DNA of 64,000 nt from assembly GCA_004431415.1 (NCBI GenBank), contig QPMI01000176.1, positions 62,001 through 126,000 on the forward strand, in the 5' to 3' direction. The notes beneath the pieces are model-generated. The model ran no database searches and was not told the DNA's origin. It saw only the letters and a program-made list of their open reading frames with translations. Position numbers and translations under genes: made by a program. Positions 1 to 64,000 of this stretch are shown here, one piece after another. This DNA comes from Cyanophora paradoxa CCMP329. Its lineage: Eukaryota > Plantae > Glaucophyta. Positions within the stretch are counted from its first letter, which is position 1. Each line of letters opens with the position of its first letter.

Positions 1-1981
1 AAGTCGGAGGCGTACACCGCGAGGCTCCACCCCGCCGGCAGCGCGCCCTCGGGCCTCTGCGGGGGCCGGGGCGGGGCGCGCCTCAGCCGCCCGCGCGAGG
101 AGATCGGGCTCGAGGGGGGCGCGGGCGGGGGCGGACGGAGAGGGAGATGAGGACGGGGCGGGAGAAGTCGGCGTGGTGGCTGCCGACGCCCCGCGTCAGC
201 CGAGCCGGCTCGACCCTCCCGGCAGGCCGGGGCCGGGGCGGGAAAGCTCGGGGCGCCTGGGGTTCCCGCAGACGAAGTAGCGGGCGGCCTTGGGGTCGAG
301 GGGGAGCTCCACGTCCGCCCGCCTGCGCCCCCGCCGCCCCTCAGCGCCCCGGCCCGAGCCCCGACGCGGACCCGGCGCGGGGCCGGGCGGGGGCGCACCT
401 GCCGAGCTCCACGGCGACCTGCGGCGCGGCGAAGGCCCTCACCTCGTACCGCAGCAGCTGGCCCGGGCCGCCACCAGCGCTGCCCGCCCGAGGCAAGTGA
501 GCGCCGATCGCGGGCCGGGCGGGGCGCGCGCGGGGCCGGGGGCGGCGGGCACAGAAGAACAGGGGGTGATCGCGCTCGGCGGCGGGGCCGGAGGCGGCGG
601 GGGGCACGACGAGGCGCATGGGGCCGGGGGGGGCGGCGGCGCCCTCCCCGGGGGCCTCGACGTGGAGCGACCACTCGTGGGCCCCCTGCGCGCGCGCGCG
701 CGCGCGCGAGGGAGGGCTCGAGGGTGAGGGGGGAGTTGGAGCGGGGAGAAGAAGGTGGAGCTTTTATCGGGCGAGGGGAGCTCGAGCGGGGGGCGGCTGG
801 CACGGGGCACCTCGCCGGGGGCCCGCGCCACGCGGCTCGCGAAGACGTCGACCGCCCCCGAGCGCACCCCGACCGTCACCACCGCCTGCCCGCATCGCAG
901 CCGCCGTCAGATCGGCCGCCGGGCCGGGCCTGCTCGTGATTGTGCGGGGGCCGGCTGACCGAGGAGCCCGGGGGGACGATGACCGCGAAGTCGCGCCTCA
1001 TGCCGCCGGGGAGGTCCCCGCTCGCCGGCTCCTCGTGCTTCAGCACTGCCCGCGCCCCTTAGCCCACGCATCTCCGCAGGGGTCTTTCCAACAATTAGAA
1101 ATCGAAGCGAGCGTACCGGCGTGCTCGGGGTACAGTTCCTCGGGGGTCAGCGGCGCCGGGGCGGGGGCCACGCGATCGCGATCTGAGGGGCCCGCGTTCA
1201 GAACTAGAGCTCGATCGCGAGAGCGACTTCTAGATAAAATATTCGAAAGCTAGCTTAAGCTTCACGATCAAAAGCGTGGAAATCTTGAGGATCGATATCG
1301 GTTCTTGAGAGGGTCTAAGGCGAGGTTCCGCAGCTGCAGGTGGCGCCGGCGGCGCAGCAAATAAAATATTTTTTTGGAATGCGCACCCTCGCCGCCGCTC
1401 TCGTAGTCCGTGGCCGAGCCGCTGAGCCTTCCGCGGCGGAAGCTGCGCCTGTAGCTGCGGATGAAGCTGTGCCGCGCGGTGCCGGTGCCGAAGGAGGCGG
1501 CGGCCGCCGCGTCGGCCTTCGCGTTGAGGGCGGCGCGGGCCGAGGGCGGGTTGCCCGCGCCGGGGAGCGGCGAGCCGGCCGGGGAGGCGCTCGAGGCGCT
1601 CGAGTCCGGGCCGGGGTCCGCCGCGAGGCCCGCCAGCACGCCCCGCCGGAAGCTCAGGCTCGGCGCGATCCGCCCCCGAAGGCTCCCGCTCGAGCGCTCC
1701 GTCTCCGCCGCCGGCGGGGGCGTGTGCGCATGCGTGGGCGCGGCAGGCTCGGCGGCCGCGGTCGGAGGCAGCCGCGGCGAGACCGACGGCTGGGGACGGG
1801 GCAGGAACGCGGCGAGCTCGCGGTCGAGCTGCAGGTCCGGGCTCCCGCGGAGGGCCGCCCCCGGGTTGATCAGGGCGAAGCGTCCGGCCCCAGGCGTCAG
1901 GCGGCCCGTCGAAGGCGGGGCGACGAGCGCGACGGCGTCGCGCTCAGCGGGCATGGCTACCGTACGCGTACGCGTCGACAC
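1..1981 (-). CDS. Possible multi-exon host gene of unknown function, running off the window start
   Basis: ATG-initiated 237-aa ORF 1268..1981 plus downstream exon-like stretches bounded by CGCAG acceptors on the minus strand. No recognisable domain and exon structure not resolved. Confidence 0.3.
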
Positions 1982-2669
1982 GTCGGCGGCTGCCGAAGCT
2001 TAAGAGCTCGAGGCGCCGGCACGGCTGCTTCGAATTCTGCAAGCGAGGCGGCGAGCCTCGCAGCTAGCCTCGCGCGCGGCAGTTGACTCTAAGTTGAAGT
2101 CTGGCCGTCGCCGCCGCCGATGAAAATGCCGCACGCACGGCGCGCGCGCGAATGATCGAAAACGCCCGGCCGTCGGCTGCAGCTGGGGTTCACCGTTCAC
2201 GCCCCTGAAGGGTCGTCCGGACTTCGGGAGCTCGATCGAGCGTGAAGACGGTGGCGACCGTCGACGTCACACGGCGTGGCGTACGCCGCGGTACGCGTAC
2301 GCGTGGGTGCCGCGCGCGGCCGGCGGAGCTGGCTTAGGTGCAAGTTGTGCAACTAACGCCAGTCTCTCGGCAACTTTGACTCAGTGAATTCCGACAATTC
2401 GCTGCGGCGCTGAAAGCTTACTAAGTTAAGGCGCGCGCCGCGGGCGCCCCGCGCCAGTGCGGCGCCAGCGCTGCAGTGCTAGCGGGCCGGGCCCGCGGCG
2501 CCCCGCGCGGCAGAAGGCGGCGGGTAGCTGGGTACAGGTCTGGCAGGTGGGTCCGGCAGAAAAAACCGTTGAACATAAAACCCGTGAAAGAAAAAGAAAG
2601 AACTGACAGGAAAATGAAATCACCTTGAAGAATTGAATCGGTCGGGCCTGAAATTTAGAATTTTAGATA

Positions 2670-2916
2670 CCGTATAACACAATATTAATGCGCTCAATAT
2701 TAATGCGTTTTTGGACCCGGACCCCTATTATGGCTATTAATGCGGCACCAAATTAATGCGTTTTGAAGCCTTTTGGCTGCATATGGGGGGTACAGACCGC
2801 AGTTTCTTAGCGCTTCAATATCAATGCGCCCCCAAATTAATGCGTTTTGACGGCAGAAAACGCATTAAATTGGGGGCGCATTAATATTATGCGCGCACTA
2901 ATATTCTGTTACACGG
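2670..2916. mobile_element. MITE (Tc1/mariner/pogo-like), ~247 bp
   Basis: Left end TA|CCGTATAACACAATATTAATGCGC; reverse complement of the right end TA|CCGTGTAACAGAATATTAGTGCGC. TA flanks, internal ATTAATGCG repeats, AT-rich and non-coding. Confidence 0.8.
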
Positions 2917-3595
2917 TATCGATATCGATTGATCCCAGTCCTCGAGTCGCCTTTGTCGTCCGCGGCCTCGTTTTTTGTCATGATTTGGCTTCCCGGACCC
3001 TTCCCGGGTACGCGTGTGTCTCGGACTTCCCGGGTACTAGTACGTATACTGCAGCGGCTAGCTATATAGCTAGGCCAAATTCAAATTATAATTACCGCCG
3101 GGCCGGGTACGCGCAGGTCCTTGGCCATGGGTACATCCAGTAAGTAGCGCTAGCAGGCCAAAATTCCGGGGATACCGCGATATCGATATCGATCTTGGCA
3201 ATCGCAAATTAAATGAAATGGGTGAATTCGAATTCGAATGCGCGCGCGGCGCTCGCCGCCGAATTCGAATGCCCGGCCGCGCGCGGCCCGTCGAACGTGC
3301 ACGTCGCTGCACGATGAGTTCGAAGTTTCGTCGGCGGTCGCGGCCGCGCGGCCCGCGCCACGCTCTGACCGCGTATACGCCCGGCGGCCGGACAATTGCA
3401 AAGAGCCTTGGGACTGACAAGTTGGGAGCGGATCGGGGGCGGCCGGGGGAGCAGCCGCGGCAGCAAGCGCAGGAAACGCCATCGACCGCCTCCGCGCGCG
3501 CCTGGGGCCTGCAGAGGAGAAGGGTCAGAGGCGGCAGCTAGATGCGGGGGACCCGCACGCCGGCCCGGGGAGCTCGCCCTCGCTCTCGCCCCCCG

Positions 3596-5763
3596 TCACC
3601 CGACGAGGGCGGTGGAGACGTGCGAGTTGAGGCCGCACTTGCCGGCCCCGCGCAGCATCCGGAAGTACCCGCCCTGCCCCAGCCGCCCGCCACCCGTGGG
3701 CCCCGCGGCACCCCCGCGGCGTCCCGGGGCGGGCGCGGGGGCGCACCTCGCCCCACTTCGGCCCCCACGAGTTCTTGAGGATCTGCGGGGGACGGAGCCC
3801 GGTCGGCGAGGGGGCGGGGCGGGGGCGGGCGGGGCCGGGGGCGGACCCAGAACTTGCGGGGCCGGCGGAGGATCGGGGAGACGTCCTCGCCGTACCCCAC
3901 CAGCAGCACCGCGTGGTTCAGCTCCTCCTGCGCCCCCGGCCCGGCTCGCGCCGCCGGAGGCAGAGCGAGGGGCGGGCGGGGCGGGGCGGCGTGGGCGGAC
4001 CTTTGCGCACCACCAGGGCGCCGAGACGCCGCGCATGTAGAGCATGAGGTGGTTCGCTGCGGGGCGGGCGCAGGGCAGCGGTGAGGCGGGGCTCCGGGCC
4101 ACGGTGCAGAGGGCGGGGGCGGGGTGACCGTTGAAGACGACGGCGAGGGGCCCCTGCTTGACGAGCCACGCGGCGATCTGCTCCTCGTCCTGCGCCACCT
4201 GCCCGCCCCGCCCCGCCCCGCCCCGCGTCGGCTCCGGGGCCGTCGGGGCCGAGCGCCGGGGCGCCCCGAACCTCCATCCAGTCCACAGCGCGGGCCACCG
4301 CCCGCGAGGCGCTGTACTCGCACTGCCGCCGGCCCCCGCCCGCCGGCCCGCCTGATCAGCACCCGCCCGAGCAGCACGAGTGGAGCTAGGGGGGCTCGGG
4401 GGGGCCGAGCGCACGCGGTGGTTGCAGAAGTTCGTCTGGTGGATGCTGCGGGGACGGGCGTCTGCCCTCACACGCCCCCCAAGGCCGGCGACCGGGCGCG
4501 CGGGGCACCTGGTGTTGCAGGACTTGTTCGCGAGGCAGACGAAGCAGTTCCCCACCGGCGGCACGCAGTAGCGGTACCTGCCCAGAGCCCTGAAATGAGA
4601 GGAGGGGGTAGGGGGAGGGGGAAGGGGGGGAGGGGGGAGACGAGGGGGTTAGAGCGCACTCCGACTCGGGCATAAGGCCGTCGCGCATCGCGTACTCGTA
4701 AGCCTGCGAGGGGGGCGCTCTGTAGGGGTACGCGGTTTCCGAGGCGAGGGGCTCGAAAGCATGCCGTCTGCGGCCATCCGCCGTAGCAGCCGCAGTTGCT
4801 GGCATCGCAGTCGACGATCTGGATGCTCCGGAAATTAATATTCAGCCGAGACTAACGCGGGGGGGCGCTAGCTGATCGCTCGCCTGCTGCACGGAGAGGG
4901 GCACGAGGTCATTTCCGGCTCCGTGCAGGTACCTGGGCGAGCGTCAGTGGACCGGCCTGAAAGAGCAGAAGACGAAGGGGGATCACCACTGCGACTCAAT
5001 GTTCTCGACCGCGGCATGCGCCCAGCAGCTGCCACAGTTCTCCTGGTTGCGGATGGCTGTGACCGCGCCCTTGTCTCGCCAGTCAAAGTGCGGCGGGAGG
5101 TTGTCGGTCGAGAGTGGCGGCGCCTGGCGCCCCTTTGGCACGTCCTGCGCGTCCATGGGGATCAAGCGAGTCGCCCGAAACTCCTCTGGCTTCATGTCTG
5201 CACGTCATGGTTAGCGACATCGACGTCGCGCGCCCGCGCTCAAAGGCGCGACCTGCGAAAGGCGATCTGCGAGAATAGTGAGCGCACATCAACGGCACGC
5301 ACGCAAGCTCGGTCGAAGCTGCGAACGCACTCAATCCCGTACGTAGCGCCGTCTCGGACATCGGCCGTCATCTCCAGCGCTCGGGCCTCGTTTTCCTGTC
5401 GTCGGCGCGCCCCCTCAGCAGCAGGCAAGCACGCAAAAGCAGGCTCACAATCCAGTTCTTGAATCGCTGGTGCAGCTCCTGCATGCTACGGTACGTGCGC
5501 GAGTGCTCCCGCGCCCAGGCGAGAAAGCGGGAGAAAGAGCGCCCATGCTCAGCAGGAGGCTGCATGGCATCTTCAATGTCCGCAGGCGCAACAGGCCGCC
5601 CATGCAGCAGCGCGCCGAGGCGGGTGAGGAGAGTCGCGGGCTCGAGCTCCCCGCGCGCCGTCGATGCGGCGCCGGCGCACACCAGGACGAGCACAGCGAC
5701 AGCCGCGGCGTTTGAACGCCGCCCAGTCGCGCGAGTGCCAGCGCTGGCGCCGGCGTTGGCCAT
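3596..5763 (-). CDS. Papain-family (C1A) cathepsin L/F-like cysteine protease, multi-exon
   Basis: Hydrophobic signal-like N-terminus from ATG 5763, followed by exons [23 protein letters not shown] (catalytic Cys), [22 protein letters not shown] (His), [11 protein letters not shown] (Asn) and [14 protein letters not shown]..stop at 3596. Confidence 0.93.
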
Positions 5764-5842
5764 CTTTAATTTTGATCTGCAGCTGGCCCGTATATCCGTA
5801 CCCTGGACGAGCGCCTTCGAATTCGAAAAACGTAAACAATTT

Positions 5843-5896
5843 TTTTTTTGAGAGACTACGGTGGGGCGAACCCCCCGTAGTAATATTAGGGACAAA
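5843..5896 (-). mobile_element. Short 5'-truncated retro-copy (3' stem-loop plus poly-A)
   Basis: Minus strand reads TACTACGGGGGGTTCGCCCCACCGTAGTCTCTC-polyA, flanked by TAAACAATTT at 5833-5842 and 5897-5906. The same CTACG...CCACCGTAG hairpin tail ends the SINE at 41666-41831. Confidence 0.6.
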
Positions 5897-5906
5897 TAAA
5901 CAATTT

Positions 5907-6057
5907 ATTTTTTTTGGTGAATTACCGGCCACAGCCTCTAGTCTACTCCAGCACTGTGGGGGCGTATACAGGCAAGGTGGGGTATGATCGATCGGATTTA
6001 TGTGGAACGGGCGGGATTCGAAGGCGTGATTCTCATCGCAGGGCGATTCGAACACGG
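5907..6057 (-). mobile_element. SINE-like repeat copy 1, interrupted by the virus (continues at 30255-30273)
   Basis: About 150 bp highly similar to 30284-30434. The minus strand has a B-box-like GTTCGAATC and ends in an A-tract. Confidence 0.55.
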
Positions 6058-6063
6058 AAGGCA
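6058..6063 (+). repeat. Left target-site duplication AAGGCA
   Basis: AAGGCA immediately precedes the left TIR and recurs at 30249-30254 immediately after the right TIR. 6-bp TSDs are typical of Polinton rve integrases. Confidence 0.92.
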
Positions 6064-6611
6064 AAAAAAATGAGAGAGAGCCGACCACGGTGGCCCACCC
6101 CTCTCCGCCACCCCCATCCCCTCACCCCCTCGCTTGCTGCACCAGCCCTAGCGTCCACCCCACTCTCCCTTCAACCCCGCTCTCTCGTTACGTCTACCCC
6201 GCTCTCTTGTTACGTCTGCCGGCCTTTTCCCTAGGTCAAAGCCTAGCAATAGCTCATGTCTATTCAAGACAGTGCTGACAACTAGAATAGACGAAGAGGA
6301 GCGCGGCCCCCCTTGAGCGCGGTCTGCATAGCAACGAAGCAGAATAGGCTAGACGATATTAATGTGTACAGAGAAGCTAACTGAGGAAACACGTTCAGCG
6401 CTAGCTATGCGATAATGATGTGTACAGCGAAGCTAACTGAGGAAACGGGTTCAGCACTAGCTGGGCGTGTTTACAGTCTGGAGCGAACGTGAGGCACAGC
6501 GCGGGCGAGCTCTATCTAGGCGCTTGGCGCAGCGTCGCTGCTTGTCTGCGACCAGGGGCAACCTCCCAAGCGGTACGGGCCCCCAGAGCGGTCTGGTGCG
6601 GCCTCGGGAGA
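6064..6611 (+). repeat. Left terminal inverted repeat, 548 bp
   Basis: Starts AAAAAAATGAGAGAGAGCCGACC and is the reverse complement of 29701-30248; one mismatch seen (GGTACGGGC vs GGTAGGGGC). Contains an internal ~58-bp-period direct repeat at 6361-6463. Confidence 0.96.
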
Positions 6612-6637
6612 GAAAACAAACGCGAAAGTGCCTATAG

Positions 6638-6930
6638 CTAGGCCTGCGCCTGCGCCTGTGTCAGAGCCTGCGCCTGTGCCTGCGCCTGAGCTCGAGTCTG
6701 CACCTGCGCCTGCACTTGAGCTTGTGCCTGCGCTTGCGCCTGTGCTATCAAGCAAGCTCTTCTCTGTAATATAACGTAATGACATAGCTATCGCTCTTGC
6801 TGCAGGGATTCTGTCCAACGGTCCCTGCATGTGCTTCGCGTTCTGCCGCTGACTCGCAGCTCTGCCTAACGCCGACTCGCGGTAGCGCTTCTTCTTTGCT
6901 CGCTCCTTCTCGGATGTCTTGAACTGCCGC
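6638..6930 (-). CDS. Left terminal gene candidate: basic segment followed by a (Gln-Ala)n tract; structure unresolved
   Basis: QFKTSEKERAKKKRYRESALGRAASQRQNAKH..AIAMSLR..EKSLL is homologous to the right-end ORF. The repeat at 6641-6745 reads QAQAQAQAQVQAQ..QA-stop with third-position variation in a frame different from the ORF-track frame. Confidence 0.4.
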
Positions 6931-7739
6931 TTAGGATGCAGAGCAGCAGTGCTGAGATTGCGCGGCGCGCTGAGCATGCGGAAGCTTCCAGGATCCAGAA
7001 GCTGCGCGGGATCGGCGCGAGACACACTCTATAGAACTGAGAAGCTTCCTAAACTTCTAGGTCGTCACATCCGATCGAAGCTTCCAGACTCGTCCTTTCG
7101 GTGCAAGCTCAAGCCCCAGACCAAGCCGTCAAGCTCAAGCCGGCTAGAGTGAACGTCTTTGGGCGAAACGTTCAAAAACTCGGAACTGCTGCGACGCCCG
7201 GCGCTCAAAGCTCGATTTATCGTTTTTGCGCATCGCACACAGTATCCAAACGCTTTGGCCGGCGCCCGGTGCGCTTCTGTGCAGAGATCAAGCTCGGCTA
7301 GCCACCCTCAAGCTAAGCCGGCTAGGGTGAACGTCTCAGGTCAAAAGCTCGGAACTGCTGCGGCGCCCAGCGCTGGAGACTTGTTTTGTCATTCTTCTGT
7401 ATCATAGTTAGTATGCGTACGCTTTGGCCGGCGCCCGGTGCGCTTCTGCGCTGAGGTCAAGCCGCCATACATTTTAGTCGTCAAACCCGACGATTAAAGA
7501 TCTCATCAACGCTGCGGTGCCTGAACGCGCTTGCTGCGGATTTCGTAATTATAGATCATGAAACTATGGAATACACAGCGGCTGGGTCCAAATCGATCTC
7601 TGTCATGAGAAACCATGGTAATCTGGGTCGAAACGTTCAGTCCTGTACGATTGGCTACTGTAGTGTACTAAGCACTGCTATAAATCGATTTTAAATGCAT
7701 TTGCGTATGCTTTTTAATCACCGCCGCAAGAGCGCCAAC
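6750..7739 (+). repeat. Left inner diverged inverted repeat (partner 28221-29055)
   Basis: For example GTCAAGCCGCCATACATTTTAGTCGTCAAACCCGACGATTAA at ~7456-7497 is the reverse complement of ~28464-28505. The left arm has a ~160-bp unit twice (~7133-7293, ~7312-7463) that is single on the right. Confidence 0.88.
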
Positions 7740-7837
7740 AAACAGCTGTTGTAACGGGGCGGACCCCCCGAAAGTGCACCGCCACCCTCATAGTGCACGG
7801 CATGCGGCCTGCGGAGCGCGCGCGGTCTGGTGCGGCC

Positions 7838-8182
7838 TCATTCCACTTGATCTGGTTGCTTTTCCGAAACTGGGGTCTTCTCCTTTCTGAAACTTGATAG
7901 CAAGGACTTCCTTCTTTTCAGTGGCTTTGGGATATTTGGGGGTGGCCAAGACAATCTTCGGCTTTCAGAATCATGCCACGGTATAGGTGAATCAGATCGT
8001 GTAAAAGGAGAATTGGACCTAGAAGTCCCGGGTGTGTTATTAGGCGATAGCTGAGTATCAGGGGTGCGTGACCCCTCAGTGTCAGATATTTCGAGATTGA
8101 TAGTTGTCTCACAGCAGCTGCATTTCAATTTGCTGGTGACGTTGAGATGGAACATCTCCATGCATTTACGAAGCAAATCCAT
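7838..8182 (-). CDS. Viral hypothetical protein, 114 aa, Ser/Pro-rich with a basic C-terminus
   Basis: ATG ORF co-oriented with the fibre cluster and preceded by TATATA; contains CSCC and a KPLKRRK NLS-like motif. Confidence 0.65.
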   Translation of the reverse strand: MDLLRKCMEMFHLNVTSKLKCSCCETTINLEISDTEGSRTPDTQLSPNNTPGTSRSNSPFTRSDSPIPWHDSESRRLSWPPPNIPKPLKRRKSLLSSFRKEKTPVSEKQPDQVE

Positions 8183-8213
8183 CTAGTATGGTCTATATAT
8201 AAAAACAAAGATT

Positions 8214-9047
8214 CTATGGGTTGGGATCAGCCCCTCCAATCGGGAAGTAACGATTCGAATTGAAGGTCTCACCATACTTGACCCCACTTGCAATCACATC
8301 TGTTCTTTCCGCAAATAGAATAATTTTATAGGCGCCCATAAGCGTTGCCCTCACAATAAACTGGTAATCTTCAACCCCTACTGGAGTAGAATGGAAAGCG
8401 ACACCAAAATTGTCAATAGGATTAATTAAAACAGCTATGTTTGGCCGGAGAGCATCATTTCTCCTACAAAGGAAGTAGATATCCGGGGGAATATCGACAA
8501 CACTCTTGAAATGGTTTCCGAGTGGCGGAACGTTATCTACGATTGATGTTTGCTCATTTATGTTTAGCGTGAAAAGTTTAATAATGTAAGGCGAATTCAT
8601 ACCAGGAACATACGTTCTGATTCTTTCATTAGTGTTTTCAGGGTTAGGTTGATCATTTACAAATATAGGGGCGCAAGCAGCGCCGCCCACTCTCAGGCCA
8701 TCTCCAATATAAGCACCTCCTGACCTGCAGGTCACAGCTCCTATTCTTGATTCGTAGGTAAAAGTATTAACCTTGTTAGCATCGTCATAGCTATCAGGAT
8801 CACCATAATGCGCATTAAAATTTGCGTTTGTTACGACAAGATTTGTTGTTTTGACCACTCCATTATTTTTGTCACATCTTACCTCTCCTAAACGTATGAT
8901 GTGATTATCTCGGAAGGTATTTAGAGTTGGCTGCTGCTCCGTTGATTGCAGGCCAGGCACATCATCTGAGACGGCATGCTGCAGGACGTGGTTGGCTGGA
9001 GCGGCGAGGGTCAACGATGGAACTACTATTCTTTCAACAGCTTCCAT
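8214..9047 (-). CDS. Viral protein, 277 aa, putative fibre/virion-associated; paralog of 9076..9924
   Basis: Shares QH.VSD, DKN.GVVKTT.L.VTNANF, RSGGA.I...RV.G and R.R.YVP motifs with the neighbour. The GAVTCRSGGAYIGDGLRVGG segment resembles viral fibre beta-repeats. Confidence 0.7.
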   Translation of the reverse strand: MEAVERIVVPSLTLAAPANHVLQHAVSDDVPGLQSTEQQPTLNTFRDNHIIRLGEVRCDKNNGVVKTTNLVVTNANFNAHYGDPDSYDDANKVNTFTYESRIGAVTCRSGGAYIGDGLRVGGAACAPIFVNDQPNPENTNERIRTYVPGMNSPYIIKLFTLNINEQTSIVDNVPPLGNHFKSVVDIPPDIYFLCRRNDALRPNIAVLINPIDNFGVAFHSTPVGVEDYQFIVRATLMGAYKIILFAERTDVIASGVKYGETFNSNRYFPIGGADPNP

Positions 9048-9075
9048 TTTAGAAAACAGAAGATAAAACTTTCAC

Positions 9076-9924
9076 TCAAGGTATAGGATTTTCCGGATTG
9101 CCTTCCTCATACATATTATTCAGTGCTGGATCAACGTTCAGCCCTCTAGTAGCCACTGATGCAGCCACATCGGAGCGATAGCCGATGATTAGGATAGAGT
9201 ATCGGCCTATCGCAGTAGCATATAAATCGAAAAGGTGCCTTGTATTAATATTACGAACTACGTATCCCCGCCCAGCATGTCCAAGACCTTGCACAAAGAA
9301 CGTATACACATGCCCTATCTGGTCATTTTGATCCTGGCAGAGAGATTGTAATGCTTTAGGGATTTCTCTGTTTGAAAGCAACCTCTCACCATCCAGACCA
9401 TTTGGTGTACTTGAATTAGCTATGGTTATTTCAACTTCTACTAGAGCTTGTGCATAGGGAAGGTCACAGCAAGGTACATACATGCGAACTCGTTTACGAT
9501 TTTCGACATTCTCTACTGAAAAGTCTGGGACATCATTGATGGCAATCGATGATGATAGGCCCCCACTAACTCGGCAGGCTCCGGTAATAGCTGCTCCTCC
9601 GGAGCGCACAGTCAGGGCAGCAGTGTTTTGATCATAGTTTATGCTTCGAAGGTCAACACTATATGAGTCAACTCCTCCTGTTATGGGCTGGGAGAAATTT
9701 GCGTTCGTAACCAGTAATCGAGTTGTTTTGACAACCCCAGAGTTTTTATCTGCGCGTAATTCTTTACAGCGAATCACTGATCGCTGATCAAATGCATTAG
9801 TTGAGTTTGGACGCTCAGTGGACTCTAATCCAGCAATGGCATCGCTAACTTCATGCTGCCTCATATGGATTGCTGGAGAGCCCAGTGAGTAGATTGGTAA
9901 CTGGACTCGGTTGTACTCGGTCAT
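9076..9924 (-). CDS. Viral protein, 282 aa, putative fibre/virion-associated; paralog of 8214..9047
   Basis: Clean ATG ORF with full-length similarity to the adjacent ORF, including the C-terminal AT..G.Y.I....R[ST]DV.A. Confidence 0.7.
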   Translation of the reverse strand: MTEYNRVQLPIYSLGSPAIHMRQHEVSDAIAGLESTERPNSTNAFDQRSVIRCKELRADKNSGVVKTTRLLVTNANFSQPITGGVDSYSVDLRSINYDQNTAALTVRSGGAAITGACRVSGGLSSSIAINDVPDFSVENVENRKRVRMYVPCCDLPYAQALVEVEITIANSSTPNGLDGERLLSNREIPKALQSLCQDQNDQIGHVYTFFVQGLGHAGRGYVVRNINTRHLFDLYATAIGRYSILIIGYRSDVAASVATRGLNVDPALNNMYEEGNPENPIP

Positions 9925-9961
9925 TTAATAGAAACGAAAGAGAAAAAATAATGTAGCAACG

Positions 9962-10267
9962 TCAAGCTGGAGTGATCAGATTTGATCCGAGAGCTTGATA
10001 GATAGTGGACAGGTTATGAAGTGACATCATCATAGTTTTCAGGTTGGAGTCGAGCTCATTATATTTGCTGGCAGGATCACCATATGCCGATTGGGCAAGG
10101 ACGTTAACCAAGAGGTTTTTATATTCATGAACAACAGGGGACAGTTTGTTAGTTTGCTGAATCGTTTTTTCGACATTTTGTAGTGCGGCTACAAGTTTGA
10201 TAGTATCGAATGCAAGAGCGACAGGCTCAGAAGTAGTAGTGGTTCCACCAAGTGGATAGGTTGCCAT
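9962..10267 (-). CDS. Viral hypothetical protein, 101 aa, probably helical
   Basis: ATG lies 3 nt after the fibre stop (TAATAAATG); no recognisable motif. Confidence 0.7.
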   Translation of the reverse strand: MATYPLGGTTTTSEPVALAFDTIKLVAALQNVEKTIQQTNKLSPVVHEYKNLLVNVLAQSAYGDPASKYNELDSNLKTMMMSLHNLSTIYQALGSNLITPA

Positions 10268-10270
10268 TTA

Positions 10271-13200
10271 TTATACAGCGACATTTTTAATTTGGTCTAT
10301 TTGACTTTGGAGATTTTCACATGTTTGTGTTAAATCTTTGCATTTCTGGGATAATTCTTTAACGGCTTCAATCAGAACCGGAATTAAACCTGTGTATTCA
10401 AGAGATAAATAACCATCATCTTGTTTCGCTCTCACAACTTCTGGTATAACCTGCTGTACATCTTGCGCAATTAAACCTAATCTTGTTCCATCTTGTTCAC
10501 TTCCGATTCGTTTAAAACTCACTCCTTCTAATTTCTCTATTGCTGAAAGAGCGTCGGTTATCTTTTTGATATCGGTTTTGTATCTTCTATCGCTACCTTG
10601 TCCGAGATAGTTTCTAACCCACATGTAACCGTCGTCATTTATAAATGCTACATGTGTATCCCACGTATTTCTAAATTCTACTACTGTTGTTGCATGTCCT
10701 CTAATATATGTAGTTGATGCTGAACCGAAATATATTCTTGAATAACCTTCACTTGAAGTAATCCAAGTTCCGGTTGCCCAAATGGTGCGTTCATCTTTAC
10801 TAAAAACGTTATCCCAACTTATAAAACCATTTGCTGGTGCTGTTCTTCCTTTTTCTTTTGTCCAACCAATCATACCAATGTGACATCTCCCTTTTCTTGC
10901 AACAAATCTTACATGGGAGAATGTATCACAATGGAAAGAAGTCCATGTTAAGCCATCATGCCAATCTGAATCGTAATTATTTGAAACGGCTTGGTAACAA
11001 TTTACCCTCATAATGTGATGCCACCTCCCATTTCGATAGCCTCCAATATCGAAATATCTGCAATTTGTCCAACACATATACTGAACATGACATGTTTTCA
11101 TATTGGCTGGGACTTCAATTTGTGCATAATCTGAACTTGTTTGATCATCTACATTGTTGCTATAAAATCCATCAATGGGATTAGTGTAAGAAGGAACCCA
11201 ACCTCCTGTCCAAGATCCAACATAATAAAGACTGTAACTACCATGTCCACTCCAAGTATCAAACCCTGTAATGTTTCCAATCGAATTGGTGACATCTGTT
11301 AATGATAGATAAGATGTAGGTATATTTGGCTTGCTATACACATTATTCCAATGAATATAACCAGTGTGACCACCATAACTATGCCCAACCCATATTTTCA
11401 TGAAACTAATACCCATAATGTGAACCCTTCCAATTCTTGCTTGAATTCGAATCCTTACAAATCGGTTTCCTAGGAAGATGGGGACATTATTCACACCACT
11501 ATGGTTATCATTTGCAGACCCTGCATAAGGGTGATAATTGTTGACAGTTGTTATGAAAATCGCATTGCCTTGTCGATTAATTCCCCAAATCTCGAAAATT
11601 CGTGTGTTGCCCCATGGTAAATGAGTCAGAAATGCTGACCCTGTGTGTAATCCATCGGGTATATTGTATTCAATCCAAGCGGAAGAGGTTTGGTCATCCA
11701 CTTCATTATTGTATGCATGCCCACCATAATTAAAATAGGGTTCCCAAGCTGAACCATAACCGAAATTCCAACCTCCAGAATAATTATATGGAGAACTGCC
11801 TGCAACATATCCATCATTTGAGTGAAGCTTAGGAACAGCATTACCATTTATTTGAAGATTCGTAGTAGCATTAATGGTAGATGCTGTGAGGGTATTATTG
11901 ACCCAAAGGTTACCATTGTCATAAGACTTCAAAATGGCTGTATCTCCTGAATTTCTAAATTCAATTGACACACCTTCACCATTCCCATACCCTCGAATAT
12001 ATGTTGTATTACCACTACCAAACCAAAACCTTGGAATATTATCTGTTGATTTGTGCCAGTCCACAGAGTTCACTGTCAATAGATCACCTAAAACGTTAGG
12101 GACTTCTGCCTTTGTTGCATAAGTGCCTGCAAAATCAGGTTTACTAAATACATTATCCCAAGAGATCATGCCCAATTCATTATCTGTTGCTCTCTGTCTG
12201 CTCCACCCAAAAACACCTGTGAGATGAATGCGACCTTTTCGACCTTGAACATAAATATATTTGTAAAACTCGCAATTGATAGAGACAAACAAGATTGTAT
12301 TATGTGTTCCATCCTGATTCACCTGTTGAATTCCCTGATAGGCATTTACTCGTTTTAAGAAATGTTGATATCCATTAGTTGTTTGCCCATAGATATCGAA
12401 ATATCTGCAATTATACCAAGGCATGTGCTGGATATAAAATGATTTCATACCTGTGGGAATGAGCCATCTCATCCAACAACCACTGCAATCTTCATCATTT
12501 TGTGGTGTGGTATGACATCCATTTTGCCCTGTTCTTGATGCCCAAGTAACAGTCCAGTTATTTGGAGATCTGTCTGTCGAAATAACATCTAATTGGTCGA
12601 AATCATAACCTTTTGGTATTGTGGTTCCACCAATTTGTAAAGTGGTAGCGTTAACGGTTCCAGTGACGGTTCCACCTGTGAGAGGTAAATAATTTGCAAG
12701 CGCCGTCGCTAATTCTGCATCGGTTGCATAACTGCTTAAATCCGCGGTCGTGAGATATCCTTTATTGGTAAGGTAATCATCTGGAACAACTCCTGAAAGG
12801 GTTGTATTGTGTAAGTTTTTCGCCGCCATTCTCTGATTGACTTCTAAGGCGCCACCTGATGTCGTTTTTATCCACGCCATCTCGCATTTCCCGTGGTCAT
12901 CTCTTGGTTGTCCCGCAAGCGGTGCGTAATTGAATTTCGAGCGACTAAATATAATTTTTGGACGTGAACCATCAGTTGCGCTTACATCGGTTACATTCAC
13001 TTGTAAAATGGCGTCTTTGTCATCATAAGTTGCTGGATCAGATGGTAGCGGTGGTAAACCTGTTGTTAATGGGATATCCGCATTATAGTAACTTGTTAGA
13101 TAAATACCCGGTTTGGTATCTATTAATGCATCACCACCTGCTGCAACTAATGTTGTTCTTGTGGGTTGTTTAATATATAATTCGCCTTCCATTGTGGTGC

Positions 13201-15634
13201 CTGCTTCAATTCCTTTTCGGTGTAAATAGTATTCACTTAATTGTAATCTTTCAGGGATGGTGTCACTCTGATAGAAACTAACCCCATAAAATCCATCACC
13301 ATTTACCACATCACCTGTCGATGCAAAACGTGGTTTTTCATCTATTTCGTCCCAATCGTGCCTGTGTGCAAAATCCGTAATATCTGCTTTGACATGTTCA
13401 TGTGCAAAATCCGTAATATCTGCTTTGACATGTTTGTGTGCAAAATCTGTGATCTGATCTTTGGTGTGAGTATGGGCAAAGTCTGTAATATCGGCTTTAA
13501 CATGTTCATGTGCGAAATCTGTTATTTGGTCTTTTGTATGAGTATGCGCAAAGTCTGTAATATCGGCTTTAACATGTTCATGTGCGAAATCTGTAATATC
13601 GGCTTTAACATGTTCATGTGCGAAATCCGTAATATCTGCTTTGACATGTTCATGTGCAAAATCCGTAATATCTGCTTTGACATGTTCATGGTCTTCTGGT
13701 GGGAATGTTTCGGGTTGATCTGGGATATTCTCCCATCTAAAATAATCTTCTGTTACCACTCTTGAAATATTTTCGTTGTGAATGTTTTTCGCTGCTGCTC
13801 TTTGATTGATTTCTAAAAGACCCTCAGGAACCCCACCATTATAATTTGTTTTTATCCATGCTACCTCACACTGTTTATAATCGTCACGATTTCCTAAAAG
13901 GGTTTCTGCTGCGAGTTGTTCACGACTGAATATAAGTTTTGGTCTTGATCCGTCCAAATCGCTAACATTTGTTACATTAATTTGTATAGTGGCGTTATGG
14001 TTTGCATAATTTACTGGATCAGATGGGAGAGGTGGCAAACCCATAGTCATCGGGATATCATCGGCGTAATAACTGGTTAGATAGATTCCTGGTTTATTCT
14101 CTTTAACTTCTACACCTCCACCTGCTGCGATCAATTCAATTCTTCTGGGAGGTCTAATATATATTTCGCCTTCCATTGTGGTGCCTGCATCAATTCCTTT
14201 TCGATTCAGGTAATATTCACTTAAAAGTAATCTTTGTTCGATGTTAATATTTTGGTAGAGACTCACACCATTTGTCCCATCAGTTAAAACATTACCTGTT
14301 GATGCAAAGGTAGGCTGTAAATCGATTTCGTCCCAATTATGCCTATGGTCTTCTGGTGGAAACTGCTCTGGTATTCCATCGATATCGCCCCAATCATGCC
14401 TATGGTCTGTGGGTGGAAATCTATCTGGTTTATTATCAATCTCGTCCCAATCATGTCTGTGTTCCTCCGGCGGAAAAGTCTCAGGTTTGTTCGTAATTGA
14501 TTCCCAGTCTACGGTGAACTCCAAGGGGAAGCAAATAGGATCAAAGCCGTCTGGAAGCAGCTGCTCATGGGGAATCACAGGCTGCTCGTACTCGAGTTCT
14601 TGAACATCTAAGCCATCAGGAAGTAACTGCTCTTCAGGCTCTGTGTACATTTCGAGTGGGAAAACTTCAATATCAGGCGGCAGGTATTCCTCATGTGGAT
14701 GCTTATAGGGTTCTATCACTGGACGATTCCTGACAGCCTCCCATGAAATAATATTTTGACCAAATGGGATTGTCTCATCGGCAACTCGCTCTCGACCTGG
14801 TCCATCCGGCGTTGGCGGCTTTGGTAGCCCTGGAAGAGGTGGTATAGGTGGTATAGGGACAATAGGTCCAAAGTAGTAGTTGAAAATGTTTATTATCTCC
14901 GGTTCAGTGATTACTTTTTTGCCGTCTTGGTAAATACTTGTTCCATGAATATTTCGCCACTGCCTGGTGCGAAGCCCTAGGTCATATCTATCATGCAATG
15001 CCGGGAGCAGGTGTCTGTCAGCTTCCATCAGGATCGAGCCAAAGGTGCATCCAGGAATATCTAACCTGGTAGCAGGCTCTGTATCAATTTGATTAACATC
15101 AAATCCGTATAAAATATTTGTTTCTCGTGCAGCTGTATAAAGTAAATCCCAGGGAAATGGTTGGATTTGCGATGCTAGCACTGATATTCCTGCGTCTTCA
15201 CCAAGGAGGATTCGCCCTGTAATTTGAGCAGCAGTCTTGTTTGTGATGGCATTGGATTCATCAATTAGACGTAGAGCTGATATATGGATCCCTCTATCAT
15301 TTTGAAGCCTAAATATTAATCTACCAGAATCATACTTAGAAACTGTGCCTGAGGAGGCAATGTGTAGGTGTCGTGGCAATGCCCTTGATCCGACTATTTC
15401 AGCCACATAATTCTCAGCTGGACCCAGACAAAATCTCTGTGCGATATTTGGGGCACCGACGTGTGAATTGCGCAGAATTAACGCAGCTGGACGATTAAAA
15501 GCGGTCTGGTGTATATCCTTGTCAGAATTGTAGTCAATTAGAGTGCTCCCGAATACACGGATATTTATAAGCCGATCATCCACGGTATCTGGAGCTTTAC
15601 GAAGTGGCACTGGCTTCTTCAAGATGTAGGACAT
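10271..15634 (-). CDS. Phage-like tail fibre, 1787 aa, with HxH repeats and a C-terminal peptidase S74 intramolecular chaperone
   Basis: C-terminal SDRRYKTDIKKI..ALSAIEKLEGVSF..GLIAQDVQQVIPEVV..LSLEYTGLIPVLIEAVKEL plus coiled coil; HRHxWxxIxxxPxxFPP and H[ETK]HxKxxITDFA repeats; internally repeated globular modules. Confidence 0.9.
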   Translation of the reverse strand: MSYILKKPVPLRKAPDTVDDRLINIRVFGSTLIDYNSDKDIHQTAFNRPAALILRNSHVGAPNIAQRFCLGPAENYVAEIVGSRALPRHLHIASSGTVSKYDSGRLIFRLQNDRGIHISALRLIDESNAITNKTAAQITGRILLGEDAGISVLASQIQPFPWDLLYTAARETNILYGFDVNQIDTEPATRLDIPGCTFGSILMEADRHLLPALHDRYDLGLRTRQWRNIHGTSIYQDGKKVITEPEIINIFNYYFGPIVPIPPIPPLPGLPKPPTPDGPGRERVADETIPFGQNIISWEAVRNRPVIEPYKHPHEEYLPPDIEVFPLEMYTEPEEQLLPDGLDVQELEYEQPVIPHEQLLPDGFDPICFPLEFTVDWESITNKPETFPPEEHRHDWDEIDNKPDRFPPTDHRHDWGDIDGIPEQFPPEDHRHNWDEIDLQPTFASTGNVLTDGTNGVSLYQNINIEQRLLLSEYYLNRKGIDAGTTMEGEIYIRPPRRIELIAAGGGVEVKENKPGIYLTSYYADDIPMTMGLPPLPSDPVNYANHNATIQINVTNVSDLDGSRPKLIFSREQLAAETLLGNRDDYKQCEVAWIKTNYNGGVPEGLLEINQRAAAKNIHNENISRVVTEDYFRWENIPDQPETFPPEDHEHVKADITDFAHEHVKADITDFAHEHVKADITDFAHEHVKADITDFAHTHTKDQITDFAHEHVKADITDFAHTHTKDQITDFAHKHVKADITDFAHEHVKADITDFAHRHDWDEIDEKPRFASTGDVVNGDGFYGVSFYQSDTIPERLQLSEYYLHRKGIEAGTTMEGELYIKQPTRTTLVAAGGDALIDTKPGIYLTSYYNADIPLTTGLPPLPSDPATYDDKDAILQVNVTDVSATDGSRPKIIFSRSKFNYAPLAGQPRDDHGKCEMAWIKTTSGGALEVNQRMAAKNLHNTTLSGVVPDDYLTNKGYLTTADLSSYATDAELATALANYLPLTGGTVTGTVNATTLQIGGTTIPKGYDFDQLDVISTDRSPNNWTVTWASRTGQNGCHTTPQNDEDCSGCWMRWLIPTGMKSFYIQHMPWYNCRYFDIYGQTTNGYQHFLKRVNAYQGIQQVNQDGTHNTILFVSINCEFYKYIYVQGRKGRIHLTGVFGWSRQRATDNELGMISWDNVFSKPDFAGTYATKAEVPNVLGDLLTVNSVDWHKSTDNIPRFWFGSGNTTYIRGYGNGEGVSIEFRNSGDTAILKSYDNGNLWVNNTLTASTINATTNLQINGNAVPKLHSNDGYVAGSSPYNYSGGWNFGYGSAWEPYFNYGGHAYNNEVDDQTSSAWIEYNIPDGLHTGSAFLTHLPWGNTRIFEIWGINRQGNAIFITTVNNYHPYAGSANDNHSGVNNVPIFLGNRFVRIRIQARIGRVHIMGISFMKIWVGHSYGGHTGYIHWNNVYSKPNIPTSYLSLTDVTNSIGNITGFDTWSGHGSYSLYYVGSWTGGWVPSYTNPIDGFYSNNVDDQTSSDYAQIEVPANMKTCHVQYMCWTNCRYFDIGGYRNGRWHHIMRVNCYQAVSNNYDSDWHDGLTWTSFHCDTFSHVRFVARKGRCHIGMIGWTKEKGRTAPANGFISWDNVFSKDERTIWATGTWITSSEGYSRIYFGSASTTYIRGHATTVVEFRNTWDTHVAFINDDGYMWVRNYLGQGSDRRYKTDIKKITDALSAIEKLEGVSFKRIGSEQDGTRLGLIAQDVQQVIPEVVRAKQDDGYLSLEYTGLIPVLIEAVKELSQKCKDLTQTCENLQSQIDQIKNVAV
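13367..13690 (-). repeat. Nine tandem 36-bp coding repeats (HEHVKADITDFA / HTHTKDQITDFA)
   Basis: Counted directly in the fibre translation and the DNA. Confidence 0.95.
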
Positions 15635-15658
15635 TTTTATATAGGCCTCCTTTTAAAA

Positions 15659-17143
15659 ATGAAGGTGATTCTCTCGTTATCAGGTGGAGGTGCTCGTGGC
15701 ATAATTATAACCAGAATTCTGCAACGGATTGAGGCAATCACTGGCAAAGCGATTCCACAACTGTTTGACTTCGTTGCAGGAACGAGTACAGGCGCTATCA
15801 TAGCAGCTGGTTTGGCTATACCATCAACTCCGGGCTCTGTTCTCGCTTACCGATATTCTGCGGGCGATATCTTGAGTCTCTACCAGACAAACCTGCCAGT
15901 AATATTTGCGAATCCTAGATCGCTAACGAGCCTGCTTGCAGGAAGCCGTTATGATGCAAACCCTCTGGAGTCAGTGCTACTAGACGTTGCCCAGGACTAC
16001 ACAATTGCAGAATCAACAAAAGACATATTAATCACAGCATTTGATACAGTTCGGATGCAGCCCGTAGTTTTCACTAAGGATGGGCCATACTCAAGCACCC
16101 TGATTCGTGATGCAGTTAGAGCATCTTCTGCAGCACCTACATTCTTTCCACCGAAGGTGCTAGGAGACAAGAACCTTGTTGATGGGGCCATCGCCTGTTT
16201 AAATAACCCCTCGGTTGCAGCACTCAGCCATGCCAGCAAAATTTACGATGCAGAAGATCCAATTGTTCTTGTGAGCATCAGCTGCGGAGAGGTCCAAGCT
16301 AGCGAGCAATTGACTGCAGGTTTTTCAAATGCGGAGACGTCAGGCTGGGGCGCCCTGGGCTGGATCCTATCCCTCTCAGGCAGCCCAATTATTTCTATGC
16401 TAATGGCTGGGAGCGAGCTGGAATCCCACTTTCAAATGCAGGAGCTGCTTCCAGTTGATGCAGATAGGAATCTAACTAGGTACTGGCGCTTAAGTGTTCC
16501 GCTGCCAGCTGCAGTCATGAGCAAGCTTGATGATGCATCCCCCTCTAATATTTCTTATTTGATTTCCACAACTGACTTATGGCTGAAACAAACTGAAATA
16601 AATGCTAAAATAAATGCACTCTGCAGCTTTCTATTGGCGAACTACGACCTAGTGAACGATGAGAGACTTATCATATCGTCTACCTTAACAGTTGAGCCTC
16701 CATTTGATGTCAACTGGTTTATAATTCCAGATGCGAATATCACAAGCAACGACTTCGAGGAATTGCACCCACCTTCTCACGTGCGACCCAACTCAACAGG
16801 GTTTCAGGGTGGCACTTTACCTAATCCCTGGATCAAAGTCGAGTTTCCCAAGCCTTTTGAGCTACATCAAATCATTATGTATGGGCCAGCCTTTGCTGCC
16901 GGAGTCCTATTTAATTTCAGCATTCTGACCAACTTAGGATATTTACGAGACGGGTCACTATTTGAGAATACGGTCCTAGCAAATGTGCTTGCTGCAAACC
17001 CATCTATGACAGGCTTTGATCTAATGCATAGTGACTCGCATTTGATCACCCCACAGGTTTATAACTATGTGCAAATTATAACAAACGAATTTATAAATGT
17101 GAATGCGTTCCGGCTTGATTTCCGGGGACGTTACCTAAACTAA
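15659..17143 (+). CDS. Patatin-like phospholipase, 494 aa, with an extra C-terminal beta-rich domain
   Basis: LSLSGGGARG oxyanion loop, GTSTG nucleophile elbow, ASSAAPTFF and LVDGA catalytic Asp. The C-terminal ~150 aa contain NPWIKVEFPKPFELHQIIMYG (discoidin/galactose-binding-like, tentative). Confidence 0.92.
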   Translation: MKVILSLSGGGARGIIITRILQRIEAITGKAIPQLFDFVAGTSTGAIIAAGLAIPSTPGSVLAYRYSAGDILSLYQTNLPVIFANPRSLTSLLAGSRYDANPLESVLLDVAQDYTIAESTKDILITAFDTVRMQPVVFTKDGPYSSTLIRDAVRASSAAPTFFPPKVLGDKNLVDGAIACLNNPSVAALSHASKIYDAEDPIVLVSISCGEVQASEQLTAGFSNAETSGWGALGWILSLSGSPIISMLMAGSELESHFQMQELLPVDADRNLTRYWRLSVPLPAAVMSKLDDASPSNISYLISTTDLWLKQTEINAKINALCSFLLANYDLVNDERLIISSTLTVEPPFDVNWFIIPDANITSNDFEELHPPSHVRPNSTGFQGGTLPNPWIKVEFPKPFELHQIIMYGPAFAAGVLFNFSILTNLGYLRDGSLFENTVLANVLAANPSMTGFDLMHSDSHLITPQVYNYVQIITNEFINVNAFRLDFRGRYLN

Positions 17144-18022
17144 AAATTGCAGTTCACCAGACCAAGGCAGGCCATTCAGAGAGACGTCATCACCATCTCT
17201 GTCTACAATGCGCAGTCGCAAGGAAGTCAGCACAAGACGCTCTTCGATGGGGATCCATTCTTCATTTTCCTGATTTATATAAACGAACTTGCCAACGTCC
17301 TGGCTCATTTGAATTCGAGCGAGCCCGTAGTTACACATTGATTTAGCCCCACGGCAAAGCTTTGAAGCAAACGGCCGTAGCTCTTCGCAGACAAGGAAGA
17401 GGTACTGGTCGCTGTTCATGTCGATTATCTTTGGAAATTCGACCGCGTAACCAAGTGGCTCACTCCGCATTCTTCCGGTGAAATCAATGCCGTACTCAGG
17501 GTGAGCAGGTGTAACTGGAATGCCAGCAACCTCGAGATACCGCTCAGCTGCAGTTAGTGGTCTTTGCCCCCCTTCAAGCACAATAGGAGACAGCTGGAGG
17601 GGCTCATTTCGGTTCAGCCCAAGCAGATTCGATAGAGCTTTGAACTGGCAGGTCAGTGTGCAGGAACGGCTGCAATAGGCAGACATTTTCAACGTCTCTG
17701 GGTCTCGAAACAATTTGAAATATGCGATTGAGATCCCTTCTAGCCTGATATTAAACGATAGGCCAAAGTTATAAATATCTGTTTCGCCCAGATTTGCAGT
17801 AGTAATTATGCCAGGCTCAAAAACCGCCAGATTTTCTGTCCCAATGTAGGGAAAGGTGATCGAAAGATACTCATCTTTAATGCTGGTGTAAAGGCTGTTT
17901 GCGAACTCACACTGGGTAAGTCGAACAGCAACTGGATTGATTATAGGTTCATTGATTTCGAGCACAAAGTTTGCCTCTGAATCGATTGGCCTTCTGTCTC
18001 TGCTGTCAAAGGTAAGCCGCAT
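17135..18022 (-). CDS. Minor capsid (penton-like) protein 1, 295 aa
   Basis: N-terminal FDSRDR..F.L...I.N..AVRL..CEF.N and C-terminal YLFL...L..LARI..LTSLRLRIVDRDG..V.LNG..WS..L.F, the pattern of single-jelly-roll pentons in PLVs and NCLDVs. Confidence 0.78.
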   Translation of the reverse strand: MRLTFDSRDRRPIDSEANFVLEINEPIINPVAVRLTQCEFANSLYTSIKDEYLSITFPYIGTENLAVFEPGIITTANLGETDIYNFGLSFNIRLEGISIAYFKLFRDPETLKMSAYCSRSCTLTCQFKALSNLLGLNRNEPLQLSPIVLEGGQRPLTAAERYLEVAGIPVTPAHPEYGIDFTGRMRSEPLGYAVEFPKIIDMNSDQYLFLVCEELRPFASKLCRGAKSMCNYGLARIQMSQDVGKFVYINQENEEWIPIEERLVLTSLRLRIVDRDGDDVSLNGLPWSGELQFLV

Positions 18023-18049
18023 TTTTATTCTCTAACTGATATAAAAAAG

Positions 18050-19006
18050 ATGCCTACGGACTACGTCTGCATTGCAAGTCACCAAGCGGAGGAGCTGACA
18101 TCCACCTCGAAATTTAAAGTAAGACTGCCTAAAGTTTATCAGGATGTGAAAGCCGTGCGCTTGGTATCAGCTGAGATCCCCAACACAATGAGCACAATTG
18201 ATGTACTCGATCCAGCAGAGGATTTGGTCTTTGACACCTACATATATTGGTGCAAATATGATCCTACTAATGAAGGACCCGACCCACCTCAGGCCGGCTT
18301 TGGAGCGTGGAATAACATTGCAATTCCACCTGGAAATTACGACGTCACCTCGCTTGTGACAGAGATAAACGAAAGGTTGACGGGAACAGGTATCACGTGC
18401 ACGTATAATTCAGCGATCAAATTAATAGGGTTCACAGCTAACTTCGAGTTCTTTATTGCTCTGATGTTGCCAACGAACCAGGGTGGGCGGGAAGTCAGAA
18501 ACTACCAGGCCGTTGCAAGGGCTCAGCGAACTGCAAAGCTTCTAGGGCTGCGATCAATTCTACCGATTCGGTCAAAGACATTATCTATAAATACTGAATA
18601 TATAGCAGGCGCTTATGAGCCTGATGTCACTCCCGATGATCATGTGCTCCTACGCATTCCTGAAATTGGTGACCTTGTCAGTATGCCCAATACTTCAATA
18701 CCTGGCTTCTTTGCCAAAATTAGCATTCCAAACAGCCTTCGTCCAGGCGAGATAGCATACTTTGATTCAACTGAAGCAACTCCTTTGTACAAGTATGTTT
18801 ATTCAAAGCTGGACCTCTACTCTGTGACTATTGAGATTTACGATTTTATGCAGCGAATCGCTGATTTAAATGGAGCTCCTGTGTCATTTATTCTCGAAAT
18901 TCGTTATGGTCCAGACGAACCCAATGGTGATGTTGTCTACGAGCTCGCAAAGCTTCAGCTCCAGAAAAGATCGAAGACATATCCTTGGATCAATTCGTCA
19001 AACTGA
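18050..19006 (+). CDS. Minor capsid (penton-like) protein 2, 318 aa
   Basis: FKVRLPKVYQDVKAVRLVSAEIPNT, IPPGNYDVTSLVTEIN, HVLLRIPE, FFAKI and VTIEIYD...IADLNGAPVSFILEI; lies directly upstream of the MCP. Confidence 0.82.
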   Translation: MPTDYVCIASHQAEELTSTSKFKVRLPKVYQDVKAVRLVSAEIPNTMSTIDVLDPAEDLVFDTYIYWCKYDPTNEGPDPPQAGFGAWNNIAIPPGNYDVTSLVTEINERLTGTGITCTYNSAIKLIGFTANFEFFIALMLPTNQGGREVRNYQAVARAQRTAKLLGLRSILPIRSKTLSINTEYIAGAYEPDVTPDDHVLLRIPEIGDLVSMPNTSIPGFFAKISIPNSLRPGEIAYFDSTEATPLYKYVYSKLDLYSVTIEIYDFMQRIADLNGAPVSFILEIRYGPDEPNGDVVYELAKLQLQKRSKTYPWINSSN

Positions 19007-19081
19007 GCTAAGCTCGCGGCACGCAAGCAAGCCTTGGCGAAGCGCCCAAATTATTTTCTTTCACTGCAATTATATAAATCG

Positions 19082-20468
19082 ATGGATGTTACTCAAAATT
19101 TGCAGCGGCTCGGCCTCAAGGAGCTCCTGACAACTCCGCAGGAAGCTAAGGACTTTTTCATGAACAATGAGCTTATGTTAGGTCTAACCAGCCAAACAAA
19201 GCCTGTGCGTGTTGTTGTCAACCCAAGCAATGACTATGGAGACTGCTTCGGAAAGAGGGTTACTTATTTCCTGCCCCGGTACAATTTCCTTCAGGGCTCG
19301 AACTGCAGTTCACCCTTCCAGAGTTGACTGCATTTACTGGTGACACTGACCTGGTTCGCACTGGTTATTTGCGATCGGTTGGTGCTCTTGTAAAGCGAAT
19401 CGAAATCAAATATGCTTCCTACAGCTACATTGTCCCCGAGGACTGGCTTGTTCACAGCGCTCTGATTTTCAATGATGATGCTCAGCTCAAAAAGAAGTAC
19501 CGATCCGGTGGCTGGCTCCATGGAACACCACCTCAGGGGAGCAATCGCGCTGGAGGTATTTTCAGTGTAAAGATCCCCTGCCCCTGGGAGGGCTCAGTGC
19601 TTCCAATTGGTGCGCTATCGGGCGAGGTGTCTGTGGAGGTTTGGTTCCGTGACCGTGCCAGGGCTTCGTTGAGACCAGCTATGGTGGTAGGTTTGTAGCA
19701 GAATATGCCGCAAACGGTGATGCCTCTAAAGATGATGGACTCGGGAGCGTTGGAGCTGCCGCTGCATCCCCTGCAAACATTGGCCAGAATATAACCCCCA
19801 ATGTCCTCACTGTCACTCCTGCCAATCCCGAGCTATCGAATCCAAAGATTATAGCTCACTGCATCAACGTTGATGAGGCTACTTTTGCACAGGTTATTGA
19901 AAAAGTCAAATCGTCTGGAATCGCCATTCCTGCCACTGAGGTTGGCTGGGTTGATGCTGACTCGATCACCTATGCAGGGGCTGGTGCACCTACCCGGATT
20001 AATCTGTCGCAGATCAGTGGGCTCTGCTATGGCCTTTTTGTTAGCATTCGCAAGCAGACAAATATGAACCAAACTGATGGAAAACACAGTGTCCTTAAAA
20101 CTGAGGCCAATGCTCGTGATATAACTATTTCCTGCGAATTGAATGGCCAGCGACTTTATTCTAACGAGCCTGTGCCACTCTTGCAAGGTGCTGAGCTCAT
20201 TGCTGATGTGTTCAAGTGCTCGAATCTCGACGCGCCTCTTAACAGATATGTTCTGAGTGGATTGCCATTTTGCATTAGTGGGGATAAATCGATCCGAAAT
20301 GCAGCTCAAACTGGTTTCGTGGATCTCACCAACAGCAGCAGCTGCTTCCTGAATATCATGAATCCTGCCGCTTACGATGCAAACAACAAGATTTACGTCC
20401 AGGTTCGCGCTCTCCTGCACACTGTCCTAATTGTTGATGCTGCGGGCCTTCGCAAGGTGAACCTCTAG
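19082..20468 (+). CDS. Probable major capsid protein (double jelly roll), ~462 aa when two -1 frame changes are repaired
   Basis: Three overlapping frames join: MDVTQ..YFLPRYNFLQG|LELQFTLPEL..VKRIEIKY..VLPIGALSGEVSVEVWFRD..|GFVETSY.., open through 20064 to ..TGFVDLTN..IYVQVRALLHTVLIVDAAGLRKVNL. Size, beta-strand pattern and position between penton and ATPase fit an MCP. Confidence 0.8.
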
Positions 20469-20530
20469 TCGAATTGTCGTCAGACAAGCTGCCTTGGCTG
20501 CGCCTGCGAATCTCGGTAGTTAATTTTTTG

Positions 20531-21271
20531 ATGGATCAGTCTCAAGAGCTCGCACAGTTCCAGCCGGGAGACATGAGGGTCCCTTTCAAAGCCCTATTCA
20601 TTTCAAAGTCTAATAGCGGCAAATCTTTCTACTGCACCAAACATCTGCTTCGACTGCTGTATCCAAAGATCAATCGCGTCGTAGTGTTTACGGCCACCAA
20701 ATTCAATGGTGAATACTCTGCAATAACTAAAGAGCTTTACGACGATTTTCAGCCCGCCATAGTTGCTGAAATCATTGATTCACAGCGAAATTTGATTGAA
20801 AACAAAAAGAAAGCGCCGCAGATATTGCTTGTATTGGATGATCTCGTTGCTGCCTCTGAAACTGTTGATCTGCGAAATAGCAAGACCGTTAATCGACTTT
20901 TTACACAAGGTCGTCATTTTAATATCAGTACGATTCTTATGACCCAAAAGCTTACAGCATTGAGTCAATCTATAAGATCGAACTCCGACTATTGTTTTTT
21001 CTTCAGTTACTCTAATCATACTGAACTCGAGGCAATTTATAGAGAGTTTAGTCATCTCCCGAAAGACGAATTTATTGCTTTGTTCGAAACCTGGGCGCAT
21101 GATTATCAGTGCCTAGTCCTTGATGGGACCAAGTACGATACGGCCTGGTACGTTGATAAAGCTGTTGAAGATAAGAGTTTTCGCTTTACAAAATGGCTTA
21201 AGAATGAAGAAGAGCCTAAGAAAGAATCGCCTGTTATCTATAAAAAGAGGCGTTTTAAAATCTTATCTTAA
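20531..21271 (+). CDS. A32-like (FtsK/HerA superfamily) genome packaging ATPase
   Basis: Walker A SKSNSGKS, Walker B LLVLDD and the A32-type motif LFTQGRHFNISTILMTQ..IRSNSDY. First ATG is at 20531. Confidence 0.93.
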   Translation: MDQSQELAQFQPGDMRVPFKALFISKSNSGKSFYCTKHLLRLLYPKINRVVVFTATKFNGEYSAITKELYDDFQPAIVAEIIDSQRNLIENKKKAPQILLVLDDLVAASETVDLRNSKTVNRLFTQGRHFNISTILMTQKLTALSQSIRSNSDYCFFFSYSNHTELEAIYREFSHLPKDEFIALFETWAHDYQCLVLDGTKYDTAWYVDKAVEDKSFRFTKWLKNEEEPKKESPVIYKKRRFKILS

Positions 21272-21280
21272 GAACAGAAG

Positions 21281-21910
21281 ATGGCAAGAGGCATTCCTAA
21301 GAAGGGATATCGTGAAAGACGCAAGGTCAATGTTGTTGAACCACTAGTCGAAAGTGGTGCAACAGAGGGCGCAGCTGTAGCTAATCCTAGCGGGGAGCTC
21401 GCAAGTGACCCCAAACTAAACGCACCCGTTGCTAAAACAATTGCCTCCGCAGCAGCTAACGCCAGTGCAATTGACGACCGACAAAGCCAGGTCAAAATTG
21501 TAAACGAAATGCAGTCTGATATTGATGATGATGCTGCTAGAATTTTACAAGCGATGGCGTCTGAAGCGCGGTATTCAGGGCCTAAAATCAAGACAGCAAC
21601 GGTGTCAAAAAGTCAGATTGACGAGTTGGCTGCCAAATTGCGTGATCTAGAAGCGAGGTCGGCTAATATCGAATCATATGTAAAAGATAAGCAAGAAAGA
21701 GCTAAGATCCGCGAGATGTTGCGAAGCGAAATGTTTAAGCACAGATCTATGGATGTACCAGATTTGCGCTATTTGAAAAATGAAAAAGCTAAAGCCGAGC
21801 AATCGCTTGACTCTGCCGAAGTAAAACCAGCAACTCCAAATGTTTTTGAACCCAATTCTACGAGCTCGCAGATGAAGAATGCAATGGGTGGGAGAAGGAT
21901 TCGGTTGTAA
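21281..21910 (+). CDS. Viral hypothetical protein, 209 aa, basic N-terminus and coiled coil
   Basis: ATG ORF 9 nt after the ATPase stop; heptad-like IDELAAKLRDLEARSANIESYV. Confidence 0.75.
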   Translation: MARGIPKKGYRERRKVNVVEPLVESGATEGAAVANPSGELASDPKLNAPVAKTIASAAANASAIDDRQSQVKIVNEMQSDIDDDAARILQAMASEARYSGPKIKTATVSKSQIDELAAKLRDLEARSANIESYVKDKQERAKIREMLRSEMFKHRSMDVPDLRYLKNEKAKAEQSLDSAEVKPATPNVFEPNSTSSQMKNAMGGRRIRL

Positions 21911-22433
21911 AATTCAGACGCAGAAATGGACGGTCCTCAGCTGAAGTATGCTGAAGGGCATAGGTGTCTCTGGCTTTAGCAGCAGCTTCAGCAGTAGTAA
22001 AGTATCCGATGTGTTTCAGACGACCATTTATCCCATAATGCGCCTGCCATTTTTCACGCTGCTGATGGAACGATACACCAATGAAACCGCTGGTGTTTGT
22101 GACCCGCCGATTCTGGTTTAAACTCTGCTGGCGCTTTGTCGCAAGTCGCAGGTTCTCGCGACGATCATCGAGTTTGTTTAGATTTATGTGATCGACAGTT
22201 AAACCGTTCTCCAACTCGCCGCTGATAAAATTATGCAACAACACGGTCTTCCCATTTATTTTGGTGGCAGCATATCCATTGGTATTTAACCACCAGCGAA
22301 ATCCAAGCACGCGCTGAGAATCATCCTGTGAAACAAGCGCATAAGCGACAACAATTCCGTTTCTGCCATTCCTACGACCAGTAATTGGAATCAACGCAAC
22401 ACCTTCAGGGACATCTGGAATTGTGACCTCCAT
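21858..22433 (-). CDS. HNH-AP2 endonuclease, 191 aa
   Basis: LLHNFI..VDHINLNKLDDRRENLRLAT (HNH) followed by NTSGFIGVSF..KWQA..KHIGYFTTAEAAAKARD (AP2). Confidence 0.92.
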   Translation of the reverse strand: MEVTIPDVPEGVALIPITGRRNGRNGIVVAYALVSQDDSQRVLGFRWWLNTNGYAATKINGKTVLLHNFISGELENGLTVDHINLNKLDDRRENLRLATKRQQSLNQNRRVTNTSGFIGVSFHQQREKWQAHYGINGRLKHIGYFTTAEAAAKARDTYALQHTSAEDRPFLRLNFTTESFSHPLHSSSASS

Positions 22434-22487
22434 TTGGCGCAGCCGAGCTGCTTGTCTGCGACTTTACAATCTGAGATTGAGATATCT

Positions 22488-22724
22488 TTAAGGTAAATCA
22501 AAATCGGGCAGATCCTCTCCTTCTACAGTTGCTCGATCATTCGATTGACAAATTTCAAAGGCCCGCTGCAATTCCCTTTTATCGTATTCACGGAGATGTT
22601 CCCAAGACATTAACCATTCGGCGTATTTCGGATCGGTTAAAACAACTTTCAGATGAGTTTCGCCACGGTATTTTCCAAATCGAATTGTTCCTGAGGCGCA
22701 GCGTCGCTGCTCGTCTGCGACCAT
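22488..22724 (-). CDS. Small FGKY-motif protein (DUF3820 / ExoX C-terminal-like), 78 aa
   Basis: IRFGKYRGET..V...DPKYAEWL motif; TATATAA upstream. Confidence 0.75.
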   Translation of the reverse strand: MVADEQRRCASGTIRFGKYRGETHLKVVLTDPKYAEWLMSWEHLREYDKRELQRAFEICQSNDRATVEGEDLPDFDLP

Positions 22725-22825
22725 TTTGCTTTATATAAACCGCTGCGATTTAATTTTTCGATTTGAACGCGCCATAAACGTTTCTCGAATTTCTTTCCTA
22801 TATATCAATCACAGACCCACTCATA

Positions 22826-23143
22826 ATGGACAGTGCTGAATTCACGACTGCTTCCCGTCCACGAGGCAGGCCTCGCAAGAATTTTGAGAAGCCTGCGCAC
22901 ATACGTACTGAGGTTACGCCAGAGATACTTGCAGAGAGACGCAAAAGACGTGCAGAGCTGCAGCGAAAGCGATACCATGAAAATCAAGATTACCGGCAGC
23001 GACAGATTGCTGTCTCCCGTCAATATAACCTTGCACACCCTGAACGAAAACTGGACAACGACCGAAAATACCGAGAGCGAAGGCGCACTGAAATTAGGTC
23101 GCTAATTGCGGCGGGCATAGTTTCCAGCGACCTTACTGCCTAA
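22826..23143 (+). CDS. AT-hook basic DNA-binding protein, 105 aa
   Basis: RPRGRPRK AT-hook followed by an Arg/Lys-rich helical region. Confidence 0.72.
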   Translation: MDSAEFTTASRPRGRPRKNFEKPAHIRTEVTPEILAERRKRRAELQRKRYHENQDYRQRQIAVSRQYNLAHPERKLDNDRKYRERRRTEIRSLIAAGIVSSDLTA

Positions 23144-24031
23144 CCGCAGCGAAGGCTCCCCTGCAACCTCTAGTTTCTTGAGCTCACGAGCTTGTCGACT
23201 TTGTCCGCTATACTTTTTCGTTTCAATGAGACCCTCGCGCCGTAACTGTTGCTCTTGCTTTGCTTTGGCCGCAGCTCGTTCTATTTTTGACTGATTCGGA
23301 AGCTGTCTCGGGGCTCGAATTTCTGAAGGCTTGATTCTACGGCTTAATATCTGTCCCTCTTTGGTTGCGACCCTTATTCGGTTCCTGTCCTGCCCCACGA
23401 CTGTGTACGTCTCCTTGCTCCGTTTCGTAGTTCCCTTTGCAAAGATGCTGCTCTTAGGCTCCAGTATCTGCACCTCAGTCCCTGGCTTTGGTAGATTCAA
23501 CGCGTCTCTCTCAATGTCGTTCTGTCGTTGACGCACCTGGTGCAGCTGGGCAGCGACCTGCGGGTGATCTCGCATCCAGGCTGGTGAATACTCTCTGCCA
23601 AAAGAGCTGTGTTTTGTTTGGTTGTATGCCTTGATCAAAGCAGGCAGCCGGGAGAGAAAATTCGGCGACCCTCGTTCCTCTGTGTCTGCCTGAATCAGGG
23701 CTCGCAACGTCCGTGCGAATCGATCGATGATTGCTAGCTTGTCGCCTTTCGATATGTGATCATCCTTAGCGACGTCAGTGTGCATCGAAAATGAATTCTC
23801 TTCGGCCATTGCCCGCACAGCAGCCGTATTAAAGCCATTGTCGCCCGAAAAACCCCAGATCCCCGGCAGCTGAGCGATGAATTTCGGAATCTGTTTAGCA
23901 TCTTCAAGCTTTCTGACAACGGCGAATCGAGTTGCAATCTCAATCGCTGCAAATAGTCGAAAACGTCCTATGAAAAGTATGTCGACTTGATATGCCCCTG
24001 GTGGAGCAGTAATTTTAAATGAGGGCGCCAT
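23102..24031 (-). CDS. Retroviral-type (rve) integrase, 309 aa
   Basis: YQVDILF (D1), FSGDNGF (D2), IIDRFARTLR (third acidic residue), YNQTKHSS..SP and C-terminal G..V.I...FAKG..S.E.YTV; consistent with the 6-bp TSD. Confidence 0.9.
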   Translation of the reverse strand: MAPSFKITAPPGAYQVDILFIGRFRLFAAIEIATRFAVVRKLEDAKQIPKFIAQLPGIWGFSGDNGFNTAAVRAMAEENSFSMHTDVAKDDHISKGDKLAIIDRFARTLRALIQADTEERGSPNFLSRLPALIKAYNQTKHSSFGREYSPAWMRDHPQVAAQLHQVRQRQNDIERDALNLPKPGTEVQILEPKSSIFAKGTTKRSKETYTVVGQDRNRIRVATKEGQILSRRIKPSEIRAPRQLPNQSKIERAAAKAKQEQQLRREGLIETKKYSGQSRQARELKKLEVAGEPSLRLGSKVAGNYARRN

Positions 24032-27000
24032 TAGTTATTTGAAAGATTTTTAAAGTGACCTATCGCCCTGGTGTTCACACCATCCTCGCACAGGAATCGC
24101 TTGGTATCAAGCGGGTGCAGGGCTTGCTTTGATGTCCGCTGTAGCCAGATCTGGTGCTGCTTCGATCTGAAGCCGAGAATCCCCTCTACGTTGCATGATT
24201 TGCCCCCAAAGATGCAGTCGTAGTATCGCTCTCGTGTCAGCGAGCTGCTGAACGTCTTGTTAACGCCCTTGCACTTGTGCACTTCTGATTCCTCTGTGCT
24301 CATATAGTACGATTTCGGTCGGTTCGCGATCCACTCAAGCATTTGCCTGCCGCCACACTCGTCCTTGAACAGCCCGGGAACCTTGCCCATCGATCGTAGT
24401 CGCTGCACTTCAGCTGCTGGCATCCCCTCGAAGAACGGGTGACTCGTAGGGTATTCACTGACATCTAGCTCGCATTTGATTTTGCGAAGGTCCTCGTATA
24501 AATTTTCGGTCTCAATCTGAATTATGAGACTGTCTGTATCTGTTCCAAGTAGCTTAAGCCGCTGGCCCCAGAGCGGTTTGAGCACCTGGTAGTAAAACCG
24601 ATACATGTGCAGCTTTGACAAATCAAGGATTGCGAATCCACAGTAGATCGGTTTGTTGAGTGTGTATTCGCTCTTTCGCTTATTTACGTACACCAAGTTC
24701 TCGGCATAGACAGCGACCTGTCTCAAGCGATTTGGCTCTGTGTTGATTTTCGCCAGTCGTTCTCCTGATGTCACAAGCTCGGAATTGCAGTGCTTGCGCA
24801 CATTCTCCATCGTTTTCCCAAACACCGCATTATTTAGTAGCTTGTAGAGATCTTTTTCATACGGGAATTCCGCCTGCTTTCGCTTCATAGTATTCAAATC
24901 AATGTAGCTCTCAAGCCATGCACTTTGCTCGTACGAAAGCATTCTGTGTATTTTGGTAACAACCATCCCCATCGACACATAAAACTGCAACACTCGTGCG
25001 TCCACTACGTAATTCTTCTTCGGCAGCAAGTTTGGAACTAGCTTTGGCGTTCTCTCGATTCCACTAAGCTTTTCGTTTTCAATCGATTCTTGTTGTTTTG
25101 CCGACAGGTGCTCTTTTGATACGCACATGCGCTCAGGAGCTAGCGGGTAATCGCTGAAATAATCATGCAGCTCTTCAGGACAATGCATGTCAACCTCCAG
25201 AGAAAAACCCCTTGAACCATGAACATCAAGGTCTGTGATATACAGTTTAGGATCAGTAATACCACTGACGTCCTCCCATTTGAAGTCCCCTGTCGGTAGT
25301 TTTTGTTTCATAGAAAGCCCATAAAGGTTGTTCGCATCGAGGTACAGTAACCAGCCCTGCTTTTTTCTGTGACCCACGATGTACTTATCAATCCAGGCAT
25401 TATTAGCTCGAGCATATCTTTTTGATATCATAGAGATTCCTCCACGGATCCCTTTCTCAATAAAGCGGTGCATATCCTCCTGCCCTCCGTGGAACAGCTC
25501 CAGTTGCTGGCCGGTGTGTTTCAAAGCTGCTTGCCATGAGAACCCAGGAATGCTCATAAAGTAGCTGGGGTCCAGCTTGTACGTCTCCATACACGTGTCC
25601 CGGTAGTTTTCAAAGACGTCTGCTAGTAAAGCTATGTCTGTCTTCATGTACTCCATTGTATAATCAGCCATTGTCCTGCAACCAAGCTCACGCCAGACCG
25701 ACTGAGCGTGGGCATAATCATCCCGAGAGCACTTCGACTGCTTTAGCTCGTTGTAAAATTGGCGGCGCCCTGGTAGTGATGTCTCTGCAAGACGATCCCA
25801 GCCAGTAATGTACTTGTATGGATAGACACCCTTGCGCGTCATTAGTTTGAACCGTGTCTCATCCTCATGCAGTGCACGCGTGATTTTCTTTTTCTCATCA
25901 GGTACTGCAGCCGCAAGGCTATCGAGACTGCCCTGCAGGTGCTGAGCAGAGTCACGGAAAACGTAAATGCCGTATGTGAACTGTGAAATGCGCTCGCTGT
26001 TCTGAAACACCTGGTCAAACTTCGTTGACAGTAACTCACGAGGACGTAGTGTGCGCTCAAGCCGCTTCCTTGCATTTTTCGCATGATCTGCGCTCAGCTC
26101 ACGCCCTGCGTATTTGGCTTGAAACTGGCGCTCAACCTCGGCTCTGAATGCATTTTCTGCGACTTTCCGCCGGTTATAGCCTGCTGCCAGAGCCCTCACT
26201 AATAGATGAAAGTCAAATCCTCGGCCATTGTGAAAGAAGATTGGCACAGCGGCAGCTTTTGCTCGTCGCCTGTTGCAGGCCCTGCATGCCGCTCCAAGGT
26301 ACTGCCCAGAATCATGGCAATGATCACGATGTTTATCTTTGCCTCCTTTGAACTCGCTTCCACACATATAGCACGTTTCTGCTGCCTGAAAGGAGCGCTC
26401 TTGCGCCTGCGTAATCTGCATCGGCGCTTCCTCCTCCAAAATTCCCTTAAACTGCGGCTCCTTTTCATCGAGCCAAGCAATAAATGCCTCTGCAGACTCC
26501 TCAGTTGGGCTGCCCATATGCGAGAACCAAAAATGCTCCTGTCGCCTCGGCTCTGAATTTTCAACGCTGTCTGCAGTTGCATTCGTCCCTTGATTTTGTC
26601 CCTTGTTTACTACGACTAAGCAGCCGATCGAAGCTATCGCGTGGACTCCTAGCTGCTTCGTCTTTGCTGGACTCTCGGTCTGCAAAACAGGTAGAGTCAT
26701 TGTTTCCGAGTCAGCATATCCAACAAGCCTTTGCCGAATCGTCTTCTCGAAGCTGTTGAATTTTATAAAGTGCTCGCCCTTTTCGGAAGCACGTCCCTGG
26801 CGTGCTCATCTCGATCAAGGCACCGGTCGTATTTAAGATGATTCTGAAAGGCCTCGTCTGAGCCAAAGCCGCACTGGCAGGCCAAGCAATAGTGCTTCGC
26901 ATTCGACCCATGCTTTCCAAACAGTCGCGATATGTTCTTTATCCACAAATAATGTCCCACATCATTCCCGTCGCCTGCTGGCACGTACAGTATCGGTATA

Positions 27001-28073
27001 GCATCCGTTGCTGCGCTAATGTGGATCGGAACGATGTCTTGCTTGTCTAGCGCAGTCGTGTAGACGCAGAGCTTAACATTATTCGCACACTCAAATTTGC
27101 TGAACATTTTCGAATCGAGTGGCGTCGGATACGTGAGCATTGTACAATCTAGCGATGCCTCATGCTGCCGATAGCTTCCTGCATGCCTCGAATCCACCCC
27201 TGGGGCCAGCGGATTGCGCGCTGCGAGGACAGCATATTTAAAGCACTCGTTGTTTGGTGCATTGATATTGATCAAGGCCTGCTTGAGTGCAAGCCAGCTC
27301 GGAAGTACAAACCCGCGTCCGCGGCCGCCCATACGTCTGAAGTATCTAATCACGGTAAAGCGTAGCTTAATCCACGTCTCGAAGGCGGAAGAATCACGGC
27401 TCTTTTCCTGCGCAATAGTATCTAGCTCTTCCAGCTGTGAGCGGATCGTCTCAACAACGTCTGAGCCTGGGAGTATGCGGTAAAATTTCCTGTGCTCAAT
27501 CACTACTGCAAGCGCTGAGTCTTCGTTAGGCTTGCGATAGAGTCCGACTCCTGAGACCTGCAAAGCTATGCCCATTCGATCCTGACTTGCTAATTCTTGC
27601 TGCACGCTCGCAAACGCCACTGCGCCTGCTCTGAACCTCGCATTATTTTCGAGCTGCGCCTGCATCGACGTGACTCGGCCTGTTCCACGTGAGGGCCGGT
27701 ACTCCCAGTCAGCGTATGTCCCGTTCAGCGCTGTTCGTGTCGTCACTGTGCCGTCCTCCTCTGCAATTTCAGTTTCGCTGAACTCGCTCACGCTCGGATC
27801 GGGCAGCTCTGAAAATCCTGCTACAATCCCCTCAGCAATAGCAAGCTCTAGCCGTGCAGCTGCAACTGGTCTCGGCGGCCTCGGTACTGTTGACAGCTCG
27901 TTCAAAAGTGATGCGTATTTTTGTAGTGTCGGCAGTCGCGTGCGTGAGCCACTCGCACTGATGCGCTGCAGTTTGTTTCTGAATTGCCCATGAATAAACC
28001 TGCGATTGTACAAAACCTCGGCCTGGCCTGCTATCTGCTCTTTGAGCCGCGCGATCTCAAACCGTCGCTCCAT
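24031..28073 (-). CDS. Protein-primed family B DNA polymerase, ~1347 aa when one -1 frame change near 26780 is repaired
   Basis: Motifs YLDANNLYG, KLLNNAVFGK and GTDTDS; exonuclease GYADSE (just upstream of ATG 26700, same frame) and FFHNGRGFDFH; Endo-VII-like CYMC..DHCH..G.Y.GAAC..CN. The 436-aa upstream ORF (LININAPNNECFKYAV..HYLWIKNISRL..CLAC) is the expected N-terminal part. Confidence 0.95.
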
Positions 28074-28220
28074 TTAACAATAGCACTCCAAAAGATTTTC
28101 AGAGAAAGCGCGCAACCAACCGCTCGTTCCTATAGGGCGGTGCGATTCCTTTATAACATGTCACTGAGGCACATTGTGTGGTAGATCGCAGCTGGTGCTG
28201 CTTGGAAAACTGATAGCTGA

Positions 28221-29055
28221 GTTGGCGCTCTTGCGGCGGCGATGTAAAAGGATACGCAAATGCATTTAAATTCGAATTCTAGTAGCGCTTATAACACTAC
28301 AGTAAGCAGTCTTAGAAGGCATGACGTTTTGACCCCGTAAACCGCGGTTCCTCGCGACTGAGATCGAATTGGACCAAACCGCTAAGTATGCTACAGTTTT
28401 ATGATCTATATGTACGAAATCCGCTGCGATCGTGTTCAGGCGCAGCAGCGTTGCTGAGATTCTTAATCGTCGGGTTTGACGACTAAAATGTATGGCGGCT
28501 TGACCTCAGCACAGAAGCGCACAGGGCGCCGGCCAAAGCGTACGCATGCTTAGTATGATGCGAAAGAACGATAAAACAAGCCTCCAGCGCTGGGCGTCGC
28601 AGCAGTTCCGAGCTTTTGAACGTTTTGCCCCGAGACGTTCACCCTAGCCGGCGTGAGCTTGACGGCTTGGTCTCCGGCTCGGTCTCCGGGATCCGGCTTG
28701 GATCCGGCTTGGATCCGGCTTGAGCTTGGCGGACGTGACGCGCGCCGAAAGGACGAGTCTGGAAGCTTCCCGGACGTGACGGCCTGGAAGTTTAGGAAGC
28801 TTCTCCGTTCTATAAAGTGTGTCTCGCGCCGGCCCCGCGCATTCGAAATCTCACTCTCTCAACACCACGCTGGATCCTAAGCAGCCGCGGCAGTTCAAGA
28901 CTCCCGAGAGGAAGCTAGAACAGAATCGGCGCTACAAGAAGTCGGAGTTGGGCAAAGCTGCGAGACAGCGGGAGAACGCGAAGCACAGGGCTAGAACCGC
29001 TGCCGCAAAAGCGATAGCTATGTCGTTGCGTACAGATCTAGAGAAGAGCTTGCTT
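28221..29055 (-). repeat. Right inner diverged inverted repeat (partner 6750-7739)
   Basis: Block-wise reverse-complement similarity to the left arm, from GTTGGCGCTCTTGCGGCGG to AGAGAAGAGCTTGCTT. Confidence 0.88.
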
Positions 29056-29082
29056 GCAGAGGCGACCTACGAGCACGGACGC

Positions 29083-29685
29083 ATGGCGACGGACGCGCAG
29101 GATCCGGACGCGCCTTCAGCCCTCGGGAAGCGGGCGCGCGAGGCAAACAATGCCGATGCTCTCCGCAAGGAGCTCGCGGACATCAAAGCAAAGCTCGCTA
29201 AACAGGAGCAGCGCAATGATTGTGACCGCATTGATGCTGAAATAAGGCAGGCGATTGCAGCTGCTCGTGATGGCTTCAAAGAGCAGCACCTACACTTTCT
29301 CTTCAACCTACGCCGTGATTTGATGGTATGCCACCGACCGCCTGGCAGTTTAACGCTATCAAATGCCAGCTACACCGCCAGGCAACACGCGAGTCCGCGG
29401 GGTTCGCGACGAACGCGAAGATCTGGACCATGTACAACAAACACTGGACAGAGCTCCTTAAGCTCGTGCGTACCACTTGTTACATGGCTTTCAGTTATGT
29501 TCAGCGGTCCATAACCTGCGCAGCATCGACTCTACGAGGAAGCCGACACGGATCCGAAGGCCAATGCGGAGGCCGAGGCGGAGGCAGAGGCCGAGGCAGA
29601 GGCCGAGGCGGAGGCCGAGGCAGAGGCCGAGGCGGAGGCCGAGGCGGAGGCCGAGGCGGAGGCCGAAATGGAGGCCGATACGTAG
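29083..29685 (+). CDS. Three-exon viral terminal gene: coiled-coil protein ending in (Glu-Ala)n, 162 aa (183 aa from ATG 29020)
   Basis: Exons 29083-29325, 29382-29465 and 29524-29685; introns GTATGC..TTAAC..CGCCAG (56 nt) and GTGCGT..ATAAC..GCGCAG (58 nt). Splicing gives one open frame ..NLRRDLM-ATRESAGF..TELLKL-HRLYEEADTDPKANAEAEAE..EMEADT*. Confidence 0.7.
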
Positions 29686-29700
29686 ATCTAGACCGACGCA

Positions 29701-30248
29701 TCTCCCGAGGCCGCACCAGACCGCTCTGGGGGCCCCTACCGCTTGGGAGGTTGCCCCTGGTCGCAGACAAGCAGCGACGCTGCGCCAAGCGCCTAGATAG
29801 AGCTCGCCCGCGCTGTGCCTCACGTTCGCTCCAGACTGTAAACACGCCCAGCTAGTGCTGAACCCGTTTCCTCAGTTAGCTTCGCTGTACACATCATTAT
29901 CGCATAGCTAGCGCTGAACGTGTTTCCTCAGTTAGCTTCTCTGTACACATTAATATCGTCTAGCCTATTCTGCTTCGTTGCTATGCAGACCGCGCTCAAG
30001 GGGGGCCGCGCTCCTCTTCGTCTATTCTAGTTGTCAGCACTGTCTTGAATAGACATGAGCTATTGCTAGGCTTTGACCTAGGGAAAAGGCCGGCAGACGT
30101 AACAAGAGAGCGGGGTAGACGTAACGAGAGAGCGGGGTTGAAGGGAGAGTGGGGTGGACGCTAGGGCTGGTGCAGCAAGCGAGGGGGTGAGGGGATGGGG
30201 GTGGCGGAGAGGGGTGGGCCACCGTGGTCGGCTCTCTCTCATTTTTTT
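29701..30248 (-). repeat. Right terminal inverted repeat, 548 bp
   Basis: Ends GGTCGGCTCTCTCTCATTTTTTT; reverse complement of 6064-6611. Confidence 0.96.
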
Positions 30249-30254
30249 AAGGCA
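30249..30254 (+). repeat. Right target-site duplication AAGGCA
   Basis: Identical to 6058-6063. Confidence 0.92.
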
Positions 30255-30283
30255 TGAATTGAAAAGCGTGAAATAAACAATTT

Positions 30284-30438
30284 ATTTTTTTTGGTGAATT
30301 ACCGGCAACAGCCTCTAATCTACTCCAGCACTGTGGGGGCGTGTACAGGCAAGGTGGGGCATGATCGATCGGAATTATGTGGAACGGGCGTGATTCGAAG
30401 ACGTGGTTCTCATCGCAGGGCGATTCGAACACGGACAA
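30284..30438 (-). mobile_element. SINE-like repeat copy 2
   Basis: Direct, slightly diverged copy of 5907-6057, bounded by AAACAATTTA on both sides. Confidence 0.55.
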
Positions 30439-30461
30439 AAACAATTTAATTTGGCTGCTGT

Positions 30462-30596
<135 letters not shown>

Positions 30597-31292
30597 TCGT
30601 TCGCGAGGTCGCCCGATCTAGCTTTAAGGGCGGCGAAGGCTCATCGCATATGCATGCAGGCCCCGGCGAGAAGAGACGGAAAGCTAGCTATAGACGTAGA
30701 GCCAGCGCACTAGTACTGCGGCCCGGCGGCAAGAGCTCCGCGGGCCCCGGCATCTGATCAAGTTCGCCGATCAGACGGGGGCGTGTGTGTACCCCCTCTG
30801 CGGTCAGAGCCTCAGATCTAGCTATAGAGGCTCAGAGCCCCGCTGCCCCGCTCCATAGCGACCGCGGTCAAGCGTCGCCGTCGGCTCCGAGGCTCCGAGC
30901 CGCCGTTCCGCGTTCGAAATTCGGCGGGGCTTTTCTGACAGCGGTGACGGCGCCGCGCGCGGAGCTTTCCTTCTTCATCCTGTAGTATTCTTCTTTTCTG
31001 CCAGCAGTAGCCTGTAGTATTCTTCTTCATCGCGTAGGCCGCCTTCCAGAGGAGGGCCTCGCAGACGGGGGTAGCTGGGATCGCGCCTCGTTTTTCGGGG
31101 CTTGCGTTTCTGGCACTGCTCTACTATCCCCCTGAGGGCCCGGCATCCCCCGGGTACCAGCACGTAGCGTGTGGGTGTGTAGCTACTGTGTGAAGAGCAA
31201 GAGCTCAACTGCGGCGCGCGCCAGCCCTTGCCGTTTGGAGAGATGCATTCAAGAAATAAGAAAGAACCTAGCGCAGCTGCGACTCGCCGCGG

Positions 31293-32817
31293 CTACAGCT
31301 TGACGCCGACCTGATTCGCGAGCGCCGATAGCTGCTCCTCGTTCGCTTCGTCCGCGAGCTGCGCGGGGGCGGCCGTGAGGGAGGCTCCGCCGCGCGGCCG
31401 CGGGAGAATCAGAGCGAGGCCTCGGGCGGAGGCGCGCACTTCGAGCATCGCCTCGAGGACGTCCCTGTCGCTGAGCTCGGCGCGCAGCCGCGGCCCCAGG
31501 GCGTAGAGCTGCTCCTCCCCGTCCCTGTATCGGTCCACGTACCTGCCGGCGGGCCGGGTCGGGCCTGGCGGGGATGCGGCGGTTCTGGGGCGCGGCGGGC
31601 GCACATTTGCTTCGTGAAGTCCTTGTCGACGATGTCCCGGAATGACTGCGGGGCAGGGCGTGAGGGGGGGGGGGGGGGGGGGGGGGAGGTACGGAGACCG
31701 GGCGCCCCGGCGCCCCGCGCTCGGCCTCGCACCGGCCCGTTGGGGACGAACGTCTCCCCCTCCGTGAACCCGAGACCGTGCAGGTAGTCCCACAGGTCGC
31801 CTGCGGGCGGCGTCGGCGGGGGCGCGGCGCGGCCCGAGGCGGCGGGGCGCGCCCTCCTTGACGGAGCCGTCGGGGCCCTTGGAGAGGTACACCAAGGACG
31901 CTATGCTGATGAGGAGCGCGTGCCTTCCGTCCGCTTCGTTTCCCGCGACGCTGCGCTGCCTCAGGGGCGGAGAAGCAGGGAGGCCGGCGGCGGGTTCTCC
32001 GGCCAACCTCGCGCGGGGGTCCACGGGTATGAGCGACCGCAGAATGAGCAGCTTGTTCTGCTGCGTGGGGGCCTTGCTTTCCTCTACGCATGCATGCACG
32101 TTAACTGGGGCCGGGCGCGGGGGCGTGGGGGCGCAAGGTGCCGGACGCACGCTTCGGCTTGCGGCCGCGGGATGCCCGCTCGACCTCGAGGATTTCGAAC
32201 GCGAAGGTCTCAGCCAGCATGCGCTTCGCTTCTGCTATGATCTCGGGCACCACTCGCCGGTCTCTGCTCCCAAGCTCGCCTCGCGCCATCGGCCGCGGGG
32301 CGCGCGGGGGAGCCGCACTTGTAGTCCTTCACGACCAGGTTCTTGATGTCGTCCCGCTTCACTGGAAGCTTCTGCACGTCCTTAGCTAATAATAACCGCA
32401 CGAGGTCCGCTGCCATCGCTTTCCGGTCCTGCGGGGCGGCGTCGGCTCAGCGGGCTGAGCGGCGGGAGAATTGTCACCTCAGCCGGCATGCGCTGGCCCC
32501 CAGCCTGCAGCGAAGGTGATCAATCTGCAGCGCGCTTAATGCAGAACGCGCACCTCGTCGTCATCGCTGTCGGCTTGGCTCGCGCGGGACTGGCTTGCTG
32601 CTTGGCTGGGGCCTGTGCGCTTCTTGGCCTGCTTCTTCTTCGCCGCATCCGGCGTGTACTCCTCCTCCTCGTCATCGTCCGCCTCCTCGCTCCGCCTCTT
32701 CTTGACGGTAGGCTTTTTCTCTTTCGGCGGCTGTGCGTCGCAGTCAGACGTGCGCGTGGGTACTGCGTGAGCGCTCGCGATTGTCTGCGGGCGCCGGCCC
32801 GGCGGGCGCCGCACCAT
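31293..32817 (-). CDS. NSE3: MAGE-domain protein, NSE3-like subunit of the Smc5/6 complex, multi-exon
   Basis: Exons AADLVRLLLAKDVQKLPVKRDDIKNLVVKDY, IIAEAKRMLAETFAFEILEV, LLISIASLVYLS..G.VKE, DFTKQ.Y..R..YALGPRLRAE match the MAGE winged-helix pattern. ATG|GT at 32817. Confidence 0.8.
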
Positions 32818-32986
32818 CTGCTTTTCGAAGTTGAAGTTGTTGAACGCTGAGGGGGGTACGTGTGAGCAGTCTTGTGTGTGAAGAGCAGGACGATGGCGGC
32901 GAGGGTGAGAGCCTTCGATCCCTCTCTCACACTTGTGCTGACAGGAAGCTCAGCAGCCGCCGAAGAGCGCTGGCGCGAGCAGGACG

Positions 32987-34769
32987 GTGGACGCGCTATT
33001 GAACCAGGCGCAGAAGATGGCTGGCCCAGCAGTGGCCCCGAAGCCTGCAGCGGCACCGGCGGCAGCTCCGGCACCCGCAGCTGGCATGGGTGCGCGAAGC
33101 CGTGCTCGTACCACCCCGGTTTCCTTAGCCTCCTTCATTCAGGCCTCGCTTTTGGTGTTATGGGCCGGGCAACTTCTTCAAAGACGGGGACTGTGGTTCC
33201 GGGATCTAGCCAGCAGAGCCAGAGCCCGCCCTCGTCGCGGCCATTGGACTCGCCAACTTTCGGCCAGTGCGTGCTATGGTTTCCTTTCCGCAACACTGCA
33301 TCGCTTGTTCGTGCGCACTGACACGCGTTACAGTTCGACCGGCCACGAGGAGTTTCCTCAGGGTCGAGTCAACTTCGATCAGAGTGTTGAGGTGCACGAG
33401 CGGCCGGAGCCGCCTCCCGATGCTGTCGGCCACGTGGAGGACTTCATGCGGGTTGACGTTCAGGTTTGCCGAGAGCTGCGCGCTCGCGCGCTGAAGGGGC
33501 TGATTTAGCTGCGAGCAGGAGATCCTCGCGCCTCTCTTCGAAAGAGTGAAGGCTGGCCAAACAGAGGAAGAAGTCGTGCAGACCATGCGGGAATGGATGC
33601 AGGAGCACTTGAAACACCTGCCGGAGGAGACGCGCATGGTCGTCGCAACGCATTTGAGTGATATGTTCCAAGCGACGCAGAGCGAGCTCAGCAAGGCGAC
33701 TACGACCGAGCAGGAGCGTTTCAACCACCTATTCGGCGACGTGAAGCTTTCGATTGAGGAAGAGATCGAGGTACTTCAGAAGAAGGTACGAAAGTCGCTG
33801 CTCTCTCCTTGAGCTTCGTAGCGGCTGATGATCTGCGCAGGCGAAGGGCGGCTCTTTCAAGTCGCAGATGAAGCATTTCCAGGAGAGGCACGACGCGCTC
33901 CAGCAGCAACAGTTCGAAATGGAGATCGCGGCGCTGCAGTCCAGGGTCCAGGAGCTCGAGACGCGCCTCGAGAACCAGGATAACATGTACAAGGCCGAGC
34001 TCCGCCGTTTGCAGGGCACACAGTGCGTGCGGGTCCGGCGCCGCTCGGGCGCCCGCATTGATCTGGTCCGGCGCAGGGGCGGCGCCGCAGGGGCGGGCTC
34101 GGCCGAGTTCCTCCAGGAGCGCGAGCAGCTTTTCCGCGATTCCGAGAAGTGGTTCGCCCTCTTTCTTTTTCACCATCTTCTATCCCGTCTCGCCTCCCCG
34201 CCGGCCTGACGCCCCGCGCAGGCGCCAGGTCGCCGCGGAGCAGGAGAAGCGCATGAAGCAGCTTATGACTGAAAACGAGCAGCTCACGCGCATCGTCGTC
34301 GAGATGCGGCAACACCAAGTGGGCCCCTGCATTCGTTCCGCGCTCCCGGGGCCTCCGCTGACGGCAAGCAGGCCGCGCAGCAGCGAGCGCGCGAGGCCCA
34401 GGGCCTGCCTCCCGGTGTCTCGGTCTCGCAGAGCATCTCCGCTCCGTCCGCCTCGGCGATCCTCGGCGCTGGCAAGACGGACGCTGTGAAGGTGCGAGCC
34501 TCCTCCCTGGGCGTTGGGCGGCGTGGGCTGACTTCTCTTGCAGCGTGCCGAGCAGATTCTGGCCGCGAACGCGAACCGCATGCAGGGGGTTCGTCTTTCG
34601 GATTTCATATGCTTTCTGCGACCCGTTCCGCTCGAACCTTTTTTCATCGCAGACGGATGAGGACCGCACTCGCCTTTCTTCACGGGGCGGCGCCGGGAGC
34701 GGATCTGACCTATCGAAGCTGAGCCCGCGTCCCATCAGCCCACGCCCCACTAGCCCCGGCCCGAGGTAG
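32987..34769 (+). CDS. Coiled-coil hypothetical protein, multi-exon, head-to-head with NSE3
   Basis: ATG 32987 and a series of GT-AG-bounded exons (EIAALQSRVQELETRLENQD; AEQEKRMKQLMTENEQL) ending ..SPRPTSPGPR*. Confidence 0.7.
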
Positions 34770-35152
34770 GGTCGCGAAACTATTATAAGAGAGGTCATAA
34801 GTAGCTCCCGACCGGAACCCATCCCAGCTCGCCACCCTCTGTCGGTTTCCCTCCCGCTTTCCCTCTTTGGCGCGCCTCCCGCGGCCATGTCCGTATTTTA
34901 GTCGTATCGAATTGAGTGAACGAGTTCTTATTGTTGCCGAGGGGGCGGTGCGCGCCGCTGCGCGGGGTCTGCAGCTGGGTCGGCCGCGCGGTCCGCGTAC
35001 GTATACGTATACGTTTACGTTTAATTTAATTTACGTATACACGACAATTTGATCTTGACAGAAAAAACAATTCGACAGCGGGGCCGGGTACAACATCGGA
35101 AAGAAGAGGTTGCACAAAAAGGAACAGCAGGCCTCCCCAGAGCACAGCAAAG

Positions 35153-35718
35153 ATGAAGGTGCGCGTTTCATGTCAAATCGCGACGATCCCGGAGCCGCCC
35201 GGCGCCCCCAAAGCCGATCTCGCCGTCGCCCCGCACGTACCGCGAGCCCGAAAGCCTCACGCATGGCATCGCACGCGCGCGCAGCTCGTGAGGTTTCTGA
35301 TGAAGCTGCACAACGAGACGGTCACGGTAGAGCTCAAGAATGGCACAGTCGTCAATGGCACGGTCGCTGCTGTCGACGTGAGCATGAACACGCACTTGAA
35401 GACCGTGAAGATGACGATTAAGGGCAAGAACCCGGTCACGCTGGACCACCTCAGCATTCGTGGAAACAACATCCGGTACTTCATCCTTCCGGACAGCATC
35501 AACTTGGACACCCTCCTCATCGACGACACGCCCAAGCCGAAGCAGAAGGCGGGCGCTGGCAAGGATGCGATGGGCCGCGGGCGTGGTCGCGGTGCGCCCT
35601 GCCCTCGCGATGGAAAACATCGAGGCTCTCGCTGATTGCCCCTCTCTTCCGCCTTTCTTTTCTCGCATCTAATACAGGTCGTGGACGTGGCCGGGGTCGC
35701 GGCCGGGGTCGCGGCTAA
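35153..35718 (+). CDS. SNRPD1: Small nuclear ribonucleoprotein Sm D1
   Basis: MK|[56 protein letters not shown] plus an RG-repeat tail; two introns. Confidence 0.97.
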
Positions 35719-36549
35719 GCGCAGCACTGGTACGCGCGACGCTGCTCGCCGGCCCCGCCACCGCCCCTGGCCTCACGCTTTCCGCTTCGATGCAGGCGCC
35801 CGATCTTCGGCGGTCGATCGCGGCGTGTGTGTCTGCTGTCTCTCAGCTGGGGCTCGCCGGGCGGGTATCAGTCGGAGCGCTGGTCTGGACGTGGTCGGCC
35901 TTCGGTGCTCTCAGTCTCGGCCACCAGCCAGAGCTCTACGGCGTTCGATAGCGCTTAGCGGCTTAGCTTGAGAACTTCTGCAGATATCGTTAGCTGGAGA
36001 TCGCCGCCGTTGCGGGCTTTCTCGGTAGCTCCACCATAGGTCCTCTCGTATTCTCCCCGACTTCCCGAGGCCCCCCGTCCATCTTCACGTCCACCTCACG
36101 AGTCCCCTTCCTTTTTCCAGCCAACGTCGCCTCCCATTTCCCCTCCGCTGCGCACTCGTGTGGGTGGTCGCCCCGGCTTTCCCTGCGCTGCCTGTCTCCC
36201 ACCTTGACGTGTCGGATATCTTTAATGTTGATATGTCAGCCGGTTGTACTACGGTACTGCAGCGCCCGCGCCTAGTGCCCTTGCCTCCCACCGTGGAGAG
36301 GTATCGTGCGGAAGGCAGCTGCAGGGGTCAATGGGGTCATATACGTCGTACTTCCTTCATTTACAGACGAAGCAACTGATGACTATGCGCGTACAATAGA
36401 AGCATGATACTAGTCCTGAATAACTTAAGCAACAAGCGCGAAAAGCAGAAACCAATTGCGAGCTAGGATCCGTGCGAGGACACGAGACGCGACGTCGGCC
36501 TCGACTAAAAATACCACTGCGGGGCGAGCGGCGCTGGCGCCGAGCCGAG

Positions 36550-38660
36550 TCAGCGGATTGCGGCGTAGCGAGGGCGGGTGAAGATGAGGTCGTTGATCGA
36601 GGAGGAGGCGGAGACGACGAAAGGCCGGGGCGGGGGCGGCGGCGGAGGCGGCTCCCCGGGGTGCAGGCGGCTCCGGAGGCGGAAGGAGAGGGCGGAGGTG
36701 GAGGGCCGGGCGGGGAGGCCGGCGGCGTGCCCGGGCCGCGCGGCGGCCTCCGACGTCTGCGGCCTCGAGGCCGGCAGGGGCCCGCCGTCAGCGCCCGGCC
36801 GGCGGGGGCCCGTCCCCTTGGGCCTCAGGAGCTTGATGCGGGCGTTCTTCGTGAAGGCGCCGCCCTCGCTCATGCCTAGGGCGCGGGGCGCGTGAGGGCG
36901 GCGCGGGGCGCGCGGGCGCGGGGCGGGGCGGGCACCGGAGTGGAGGTTGAACACGGCGTCGAGAGCGGTGACTGTGACTGGGTGGTGCGCCGTGAAGACG
37001 TGGATCTGCGGGCGCCGCCCCCCGCGTCAGAGCTGGACGCTCCCTGCGACGCAGAGCCCCGCCCCCGCCCCCGCACGGCCCCCGCCGGCCGCGCACCCGG
37101 TTGAACATCGAGGTGCCTCCCACGGAGCGCGGCGTCGGGGGCTTTCCACCGGGGGGGCCGGCGGGCGGCACATCGAATTCCACGTCGTCGAGGGCGAAGG
37201 GGGCGAGGGCGGGGTGGAGGGGGAAGGCGGACGAGAAGGTGCCGGCGGCGGCGGCGGCGGCGGCGGCGGGGTCGTGGGCGCGGCCGACGCGGGTGAGGGC
37301 GGACGGGGGCAGGATGCCGGAGGAGGTGACGGCGGGGGTCGACGCCGAGTGCGAGAGGCCGGCGACCGGCTCCAGGAGGACGGCCTCCCCGCCAGCCGAG
37401 CCCGAGCTCCTCCGGCGCGCCGAGAGGGAGACCGAGTTCCGGCGCGAGGTGCTCGGCGAGGGGTGGCCCTCGGCGGGTACGTCGAAGCGCAGGTGCGGGC
37501 CCGACGCCGAGGAGCGGCGGTCGAGGGGCGGCGAGGCGGCGCGCAGGGGCGAGGGGAGGGGCCCGGGGGAGGAGGAGCCCCCGAGGGCGGGCCCCGCCGG
37601 CGAGCGGGCGGAGGGGGATGCGCGGCCCCCGAGCGGGGAGGAAGCGGCCCAGGCCGAAAGCGCCTGGGCGGGGAGGCGGGTCCCGGCGAGCGCGCCGGTG
37701 GCGGGGGCGAGGCGGGGGGCGCGTCGGGGGCGGGCGGCCCGGGGGGGCCCGGGGCGGAGAGGAGGCCGAGGGCGTGGGCCAGGGCGTGCGCCCTGGCCTC
37801 GATCACGTCACGGGAGGCCATCGGGATGCGACGCGCCCCCGACGCCGGCCGCAGCTTGGGCAGGGCGCGCGCTCTCCGCTGCACGTGCCTCACCTCTCTG
37901 TGCTCCGCGGTGGGGCCGGGGCCGGGCGAGACCCGCGCCGGCTGCTGCGGCTGGGGTGTTCCCCCCCGTGCCCCCTTCCCCGCCGGGGTTTTGGCCTGGG
38001 AGCCCGCTGCCTTGGGGGCCCCCGGGGAATCCGAGGGCCCACGCGCGCCCCTCGGCGCCTCGTCCGCGGGCCCTTCAACCCCGCCCGCGGGCACGCTCTC
38101 CTATGGCGGCGCTCAGGTGCCGCGGGCCCAGGGAAAGAGGAAGGCGCACCTCGCCGGGGCCTCCGCCGAGGGGCAGGCCCAGCCCCGCGAGCTCAGCGTC
38201 GGCCGCTGCGTCGCTCGCGGCTGCCGCCGCAGGCTGGGGCGACGGATCAGCAACGACGCTTGCAGGTCCAGCCAAAGCTCCGTCCGCTCCAGCGGCCGCT
38301 GCGACTGCGACCGGGATCAGAGACGCGGTTCGGCACGGAGTGACTGACTGCAACGGGCCAGCGGCCCGAAGCGACTGACTGCAACGGGCCAGCGGCCTGA
38401 AGCAGCTCGTCGCGAGCGTAGTTACCTCGGCCTGAAGCACCTCGGGCCGAAGGAACGCGGCTTCTGGATCTGGTCACCTCGGGCCGCCGCTCTTTACGCC
38501 ATGCTTGCAGCGAGAAACCTGTGAGCTCTTCTAGCGATCCCAAACAATCTTCGAAGCCTTTGAGCGGAGCTTTCAGCGGCACAGCGGCTGTGGCTGTTGC
38601 GGTCCCGGACGCGGATGAAGGCCGGTGGGCCCACATCCTAGCAAGAAGAAGCGGTTTCAC
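36550..38660 (-). CDS. Possible Pro/Ser-rich low-complexity host gene
   Basis: Exon-like minus-strand stretches with GTGCG/CGCAG boundaries; no domain recognised and boundaries uncertain. Confidence 0.35.
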
Positions 38661-38756
38661 ACATCCTAAATATAGCGCTAGCTGTAGCTATAGGCTATAG
38701 CTAACTCATGATCAGTTGCTGGCTCGAAATCTATAGCTAGCTGGGGCCACTCTACC

Positions 38757-38985
38757 ATATACCCAGGTCCGGGATATCCTAGAATGGACTTAGACGAGTC
38801 CACCATATCCCTGCGCCTCTATGGTGTCCGACGTCCCCTTGTCGTGTCCCTCTCATGTTCCGTCGTGTCCCTGTCGTGTCCAGAGGGGGGGGACACGAGG
38901 GGACACGAGGGGGGACACGACGTTTTCCGTGGATATGGTAGACTCGTACAAACACGAATCTAGGATATCCCGGACCCGGGGATAT
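38757..38985. mobile_element. MITE-like foldback element, ~230 bp
   Basis: GGTCCGGGATATCCTAGA..ACGAGTCCACCATATCC (left) is inverted to GGATATGGTAGACTCGT..TCTAGGATATCCCGGACC (right). Internal GTCGTGTCC/GGACACGA repeats; ATAT flanks. Confidence 0.8.
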
Positions 38986-39560
38986 ATATATGCTGAGTGG
39001 CATACCATGCTGGCAGCTCCGAGCTACTCCAGGGTACTTCGAGTTTCGTTCGCCCCGGCGGGCGATCGCAATCGCGATCGATCGCGATCGTCGCGATCGA
39101 TCGCGATCGTGTCCTACTAAGCACTGGTATCTAATTATAGCTAGCCTCGTCATGCGTGACGTCGTCGACATCGCACGTGCACAATATTACTGATCGATGG
39201 CAATTGCAAGTTATTATTTTGCAACTGCAATATTACTTTGCTGGTCATGAATTGTGTCATGATTGAGAAGACTCAAGCATGATCACATCTTCTCATACTA
39301 GCAGACCGCGCCCGGCCCTGTGCAAGATCGGCAAGTGCGGGCCGCGCGCGGAGGTGCAAGGGAGGGTACTGGTACACATTGCAGGGTACTTAGGGTGTGT
39401 GTGTGTGGGAGGGGGAGGGGGGGGGAGGGGGGGGCGGATGGGGGGAGGGGGCAGAGAGGCAAGGCGGGCGGCCGGTTGAGGCGGGCGGGGTCGCGAGGCG
39501 GGCAGGTGGGGTGGCGTCGCGGGCGGCGGCATTAGGCAGGCAGGCAGGCGAAGGCGGCGG

Positions 39561-40125
39561 CGGGCGGGGAAGCGGGCGGAGGGGCAGGTGGCGCCGGGCC
39601 CTGCGCATAGCCTGCACATACGCAGAGCTGAGGCGTCAGCTCGCGGGCGGGGAAGCGGGCGGAGGGGCAGGTGGCGCCGGGCCCTGCGCATAGCCTGCAC
39701 ATACGCAGAGCTGAGGCGTCAGCTCGCCCCAGACAGCGGCCGTGCGGGGGCGGCCCCCAGCGGGGGCGGCCGGGCCAGGTGCGCGGCAGCAGCGGCGGAG
39801 CGAACCTGGAGTCGACGACGCTGAGGCAGCCGGCAGGGCGGCGGGCGGGGAAGCGGGCGGAGGGGCAGGTGGCGCCGGGCCCTGCGCATAGCCTGCACAT
39901 ACGCAGAGCTGAGGCGTCAGCTCGCCCCGGACAGCGGCCGTGCGGGGGCGGGGCCCAGCGGGGGCGGCCGGGCCAGGTGCGCGGCAGCAGCGGCGGAGCG
40001 AACCTGGAGTCGACGACGCTGAGGCAGCCGGCAGGGCGGCGGGCGGGGAAGCGGGCGGAGGGGCAGGTGTCGCCGGGCCCTGCGCATAGTCTGCGCAGGG
40101 CCGAGGCGTCAGCTCGCCCCGGACA
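39561..40125. repeat. GC-rich tandem repeat (four ~83-bp units, partly within a ~198-bp higher-order unit)
   Basis: GCGGGCGGGGAAGCGGGCGGAGGGGCAGGTG..GCTGAGGCGTCAGCTCGC at ~39561, ~39644, ~39841 and ~40038. Confidence 0.9.
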
Positions 40126-41210
40126 GCCGCGGCGCAGGGGCGGGGCCTAGCCCGGCGCGACGTACAAGGAGCAGCTGCGAATGCTGCGATGCCGCGGCCG
40201 CCACACTCTGCTACGGAACGCCGGCCGCGGTTCAAGCCACGCATACGTGGGGCCGAGGCGTGCAAGTGGCGACCCGCCCCGAGCTTGAACTGCGCTTGAA
40301 GAGCTTGACAACATCGAGCTGGAGTCTGCTCGATCATGAATCGGAGTCCGTCAGAAACCGTCAGGGCGCGCACACAGCCGGCGTCGCGGCGTCTCGGGCG
40401 CCTTCTTCCTGCACTCTCGCGGCGCTCTCCGCCACCAGGAGCGGCTGTGCCCGCATTCGCCACCAGGAGCGCATCCGCGGCTGTTCCCGCACGGTGCAGG
40501 TGTCGCCGCCGAGGCCGCAGCCGGAAGCGCACCGGAACGCGACGTTGCGGGCGCGCCGCTCCAGCGCGCGCTCCGCATGCGGATGCTCGGCCCCGCGACC
40601 TCGTCCTCTGGGCCGAGCTCTGGCATGTGTACCCAGCAATCGCCACAAACTCTCAGGAGCACTTTTTTCCGGCGCCCGGTACAACAGGTACTTGAGGCGG
40701 CCTAGCGCGCCACGCGCCGCTTCTCGAGCCCGAGCATGTATGACAGAGTTTGTAGAGCGCATTGAGAGCATTCAGGAGCACGTGCTTCGGCGCGTATAGC
40801 AATAGCAGGTGAGGAGCGGCTTTGACATGTTTGCGCAGCCCCCTTGCATTTTTTTTCGCCGCTCGCAGCGGCTACGATGCGATCACACCTATACGAGAGC
40901 GCATGCAAAGAATCGCATCTTACAAAAATTGCTAACACAGAAAGTACGCCGCACCAACTCACCAGGGGAGCAAGGGAGGGGGTACCCCCCTTGCAATGAT
41001 GTTGTCATACTCGGTATACTCGAGACTCGCCACAGCGTCACGGTGTCTACAATGACGTACCCCCTTGGTCAGAGCACAATTGATAGAGGTGCTCAGATAG
41101 CTCCATCCTGAATAGCCCAGTGGAGTCTGAATCCGCAGCGATGGCGCGCACTGCGCATCATGGCATGGGCGAGATTTCAAGTTCCGTCGAAGTCGGACGT
41201 CCGACATTTA

Positions 41211-41651
41211 CGCTACGAGTTATGGCTCTATCATAGTATGGCACAAACTTTTTCCGAGTCAAGTCGATTGACTAAACTCGGCCGAGTTTTTAGACTGGGA
41301 ACACCTTCCAAGTCAAATTAGTACCGTAGTACTGCGCTGGCCCGCCGCTGGGGCGGTCGAGGTCCCCGTACTAATTCGACTTGAAAATGCAAGTGTTTTC
41401 TGATTGGTCACGTGCCGGTATATTTCGCATGCTATATAAAAGCTGCTGTTGGCAGTTGCTAGGTGGCGGTTACTAGAAGCATACCAAGTAGCTACTAGAA
41501 CCTACCAGGTAGCTAATTTACATAAGGGCAAGATCAGCCAGCCGCGCATCCGGCGCCTGCAGCTGCCAAATTGGTAGTGCCAATCTGGAGTTTGGCCCCA
41601 GTTCGCCAGGAATTCGAAACTCCGCCTAAGGCCGGCCCATAACTCGTAGCG
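41211..41651. mobile_element. Non-autonomous DNA transposon (PIF/Harbinger-like MITE), 441 bp
   Basis: 15-bp perfect TIR CGCTACGAGTTATGG / CCATAACTCGTAGCG with TTA on both flanks. Confidence 0.75.
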
Positions 41652-41665
41652 TTAATACTGTATAT

Positions 41666-41831
41666 TTTTTTTTTAAAGATCTACGGTGGGCGTGCCCACT
41701 CGTAGTACACAACGAGGATACAAGTCACGGTTTCGGGAATCACAAGGATTCGAAGTACAACGTAGCGGAAACAGCAGGAACCGAACCCGGGAATCCGGGA
41801 GGTCGTAGCACGACCTCATACCACTGCGCTA
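41666..41831 (-). mobile_element. tRNA-derived SINE
   Basis: Minus strand: A box TAGCGCAGTGG, hairpin GAGGTCGT-GCT-ACGACCTC, B-box-like GGTTCGGTTCC, 3' stem-loop and poly-A. Flanked by the direct repeat TAATACTGTATAT (41653-41665, 41830-41842). Confidence 0.82.
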
Positions 41832-42384
41832 ATACTGTATATGTAGGACCGCTTTTTTAACGCTAGCCGTCGTTTTATTTTGCCGTAAATTGCCGAGAGG
41901 CCGAATTCGGCAATTTTAAGGGACGGCAATGTCGCTCGTACCCCCCCCGCGCGCGCGCCCGGGCGCACGCCGGCGGAAGCTAAGCGTGTAGCGGCGCCGG
42001 CGGCGAATGAAGAACGACGGCGTAGAGGATGCATATGCCCTCGAGCTCGCGGCCGCGGCACCGAAACCGAAGCGAGAAGCAAGCTTAAGAGAACGCAGCT
42101 GGGTCTCTTTGGCGCAAGTCCAATCCCCAGTCAAGGCCAGCGTGCGGCCGGCCACTGCGGTACGCGTTTGTATGGGCCCATAGTGCTTGAAGAAAGCTCC
42201 AACGGAGGTTTAACAATGGCTAAATGGTAAGTCAAAGTTACATTCTGCACAATTCTGGCAATTCTGGTGGTCTTTTGCCATACATCTGCACAATTCTGGC
42301 AGTTTCAAATATTCGGCGCCACGAGGCTATGCCGAATAGCGCCGAATATTAAGGTCTGCCTGACATCACTCGTTTTGCAGTACT

Positions 42385-42584
42385 CCAGACGGACATCCAC
42401 ATGTACGCATAGTACATCATCACTGTACATGTGGATGTCCGTCTGGTATGCGGCGTACTATGCGCATGCGCACATGTGGCTGTCCGTCTGCCAGTCTGGT
42501 GTGCGCACCGTGGCACATGCATGATGTGGATGTCCGTCTGGTATATCACTGATAGTATATGCGCACATGTGGATGTCCGTCTGG
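42385..42584. repeat. Foldback cluster of five ~20-bp ATGTGGATGTCCGTCTGG units (one inverted)
   Basis: Perfect 22-bp inverted pair at 42385-42406 / 42425-42446 plus three further direct copies. Confidence 0.8.
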
Positions 42585-42897
42585 CGGTCTTTCGCATCGC
42601 CGAGTCGGATAGGTATAGGTATACGTATCCGCCGTGGAACACCAGCTACAGTCGCCGTGGCACGCGGACTCGGGATGGACACGCAGTACCTACGGCGTAG
42701 TACTAGTGTACCGAGTCCGACGGTCCGAGGCCTCCCGGAGTCCGATCTCTCAGTGATCTAGGATCCAGTTCATGTCTTATCTAGGAGCATGACAATTATC
42801 AATTCCAGGATGTATGCGCATGTGCGCAGTAGGCTCGCCCCATCGCCGGCGCGCCAGCGGTGAGCTCGAGCAGCGCTCCTGCAGCTTGCGCCGGCAT

Positions 42898-42902
<5 letters not shown>

Positions 42903-42935
<33 letters not shown>
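42903..42935. repeat. (CAG)n microsatellite
   Basis: Eleven CAG/GCA units. Confidence 0.95.
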
Positions 42936-42937
<2 letters not shown>

Positions 42938-43073
42938 TAGTAAACATCGCATCACATGCGCAGCGAAAGCACGCAACAAGAGGCCATACGCGCGTTTATG
43001 CGTACTGCGCCTGCCGCGCTAGCTGCGACTGGTCGCGCACAGCCTGAAGAACGCGAAGATTTAGAAGCGCCAA

Positions 43074-45611
43074 TGCATCTCGACGCGTCGCTCGGGATAT
43101 CGCTGGACTTCGACAAGCACATGGAGCCACTCTCGTTCCTGGTGCCCGAGCTCGTCCTTTCCGGATCCGGATCCCCCGCGCCAGCTGCGGGCTCGACTGC
43201 AGCTGCCGCGTCCAATTTGGGCAAGACACGCCCGCGGGCGAGGACGTTGCGGCCGGCAATGATGCCCGCCAGCCCCGGCACGCCGTACGACGCCCTCGAA
43301 CAATCGCCCGCCTTCTCCCTATCGGTGCGCACGAGCTGGAGAAATATTAATTCCCCGTCGACCCGCAATTGCCGTGCCGACTCGCCGCCCCGGGCCGCGC
43401 ACAGGGCATCGATCTCGCCGAGGAGGGCGAAGGGGAAGTCGAAGCCCAGCCAGTCCCAGCCCCGTTCGCGCAGAACGGATTCATGTATTTCGCCGTCCCC
43501 ATGTTCCTGCCCGACCACGCGGAGCCGGAGCACTCCGCCCCATCCTTCCGCTCCCGTTCCCTCCCGAACTTTGAGTCCCTTCCCGCCGAGCTCCACGAAT
43601 TGCAAACCCCCGCGAGCGCGGTCGCCCCCTGGCCGGTGGCGGCGGCCGGCAAGCGGAGGCAGGAGGGCCACGCCCCGGGCCCCTCGAAGCGCCGCGACCC
43701 AGTCCCCGTGAGTCCCCGCGCCCCGGCCCCTCACCGAGGCTCGCGCTCCGCTGACCTCCGCGCAGGCCGACGCCCCGCTGCCTGCGCTGCTGGGCGCCCC
43801 GGCCGACCGCGCTCGCCCGGGCTGGGCCCCGGCGGACCACGCCCTCGTCTTGTCCGGCTCCGTCAACTCGACGTACCTCGAGCGCATCCAGAAGCACGGT
43901 GCGAGCGCGGCGCCCTCGCCCCCAACCGCATCGCAAGCAAACAGCGGCGCTCGCCTCGCGGTCGGCAGGCGTGGAGGGCAAGTTCCTCCCCCCCTGGCTC
44001 GTCCGGCCCGTCCGCGGGGCGAGTCCCGCCGTTTCCCCCTCGGATTCGCCGCGCGGCGTCGCCGGCGGCGCCGCCGAGCATAGCGCCGGCTCGGCCCCGG
44101 CCCCGGCCCCGGCCCCGGCCCCGGTTTCGGCCCCCCTGCACCCCGCTCTCTCGCACGCCTGCAATTTCGCCACGTTCTCGAGGTGCGAGCGTCGGGGCGC
44201 GCGGGCGCCGGCGCCCCGCGTCGGTGTCGAGCGTGCAGCGCGCAGGGCCGGCGGCAAGCTCGAGACGGTGACCTTCGCGATTGCGGAGGCGTTCGGCCCC
44301 GGCGCGCCCCTCGACGCCGGCGCCCACGCCCACGCCGCCGATGCCGTCCCGCAGCCGGCCTCGCCCGCCGGCGGAGGCCGGGCGCAGGCGCCCGTCCGCT
44401 GGGCCGCCTGCAGCCCCCGCGGCCCTCCACCCCTTCGCCCCCCTCGCCATCGCCCTCGAGCCGCCCCCCTTCATCGAGCTCCTCCCCGGTCCCGCTCCGG
44501 CGCCGCCGCCGCCGGCGGGGGCGGCGCGCGCAGGCAAAGGACCGGTGGCGGTGCGGCCGGCCCCGGTGCGGCCGGTGGCGTTGCGGCCGGCGCCGGTGTA
44601 CAAGGGGGCGCTCCCCTTCGAGCTCGACGAGGGCGTCCTCCGCCGCCTCGCCGCTCAGCAGGCGCCTCAGCCGCCCCCGCGACCGCCGTCGCACCGCCTG
44701 ACTCCGCCCGCAGCGCGCCAAGCTCCAGCAGCAGGTGGCCGCCGAGAGGGCCGGCGCCGCGGCCCCGCCCCCCGGCGGCAGCGCCCCCGTGCGCCCCGCC
44801 CGCCATCCCCTTCGAAATCCGCCCCTCGCAATCGCTGATTGTGGGGTCGGGGCGGGCGCAGGCGATGCCGCCGTCGGGGTCGCGTGTGACACGGGAGGAG
44901 CTGGTGGCCAACTTCGAGCACCCGATCCAGGACGTGGCGCGCCGCCTCGGCGTCTGCGTGACCGTCCTCAAGAAGATCTGCCGCTCGCACGGGATCACGC
45001 GCTGGCCACAGCGCAAGCTCCGCTCCGTCACGCGCTGGACCGAGCAGGCGGACGTCGTCCTGCAGAACCGCGTGCCGGGCTTCGACCACGCCGCCATCGC
45101 CAGCGTCGCGGCGCGCCTCCGCGAGACCCGCTCGACCCTGTACCGCAACCCCGCCGCCTCCAGTGCGCCCCGTCCCGCCCCCGCCCCGCCGATCGCGAGC
45201 AATCCCCGTTCGACACGTGACCGGGCGGCGCAGTCCGGGACGTGACGGGGCTCATCCGGAAGCTGCTGGTGCAGCCGATCCAGCAGCGCTTGAACGAGAT
45301 GCGCGCCGCGGCGGGGGCCGGCGCGGGGCGCGACGAGCCCGACGGGGAGGGCAGCGACGCGGAGGAGGCCTCCAAGTCCGGGGGCGTCCAGATGGAGGAC
45401 ATCGCAACGTGCGCAGACGCCCCCCCGCGCCCGTCCCCCGCTCCCAGGCAGACGCCCCGGGCCCCGCCGCTCACCTCCCAGCGCCGGTAGGTACCTCCAG
45501 TCCTACCTCGCCGCCGCGACGGGCTCCGGTGCGCCGGCCCCGGTGCCGGCGCCGGCCGCCGACTGCACGGCGCCCGATGCCGGCCCCGGCCCCGCCGGCC
45601 TCCACGCCTAG
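43074..45611 (+). CDS. RWP-RK domain transcription factor, multi-exon (ends approximate)
   Basis: VTREELVANFEHPIQDVARRLGVCVTVLKKICRSHGITRWPQRKLRSV at ~44886-45029. Confidence 0.88.
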
Positions 45612-46887
45612 GAGCTGGCCATGGGCATCCTGCATCGCGGGCGGCGGGGTGCACGCTTGCTTCCGCCCCATCCCCCCCCCAGCTGCAGGGGGCGTTTCCC
45701 CCCTGCGCCTTCTGAGCCGGCCTCGCACCCCGGCACGAACGCACTACATATCCCAATCCAGGTTCAATTCTACATGCATCGGGCAAGTTCGAATTTCGAG
45801 GTTGACATCCGAGCTGAGCCCGTTTATTGCGTGCGGTTCACGCTCTTGTACATTTTCCGTCGACTTTTAATTTTTCGAGCTTCGTTTCACATATACAAGT
45901 TGGCCTAGAGACCACGATCGATTGATATTTACAGATTGCAGCATTAATATTCCTTGTCTATACGGACCGGATCTATTAGTGAGTCATGTACATTCGAATT
46001 CGTCTTTCGGACTGTGGATATGCTTTTCAATTCGGATTCATTATTCTAGATTAGACTGTACGCATATATTCTAGCGCTTGTACGGCGCAATTAGAGATAT
46101 ATAGAGTACGTGTAGCTATATAGGTATAGCACCGTACCGCATTTCATTATTGGTTCGAAAATCCCGCAATCAGGTACCGTGTACGTACCAAAGCGGCGCG
46201 CTACAGCTCTTGCTAGCCGCTGAGCCGGACAGGGCGAGGCTGGCTTGTTTTATTACAGATAGACGTGGCACGAACGCCGTATCATGATCATGATCACAGA
46301 CTCCAGCTGTGCACGTGATGTTCACGGTTATGCAATTAGAGCACTAGTACTCGATTTCAGAATATCCTTCGATCATTGAATTGATTAGATTGTTCCATCG
46401 TACACGTTGACTCAGTGACTTGCCGATGATCATATTTATATATCATAGTATGAACATTGAGTTTCAGGAGGCCGAATTTCACACTTTCCGACGCCGTGAC
46501 GCCTAAGAGAGACCAGCGCTAGCACTGGTGCTAGCTATAGCTGCACTGCAGTACCGTAGCTATAGTACCTGCAGATTGACTCAGTGACTCAGTAATAATC
46601 TGCAGTTGTAGAACGCATTGGTGTTTCCTTAGTTGTCGCAGTACTAGTGACGTACGTCGAGTGATGGTCCCATGATCAGTGCCAGATCGCGATCGTTTCA
46701 TAACGAGCCCTAGTAGGCCATACCTACGTATACAGGTACAGGCCCAGGCTAGTAGACTAGACTTTGAGGCCCTGAGCTCGAGGAAATTCAAAATCGGCAA
46801 TGTTTAATATATAATTGTATCATGGCGCTTGGGGGGGGGGGGGGGGGGGGGGGGTACGGGGCTGGGAGGGGAATCGAGGGCCAGGGC

Positions 46888-47100
46888 TCAATGCCCGTGC
46901 GCATGGCCGAGGGCGTGGCCATGGGTCCCGTGCCCGTGCCCCGCGGCGGGGCGGCCGGCGGCGGCGGCCTTGACGGCGGCGGCGGCGCGACGGGCCCAGT
47001 TGAGCCACCAGCCGCGCAGCACCGCCTCGATGTCCCCGATCTGCCGGCCCCGGGGATCGATATCGAGGGGGCGCTCAGCCCTCTCCGAGGCCGGGCCCCT

Positions 47101-47135
<35 letters not shown>

Positions 47136-49532
47136 CGGGGCGGGGCGGGCGGGCGGGGACGGGGCGCGGGGCGCGCACGAGGCGGAGGGGCTCGCTGGGC
47201 GGCGCCCGCCGCTCCACCGTCCGCTTGCCGTGCAGCCGCGCCAGGTGCTCCGCGGGGGCGGAGAGCTGCCGCGCCGCCTCACGCGGGGCCGGCGGGGCGG
47301 GGCGCGGGGGCGCGGGGCGGGGGCGGGGGCGGGACCAGGCGGCCGAACTTGGCCTGCTTGTCCTCCTCGAACCAGGCCTCCACCTGCACGCCGTCCGGGA
47401 ACGTGTACTTCCCCAGCCCGTGCCTGCGCCCCGGCCCCGGCCCCGGCCCCGCCTCAGAGAGGGGCGCGCGAGGGGCGGGGCCCGCGCACCGCTTGTCGTT
47501 CCACCACGGCCCCTCGTAGACCGACCCGTCCACGTTGGCGTACCTCCCCCGCCCGTGCCTGCCCTCGCCCGCCGCGTCGGGCGCGGCGCGGCGGGGCGGG
47601 TTGGGGTGGAGGCACCGCCGGTTGTTCGCGAAATCGCCCTCGTAGCTGTCCCCGAAAGCCCCCCGCCAGACCCCGCGCCCGTGCAGCAGGCCCTGCGCGC
47701 CGCCCCGCCTCAGGGTGCACGGGGCGTGCGGGCGGGGTGGGGTGCGGGGCGGGGGGGTACCCTGTGCCAGGCGCCCTCGTACGAGTTGCCCTCGATGTCC
47801 GTGTAGACTCCGCGCCCGTGCCGCTCGTCCTGCCCGGCCGGCCGGCCGGGCGGGCGGGCGGGTCGGCGGAGGCGGCGCCGGGCGGGGCGGGGCGGGGCGG
47901 GGCTGGCGGCGCGCACCTCGTCCCAGTCCCCCACGTAGACGTAGAAGTTCCTGCTGATCTGCCCCGCCCCGCCCGCCCCGCCTCGGCCCCCGCCCCTGCC
48001 CCGGCCCTGCGCCGGGCGCGCGCGCTCGGGGGCGGGGGCGGCGGGCGGACCTCCATCTGCGACTTCTTGGCGCCGAAGGCGTACCGCTTCCTCGCGTGCC
48101 GCACCACCAGCGACTCCTGCGCCCCGGCCCCGCCCCCGCTCGCACCGGGCCGCGGCCGGCGGGGAGCCCGGCGGGGCGGGGCGGGGAGGGGCGCACAGGG
48201 CTGTAGTCGTTGGCGAGGGGCCCCGAGAACTCCCCGCTGAAGTTGCCCCAGCGCAGCACTCCGTGCCCGTGCTTCTTTCCTGCGCCCCGCCTTCTGCGAG
48301 GACCCCGCGCGGGGAGGGAAGGGGCCGCGCGCGCCGTCCTTCCACATCCCCTCGTACTCGCCGCCGCCGCAGGATCCGTCGCTCTTGGCCGCGAACGAGT
48401 GGTACTTCTTGCAGTGCTCGTCCTCGCTGCAGGGCGAAGGCCGCAGGTGAGCGCTGCGGCGGGGCGGGGCGGGCCTCGGAGGGGCGCGGCGAGTGCGCAC
48501 TTGCCGACGGCGGCGTCGCCGTAGACGAAGCGCCCGCGGCCGTTCTGCGTCCCCTCCCGCCACTCGCCCACGTAGCTGCTGTACCCGTCCCCGTAGTAGA
48601 GCGAGCCCCGGCCTGCGCAAGGGCCCCCGGCCGGCCCCGCCTCGGCGGGGGCCCCGCGCCCGGCGGAGCGAGCAGCGCCGCGCACCGTGCTTCTTGCCCT
48701 CCCGCCACTCGCCGACGTACCTGTCCCCGCCGTCGTACGCGAACTCTCCCCTTCTGCGCGCTCCGCCGTCGCCCCCAGGCCGGGGCGGGGCGGCCGGGGG
48801 AGGGGCCGGGGCGGACCCCTGCATGAGGAGCTCGGGGTTGAAGTCGCCCCAGTACTTGATGACGTGCCGCGCCCGCCCCTCGTCCACCCACCACGAGTCC
48901 GCCTTCGGCGCACCCTCTGCCGCCCCGTCAGCGCGCCCGCGCCCCGCCCGCCCGGTCACCCGGCGCACTCTTCTTCACGGGCTTGGCGTTGAACATGGAG
49001 CGCCGGCGGTGGCCGTGCGGCGCGGGGGCGGCGGAGGCCGGCCGCGAGGCGCCCGCGGGGTCGGCCGGGAGGGGGCGAGGAGGCCGGCGGAGGCGGGGCG
49101 GGCGGGCCGGCGCCGGGGGCGGCTGGGGGCGAGCAGGCGCGGGTTCGGGGCGAGGGGGGCCGGGTCGGAGTACACGGACGGGTCGCCGAGGTGCCGCGCG
49201 TGGGCGGCGGCGTACGCGTCGGCCACGGAGGGGCGGCGGGCGGAGGGGTCGGCGGAGGCGGCGCGCGGGGCGGAGGTCGAGGGCGCGGGGGAGAAGGTCA
49301 TCGTCGGGGGCGGCGGCCTCGGCGTGAGGCGCTCCGCCGCGCTTCCGGCGCCATGCAGAGGCGGCGCGCCTGTGCCCTCGGCGCTGGCGAGGCGCAGGCG
49401 CATGGAGGGCGACCCGGGGAGGCGCGCGATGGGGTTTCGGCGGGGCGTCTTCGGCGGAGTCGGCGCCATCACTCCCGAGAGCCTGCGCCTGGCCGCATTG
49501 AGCGCGGCCAGGTACGCCTCCGATTCGACCAT
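46888..49532 (-). CDS. MORN-repeat protein, multi-exon
   Basis: Many YxGxW..G.xHGxG repeats (YVGEWREGKKHG, YEGAWHR, YEGDFANN, YEGPWWNDKR, HGLGKYTFPDG). A 29-bp duplication (49496-49524, 49530-49558) spans the putative start. Confidence 0.88.
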
Positions 49533-49888
49533 TGAGCGCGGCCAGGTACGCCTCCGATGCGCCCGGGGCTCGCTGCGAGCCCGGGCAGGCGAGCAGAGGC
49601 GCGGGGTGCTTTCAAGCCGACACTACGAGTTTTTAGCTTTGACAGGGACCCACTCCACAGCCCACGGGGCTTGCAGCTAACGGCGCGGTCCGATGAGCTG
49701 GCCGCGTGGCTAGCTATAGCGCTAGAGAGCCAGAGAGTTGAAAGAGAGAAGAGAGTTGAAAGAGAGCTAGGACGGGCTGAGTCAAAAGGGCCAGCGATGT
49801 TTCAGGGGTAGCGCTTGGGATCGGTATACCCCCCTTCACCAGCTAAAACAAGTTAAGCCCACAGCCCACAGCAAGCAGACCAGGCACC

Positions 49889-52800
49889 ATGCCGGCGGCC
49901 GGCCGGACGAGTCCGCTCCGGCACAGCGCCGACGCCAGCATGCTATCTAGCCAGCGCAGCTCGGCGAGTAACAAGTCCAATGTTCCAAAGATGCCTCTTA
50001 CAGGTCCAGCGCTTCTCTCGATGCATCTGGGCGCATCAAAATTGACGTTGCCCGCCCAGACGTTGCCTGGGAAAACTGGACCAAGCGGAGTCCGCCTCCG
50101 CTCACGGCCCGCTCAGTGGCAGCCCTGAAGCGGGAGGGCGTCGAGGCGGGAGAGCTCATATACAGGTATGCAAGCTAGCTTCGCTCGGAGGATCGCTAGC
50201 TAGAGCGCAGCTAAGCTTGCGGACGATCAGCTTGCGAGCTAATTCGGCCGCCTCCCGCAGACCCATGGAGTTCTTTTCTGGTGCTCCCGGGATGGCACCT
50301 GAGCACGTGCATCGCATCTACGAGTACCACGAGGCCAAGCGGCGAGGTGCGGCGCTCCCACGCCGGCTGGGCTGACCCGCTGCGGCCGCGGGGCTGACCC
50401 GCTGCGGCCGCAGAGCTGCTGGAGCAGGTGATGAGGACGCGGGACAGGCTCGTGGAGTCCGAGGAGGACGGCGGGAGGCCTGGGCCGCACGAGGGCTCGC
50501 GCACGGTCGCCGAGAGCCAGACGAGCGTGAGCAAGGCGCGCACGGGGAGCGTCTTCAGCATGGCGCAGTCGGTGGAGCACATCAGCAGCGTCGAGAAGGA
50601 GGAGCAGAAGGTCGCCGAGCAGCGCCGCAGGCAGCAGCAGTACGTCGAGCAGGTGCCGGCCCCGCCTTGGAGCCCCGCCCGCTCTGAGCTCTCGCGCGCG
50701 GCCGCCGTTCCTTTTCCGACCGCCCCGCAGATGCTCCTCTACGAGATCCGCATGCAGCAGATGCAGGCGGAGATGCTCGACAAGGTGCGGGGAGGAGGCG
50801 GGGGCGCCCCGCCCCCCAGCGCGCCGAGCGGGGCCCCGGCGCACACGCGCAGATCGAGGCGGAGCGGCGCCGGGACGAGGAGAGGCGGCAGGCCGAGATG
50901 GAGGAGCAGCGGCGGCTGACCGAGCAGCGCGTGCGCCCCGCCGGGCCCGCCCCCTCCCCCGCCCCCGGCGGCCGAGCGCCGCCCGCCGTGCCGCGCAGCG
51001 GAGGGAGGAGCTCGAGCGGGACCAGAAGTTCAAGGAGCAGATGGCGCAGAAGAAGGCCCTGGTGCGCGTGCCGCTGAGGCGGGGGCGGGGGCGGGGCGGG
51101 GGCGGGGGCCGAGGGGGCGGGGGCCGAGGGGGCGGGGCGGGCAGGCGGTGGAGATGTTCGAGGAGGAGCGGCGGCGGCTGGCGGCGGAGGCGGAGGCGGA
51201 GAAGCGGCGCCGCAGGGAGGCCCTCCAGCTCCAGAAGGAGCGCCAGCAGAAGCAGGAGGAGGTGCCCCCGCCCCCGCCCCCGCCCCGCGCCCCGCGCCCC
51301 GCGCCCCGCGCCGACGCGGGGCGCGGGGCAGTTCCGGGCGGGGATAGAGGGGAAGTTCGAGGAGCAGCGAGCGCGCGTCCAGGCCATGCACCACCGCCTC
51401 CAGCACAAGGACGCCGTGCGCCCCGCCCCGCCCCGCCCCGCCCCGCGCCGCAGCCCTCTGAGCGGCCCCCGCTCGCGCAGCTGCGGCGGCAGGCGGTGGC
51501 GGAGCAGCGGGCGCAGGCGGCGGCGGAGGCGGCGGAGCGGCAGCGGCGGAAGATGGAGCGGGTGCGGGCGGCGCGGGAGCAGCTCGAGTCGATCCACGCA
51601 GAGCGCAAGCGCCGCTTCGACGAGCGCGAGGCCAAGGAGAACGGCCAGGCGCGCCCGCCCCGCCCGCCGCGCCCCTCGCCCGGGTGCTGAGCGGGGCGGC
51701 AGATGGCGCGGTTCGAGGCGTCGCAGGCGCAGTGGCGGCAGGAGGCGCGCAAGCGGGCGGAGGAGCGCTCGCGCGAGATCGCCGACGCCATGGCCCGCAA
51801 CGAGGAGTTCCTCGAGCGCCGCCGCCAGGCCCGCCCGCCCGCCCCGCCCGCTCGCCGGCCCCCGGAGGGCGCGGGCCGAGCGGGGCGGGGCGGGGGCAGA
51901 CGATCCTGGACAAGGAGGCGCAGGCGATGGAGGCGATGGCGCGGGCGAACGCGGAGCGGCGCAGCGAGCTGGACCGGCAGATGGTGGAGCGGCAGCTCAA
52001 GCTCGCCGACCGCCTCTACAACGTCGAGCGGCGGCGCCGGCAGGACGAGTTCCGCAAGGAGCAGATCCTCGAGAAGATCGAGTACGGCGCCTGGCGGACG
52101 TCGACGATGAACTCGCAGAAGGCCGCCCTCGAGGAGCTCCGCCGCAGGAACCGGTGCCCCCGCCCCCGCGCGCGAGGCGGACCGGTGCCCCGCCCCGCCC
52201 GCTCACGCGGCGGGGCGCGCGGGGCAGGGACGGCGCGGCGATGATGAAGGAGGCCATCGGCGAGTCCATGCACCAGGTCCCCGCTCCGCCGGCCCTCCTC
52301 GCGCCTGGGCGAGGCCCCGCGCCTGAGCCCCCGGGCGCAGATGAAGATCACGAAGCGGTTCGAGCTGCCGGCGGTCTTCAAGGAGGGCGGCATCTCGAGC
52401 CCCGAGCTCAAGGCGCTGCTGGACGAGCGCGACCGCTCCAAGGCCGGCTCCACGCACCGCTCCGCCTCGCAGTCCCAGGCGGGGGCCTCCCCCTCCAAGT
52501 CCCTCGACCCCGACCGCTCCCTCTCCCCCATCCAGGACGCCGGCGAGGAGGCCGCCTTCGGGCCCGGCGCCGAGCAGCCGTCCCTTGACGACTCGGCGTA
52601 CTCGGGCGCCGGCATGGCGGCCTCGGCCTCCACCGGCGCCCTCCCGCCCCAACAGCACCGCGACGGCGCCGGCGCCGGGGGCGGCATGCGGCGGAGCCAG
52701 TCGGAGGTCCCCCGGAGGCAGCAGCAGCAGCAGCAGGGGGCCGGGGGGCGGCTGGTGGCGCCGCCGCCGGTGCGCGTGGCGGTCGACCGGAGGCCGTACA

Positions 52801-55228
52801 CCGACTCGCCCCTGGGGCCCGTGCCGGCCACCTCGGGCGCCCCGGGCTACTCGGGCGCCATCTCCTACGCCGCCTACGGCGCCTACGGGGCCGAGGGCGG
52901 GCCCTCCGCGACGCCCTTCCAGCCGGCGGCCGGCTCGCAGAACATGGGGAAGACGTGGTCGATCTACAGCTGGCCGCGGCAGCAGATCGAGCAGATGAAG
53001 CGGCGGGCGAAGGAGGAGAAGGCCCGCTCGAAGCGGGCGGCGCAGGGGCGCAAGAAGAGGCAGCACGCGGGCGACCTCGAGAACGACAACACGTACTTCA
53101 TCGAGCCGCCGCTGGACGAGGAGAGCGGGGGCGAGGGGAGCGGGGGCGAGGGGGAGGTGGAGGGGGGCGGGGCGGTGATCATGGACGCGCTGACGCACCG
53201 GCGGCGGGCGGCGGCGGAGGAGGAGCGGCGGCAGCGGGACGAGGAGGAGCGGCGCTACCGGGAGGCCACCGTGCGGCCCCCCCGCGCGCGCGCCTCGGCC
53301 GCCGCCTGCCGCGCGCGGCCCGCTGAGGGGCGGGGCAGGCGTACCTGGACGAGCAGGAGGCGGCCCTCCAGCGCGAGCTCGTCGAGGCCGAGGCCGAGGC
53401 GCGTCCGGGGGCCCCTCGCCTCTCCCCTGCCCGCGGCTCACGCGCCGCAGGCGGAGGAGCAGGCGGCGGTGGTCGCCGAGCTCCGCGCGCAGGCCGCCCA
53501 GGCCCAGGCCGAGGCCGGCGGCAACGGCCTCCTCCGCGGCTTCGGGCCCTACGAGGTGCGGCCCCCGCGCCCCGCGCCCCCGCCCGGCCGGGGCCCGCAG
53601 GGCCGAGCGGGGCGCAGGGCGAGGAGGACGCCTCGCCGGGCCCCTCCCCTACCGCGGCGGCGGCGGCGGCGGCCTCGGGCTCGGCCTCGGCCTCGGGCGC
53701 CGGGGCGGGGTCGGCGGGGGCGGGCGCGGGCGGCGCGAAGAAGAAGGGCGCGCCGGCGCCGGTGAAGGCGCCGGCGGGGGTCCCGCCGCTGGCGGGGGCG
53801 AAGGGCAAGCACGGCGGGCTCTCGCCGGGGTACGAGGAGCAGAGCACGCCGTCGTCGGTGCTGCCGCAGGACGACGAGTACGAGGCTGTGCCCTTTGAGG
53901 CCTTCGAGTCCGACCAGGACTACACCCGCTGGTGCGAGCGACCGACCGGCCGCCCCGGGGGCCCTGCTGAGGGCGCCCCCCGGGCGGCAGGTCCCGTGAG
54001 TCAGCGCAGGGCCGCGCCGCCGGCCTCGTCGGCACCGAGCCGCCCCCGACCCCCCCCGCTCCCAGAACCCCCTGGTCCCCCCCCCCCCCCCCCGCGCCGC
54101 GCGCCGCGCCCGGTCCGACGCGCTCGGCGCAGCACGGGCACGTGCACATCACGCCGATCCCCTCCGTGGTCTCCCCCACGGGGGCCCCCGTCGGCCGGGC
54201 GGCGCCGCTCGCGCTGGTGCACGCGGACCGCCCGCACGCGGCGAAGAAGCGGAGCCCCGCCAAGGTCCCCCGCCCCGCCCATCCGCCCGGCCCCGCCCGC
54301 GCGCGCCGACGAGACGCAGCGGGCGGCGAGCTTCACGTCGGCGGGGTCGCACGACGAGGGCGCGGGGACGCACAAATCCTGGAAGGAGTCCTCTAAGAAG
54401 AAGCTCCTCGACATCGTGCGCGGGCGGCGCCCCGCCCATTGCGCTCTCCTCGGCGCCGCTGAGGGGCGGGGGCGGGGCAGGCGGAGGACGGGGAGGAGGC
54501 GGGGCACGGGGGCCCCTCGGAGGGCGGGGCGCAAGGGGGCGAGGAGGACCCCTTCCGCCCCAAGTCGGCCCCCGGTGCGCCCCGCCGGCCTGGCCCGCGC
54601 CGCCGGGGCTCACGCGGGGCGCGCAGGCAAGTTCTTCGAGGCGTCGCTGGCGCCCAAGCCGCCGCAGCTGGCGCGGCGCTCGGCGAAGCGGGGGCAGGAC
54701 GCCGAGCTCGGCGACGCCCGCGTCCGCGACAGCGTCTTCGCCGGCGGGCCCGCCGCCCCGCCCGCTCCCGCCCCGCCTCCGTCGACGAGACCAAGGGCGG
54801 TGCGCGCGCCCCGGGGCCGGCGCGGGGGCGGGCGGCGGCCGACGCGGCGCAGGGCGGCGCTCGCTCGAGGCGCTGGCGGAGGGCCTCGAGCCGTCCTCGC
54901 GCAAGCCCAGCGCCCGCGAGCGCGGGGCGGAGCCCGAGGCGGATGCGGAGGCGGGGGCGGGGTGGGCGGGGCGGACGAGTACGCGGACGAGGGCTTCGAG
55001 GCGGCGGAGGCGCACGCCGAGGAGGCCGCGGCGGCGGCCGAGCAGCAGCACCCGTCCTCCGCCACCGCCCTCCCCTCCACGGCCCGCGCCGCCGCCGCCG
55101 CCACGGAGGCCGCCGAGGTGCCCCGCCCCGGCGCAGGCCCCGGCGGATCCGGCGCCCTCTGACCGCGGGGCGCGCAGGCGGCGGTGGTGGAGGCGGCCCG
55201 GCTGGCGGCCGAGGAGGGCATCGCGTAG
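49889..55228 (+). CDS. Large coiled-coil protein, CCDC177/DUF4659-like N-terminus, many introns
   Basis: N-terminal RSVAALKREGVEAGEL..F..HRIYEYHEAKRRELLEQVMRTRDRL resembles the CCDC177 family (tentative); long E/R/Q-rich exons; stop at 55226-55228. Confidence 0.65.
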
Positions 55229-55633
55229 AGGGGCCGGCGCCCCAGGTGGGGCCGGCGACGGCGCGGGCCACCTGTGTTTAGACTGGAGAGTGTACATGCT
55301 AGTTAGAAGAGGCTAGGCAGCGCAGGAAATCGCGACTTTCATTTACTGCATTGATCCGATGGTCGACAAGCTCGCGTGCGGTGCCGGGCCTGTGCATGCG
55401 GTGCCGGGCCGCTGCGACGGTCGACGTCGACATCTGCTCGCAATTTTGCAACATGCGCAGTGCAGCAGTGCCGCCGGCCAAAGTCAGCTGCGGAGCCTCG
55501 AAGCTGAGGGAGCCCCAGGGAGGGTACGCGACTCAACCCGTCGCCCACTTGTGTCTTTCTGCTGCCGCCGGGCCTTCCCGCTGCTCGAAGTAGTGCCCTG
55601 AAGCTGCGGTCACCCTCAGGAGAGCTCTTGGCC

Positions 55634-57550
55634 ATGTCAGGTGCCAGATCCAAATCTCAATCGCGCCCGCAGTGGCTGAGTTTCGGCGGGCTCACCGCAG
55701 GGAGCTCATCCTCTCCAACGCCGCCTCTAGAGGCGCCTTCGGACAGTGCGCCGCGGGCTCTGCGCGCCGCGGCTACCCCGGGCGAGTCCGTTAGTAAACT
55801 GGTCCGCGCAGGCGATGCCTCCGTAAGCGGCGGCCGCGGGTTTCTGAACTACGGACCTGGCGAGGCTGGGGGACTCGCGAGCGTCGTCGCACAACACTCG
55901 ACCCCACCACGCATCAACCTGCCGCTGCACCGCCTGAAGGACTTCCAGGAGAACTCGACGCCCGCGGGCAGTAGTAGTTATCGCTCAGGTACGATCGGCG
56001 AGGTCGGAGCGCACGCCCACCGCGATCCTGTCCGACGAGCGCCGTGCCGCAGCCCGCTCGGCGCGCTCGGCACGCTCGGCCGCCTCGGCGCGCTCCCGAT
56101 CGGCGCGCTCCGGGTCGCCCATTGTTCACGCGGACGATATCCTCGCGGGGCGGCCCTCGACCTCCGCCTTCTCGTTCACGCGCGGTGCGGCCAGCCCCGA
56201 GCCCGGAAGCGCCTGCTTGCACGCCCCGCTACCTCTCCCCCCGCGACTGTAACCACGGGCGACCCGCGCAGCCACTCGGGACGATGGCGGGCTGCCCATT
56301 CCCGGCCCCGCGGGTGAGCCCCGCCGGCGCCCGCACACGGAGTGCCCCCGCTCGCCCCTGCGCGCTGACGCCGCCCGGCAGACTACATCATCGAAGAGAG
56401 CCTCCCGAACGTGCGGCGCCGACGCTGGCGCTCCCTACCTTGCGCGCCCCGGGGCTCACGCTTCGCCCCGCCCGGCGCAGTCCTCGCGCATGCCCTCGGC
56501 GCCGCGCGCGACGATCGGGCGCTCCCCGCGCACCCCGCGCCCCGACACCGCGGACGGCCCCGGGGTGCGCGCGCCTCTCTGCAGGGGCCCGTCCCCCCGC
56601 AGCGCCTCACGCGCACCCCGCCGCCGGCAGCCGGCCGACTACCCCTACGAGGGCTCCGTCGTGCGCCCGCGCCCCGCCCCTCCCCCGCCGCGCCCGTTCC
56701 TGTACCCCTCACCGTCCCCTGTCGCCCACGCAGAGCTCGAGGACGCTGCAGGCGCCGCGGGCGACCATCGGGCGCTCCCCGAGGACCGTGGAGCCCGAGC
56801 ACTCCCCCGGGGTACGCCGATCCCCCTCCCCTCGGCCGGGCGCGCCCCCGACGCGGCCCGGCAGCCGGCGGACTACACCCCGCCGATCCCGGCCCCCGTG
56901 GGCCGCTCCTCGCCCGTCTCGGCGGTCCCGTTCGGGGGCACGGGGCTGGGCTTTCGTACCGCGGCGCCGGGGACGCCCGGGTGCATCCCGGTGATCCCGA
57001 CGTACATCCCGTACTCGGAGGGGGCGGCGCGGCCGCCGTACCTCGGCGCCGGGCGCTTCGGGGAGCGGCACGTGGCGGCCCACGAGCACAACGCGCCCAA
57101 GGCGACCATCGGGCGCGCCGCGCGCTTCGCCGAGGGGGCCCACGCCGCCCGCGTGCCCCGCATCCCGGGCTCGACGGACTACTCGCCGCGCGACTCGCTC
57201 TCCTCCCGCAGCCGCTCCGCCCCGCGCGCGACCTTCGGCACCGCCTCGCGCTTCGGGGAGGCCCCGCCCGACCTCTGGCGCCCCGGCAGCAGCACCGGCG
57301 GCGCCGGCGGCGGCAACGGGAGCTGGCGGGGACCCTCCTCGCAGCGCAGCGCCTCGCACGGCGTGGGGGGCGGCGGGGGCGCCGGCCTCCTCGCCCCGCC
57401 CCTCCCGGGCGCCTCGCCCTCGCCGCGGCGGCTCCAGGGGATGGCCCCGCACGCCCCAGCGTGCCGCGCTCCGAGCCGCGCCGCGCCGCCCCGCCCCTCG
57501 GCACCCCCGAGGCCGTCCGGGCCGAGGCGCGCGTCCCCGGCACGTGCTAG
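55634..57550 (+). CDS. SHIPPO/ODF3-like repeat protein (putative axonemal); end uncertain
   Basis: Recurring APRATIGRSPR, APKATIGRAARF, PGSTDYSP and SAPRATFGTASRF units. Confidence 0.5.
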
Positions 57551-58599
57551 GGCCCCGCGCCCGCCGCCCTCGTCTTCACCCCCTGCAAGCAGTTCATTGA
57601 GGGTCCTTTCTGCAGGTAGAGCTCTTGTAGCCAGCGACGACTCCCTTTCCGGGGTTTCTCGATGGGCAATGTCGCCCATTTTTATCGAAATTTGATTGAA
57701 TGTACTGCGGTGCGCGGGTCTATATGATGTCGTTGTGTGTGCAGTTGTTTTTGTATCCTTTCCAAGTTGCAGTCCAGGTCTAGATTTGTATCATAGCACT
57801 ACATATCCTGATCTTAATTACAGTAATTACTGGTATGGACTCTAGAGATCTAGATCTAATTGCCAGTTGGAGCCGGATGCTCCGAGCTCCTAGGCCTGGA
57901 GCCGGATGTTCCGTACCCTGGAGCCGGAAAAGGGGGGTACGGATAGGCGAGGTCTCACTGCAGGGGTATGCAGCTTCGTGGGTCAACGGTTTAAGGGTAC
58001 GTGCACGTGCACTGCAGGGGTATGCAGCCCAGGCGTTCATAGGCGAGTAGTACCAGTAGGCGTTCCACGGTTCACTCTCAGCAGCCGGCCGCACGCTCGA
58101 AGCCCTCTAGATCTGCTCACCGTGGCACGTGAGTACGATAGGAATTCGAAGCGCCTTCATATCGATGAACATGACAACGCGTTCCCGCGCCAATGGCAGA
58201 TAGCGCAGACGAACTGACGCACTGCGGCAGGCGCAGGCGTCCGACGCGGATCAGTGATTCAGAAGAGATCTGCAGGCCTAGGTACGCACGCTGCGTCGCT
58301 CGCACGTCACAGCTTGCCCGGCGCGGCGCGGCGCGGCGTGGCGCGAACTGTGCATGCGCAACTGACACTCATTTCGGCACAGCTGCGCGGCGCCCGCGCG
58401 CTCAAGAGCGTTGAGCAAGCTCAATCGCTATCGTAAGCTTGCAATTGTCGCGCCGGCTCCGGCAGACTTCGCAAGGTACGCCTGCATGGCCTGCCACGTC
58501 GGGAAGCAAACTACCGATCTTACCCGCTCGCAGCGGAAGGAACCGGTGCTGAATGCCGTGAGATCGTACTCTACGTGCGTCGGACGTTGCAGCCGGCTG

Positions 58600-61266
58600 A
58601 TGGGCCCCAAGAACGCCGCCAAGCGCGCGCGCCTCGCCGGGGTGGAGGCTAAGCAGGATGCCGATCCAGCTGCGGTTGCTGTGAGGTCTTGTTCTCGCTT
58701 CGGGCCCTTTCGAATCTTACTCGAGCCTAGGCGTCCTCGGAAGCGGGTGACGACGGCGAAGTCGTCTTGATAACCACTCCTGCGCCCTCAAGCTCCAAGC
58801 GCTCCCACAGCCTTGAGGTGCTTCTTTCGAGGTTACTTGGGTTTCTTTAATTTGGGACTACGTGGAGCTACAGCTAATACTGCCCCGGCGGGTGGCCGAA
58901 GGTCAATGGCCAGCATTTCACAAACCAAAAAATGATCTATTCGTGCAGGTCTTTAGTGACGCAATAGAAAAGCTTCGGAGGCAGGCAGAGTGCCCTATCT
59001 GTTTCGAACTATTCGAAGACCCGCGGATTTTGCCTTGCGGGCATACTCTGTGCGACCCCCCCCCCCCCCCCCCGGCTCCCCCCTGGCTCCCTCCCTCCCC
59101 CGCCCCCCCTCCCCCCCCTCCCCCCTCCCCCCCCCGCTCCCCGCTCCCCCTCCACCCCCGCTCAGCGGCTCCACCCTTCCGACGTGCACCTCTCCCCTAC
59201 CCCCTCCACTCCCCCCCCCCCTCATCCCCCTTCCCCAAATTCCATGCCCTCACTTTCCCCCTATAATCCCTCCCGCCCGCCGCACGAACCCCTGCCACTT
59301 CCTGAATCAGCCTCCGAATACGCCCCTTTACCACACCCCGGCCCTCTAGATCGAAGCGCCCCGCTCATGATCAGCCTCACTGCTCTAACGAGCCGAGGCC
59401 CCTTCTTCAGATGCATCAAGTGCTCGAAACTGCCCGCAAGTGAGCAGCGGTTTACAGTTCTCTCGATGATCTCTGCCTTCCGGCTTGCTTATCAGCCCCG
59501 CCTCCCTGCGCTCGCAGTCGTCAAGGACGGGAAGCTCGTGTGTCCGATCTGCCGGGAGGAGTCGGCGGTGCCGGAGAGCCAGGAGTTCCCCCGCAACCTG
59601 GCCACCGCCCAGCTCGTCGCCGTCCTCGGCGAGCAGCTGCGGGAGCTCCCCCGCGCCAGCTGCGGCAACTGCGAAGGGGGCGAGGCAGCCCCGGCAGCTA
59701 TGACCTGCCCCGACTGCAACGCGCACCTGTGCGAACCCTGCTCGCAAACCATATGCATCCACAAGGTCCGATGCCAGCTGCAGCTTTCGAATTCGTTCTA
59801 AAATCTCGATCTAGACTGCCAGCTGCAGCCTTGATTTTAATTTGATACGGACTCGCTCAGTTGAAAGCTTTTCGGCATCACGACGTTCACCCTTACAAGC
59901 CCGCTGTCTCCCCTTCTTCCCTGCGTCCCATTGTCTGCCCTGCACACCTTGACGCGGCCGTGCCACTTCAGTACTGCAAACAAATTGAGTCCCCTGTCTG
60001 CCTTCAGTGGTAAGTTGTCTTTAGAGTCGCCTGTCCCAATTGCATGGTTATATTTAATTATTTACACCTGTGCTCGCAGCGCACCTGGCAAGCATGCAGG
60101 CCACGTGCATATCTCCATAGTTGAAGCGGCGGACAGTGCGCGGGCGTCTCTCGGCGAAATTTTGGCGGATCAAGACAAAGCCCTTGCAGTAATCGACGGG
60201 CGAGTCAAGCAGCTCGAGGTCAATTTGCAGTTTCTTAAGCAGAGCATCGTCGATTCAAGAATTAAATCCGAAGAAAGGGCCAAACAGGTGATCCAATTCA
60301 TAAATGCACATCGACCTTTCTCGCAATTGTTACAAACATAAAAGCGCAGCTGCACGAAGCAGTCGACAAGTCTCTTCAACAATGGACATAGGCCATCGAC
60401 ACGCAAAGCCGTGCCGCAGAGACGGAGATCGCACAGCAACTTGAGCTTTTCAAGTCATCCAAAGTCAAGCTCCAGAGCTCCAATGCGTTTATCAAGGACC
60501 TTATCAGGGCCCCGCCTCTCAAGCTCATCCGGCTCCTTCGAATTCCCAGCGCTTTCACAAAACGGGATGAGGTTGAGCAGATTCGGCTCCAGATCAAGCA
60601 AAAGACGGCCTGTTCTCAAGTCGTCTTCCTTCCTGCGAAAGTCGGACTACGAGTCGAGAGGAAGGGTCCGGTGTTAACGTCAACTGTACAGGGAGTACAG
60701 GCCGTCGAGGTTGCCGTTGAGTGGAAGGCGGATCTTGCGGAGGGTGAACGGTATTATTCAGAAGAGTTCGAGTGCAACGGCTGGGTGTGGGATCTGGAAA
60801 TCTTTCCAAAGGGCAGCCAGACAGGAAAGGGCACCCACCTGTCGATCTACGTGAGATCAATTGCCGCCCTTCCACGGGTGCTCGATCGCGAGCTCCTTCA
60901 TTCTTCAAATCGATATTCTTTTTCAATTCTGCTGCGCATGCAGAGCTCTGACGGTCACTTCGGCATTCGTGGGACGTGTACAATTGGAGTTCCTTCTGCG
61001 TCAACACGCATGAGCGGTGTTTGCACTTGGACTCCCAAATCCGTTTGTTTGGGATACTATGATACGATCAATTTCTTCCGCTCTCCGAAACCACGAAGTG
61101 CCCTGACGAGGTGAGTCTCGGAGAGTTGTAGTAGTTACAGATATCGATATTTAATGTGTATGCTTTTGACAATCGCAACCGTTTGAATGTACATGTGTAT
61201 TCGCAGGATGGATATATGGTTGTTCGTGTGGAGATGAAAGATCTACACATAGTACCGGTACCGTAG
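58600..61266 (+). pseudogene. TRIM37-like RING-B-box-B-box-coiled-coil-MATH gene with apparent disabling lesions
   Basis: CPICFELFEDPRILPCGHTL|CIKC..CPICR (RING); CGNC..CPDCNAHLCEPC and CPAH..YCKQ..VCLQC..HAGH (B-boxes); SEEFECNGWVWDLEIFPKG..HLSIYV (MATH). Lesions: in-frame TAG 60389-60391, defective acceptor ~60325 and an apparent 8-nt insertion ~61058. Confidence 0.72.
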
Positions 61267-61949
61267 TAGTAGTACCTGTAGATGTGCAGGCCTAGGCCTT
61301 CAACGAATTCGAACTCGAACCGGCTTAAATTAATTATATAAAGCTTGTAATGCGTACGCGTGTGCATGTGCATGTGCAGGAGCTTGAATCGGCTTAACTG
61401 ATATTGCAATTATAATATAATGCATGCATGTGCACGCCCCGCTCGAGCGCGCGCGCGCGCGGCCGCGCCGGCCGTGTGCGGGGACGGCCCGCGGCCGTAG
61501 ATCTAGATCTAGAGGTCCGATCCGGCGGCGGATCATCATCGGATCCGAATTCCACGTACGTATACGTATACGCGTGCACGATCGCGAAGTGCGGTTTACT
61601 TATAATTAAATTAAATGCGTATGCATGCGCATGCACGTCGCTGCGCCCGGTGGCCGCGGCGCCGGCCGGCGCCGCATATGCATGCACCGCCGGCGCCCGA
61701 GCGCTAGCGCTAGCCGCGCGCCGACTTGAGCTATATATAGCTAGCGCTTGCCAAGTTGGTGCGGCGTCGTCGATCATGTATAAGCTAGCGATCGCGATCT
61801 AGAGCTGGCGCCGGCGTGGCGCATCCGGATCCGTGGCCAGCGCGCGCTAGCGGCCGCCGGGTGCGGCTCAGGGCACCGACAACCCCCCCCCCCCCGGGCC
61901 TCGACGCAGGGTACACTGCTCGGGCCAGGACAGTCCAGCGCGGAGCACA

Positions 61950-63170
61950 ATGGCGTCGGCAGGCCGCAAGAAGGTTCTCCTGAAAGGTCCGCACGCACAG
62001 AATGCCTCATTTCCGGCCCGTCCGCGCTCGCTGATCGGATTCGGCCGCTGTCCGCCCCTTTGACCTTCCGCGGCGCCCGCAGTGATCATACTTGGAGATT
62101 CCGGGTGCGCGTCGCACGCCCACTGCGCGAGCTAGCGAATGCATACGGGGTGTGATGGGCACAGTTGCGTACGCTGATCTCTGAAGTGGTCTTCCCCCGC
62201 AGCGTGGGCAAGACGTCGCTGATGAACCAGTGTGCCGTATCTGAGCCGTCCCGCGTCCGCTGCTCGCGAGACTCTGAGGCAGCGCCTCGCCAGGTATGTG
62301 AACAAAAAGTTCACGAACCAGTACAAAGCGACTATCGGCGCGGACTTCCTGACGAAGGAGGTCATGGTCGATGATCGGCTCGTGACCATGCAGGCGCGAT
62401 GGCGATCCGCGCGCTTCGGCCCTCAGACGTATGACCGCCTCTTGCAGATTTGGGATACGGCGGGCCAGGAGCGCTTCCAGAGCCTCGGCGTCGCATTCTA
62501 TCGCGGCGCTGACTCCTGCGTGCTTGTCTTCGACGTGAACAACGCGAAGACGTTCGAGAACCTTGACAGCTGGAGGGACGAGTTTTTGATCCAGGTCGGC
62601 CGCGCCCACGCACGTGGACTAGCTTATAGCTAAGGTGTTCTTCCTTGATTCTTCCTTTTGCGCTCACGTTGCACGCGCCGGCCCGCTTTGCAGGCTGGTC
62701 CGAGGGATCCGGAGAGCTTCCCGTTCGTGGTCATTGGCAACAAGATCGATCTGGAGGGCCAGCGCGTGGTACGCGCACCCCTTTCTTTCAAGCGCCGCTT
62801 GCCATGCGCGCGGTCCCGACCGTCTCTCCACCCCCAGGTTTCGGCCAAGCGTGCGATCGCCTGGTGCCAATCCAAGGGCAACATTCCGTACTTCGAGACG
62901 AGCGCGAAGGAGGCCATCAATGTCGAGCAGGCGTTCCAGGTCCGGCCGCGATCCGATGCTCCCGTCCCGCCTTCTCCCTCGACCGCCCCGCAGGTCATCG
63001 CCAAGAACGCGCTGAAGCAGGAGCAGTCGCAGGAGGACATGTGCGCCCTTCTCCGGAAGCTCCGCCCTCGTCGCTCTCCCGCCTGACGCTGGATTCCGCG
63101 CAGCTTCCTCCCCGACACCATCGACATCTCCGCGGAGCAGAAGCCCACCGCTAGCAGCTGCAACTGCTGA
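61950..63170 (+). CDS. RAB7: Rab7 small GTPase, nine exons
   Basis: RKKVLLK|VIILGDSG|VGKTSLMNQ|[22 protein letters not shown]..|[54 protein letters not shown]. Confidence 0.98.
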
Positions 63171-64000
63171 GAGCCCTCGCCTTCCCTTCTTCTTCCCTCC
63201 TTATCCCTCCTTTGCCCTCCCGTAACTCTTCCTGCTCGTCTCGATCCGTTATGCCAGCTCCCAAATCCCCCAATTTCGGTTGGCAATCTCTAGGTAGGAA
63301 TGCGTCTTGCAAGTAATACTCTTTTAATTGGTTCACACAATTGCAAGGGGCGCTGGGGTCGATCCGCCCTCAACCTCGGGCTCTGGGTCGGCGAGGAAGC
63401 CCAGCCCTGCCGAGAAGAGAAAGAGGCGCGCGCGTTAGGTTCGGCGCTGGCGAGAGCGAGCCGGCGCGCACCGTCGTTCTCGGGGCCGCCGGCCGCCAGT
63501 CCCGCGGCTGCGAGGGAAGCACAGTCAGTCTCTGGCAGGCGGGGAGAAGTGGGGGGCACGCACGGGGCACGAAGGAGGGCCGACCGCCACCTGCGCAGGG
63601 AATCAGCTCTAGCTATAGAGTGCGCTATAGGGCGCCCGTGAGATTCGGGACTGCCGGAGCTACGAGGGTCTCTGGACTGCAGAGGCTACGGAATTACATG
63701 AGCATGGCGGCGCTCCGGTCACCGGGTGACAGCGGCGAGCCAGCCGATGCGCTAGAGAAATCCGAAGGATCGGCGGAGGGAGGGCAGTAGTGCGAGGGCA
63801 GAACGGGTAGCTTTAGATGCGCTAGAGGTGTCCCCGGACGGCGCTAGGCAACTATGCGCCGAAACGCGGGCCGAACCGAGGAAGGAGGCGAGAGCCACGT
63901 AGGCGCTGTAGAGGGCGGCTTGGGGGATGAGACCGCACGACCCCACCCTGCCGGGGACCGGGAAGCCTTCCGCCCCAGTCAAGCCCGCAGAGTGGGGGGC

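Follow-up and report, generated by a model that had tools for sequence, protein, structure and literature searches.

The window (the whole stretch of DNA that was analysed, 64,000 nucleotides) contains an element of 24,185 bp bounded by terminal inverted repeats (TIRs). Left and right TIR (6064-6611 and 29701-30248) are 548 nt long and identical at 547 of 548 positions, the sole mismatch lying at 6576. The termini read AAAAAAA-TGAGAGAGAG, i.e. the element starts with A7-TG. A 6-bp target site duplication (TSD), AAGGCA, is present on both sides; an exact 6-mer match is expected by chance at about 2e-4. GC content is 47% in the element versus 68% in the flanks. Near-identical 548-bp TIRs, an intact 6-bp TSD and A7-TGAGAGAGAG termini instead of a direct AG had been listed in the initial annotation. 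All were confirmed and, together with the GC island, support the boundaries and the recent insertion that it proposed. The following features were assigned.

6058..6063, plus strand: left copy of the 6-bp TSD, AAGGCA
6064..6611, plus strand: left TIR, 548 bp, starting A7-TGAGAGAGAG, with tandem units of 22 bp and 56 bp and one copy of a 27-bp motif
6830..7739, no strand: left arm of an inner degenerate inverted repeat, blocks 81-90% like 28221-28987
7838..8182, minus strand: ORF of 114 aa, no family
8214..9047, minus strand: ORF of 277 aa, no family, paralogue of 9076-9924 (36%, E 2e-41)
9076..9924, minus strand: ORF of 282 aa, no family, paralogue of 8214-9047
9962..10267, minus strand: ORF of 101 aa, no family
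10271..15634, minus strand: fibre, 1787 aa, Pfam S74 (E 1e-16), PHROG tail fibres
15659..17143, plus strand: patatin phospholipase, Pfam (E 3e-25), PDB patatins matched
17135..18022, minus strand: penton-family protein 1, 295 aa, hhalign 57%, E 1e-4
18050..19006, plus strand: penton-family protein 2, 318 aa, Pfam DUF5901 (E 0.04), hhalign 90%, E 1.6e-6
19018..19046, plus strand: degenerate copy of the 27-bp motif, upstream of the MCP gene
19082..20468, plus strand: major capsid protein (MCP) gene in three frames, 73/64/60% identical to P0001
20476..20504, plus strand: copy of the 27-bp motif, upstream of the ATPase gene
20531..21271, plus strand: A32-like packaging ATPase, Pfam Pox_A32 PF04665 (E 2e-9)
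21281..21910, plus strand: ORF of 209 aa, no convincing family
21858..22433, minus strand: HNH-AP2 endonuclease, Pfam HNH_3 (E 6e-10) and AP2 (E 1e-4)
22436..22462, minus strand: copy of the 27-bp motif, immediately before the HNH start codon
22488..22724, minus strand: ORF of 78 aa, weak ExoX-like C match, first codons overlapping the motif copy at 22695-22721
22695-22721, within the first codons of the 78-aa ORF: copy of the 27-bp motif, 26/27 bases matching the TIR copy
22826..23143, plus strand: basic ORF of 105 aa with AT-hook
23102..24031, minus strand: rve-type integrase, 309 aa, by motifs and ESM Atlas (0.96 to rve clusters)
24031..28073, minus strand: pPolB in two frames, Pfam match
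28221..28987, no strand: right arm of the inner inverted repeat, pairing with 6830..7739
29020..29514, plus strand: ORF of 164 aa, no family, 3' end possibly broken
29701..30248, minus strand: right TIR, 548 bp, with a copy of the 27-bp motif at 29760-29786
30249..30254, plus strand: right copy of the 6-bp TSD, AAGGCA

Counting MCP and pPolB once each, 17 genes were obtained. They occupy 84% of the whole element, and within 7838-28073 the share reaches 98%. The tight packing described earlier was found, with fewer ORFs than the 20 or so estimated. The 105-aa AT-hook protein is likely to bind DNA and, judged from its position, the 8214-9047 product may be structural. The inner inverted repeat is likely non-coding, because its substitutions lack codon periodicity, and a coding role was dropped. 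At the element's edges, a joint equal to the right junction was present in three of four short-read runs; the half depth of the junction hints at an empty allele. Another joint, 5894-6064, was considered as a second insertion in the same host repeat and rejected, 5894 being the exact start of the second repeat copy at the right junction; most probably it represents the junction of the window itself, even though 22 expected intervening bases were not listed. The right flank repeat (30200-30480) gave no match in Rfam. An RWP-RK gene in the flank fits an algal host.

The MCP gave no match among Pfam and PDB profiles, and hhalign against two sets of putative PLV (Polinton-like virus) MCPs remained below 1%. 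Its assignment was made through P0001, an intact EukProt protein of Cyanophora paradoxa, which is listed as gene_47449 in Table S2 of Bellas 2023 (PMC10120064) with an HHpred value of 98.5% to an iridovirus MCP; the gene is thereby homologous to a catalogued PLV MCP. The same source gives 366 MCP matches in two clusters for the C. paradoxa genome. In its Table S4, by column count, the C. paradoxa counts stand under the 'Iterative HMM searches' block, with zero in the virophage columns. Two of four MCP matches among 1.84 billion representatives were real; P0003 and P0004 were dropped as low-complexity chance matches. No MCP relative was confirmed in IMG/VR viral contigs or JGI metagenome contigs, and none of the integrase, ATPase or pentons in viral contigs. 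An AlphaFold model of an MCP relative, built from a two-row alignment, reached pLDDT 35 and gave no match in Foldseek.

Two penton-family genes, and with them the minor capsid component, are supported by moderate evidence from sequence profiles. Penton 1 matched DUF5901 and Sputnik V18/19 clusters in ESM Atlas at 0.97-0.98, a recognition under the tool's threshold. When 21 proteins were compared with a profile of PLV pentons, the two pentons alone exceeded 5% probability; the profile is partly circular, since the HMM used to choose 10 of its 12 rows had itself been derived from the two pentons. AlphaFold of penton 2 gave pLDDT 35, and no penton homologue was found among 1338 candidates. The two pentons of the initial annotation were thus retained, on weaker profile evidence (ESM Atlas, hhalign, DUF5901). 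Its statement that no adenain-like protease is recognisable agrees with Pfam, PHROGs and a six-frame motif scan, none of which yielded a maturation protease, at limited sensitivity and with some ORFs lacking a family.

The fibre consists of short shaft repeats, three Trp-rich domains of ~150 aa, mutually 29-34% alike and without family match, and a C-terminal S74 chaperone. The patatin contains the motifs GGGARG, GTSTG and DGA and a C-terminal domain of ~165 aa, discoidin-like by eye, without Pfam or PDB match. Together, S74 fibre and patatin make up 28% of the element. The share of over a third claimed for fibre cluster plus patatin was reached (37%) only when three family-less ORFs (8214-9047, 9076-9924 and 9962-10267) were included as fibre genes. 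In the parts of Bellas 2023 (PMC10120064) and Bulzu 2025 (PMC12220804) covered here, S74 fibres are described as ubiquitous among PLVs, and PLVs of Glaucocystophyceae are reported to carry discoidin, either by itself or patatin-fused. The entry module can therefore no longer be called unusual, since the literature on PLVs already reports S74 fibres, glaucophyte-PLV patatin, protease absence and doubled pentons.

The integrase, which gave no Pfam match, has an acidic triad with D at the last position, and tblastn matches to integrases of related viral loci were obtained. According to the literature, rve integrases yield 6-bp TSDs. The pPolB carries an endonuclease VII insert and an N-terminal terminal-protein region. 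Among 22 pPolB-bearing viral loci, only pPolB, integrase, ATPase or HNH were common with the element.

The element could be a true Polinton/Maverick (Polintoviricetes) that has lost its protease. It combines pPolB and rve integrase, a pair characteristic of that class, with long TIRs and a 6-bp TSD; as in animal Polintons/Mavericks of the alpha-adintovirus type, the pPolB with its endonuclease VII insert adjoins the integrase. The best named pPolB matches are animal Polinton proteins (37-44%), and alpha-adinto-like PolB plus integrase variants were noted in C. paradoxa contigs by Starrett 2021. In a 38-sequence tree (20 of the 120 pPolB matches listed and 17 of the 22 viral loci; midpoint root, no outgroup), however, the pPolB fell outside the animal clade, at the end of a long branch, with support of 0.97-0.99, and its assignment as an animal-Polinton gene was rejected on this position. 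Also unlike animal Polintons, no adenain was found and the MCP is unrelated: it matched neither PF21738 nor a PF21738-type MCP profile (hhalign gave 0.1% with a shallow query profile against an alignment of five rows, of which three match PF21738). The ends differ as well, being A7-TG. Polinton termini reportedly start with 5'-AG (Kapitonov and Jurka). A protease-less Polinton is considered very improbable.

The element matches PLVs in the broad sense (14-40 kb, TIRs, integrase) by its 24,185 bp, 548-bp TIRs, 6-bp TSD and rve-like ORF. Its viral identity, proposed earlier from pPolB, rve integrase, A32 ATPase and MCP, is supported by Pfam, ESM Atlas and the homology to P0001. A protease-less, reduced morphogenetic module, typical of Aquintoviricetes (literature), is what was found here. 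As in Gezel-14T / PgVV of that class, MCP, mCP, A32 ATPase, a long phage-like fibre and a lipase are encoded, whereas Gezel-14T / PgVV has TVpol, a tyrosine recombinase, an alpha/beta-hydrolase as lipase in place of patatin, and a AAAATTGA promoter that the element lacks. Fibre and lipase are contained in Gezel-14T virions (literature). Several members of Trimcap group B (Bellas and Sommaruga 2026 preprint) share the two mCP genes but have three MCP genes instead of one. The virophage combination of MCP and cysteine protease was not recovered, P0001 having no Pfam match and no protease being found.

Endogenous PLVs of C. paradoxa carry the same MCP family in the parts of PMC10120064 and PMC12220804 covered here, which for this family give neither a map of the genome nor terminal sequences, penton counts or a cis-motif. 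A literature search, covering mostly papers free of subscription, returned none whose main subject was Cyanophora PLVs and none that described termini with an A-run. The suggestion of an undescribed lineage was not upheld, the MCP family being in Bellas 2023 Table S2. With the capsid family and most supposedly unusual entry genes already in print, the element represents a known kind, of which it is a clean specimen. It can serve as a tidy reference for a capsid family first detected in 2023, with few known relatives.

Three frameshifts are present in the assembly, two in MCP (near 19296 and 19657) and one in pPolB, all in homopolymer runs. The copy is complete, as claimed, but not intact in this assembly, MCP lying in three frames and pPolB in two. 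The virion-forming virus of the initial annotation is accordingly to be taken as a prediction. Sister contigs differ from the window at the frameshift sites. In a dead provirus, real slippage mutations would disable capsid and polymerase, and the element would move, if at all, only via the proteins of intact sisters. The two breaks in MCP and one in pPolB are in line with this; homopolymers are also natural slippage sites, and a single TIR mismatch in 548 positions would allow for a few indels over 24 kb. Moreover, among the contigs listed none excludes the frameshifted version, and the short-read contigs, from which rare variants were dropped, hold only about 60% of the window's words, so that real breaks are possible. 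Against decay, each of the three breaks amounts to a single-base difference in a short run, the remaining long genes are open, the 5.4-kb fibre included, and such artefacts are documented for multi-copy EVEs in Bellas 2023 (PMC10120064). A dead provirus is judged unlikely, and the frameshifts would more probably be long-read consensus errors than mutations.

Taken together, the locus very probably contains a Polinton-like provirus, complete and of recent insertion, whose host is likely C. paradoxa; copying by pPolB, insertion by the rve integrase, packaging in a double-jelly-roll capsid and entry by fibre and patatin are predicted. In this proposed cycle, pPolB would prime through its N-terminal terminal-protein region at the A7 ends of a linear genome. 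A run of A at the terminus would fit the slide-back mode of initiation known from phi29-like phages. The integrase would join whole ends with a 6-bp stagger, as proposed because the A7/T7 runs lie inside the TSD. MCP, two pentons and A32 ATPase would build the particle without a maturation protease. The S74 chaperone is predicted to fold a trimeric fibre, whose three repeated domains may bind the cell surface, and patatin may breach the membrane, by analogy to fibre and lipase in Gezel-14T particles.

A virophage-like defence element, silent until a giant virus infects and then borrowing its transcription machinery and curbing its yield, with no autonomous nuclear replication, is a serious possibility held only tentatively. 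In its favour, giant viruses are required by Gezel-14T and by several Tetraselmis PLVs. The element encodes no RNA polymerase, and its upstream regions are mostly short AT-rich TATA-like stretches. The AAAATTGA early motif, however, is absent from the element, and the searches turned up no glaucophyte giant virus. C. paradoxa being early-branching and culturable, particle formation and giant-virus dependence are testable.

Short-read contigs place the element in a multi-copy family. In run X20, depth was 4,903-10,952 over 15000-21694 versus 993-2,878 over 21695-28389. The same step was seen in all four runs, the capsid half being about 3-4 times deeper than the pPolB-integrase half, where contig depth does not equal copy number. 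Sister copies may have a common capsid half and differ in, or lack, the present replication half. The 27-bp motif is an imperfect palindrome; each TIR contains a copy, and four more lie where internal genes start. Around the copy at 20476..20504, sister copies show divergence, deletions or inversions, and several of their breakpoints coincide with the motif. No description of it was found in the literature searched; in IMG/VR, nine single matches were obtained, about the chance expectation, and no contig held several.

Since the motif lies in the TIRs and before four genes and sister breaks occur at its edge, module shuffling was considered. The Cyanophora capsid lineage might be a deep virus group, perhaps confined to glaucophytes, in which the 27-bp motif serves as a dedicated site for shuffling gene modules; this reading is rather improbable. 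It is similarly doubtful that one capsid module (~30-35 copies) is paired with different replication modules (~10 copies of the present one). If true, shuffling would explain at the sequence level how small eukaryotic DNA viruses become mosaic, and if the motif is a recombination or regulatory site, PLV module reassortment becomes testable within one genome. The host is likely a freshwater glaucophyte alga.

The provirus is delimited by the longest inverted repeat of the window, with arms at 6064-6611 and 29701-30248 (548 nt, one mismatch), both flanked by AAGGCA. The element measures 24,185 bp, has a GC content of 47% vs 68% in the flanks, and its termini read A7-TGAGAGAGAG, confirming the near-identical 548-bp TIRs, intact 6-bp TSD and A7 starts of the initial annotation. 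The tight packing described there also held (84% of the element covered), with 17 genes instead of about 20 ORFs. Because the TIRs are near-identical and the TSD is intact, the sequence indicates a recent insertion, as had been proposed. A short-read joint compatible with the right junction was found in three of four runs at depths of 38, 60 and 64, about half those of other single-locus-like contigs (56-64, 120-133 and 117-135); a single allele, or a fraction of the cells, may carry the insertion. The element is real, complete and young.

Using Pfam, pPolB with endonuclease VII, HNH-AP2, the A32 ATPase and patatin were identified. ORF 26763-28073 corresponds to the N-terminal part of full-length pPolBs; a frameshift thus divides a single polymerase gene (24031-28073). 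ORF 23102-24031, without a match in Pfam, matched rve clusters of the ESM Atlas at a score of 0.96. The best named matches of pPolB were animal Polintons; in a midpoint-rooted tree of 38 sequences, it was placed on a long branch outside the animal Polinton clade. Alpha-adinto-like PolB and integrase variants have been reported in C. paradoxa (Starrett 2021, PMC8502044), and rve has been linked to 6-bp TSDs (Bulzu 2025, PMC12220804).

The major capsid protein (MCP) region (19082-20468) lies in three frames, its pieces sharing 73, 64 and 60% identity with P0001 (456 aa, intact), a protein labelled Cyanophora paradoxa and listed as MCP (HHpred 98.5%) by Bellas 2023 (PMC10120064), where 366 C. paradoxa MCP hits form clusters of 272 and 94. 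Among 1.84 billion representatives, P0001 and a second protein, P0002, were the only relatives; none was confirmed in viral or metagenome contigs, and the DJR fold of the family was not reproduced in our own fold models, profile and structure comparisons. Given this sparseness, the suggested distinct lineage is fair as an unplaced group, not as an undetected one, the family being already catalogued. All three frame breaks, two in the MCP and one in pPolB, are in short homopolymer runs, and sister-copy contigs vary at these places. False frameshifts of such kind have been documented (Bellas 2023, PMC10120064), and the three breaks are probably assembly errors; short-read contigs, which lose rare variants, carry limited weight here (about 60% of the window's words were present across 20 short-read runs).

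ORFs 17135-18022 and 18050-19006 gave no alignment in BLAST. A penton profile built on related viral contigs detected them at 57% and 90%, respectively, and the other 19 of 21 tested proteins at <5%, the profile being partly circular since these two proteins had served to select 10 of its 12 rows. Weak, independent support came from DUF5901 (Pfam) and an ESM Atlas match below the recognition threshold. The claim of two pentons is moderately supported. Several members of Trimcap B carry two mCP genes (Bellas and Sommaruga 2026 preprint), the element two probable penton genes; the available part of that preprint's main text does not mention Cyanophora. As noted initially, no maturation protease was recognisable in the element by Pfam, PHROGs or a six-frame motif scan.

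The fibre of 1787 aa carries S74 at its end (Pfam). ORFs 8214-9047 and 9076-9924 are paralogues (36% identical) without a family, and so no more than putative fibre genes. Fibre and patatin occupy 28% of the element, reaching the claimed share of over a third (37%) only when these two ORFs and 9962-10267, likewise without a family, are added. The entry module can no longer be called unusual: S74 fibres are ubiquitous in PLVs, discoidin alone or fused to patatin occurs in 11 Glaucocystophyceae PLVs, and a protease-less module is typical of Aquintoviricetes (all Bulzu 2025, PMC12220804). Fibre and lipase were found in Gezel-14T particles (Gezel-14T preprint). The element belongs to a capsid family that had been catalogued before, and its entry module is of a known style.

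Judging from the gene families, replication would be protein-primed from the A-run ends, rve would join unprocessed ends with a 6-bp stagger, particles would assemble from MCP, pentons and ATPase without a protease, and attachment by the fibre would be followed by patatin-aided entry. An A-run at the terminus would be compatible with slide-back priming of the kind seen in phi29-like phages; Polinton ends usually begin with AG. The usual retroviral end, TG...CA, borders the A7/T7 runs on their inner side, whereas the TSD is on their outer side.

Region 15000-30440 yielded 1267-2620 contigs per run (four runs) with many variant sites. All four runs show a 3-4-fold drop in depth at about 21.7 kb (run X20: 4,903-10,952 left vs 993-2,878 right, 13 bins each). 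At the patatin start, single contigs had depths of 1920 (X4), 4088 (X8) and 4638 (X20), those with integrase and pPolB about 600, 1100-1260 and 1170-1200. Scaled to single-locus depth, this suggests ~30-35 copies of the capsid half (left of the step) vs ~10 of the replication half, although contig depth does not equal copy number and replication halves of <88% identity are left out. We read the step as meaning that, in most sisters, the replication half is different, more diverged or deleted. Such reassortment is general according to Barth 2026, who report transpoviron-like elements on EVE_QPMI01_83, a name with the prefix of the C. paradoxa assembly. At 20472-20555, sister contigs of 4/4 runs (depth 314-796) link the MCP end to opposite-strand ATPase; some copies therefore have the ATPase region inverted.

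Each of the two TIRs contains a 27-bp motif, GTCGCAGACAAGCWGC-N2-4-GCTGCGCC, that is missing from the initial annotation. Internal copies lie at 20476, 22436 and 22695, a less exact one is at 19018, and sister copies have an additional one between the pentons. The pattern was drawn up after five sites had been seen, the 22695 copy coming from the scan; 39.8 kb of flank and 100 shuffles contained 0 copies. Internal copies lie at or upstream of the starts of MCP, ATPase, HNH and ORF 22488, always oriented in the gene's direction. Of the 15 joints listed among 21, 4 have their end no more than 15 bp away from a copy, which for three of them is the same one; a further joint begins at 29786, the last base of a TIR copy, and loose contig ends begin at 20505, one base past the ATPase copy. 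Intergenic gaps make up 352 of 13,074 bp. Since viable variants break in such gaps anyway, joints at the motif fit a promoter-like and a recombination site alike. Most likely, the motif is a putative protein-binding regulatory site also giving microhomology; motif-guided exchange of replication and capsid modules between sister copies appears unlikely.

Features of the host surroundings were as follows.
About 3500-5763, minus strand: intron-rich papain-like cysteine protease host gene, by eye from translations
30464-30593: AT microsatellite of 130 bp, just right of the insertion
39556-40170: tandem repeat, ~198-bp unit
43755-45245: host RWP-RK transcription factor (Pfam E 8e-21), to our knowledge absent from animals
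About 47400-49000: MORN-repeat-like gene, by eye

About 300 bp separate the start of the protease gene from the left provirus end. The label of P0001, the RWP-RK gene and the 20 short-read runs, which come from one organism and contain about 60% of the window's words, suggest C. paradoxa, or a glaucophyte close to it, as the host. An apparently non-coding inner inverted repeat of ~0.9 kb (6830-7739 / 28221-28987, 81-90% alike) suggests a remnant of once longer TIRs or duplicated regulatory arms. Around the insertion, 5894-6058 and 30271-30435 are copies of one repeat, 95% identical. The host repeat holding the provirus (5840-6063, 30255-30440) is very high-copy (summed short-read depth up to 390,000), has a T10 run and a strong hairpin (z -3.75) at its start and, on the minus strand, looks SINE-type, a 3' stem-loop and poly(A) included. 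The right-hand copy had no match in Rfam. The start of the host repeat at 5849-5870 (TGAGAGACTACGGTGG) was noticed post hoc to resemble the virus terminus at 6071-6093 (TGAGAGAGAGCCGACCACGGTGG), which may reflect chance or a related non-autonomous element.

Follow-up and report, generated by a model that had tools for sequence, protein, structure and literature searches.

The window analysed here, a 64,000-nucleotide stretch of DNA, contains an integrated Polinton-like virus of about 24 kb (6064..30248), a low-GC island (0.38-0.59) within the GC-rich DNA of its protist host. The element has TIRs of 548 nt (6064-6611 and 29701-30248) with 1 mismatch between them, is flanked by a 6-bp target-site duplication, and carries a viral gene set; the host flanks hold intron-dense genes of a flagellated protist. 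From the start of pPolB to the right TIR runs a subterminal slot (28167..29700) that is replaced by other sequence in variants of the element, and has a GC content of 0.57 (vs 0.43-0.50). The gene described here lies within this slot, on the forward strand.

The Polinton-like virus

Pfam searches identify the element's protein-primed B-family polymerase (pPolB; DNA_pol_B_2, E 2.9e-14), a packaging ATPase (Pox_A32, E 1.6e-9), a patatin, an S74-chaperone fibre and an HNH nuclease. The C-terminal piece of a double jelly-roll MCP reaches a Capsid_NCLDV cluster with an Atlas score of 0.97, a score of low recognition value. An integrase-like ORF (23102-24031) is probably an rve-like integrase; it has no direct Pfam match, and its three homologs (E about 1e-20) match rve only at E 0.004-0.009, below the cut-off. 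This ORF lacks about 55 N-terminal residues found in the three homologs, and the missing space is taken up by the end of pPolB. An adenovirus-like maturation cysteine protease, as expected of a Polinton sensu stricto or a virophage, is absent from the 18 + 11 proteins scanned, a search that a divergent copy could escape. Related loci were not found with pPolB as query, and the ATPase has no homologs at E 1e-10. The patatin gene adjoins that of the fibre-like protein (1787 aa, 10271-15634), which combines tandem copies of a 12-residue repeat with a long duplication inside the protein and ends in a Peptidase_S74 chaperone domain.

A first-pass annotation of this DNA described all core viral genes as intronless. 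None of them needs an intron, with the qualification that MCP and pPolB are both frameshifted in this assembly. The MCP gene (19082-20468) is broken near 19290 and 19660, and a 47-nt GT-AG candidate (19655-19701) overlaps the second break, where a one-base indel looks likelier. The pPolB frameshift (26779) is missing from contigs of all four DNA runs aligned, and is therefore an assembly error or particular to this copy. The element looks young and active, given a single difference between its 548-nt TIRs and the purifying selection on pPolB. Direct repeats of 165 nt (5894-6058 and 30271-30435, 95% identity) bracket it, with an (AT)65 run following; the insertion therefore went into a host repeat.

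Structure of the terminal gene

A TATA box (TATAAA, 28811..28816; TATAGA at the matching left-end place) precedes a predicted transcription start near 28841. The first ATG, at 29020, opens exon 1 (29020..29325), which encodes the end of a long helix, a linker containing KRAR – which we take to be a possible nuclear signal – and a predicted coiled-coil helix. Predicted intron 1 (29326..29381, GTAT...CCAG) is 56 nt long; exon 2 (29382..29465) has 28 codons in a shifted genomic frame, with a GC3 of 0.82; and predicted intron 2 (29466..29523, GTGC...GCAG) is 58 nt long and contains the TAA of the unspliced frame. Both introns are phase 0. Exon 3 (29524..29685) encodes an acidic (EA)n tail and the stop codon.

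The joined frame from ATG 29020 has one stop only (29683-29685), 15 nt short of the right TIR, which would supply the 3′ UTR. The first-pass reading of two GT-AG introns and three exons joined in phase, ending just outside the TIR, thus stands as a reading of the frames; its 162-aa product does not, as a recount from the ATG gives 183 aa. The gene had also been reported as missed by the ORF list, which is correct for the spliced form, but 29020-29514 is listed as an unspliced 164-aa ORF. Codons of the (EA)n tract had been said to vary only at wobble positions. Alanine wobble does run through most of the tract (17 GAG, 9 GCC, 5 GCG and 3 GCA codons in 29569-29682), but its degenerate end adds GAA, ATG, GAT and ACG codons; the pattern is modest evidence, because a few mutations followed by expansion could yield the same one. 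Retention of intron 2 also keeps an open frame (29382-29855), giving an RGG-rich tail, a 259-aa product and a stop inside the TIR; in the repeat of this interval codon bias prefers the acidic frame over the RGG-rich one.

The frame is open from 28816, and the 50 codons upstream of ATG 29020 are coding-like (28870-29019, p 0.0004), forming a basic-helix region (28867..29019) recognized by its open frame and codon bias. An upstream ATG exon was ruled out, as no upstream exon chain starting with ATG exists at the right end (0 chains). The basic helix consequently needs ACG 28867 or CTG 28870 as its start, or is a vestige: the region would have to be either non-AUG-started coding sequence or untranslated. 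Both codons have a purine at -3, as in five host starts, and a non-AUG start including the basic helix would give a product of 233 aa.

Several other readings of the locus were rejected. Coding in 28221-28619 was ruled out by substitutions spread 22/20/22 over the codon positions, and a 175-aa shadow ORF at 29328 by the loss of its ATG in variant contigs. Ribosomal frameshifting would require two opposite shifts, with no canonical slippery site seen by eye, and was likewise ruled out; an RNA family at the locus was rejected.

Evidence for splicing

We consider it quite probable that the gene is spliced at both predicted introns. The host reference comprises 47 introns curated by eye, themselves predictions, the automatic gene parser being imperfect; they are 47-86 nt long (median 64), with 44 ending in GCAG and 30 beginning with GTGC. 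GC-AG introns look common in the host, with four among the 47 (51649, 51829, 53399 and 31852). The two introns had been called host-like in size and consensus: their sizes fit the host range, but the consensus was overstated. On a host PWM the intron-1 donor scores lower than any of the 47 host donors and donor 2 ranks close to the lowest of them, acceptor 2 is at the host median, and only loose branch-like words are present. The host set is 82% GC and so penalises these introns, which are 50-57% GC. By splice sites alone, a score this high or higher is reached by 62 candidates in the element, a count that includes both introns and one overlapping variant.

Reading-frame preference sets the two introns apart. 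Under a codon model trained on three host genes, the preferred frame runs f0, f2, f0 across them: exons 1 and 3 favour the frame of ATG 29020, whereas the score of exon 2 is 0.94 when read in the shifted frame but -1.49 unspliced (p 0.0013; reached by 0 of 130 non-coding windows). The exon-2 signal has p 0.002 and 0.016 with separate training sets, and p 0.11 when the gene's own exon 1 is used. Combining coding and splice scores, the two-intron parse ranks first among 2690 stop-free parses, and on coding score alone the six best parses are all two-intron, from donor 29326. Frame-switching with host-like coding flanks occurs at two of the element's 284 candidate introns, exactly these two, and a viral codon model over the element yields five other, weaker cases. 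Dinucleotide shuffles of the middle region gave a stop-free two-intron parse in 18 of 4000 trials and one with an equally good exon in 1 of 4000, under a rule fixed after the data were seen. Eight one-intron parses also exist, and intron 1, read in the exon-2 frame, itself contains no stop and looks mildly coding (0.49, p 0.11).

No introner-type repeats were seen, there being no likeness between the two introns or to the rest of the window. A search of a sequencing-run index found no host RNA run containing the stretch. Six marine RNA runs had a small share of its words, which does not count as evidence, and the one aligned gave a single chance-like 38-nt piece with 6 mismatches.

Promoter, left-end paralog and a repeated motif

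Two GAAGCTTC dyads (at 28762 and 28796, spanning 28762..28803), which presumably resemble heat-shock elements, lie upstream of the TATA box. Five of the six copies in 64 kb fall within the two terminal promoters (0.83 expected); GAAnnTTC has no window-wide enrichment (12 vs 14 expected), and the clustering is limited to the exact 8-mer. The terminal genes also differ from the internal genes in their leaders: over the 30 nt preceding the start, AT content has a median of 0.73 in 15 internal genes and is 0.37-0.53 in the two terminal ones, HNH (0.37) and the ATPase (0.57) being the internal exceptions. A promoter-pattern search of viral contigs gave no match.

The second terminal gene, on the reverse strand (6516..6977), is a paralog (43.6% over 101 aa, E 6e-15). 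It has a matching promoter layout, an ATG-started basic helix and a Gly/Ala linker, then enters the TIR, and is without the coiled coil and the introns; the basic helices of the two paralogs are separated by 6- and 12-nt indels. An older inverted repeat, about 84% identical (6830-7739 and 28221-28987), lies inside the near-perfect TIRs and suggests that the TIR once held the gene's promoter and start.

A two-part motif of 23-24 bp is present in five copies with at most one mismatch, at 6548(-), 20481(+), 22458(-), 22717(-) and 29764(+), the last at 29764-29786. Each TIR holds one of these sites; two more precede the starts of the ATPase and HNH genes, and the fifth is where a 78-aa ORF starts. 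A weaker copy precedes MCP (19020), and there are 0 copies in 40 kb of host flank. Two of the three internal ORFs with the motif are those with leaders that are not AT-rich. The motif could be an operator, a promoter or a 3′-end signal.

Sister variants and selection

Fifteen sequencing runs of one organism matched, 14 of them with about 0.8 of the words, and the source sample is possibly included. Four DNA runs were aligned, and we counted variants rather than copies because depth is not copy number. Across these runs 29330-29518 shows one substitution and no indel; the in-frame TAA at 29512 is therefore real, and the frame switches cannot be put down to an assembly error. A joint from 28166 to 29701 is present in three of the four, with a shorter-sided joint in the fourth.

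Searching one run for variant contigs at 80% likeness gave 11 records, with 8 pieces listed. One sister variant continues through intron 1 and reads GTAC at donor 1, a typical donor (PWM 8.9 vs 2.4). A second one follows exon 1 as far as 29328, departs after the donor GTA and reads GTACG; in the exon-2 frame its unaligned end runs into a stop four codons later, and it would rejoin at the TIR, to which it is linked by equal depth. The donor change in the sisters also removes the ATG of the shadow ORF at 29328. A variant at 29519, near acceptor 2, keeps GCAG, and exon 2 is without change among the sister pieces listed. One more contig enters the alignment at 29127, and in it an in-frame ATG follows a Gly/Ala-like linker. 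Among the 8 pieces listed from the 11 contigs at 80%, nothing points to a copy of the gene in the host genome.

Sister changes in exon 1 comprise 1 synonymous and 8 non-synonymous codons, none of which makes a stop, and fit neutrality (p 0.70). In pPolB, 14 of 16 listed changes, the best-supported subset, are synonymous and 2 non-synonymous (Fisher p 0.0003 vs exon 1). The left and right paralogs have a dN/dS of 1.17, on 57 codons. Neither the exon-1 sister changes nor the left/right comparison shows any sign of purifying selection on the gene, which speaks against a function under tight conservation; rapid adaptation and gradual decay are indistinguishable from these data.

The predicted protein

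The only long homology query is 28870-29325, comprising exon 1 and the upstream part. It has no homologs among word-index proteins, 1.84 billion representatives, viral contigs or metagenome contigs, and no match in Pfam or PHROGs; an Atlas search gave a best score of 0.82, a lead at most. The single-sequence model of this region (pLDDT 71, pTM 0.30) is all-helical, with helices at residues 12-75, 84-134 and 139-151, and a fold search with it gave no match. DNA binding by the protein finds no support in any Pfam, PHROG, fold or sequence match. The second helix has a heptad pattern, though a short and rather indistinct one. The first 50 residues (from 28870) include 16 K/R and exon 3 has 23 D/E in 53. 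Among the genes of the element, this one comes closest to the host in codon use, with a GC3 of 0.67 vs 0.82-0.97 in three host genes.

Discussion

The spliced terminal gene is likely a real feature, and its architecture fits a regulator of the provirus stage. Our leading reading, which we hold tentatively and short of even confidence, is that it is an orphan accessory gene, transcribed and spliced by the host, whose product is a predicted nuclear regulator of that stage. The gene occupies a swappable slot beside the TIR of the integrated virus, host RNA polymerase II would read it from the TATA promoter, and the transcript would be spliced at the two host-size introns. The product – a basic helix, possible nuclear signal, coiled coil and acidic tail, as in a transcription regulator – would be imported into the nucleus and may act on the element's own DNA, with the 23-bp motif as the best candidate target. 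Since splicing takes place in the nucleus, activity of the gene would fall in the integrated or nuclear state of the virus, and presumably apart from the core genes with AT-rich leaders. The first-pass proposal of a gene that needs nuclear Pol II and splicing is well supported by the frame switching, the sister variants and the promoter contrast, each of which is read from DNA. Weighing against a regulator are the weak splice sites on the host PWM, a basic helix without an ATG on the right, the lack of any sign of purifying selection or matching host RNA run, and a link between protein and motif that consists of co-occurrence in one element.

The first-pass annotation had offered a captured host gene as an alternative, and a form of this is fairly unlikely: a gene fragment of the host, or of a former host, captured with its introns and fused to a viral basic-helix module. 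The slot adjoins the TIR and is GC-rich and variable with predicted introns, as in Mavericks; exon 2 has host-like codons; and mosaic sisters swap the parts before 29127 and after 29328. Capture as such, however, has no positive support. The long query has no homolog in the word index or the 1.84 billion representatives, no sign of a host-genome copy was seen among the contig pieces listed at 80%, the N-terminal part has its paralog at the element's left end, the variant contigs join element sequence rather than host sequence, and GC3 falls below that of the three host genes.

It is unlikely, in our estimation, that a once real spliced gene is now decaying or neutral and passively carried in the slot. 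The mostly non-synonymous sister changes, with dN/dS near 1, would be expected of such a gene, as would the basic helix without an ATG, the weak donor 1 of this copy and the lack of any matching host RNA run; but none of the nine changed exon-1 codons gives a stop, no indel is listed within this variant's exons, and the element's TIRs differ at 1 of 548 bases with pPolB under purifying selection.

That the gene encodes a host-expressed defence or exclusion protein, aimed at related Polinton-like viruses or a giant virus instead of regulating the genome that carries it, seems to us quite improbable. A fast-changing, swappable gene with a host-type promoter may resemble conflict genes, and Polinton-like viruses are described as antiviral in protists in the accessible part of one account (PMC12220804), but no domain or partner points to defence, and a basic helix with an acidic tail would suggest nucleic-acid or transcription roles.

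Very doubtful is the fullest elaboration of the regulator reading, a eukaryotic counterpart of the phage lysogeny switch. Here a spliced, stress-inducible, host-transcribed regulator would bind a 23-bp operator in both TIRs and before early genes, the slot would be an immunity-group cassette, and the non-AUG start and intron-2 retention would tune the product, retention swapping the acidic tail for the RGG-rich one (259 aa).

Least probable is that there is no splicing, in which case the locus would be the unspliced ORF of 164 aa, or else a pseudogene whose two frameshifts compensate each other, and the GT-AG pairs would be there by chance; the 62 candidates equal on splice sites alone, the stop-free and mildly coding-like intron 1, the eight one-intron parses and the lack of any matching host RNA run would allow it, but exon 2 scores -1.49 in the unspliced frame, the architecture recurs in 1 of 4000 shuffles, and one sister diverges at the donor and, in the exon-2 frame, reaches a stop four codons later.

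A host-transcribed, spliced regulator would bear on the question of how integrated Polinton-like viruses stay dormant and awaken. If it is confirmed, work on that question would have two splice junctions, a promoter of host type whose dyads resemble stress elements, and a possible operator to start from.

In bZIP-type transcription factors a basic helix is followed by a coiled coil, and the basic region has N-x7-R/K spacing. The layout here is alike (basic helix, predicted coiled coil, acidic tail), an analogy of the 'works like' kind only; there is no Pfam match, the N-x7-R/K spacing is absent by eye, and a linker parts the basic region from the coil.

We found no published case of a protist Polinton-like virus with a spliced orphan gene at its end, in a literature search covering main texts and few subscription papers. 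A large survey, in its accessible text, calls Polinton-like virus genes with prokaryotic tools and states that introns are absent (PMC10120064); calling of this kind would everywhere overlook or cut short a terminal gene that is spliced. The accessible part of a cryptophyte survey mentions only group I introns, and the accessible text of two other preprints has no comparable introns. Polinton-like elements of dinoflagellates are described, in the text available, as carrying introners mostly gained after integration (PMC12166617), and so share with the element here spliceosomal-type introns, predicted in our case, inside integrated protist elements. Those introners are repeated and transposon-derived, whereas the two introns here are mutually unlike and confined to one gene.

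Nematode Mavericks have, as far as the available text of Widen et al. describes them (10.1101/2022.07.12.499685), a GC-rich, poorly conserved, intron-bearing region by the TIR, and intronless core genes. That cargo region is like the slot here in being TIR-adjacent, high in GC and variable, with introns (predicted in our case) and modular swapping. On the same description, the Maverick cargo consists of recognisable protease and kinase families in animals and lies beside the integrase, whereas the slot here is about 1.5 kb long, holds a protist orphan, and adjoins pPolB with a paralog at the opposite end.

The accessible account of a punuivirus of Chlamydomonas (10.64898/2026.10.09.758095) reports latency genes that carry host-like spliceosomal introns and lytic genes with AT-rich promoters; marks of a latency gene of this type are expression ahead of virion production and 6mA close to its start. 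The element here would have a similar two-part genome of intron-bearing, host-style and AT-rich-promoter genes. The punuivirus, as described there, is a 617-kb giant virus with 61 latency genes identified by RNA-seq, whereas the present case is one gene predicted from sequence alone in 24 kb; if it is confirmed, the 'host-style latent, AT-rich lytic' layout would be shared by a giant virus and an element of 24 kb.
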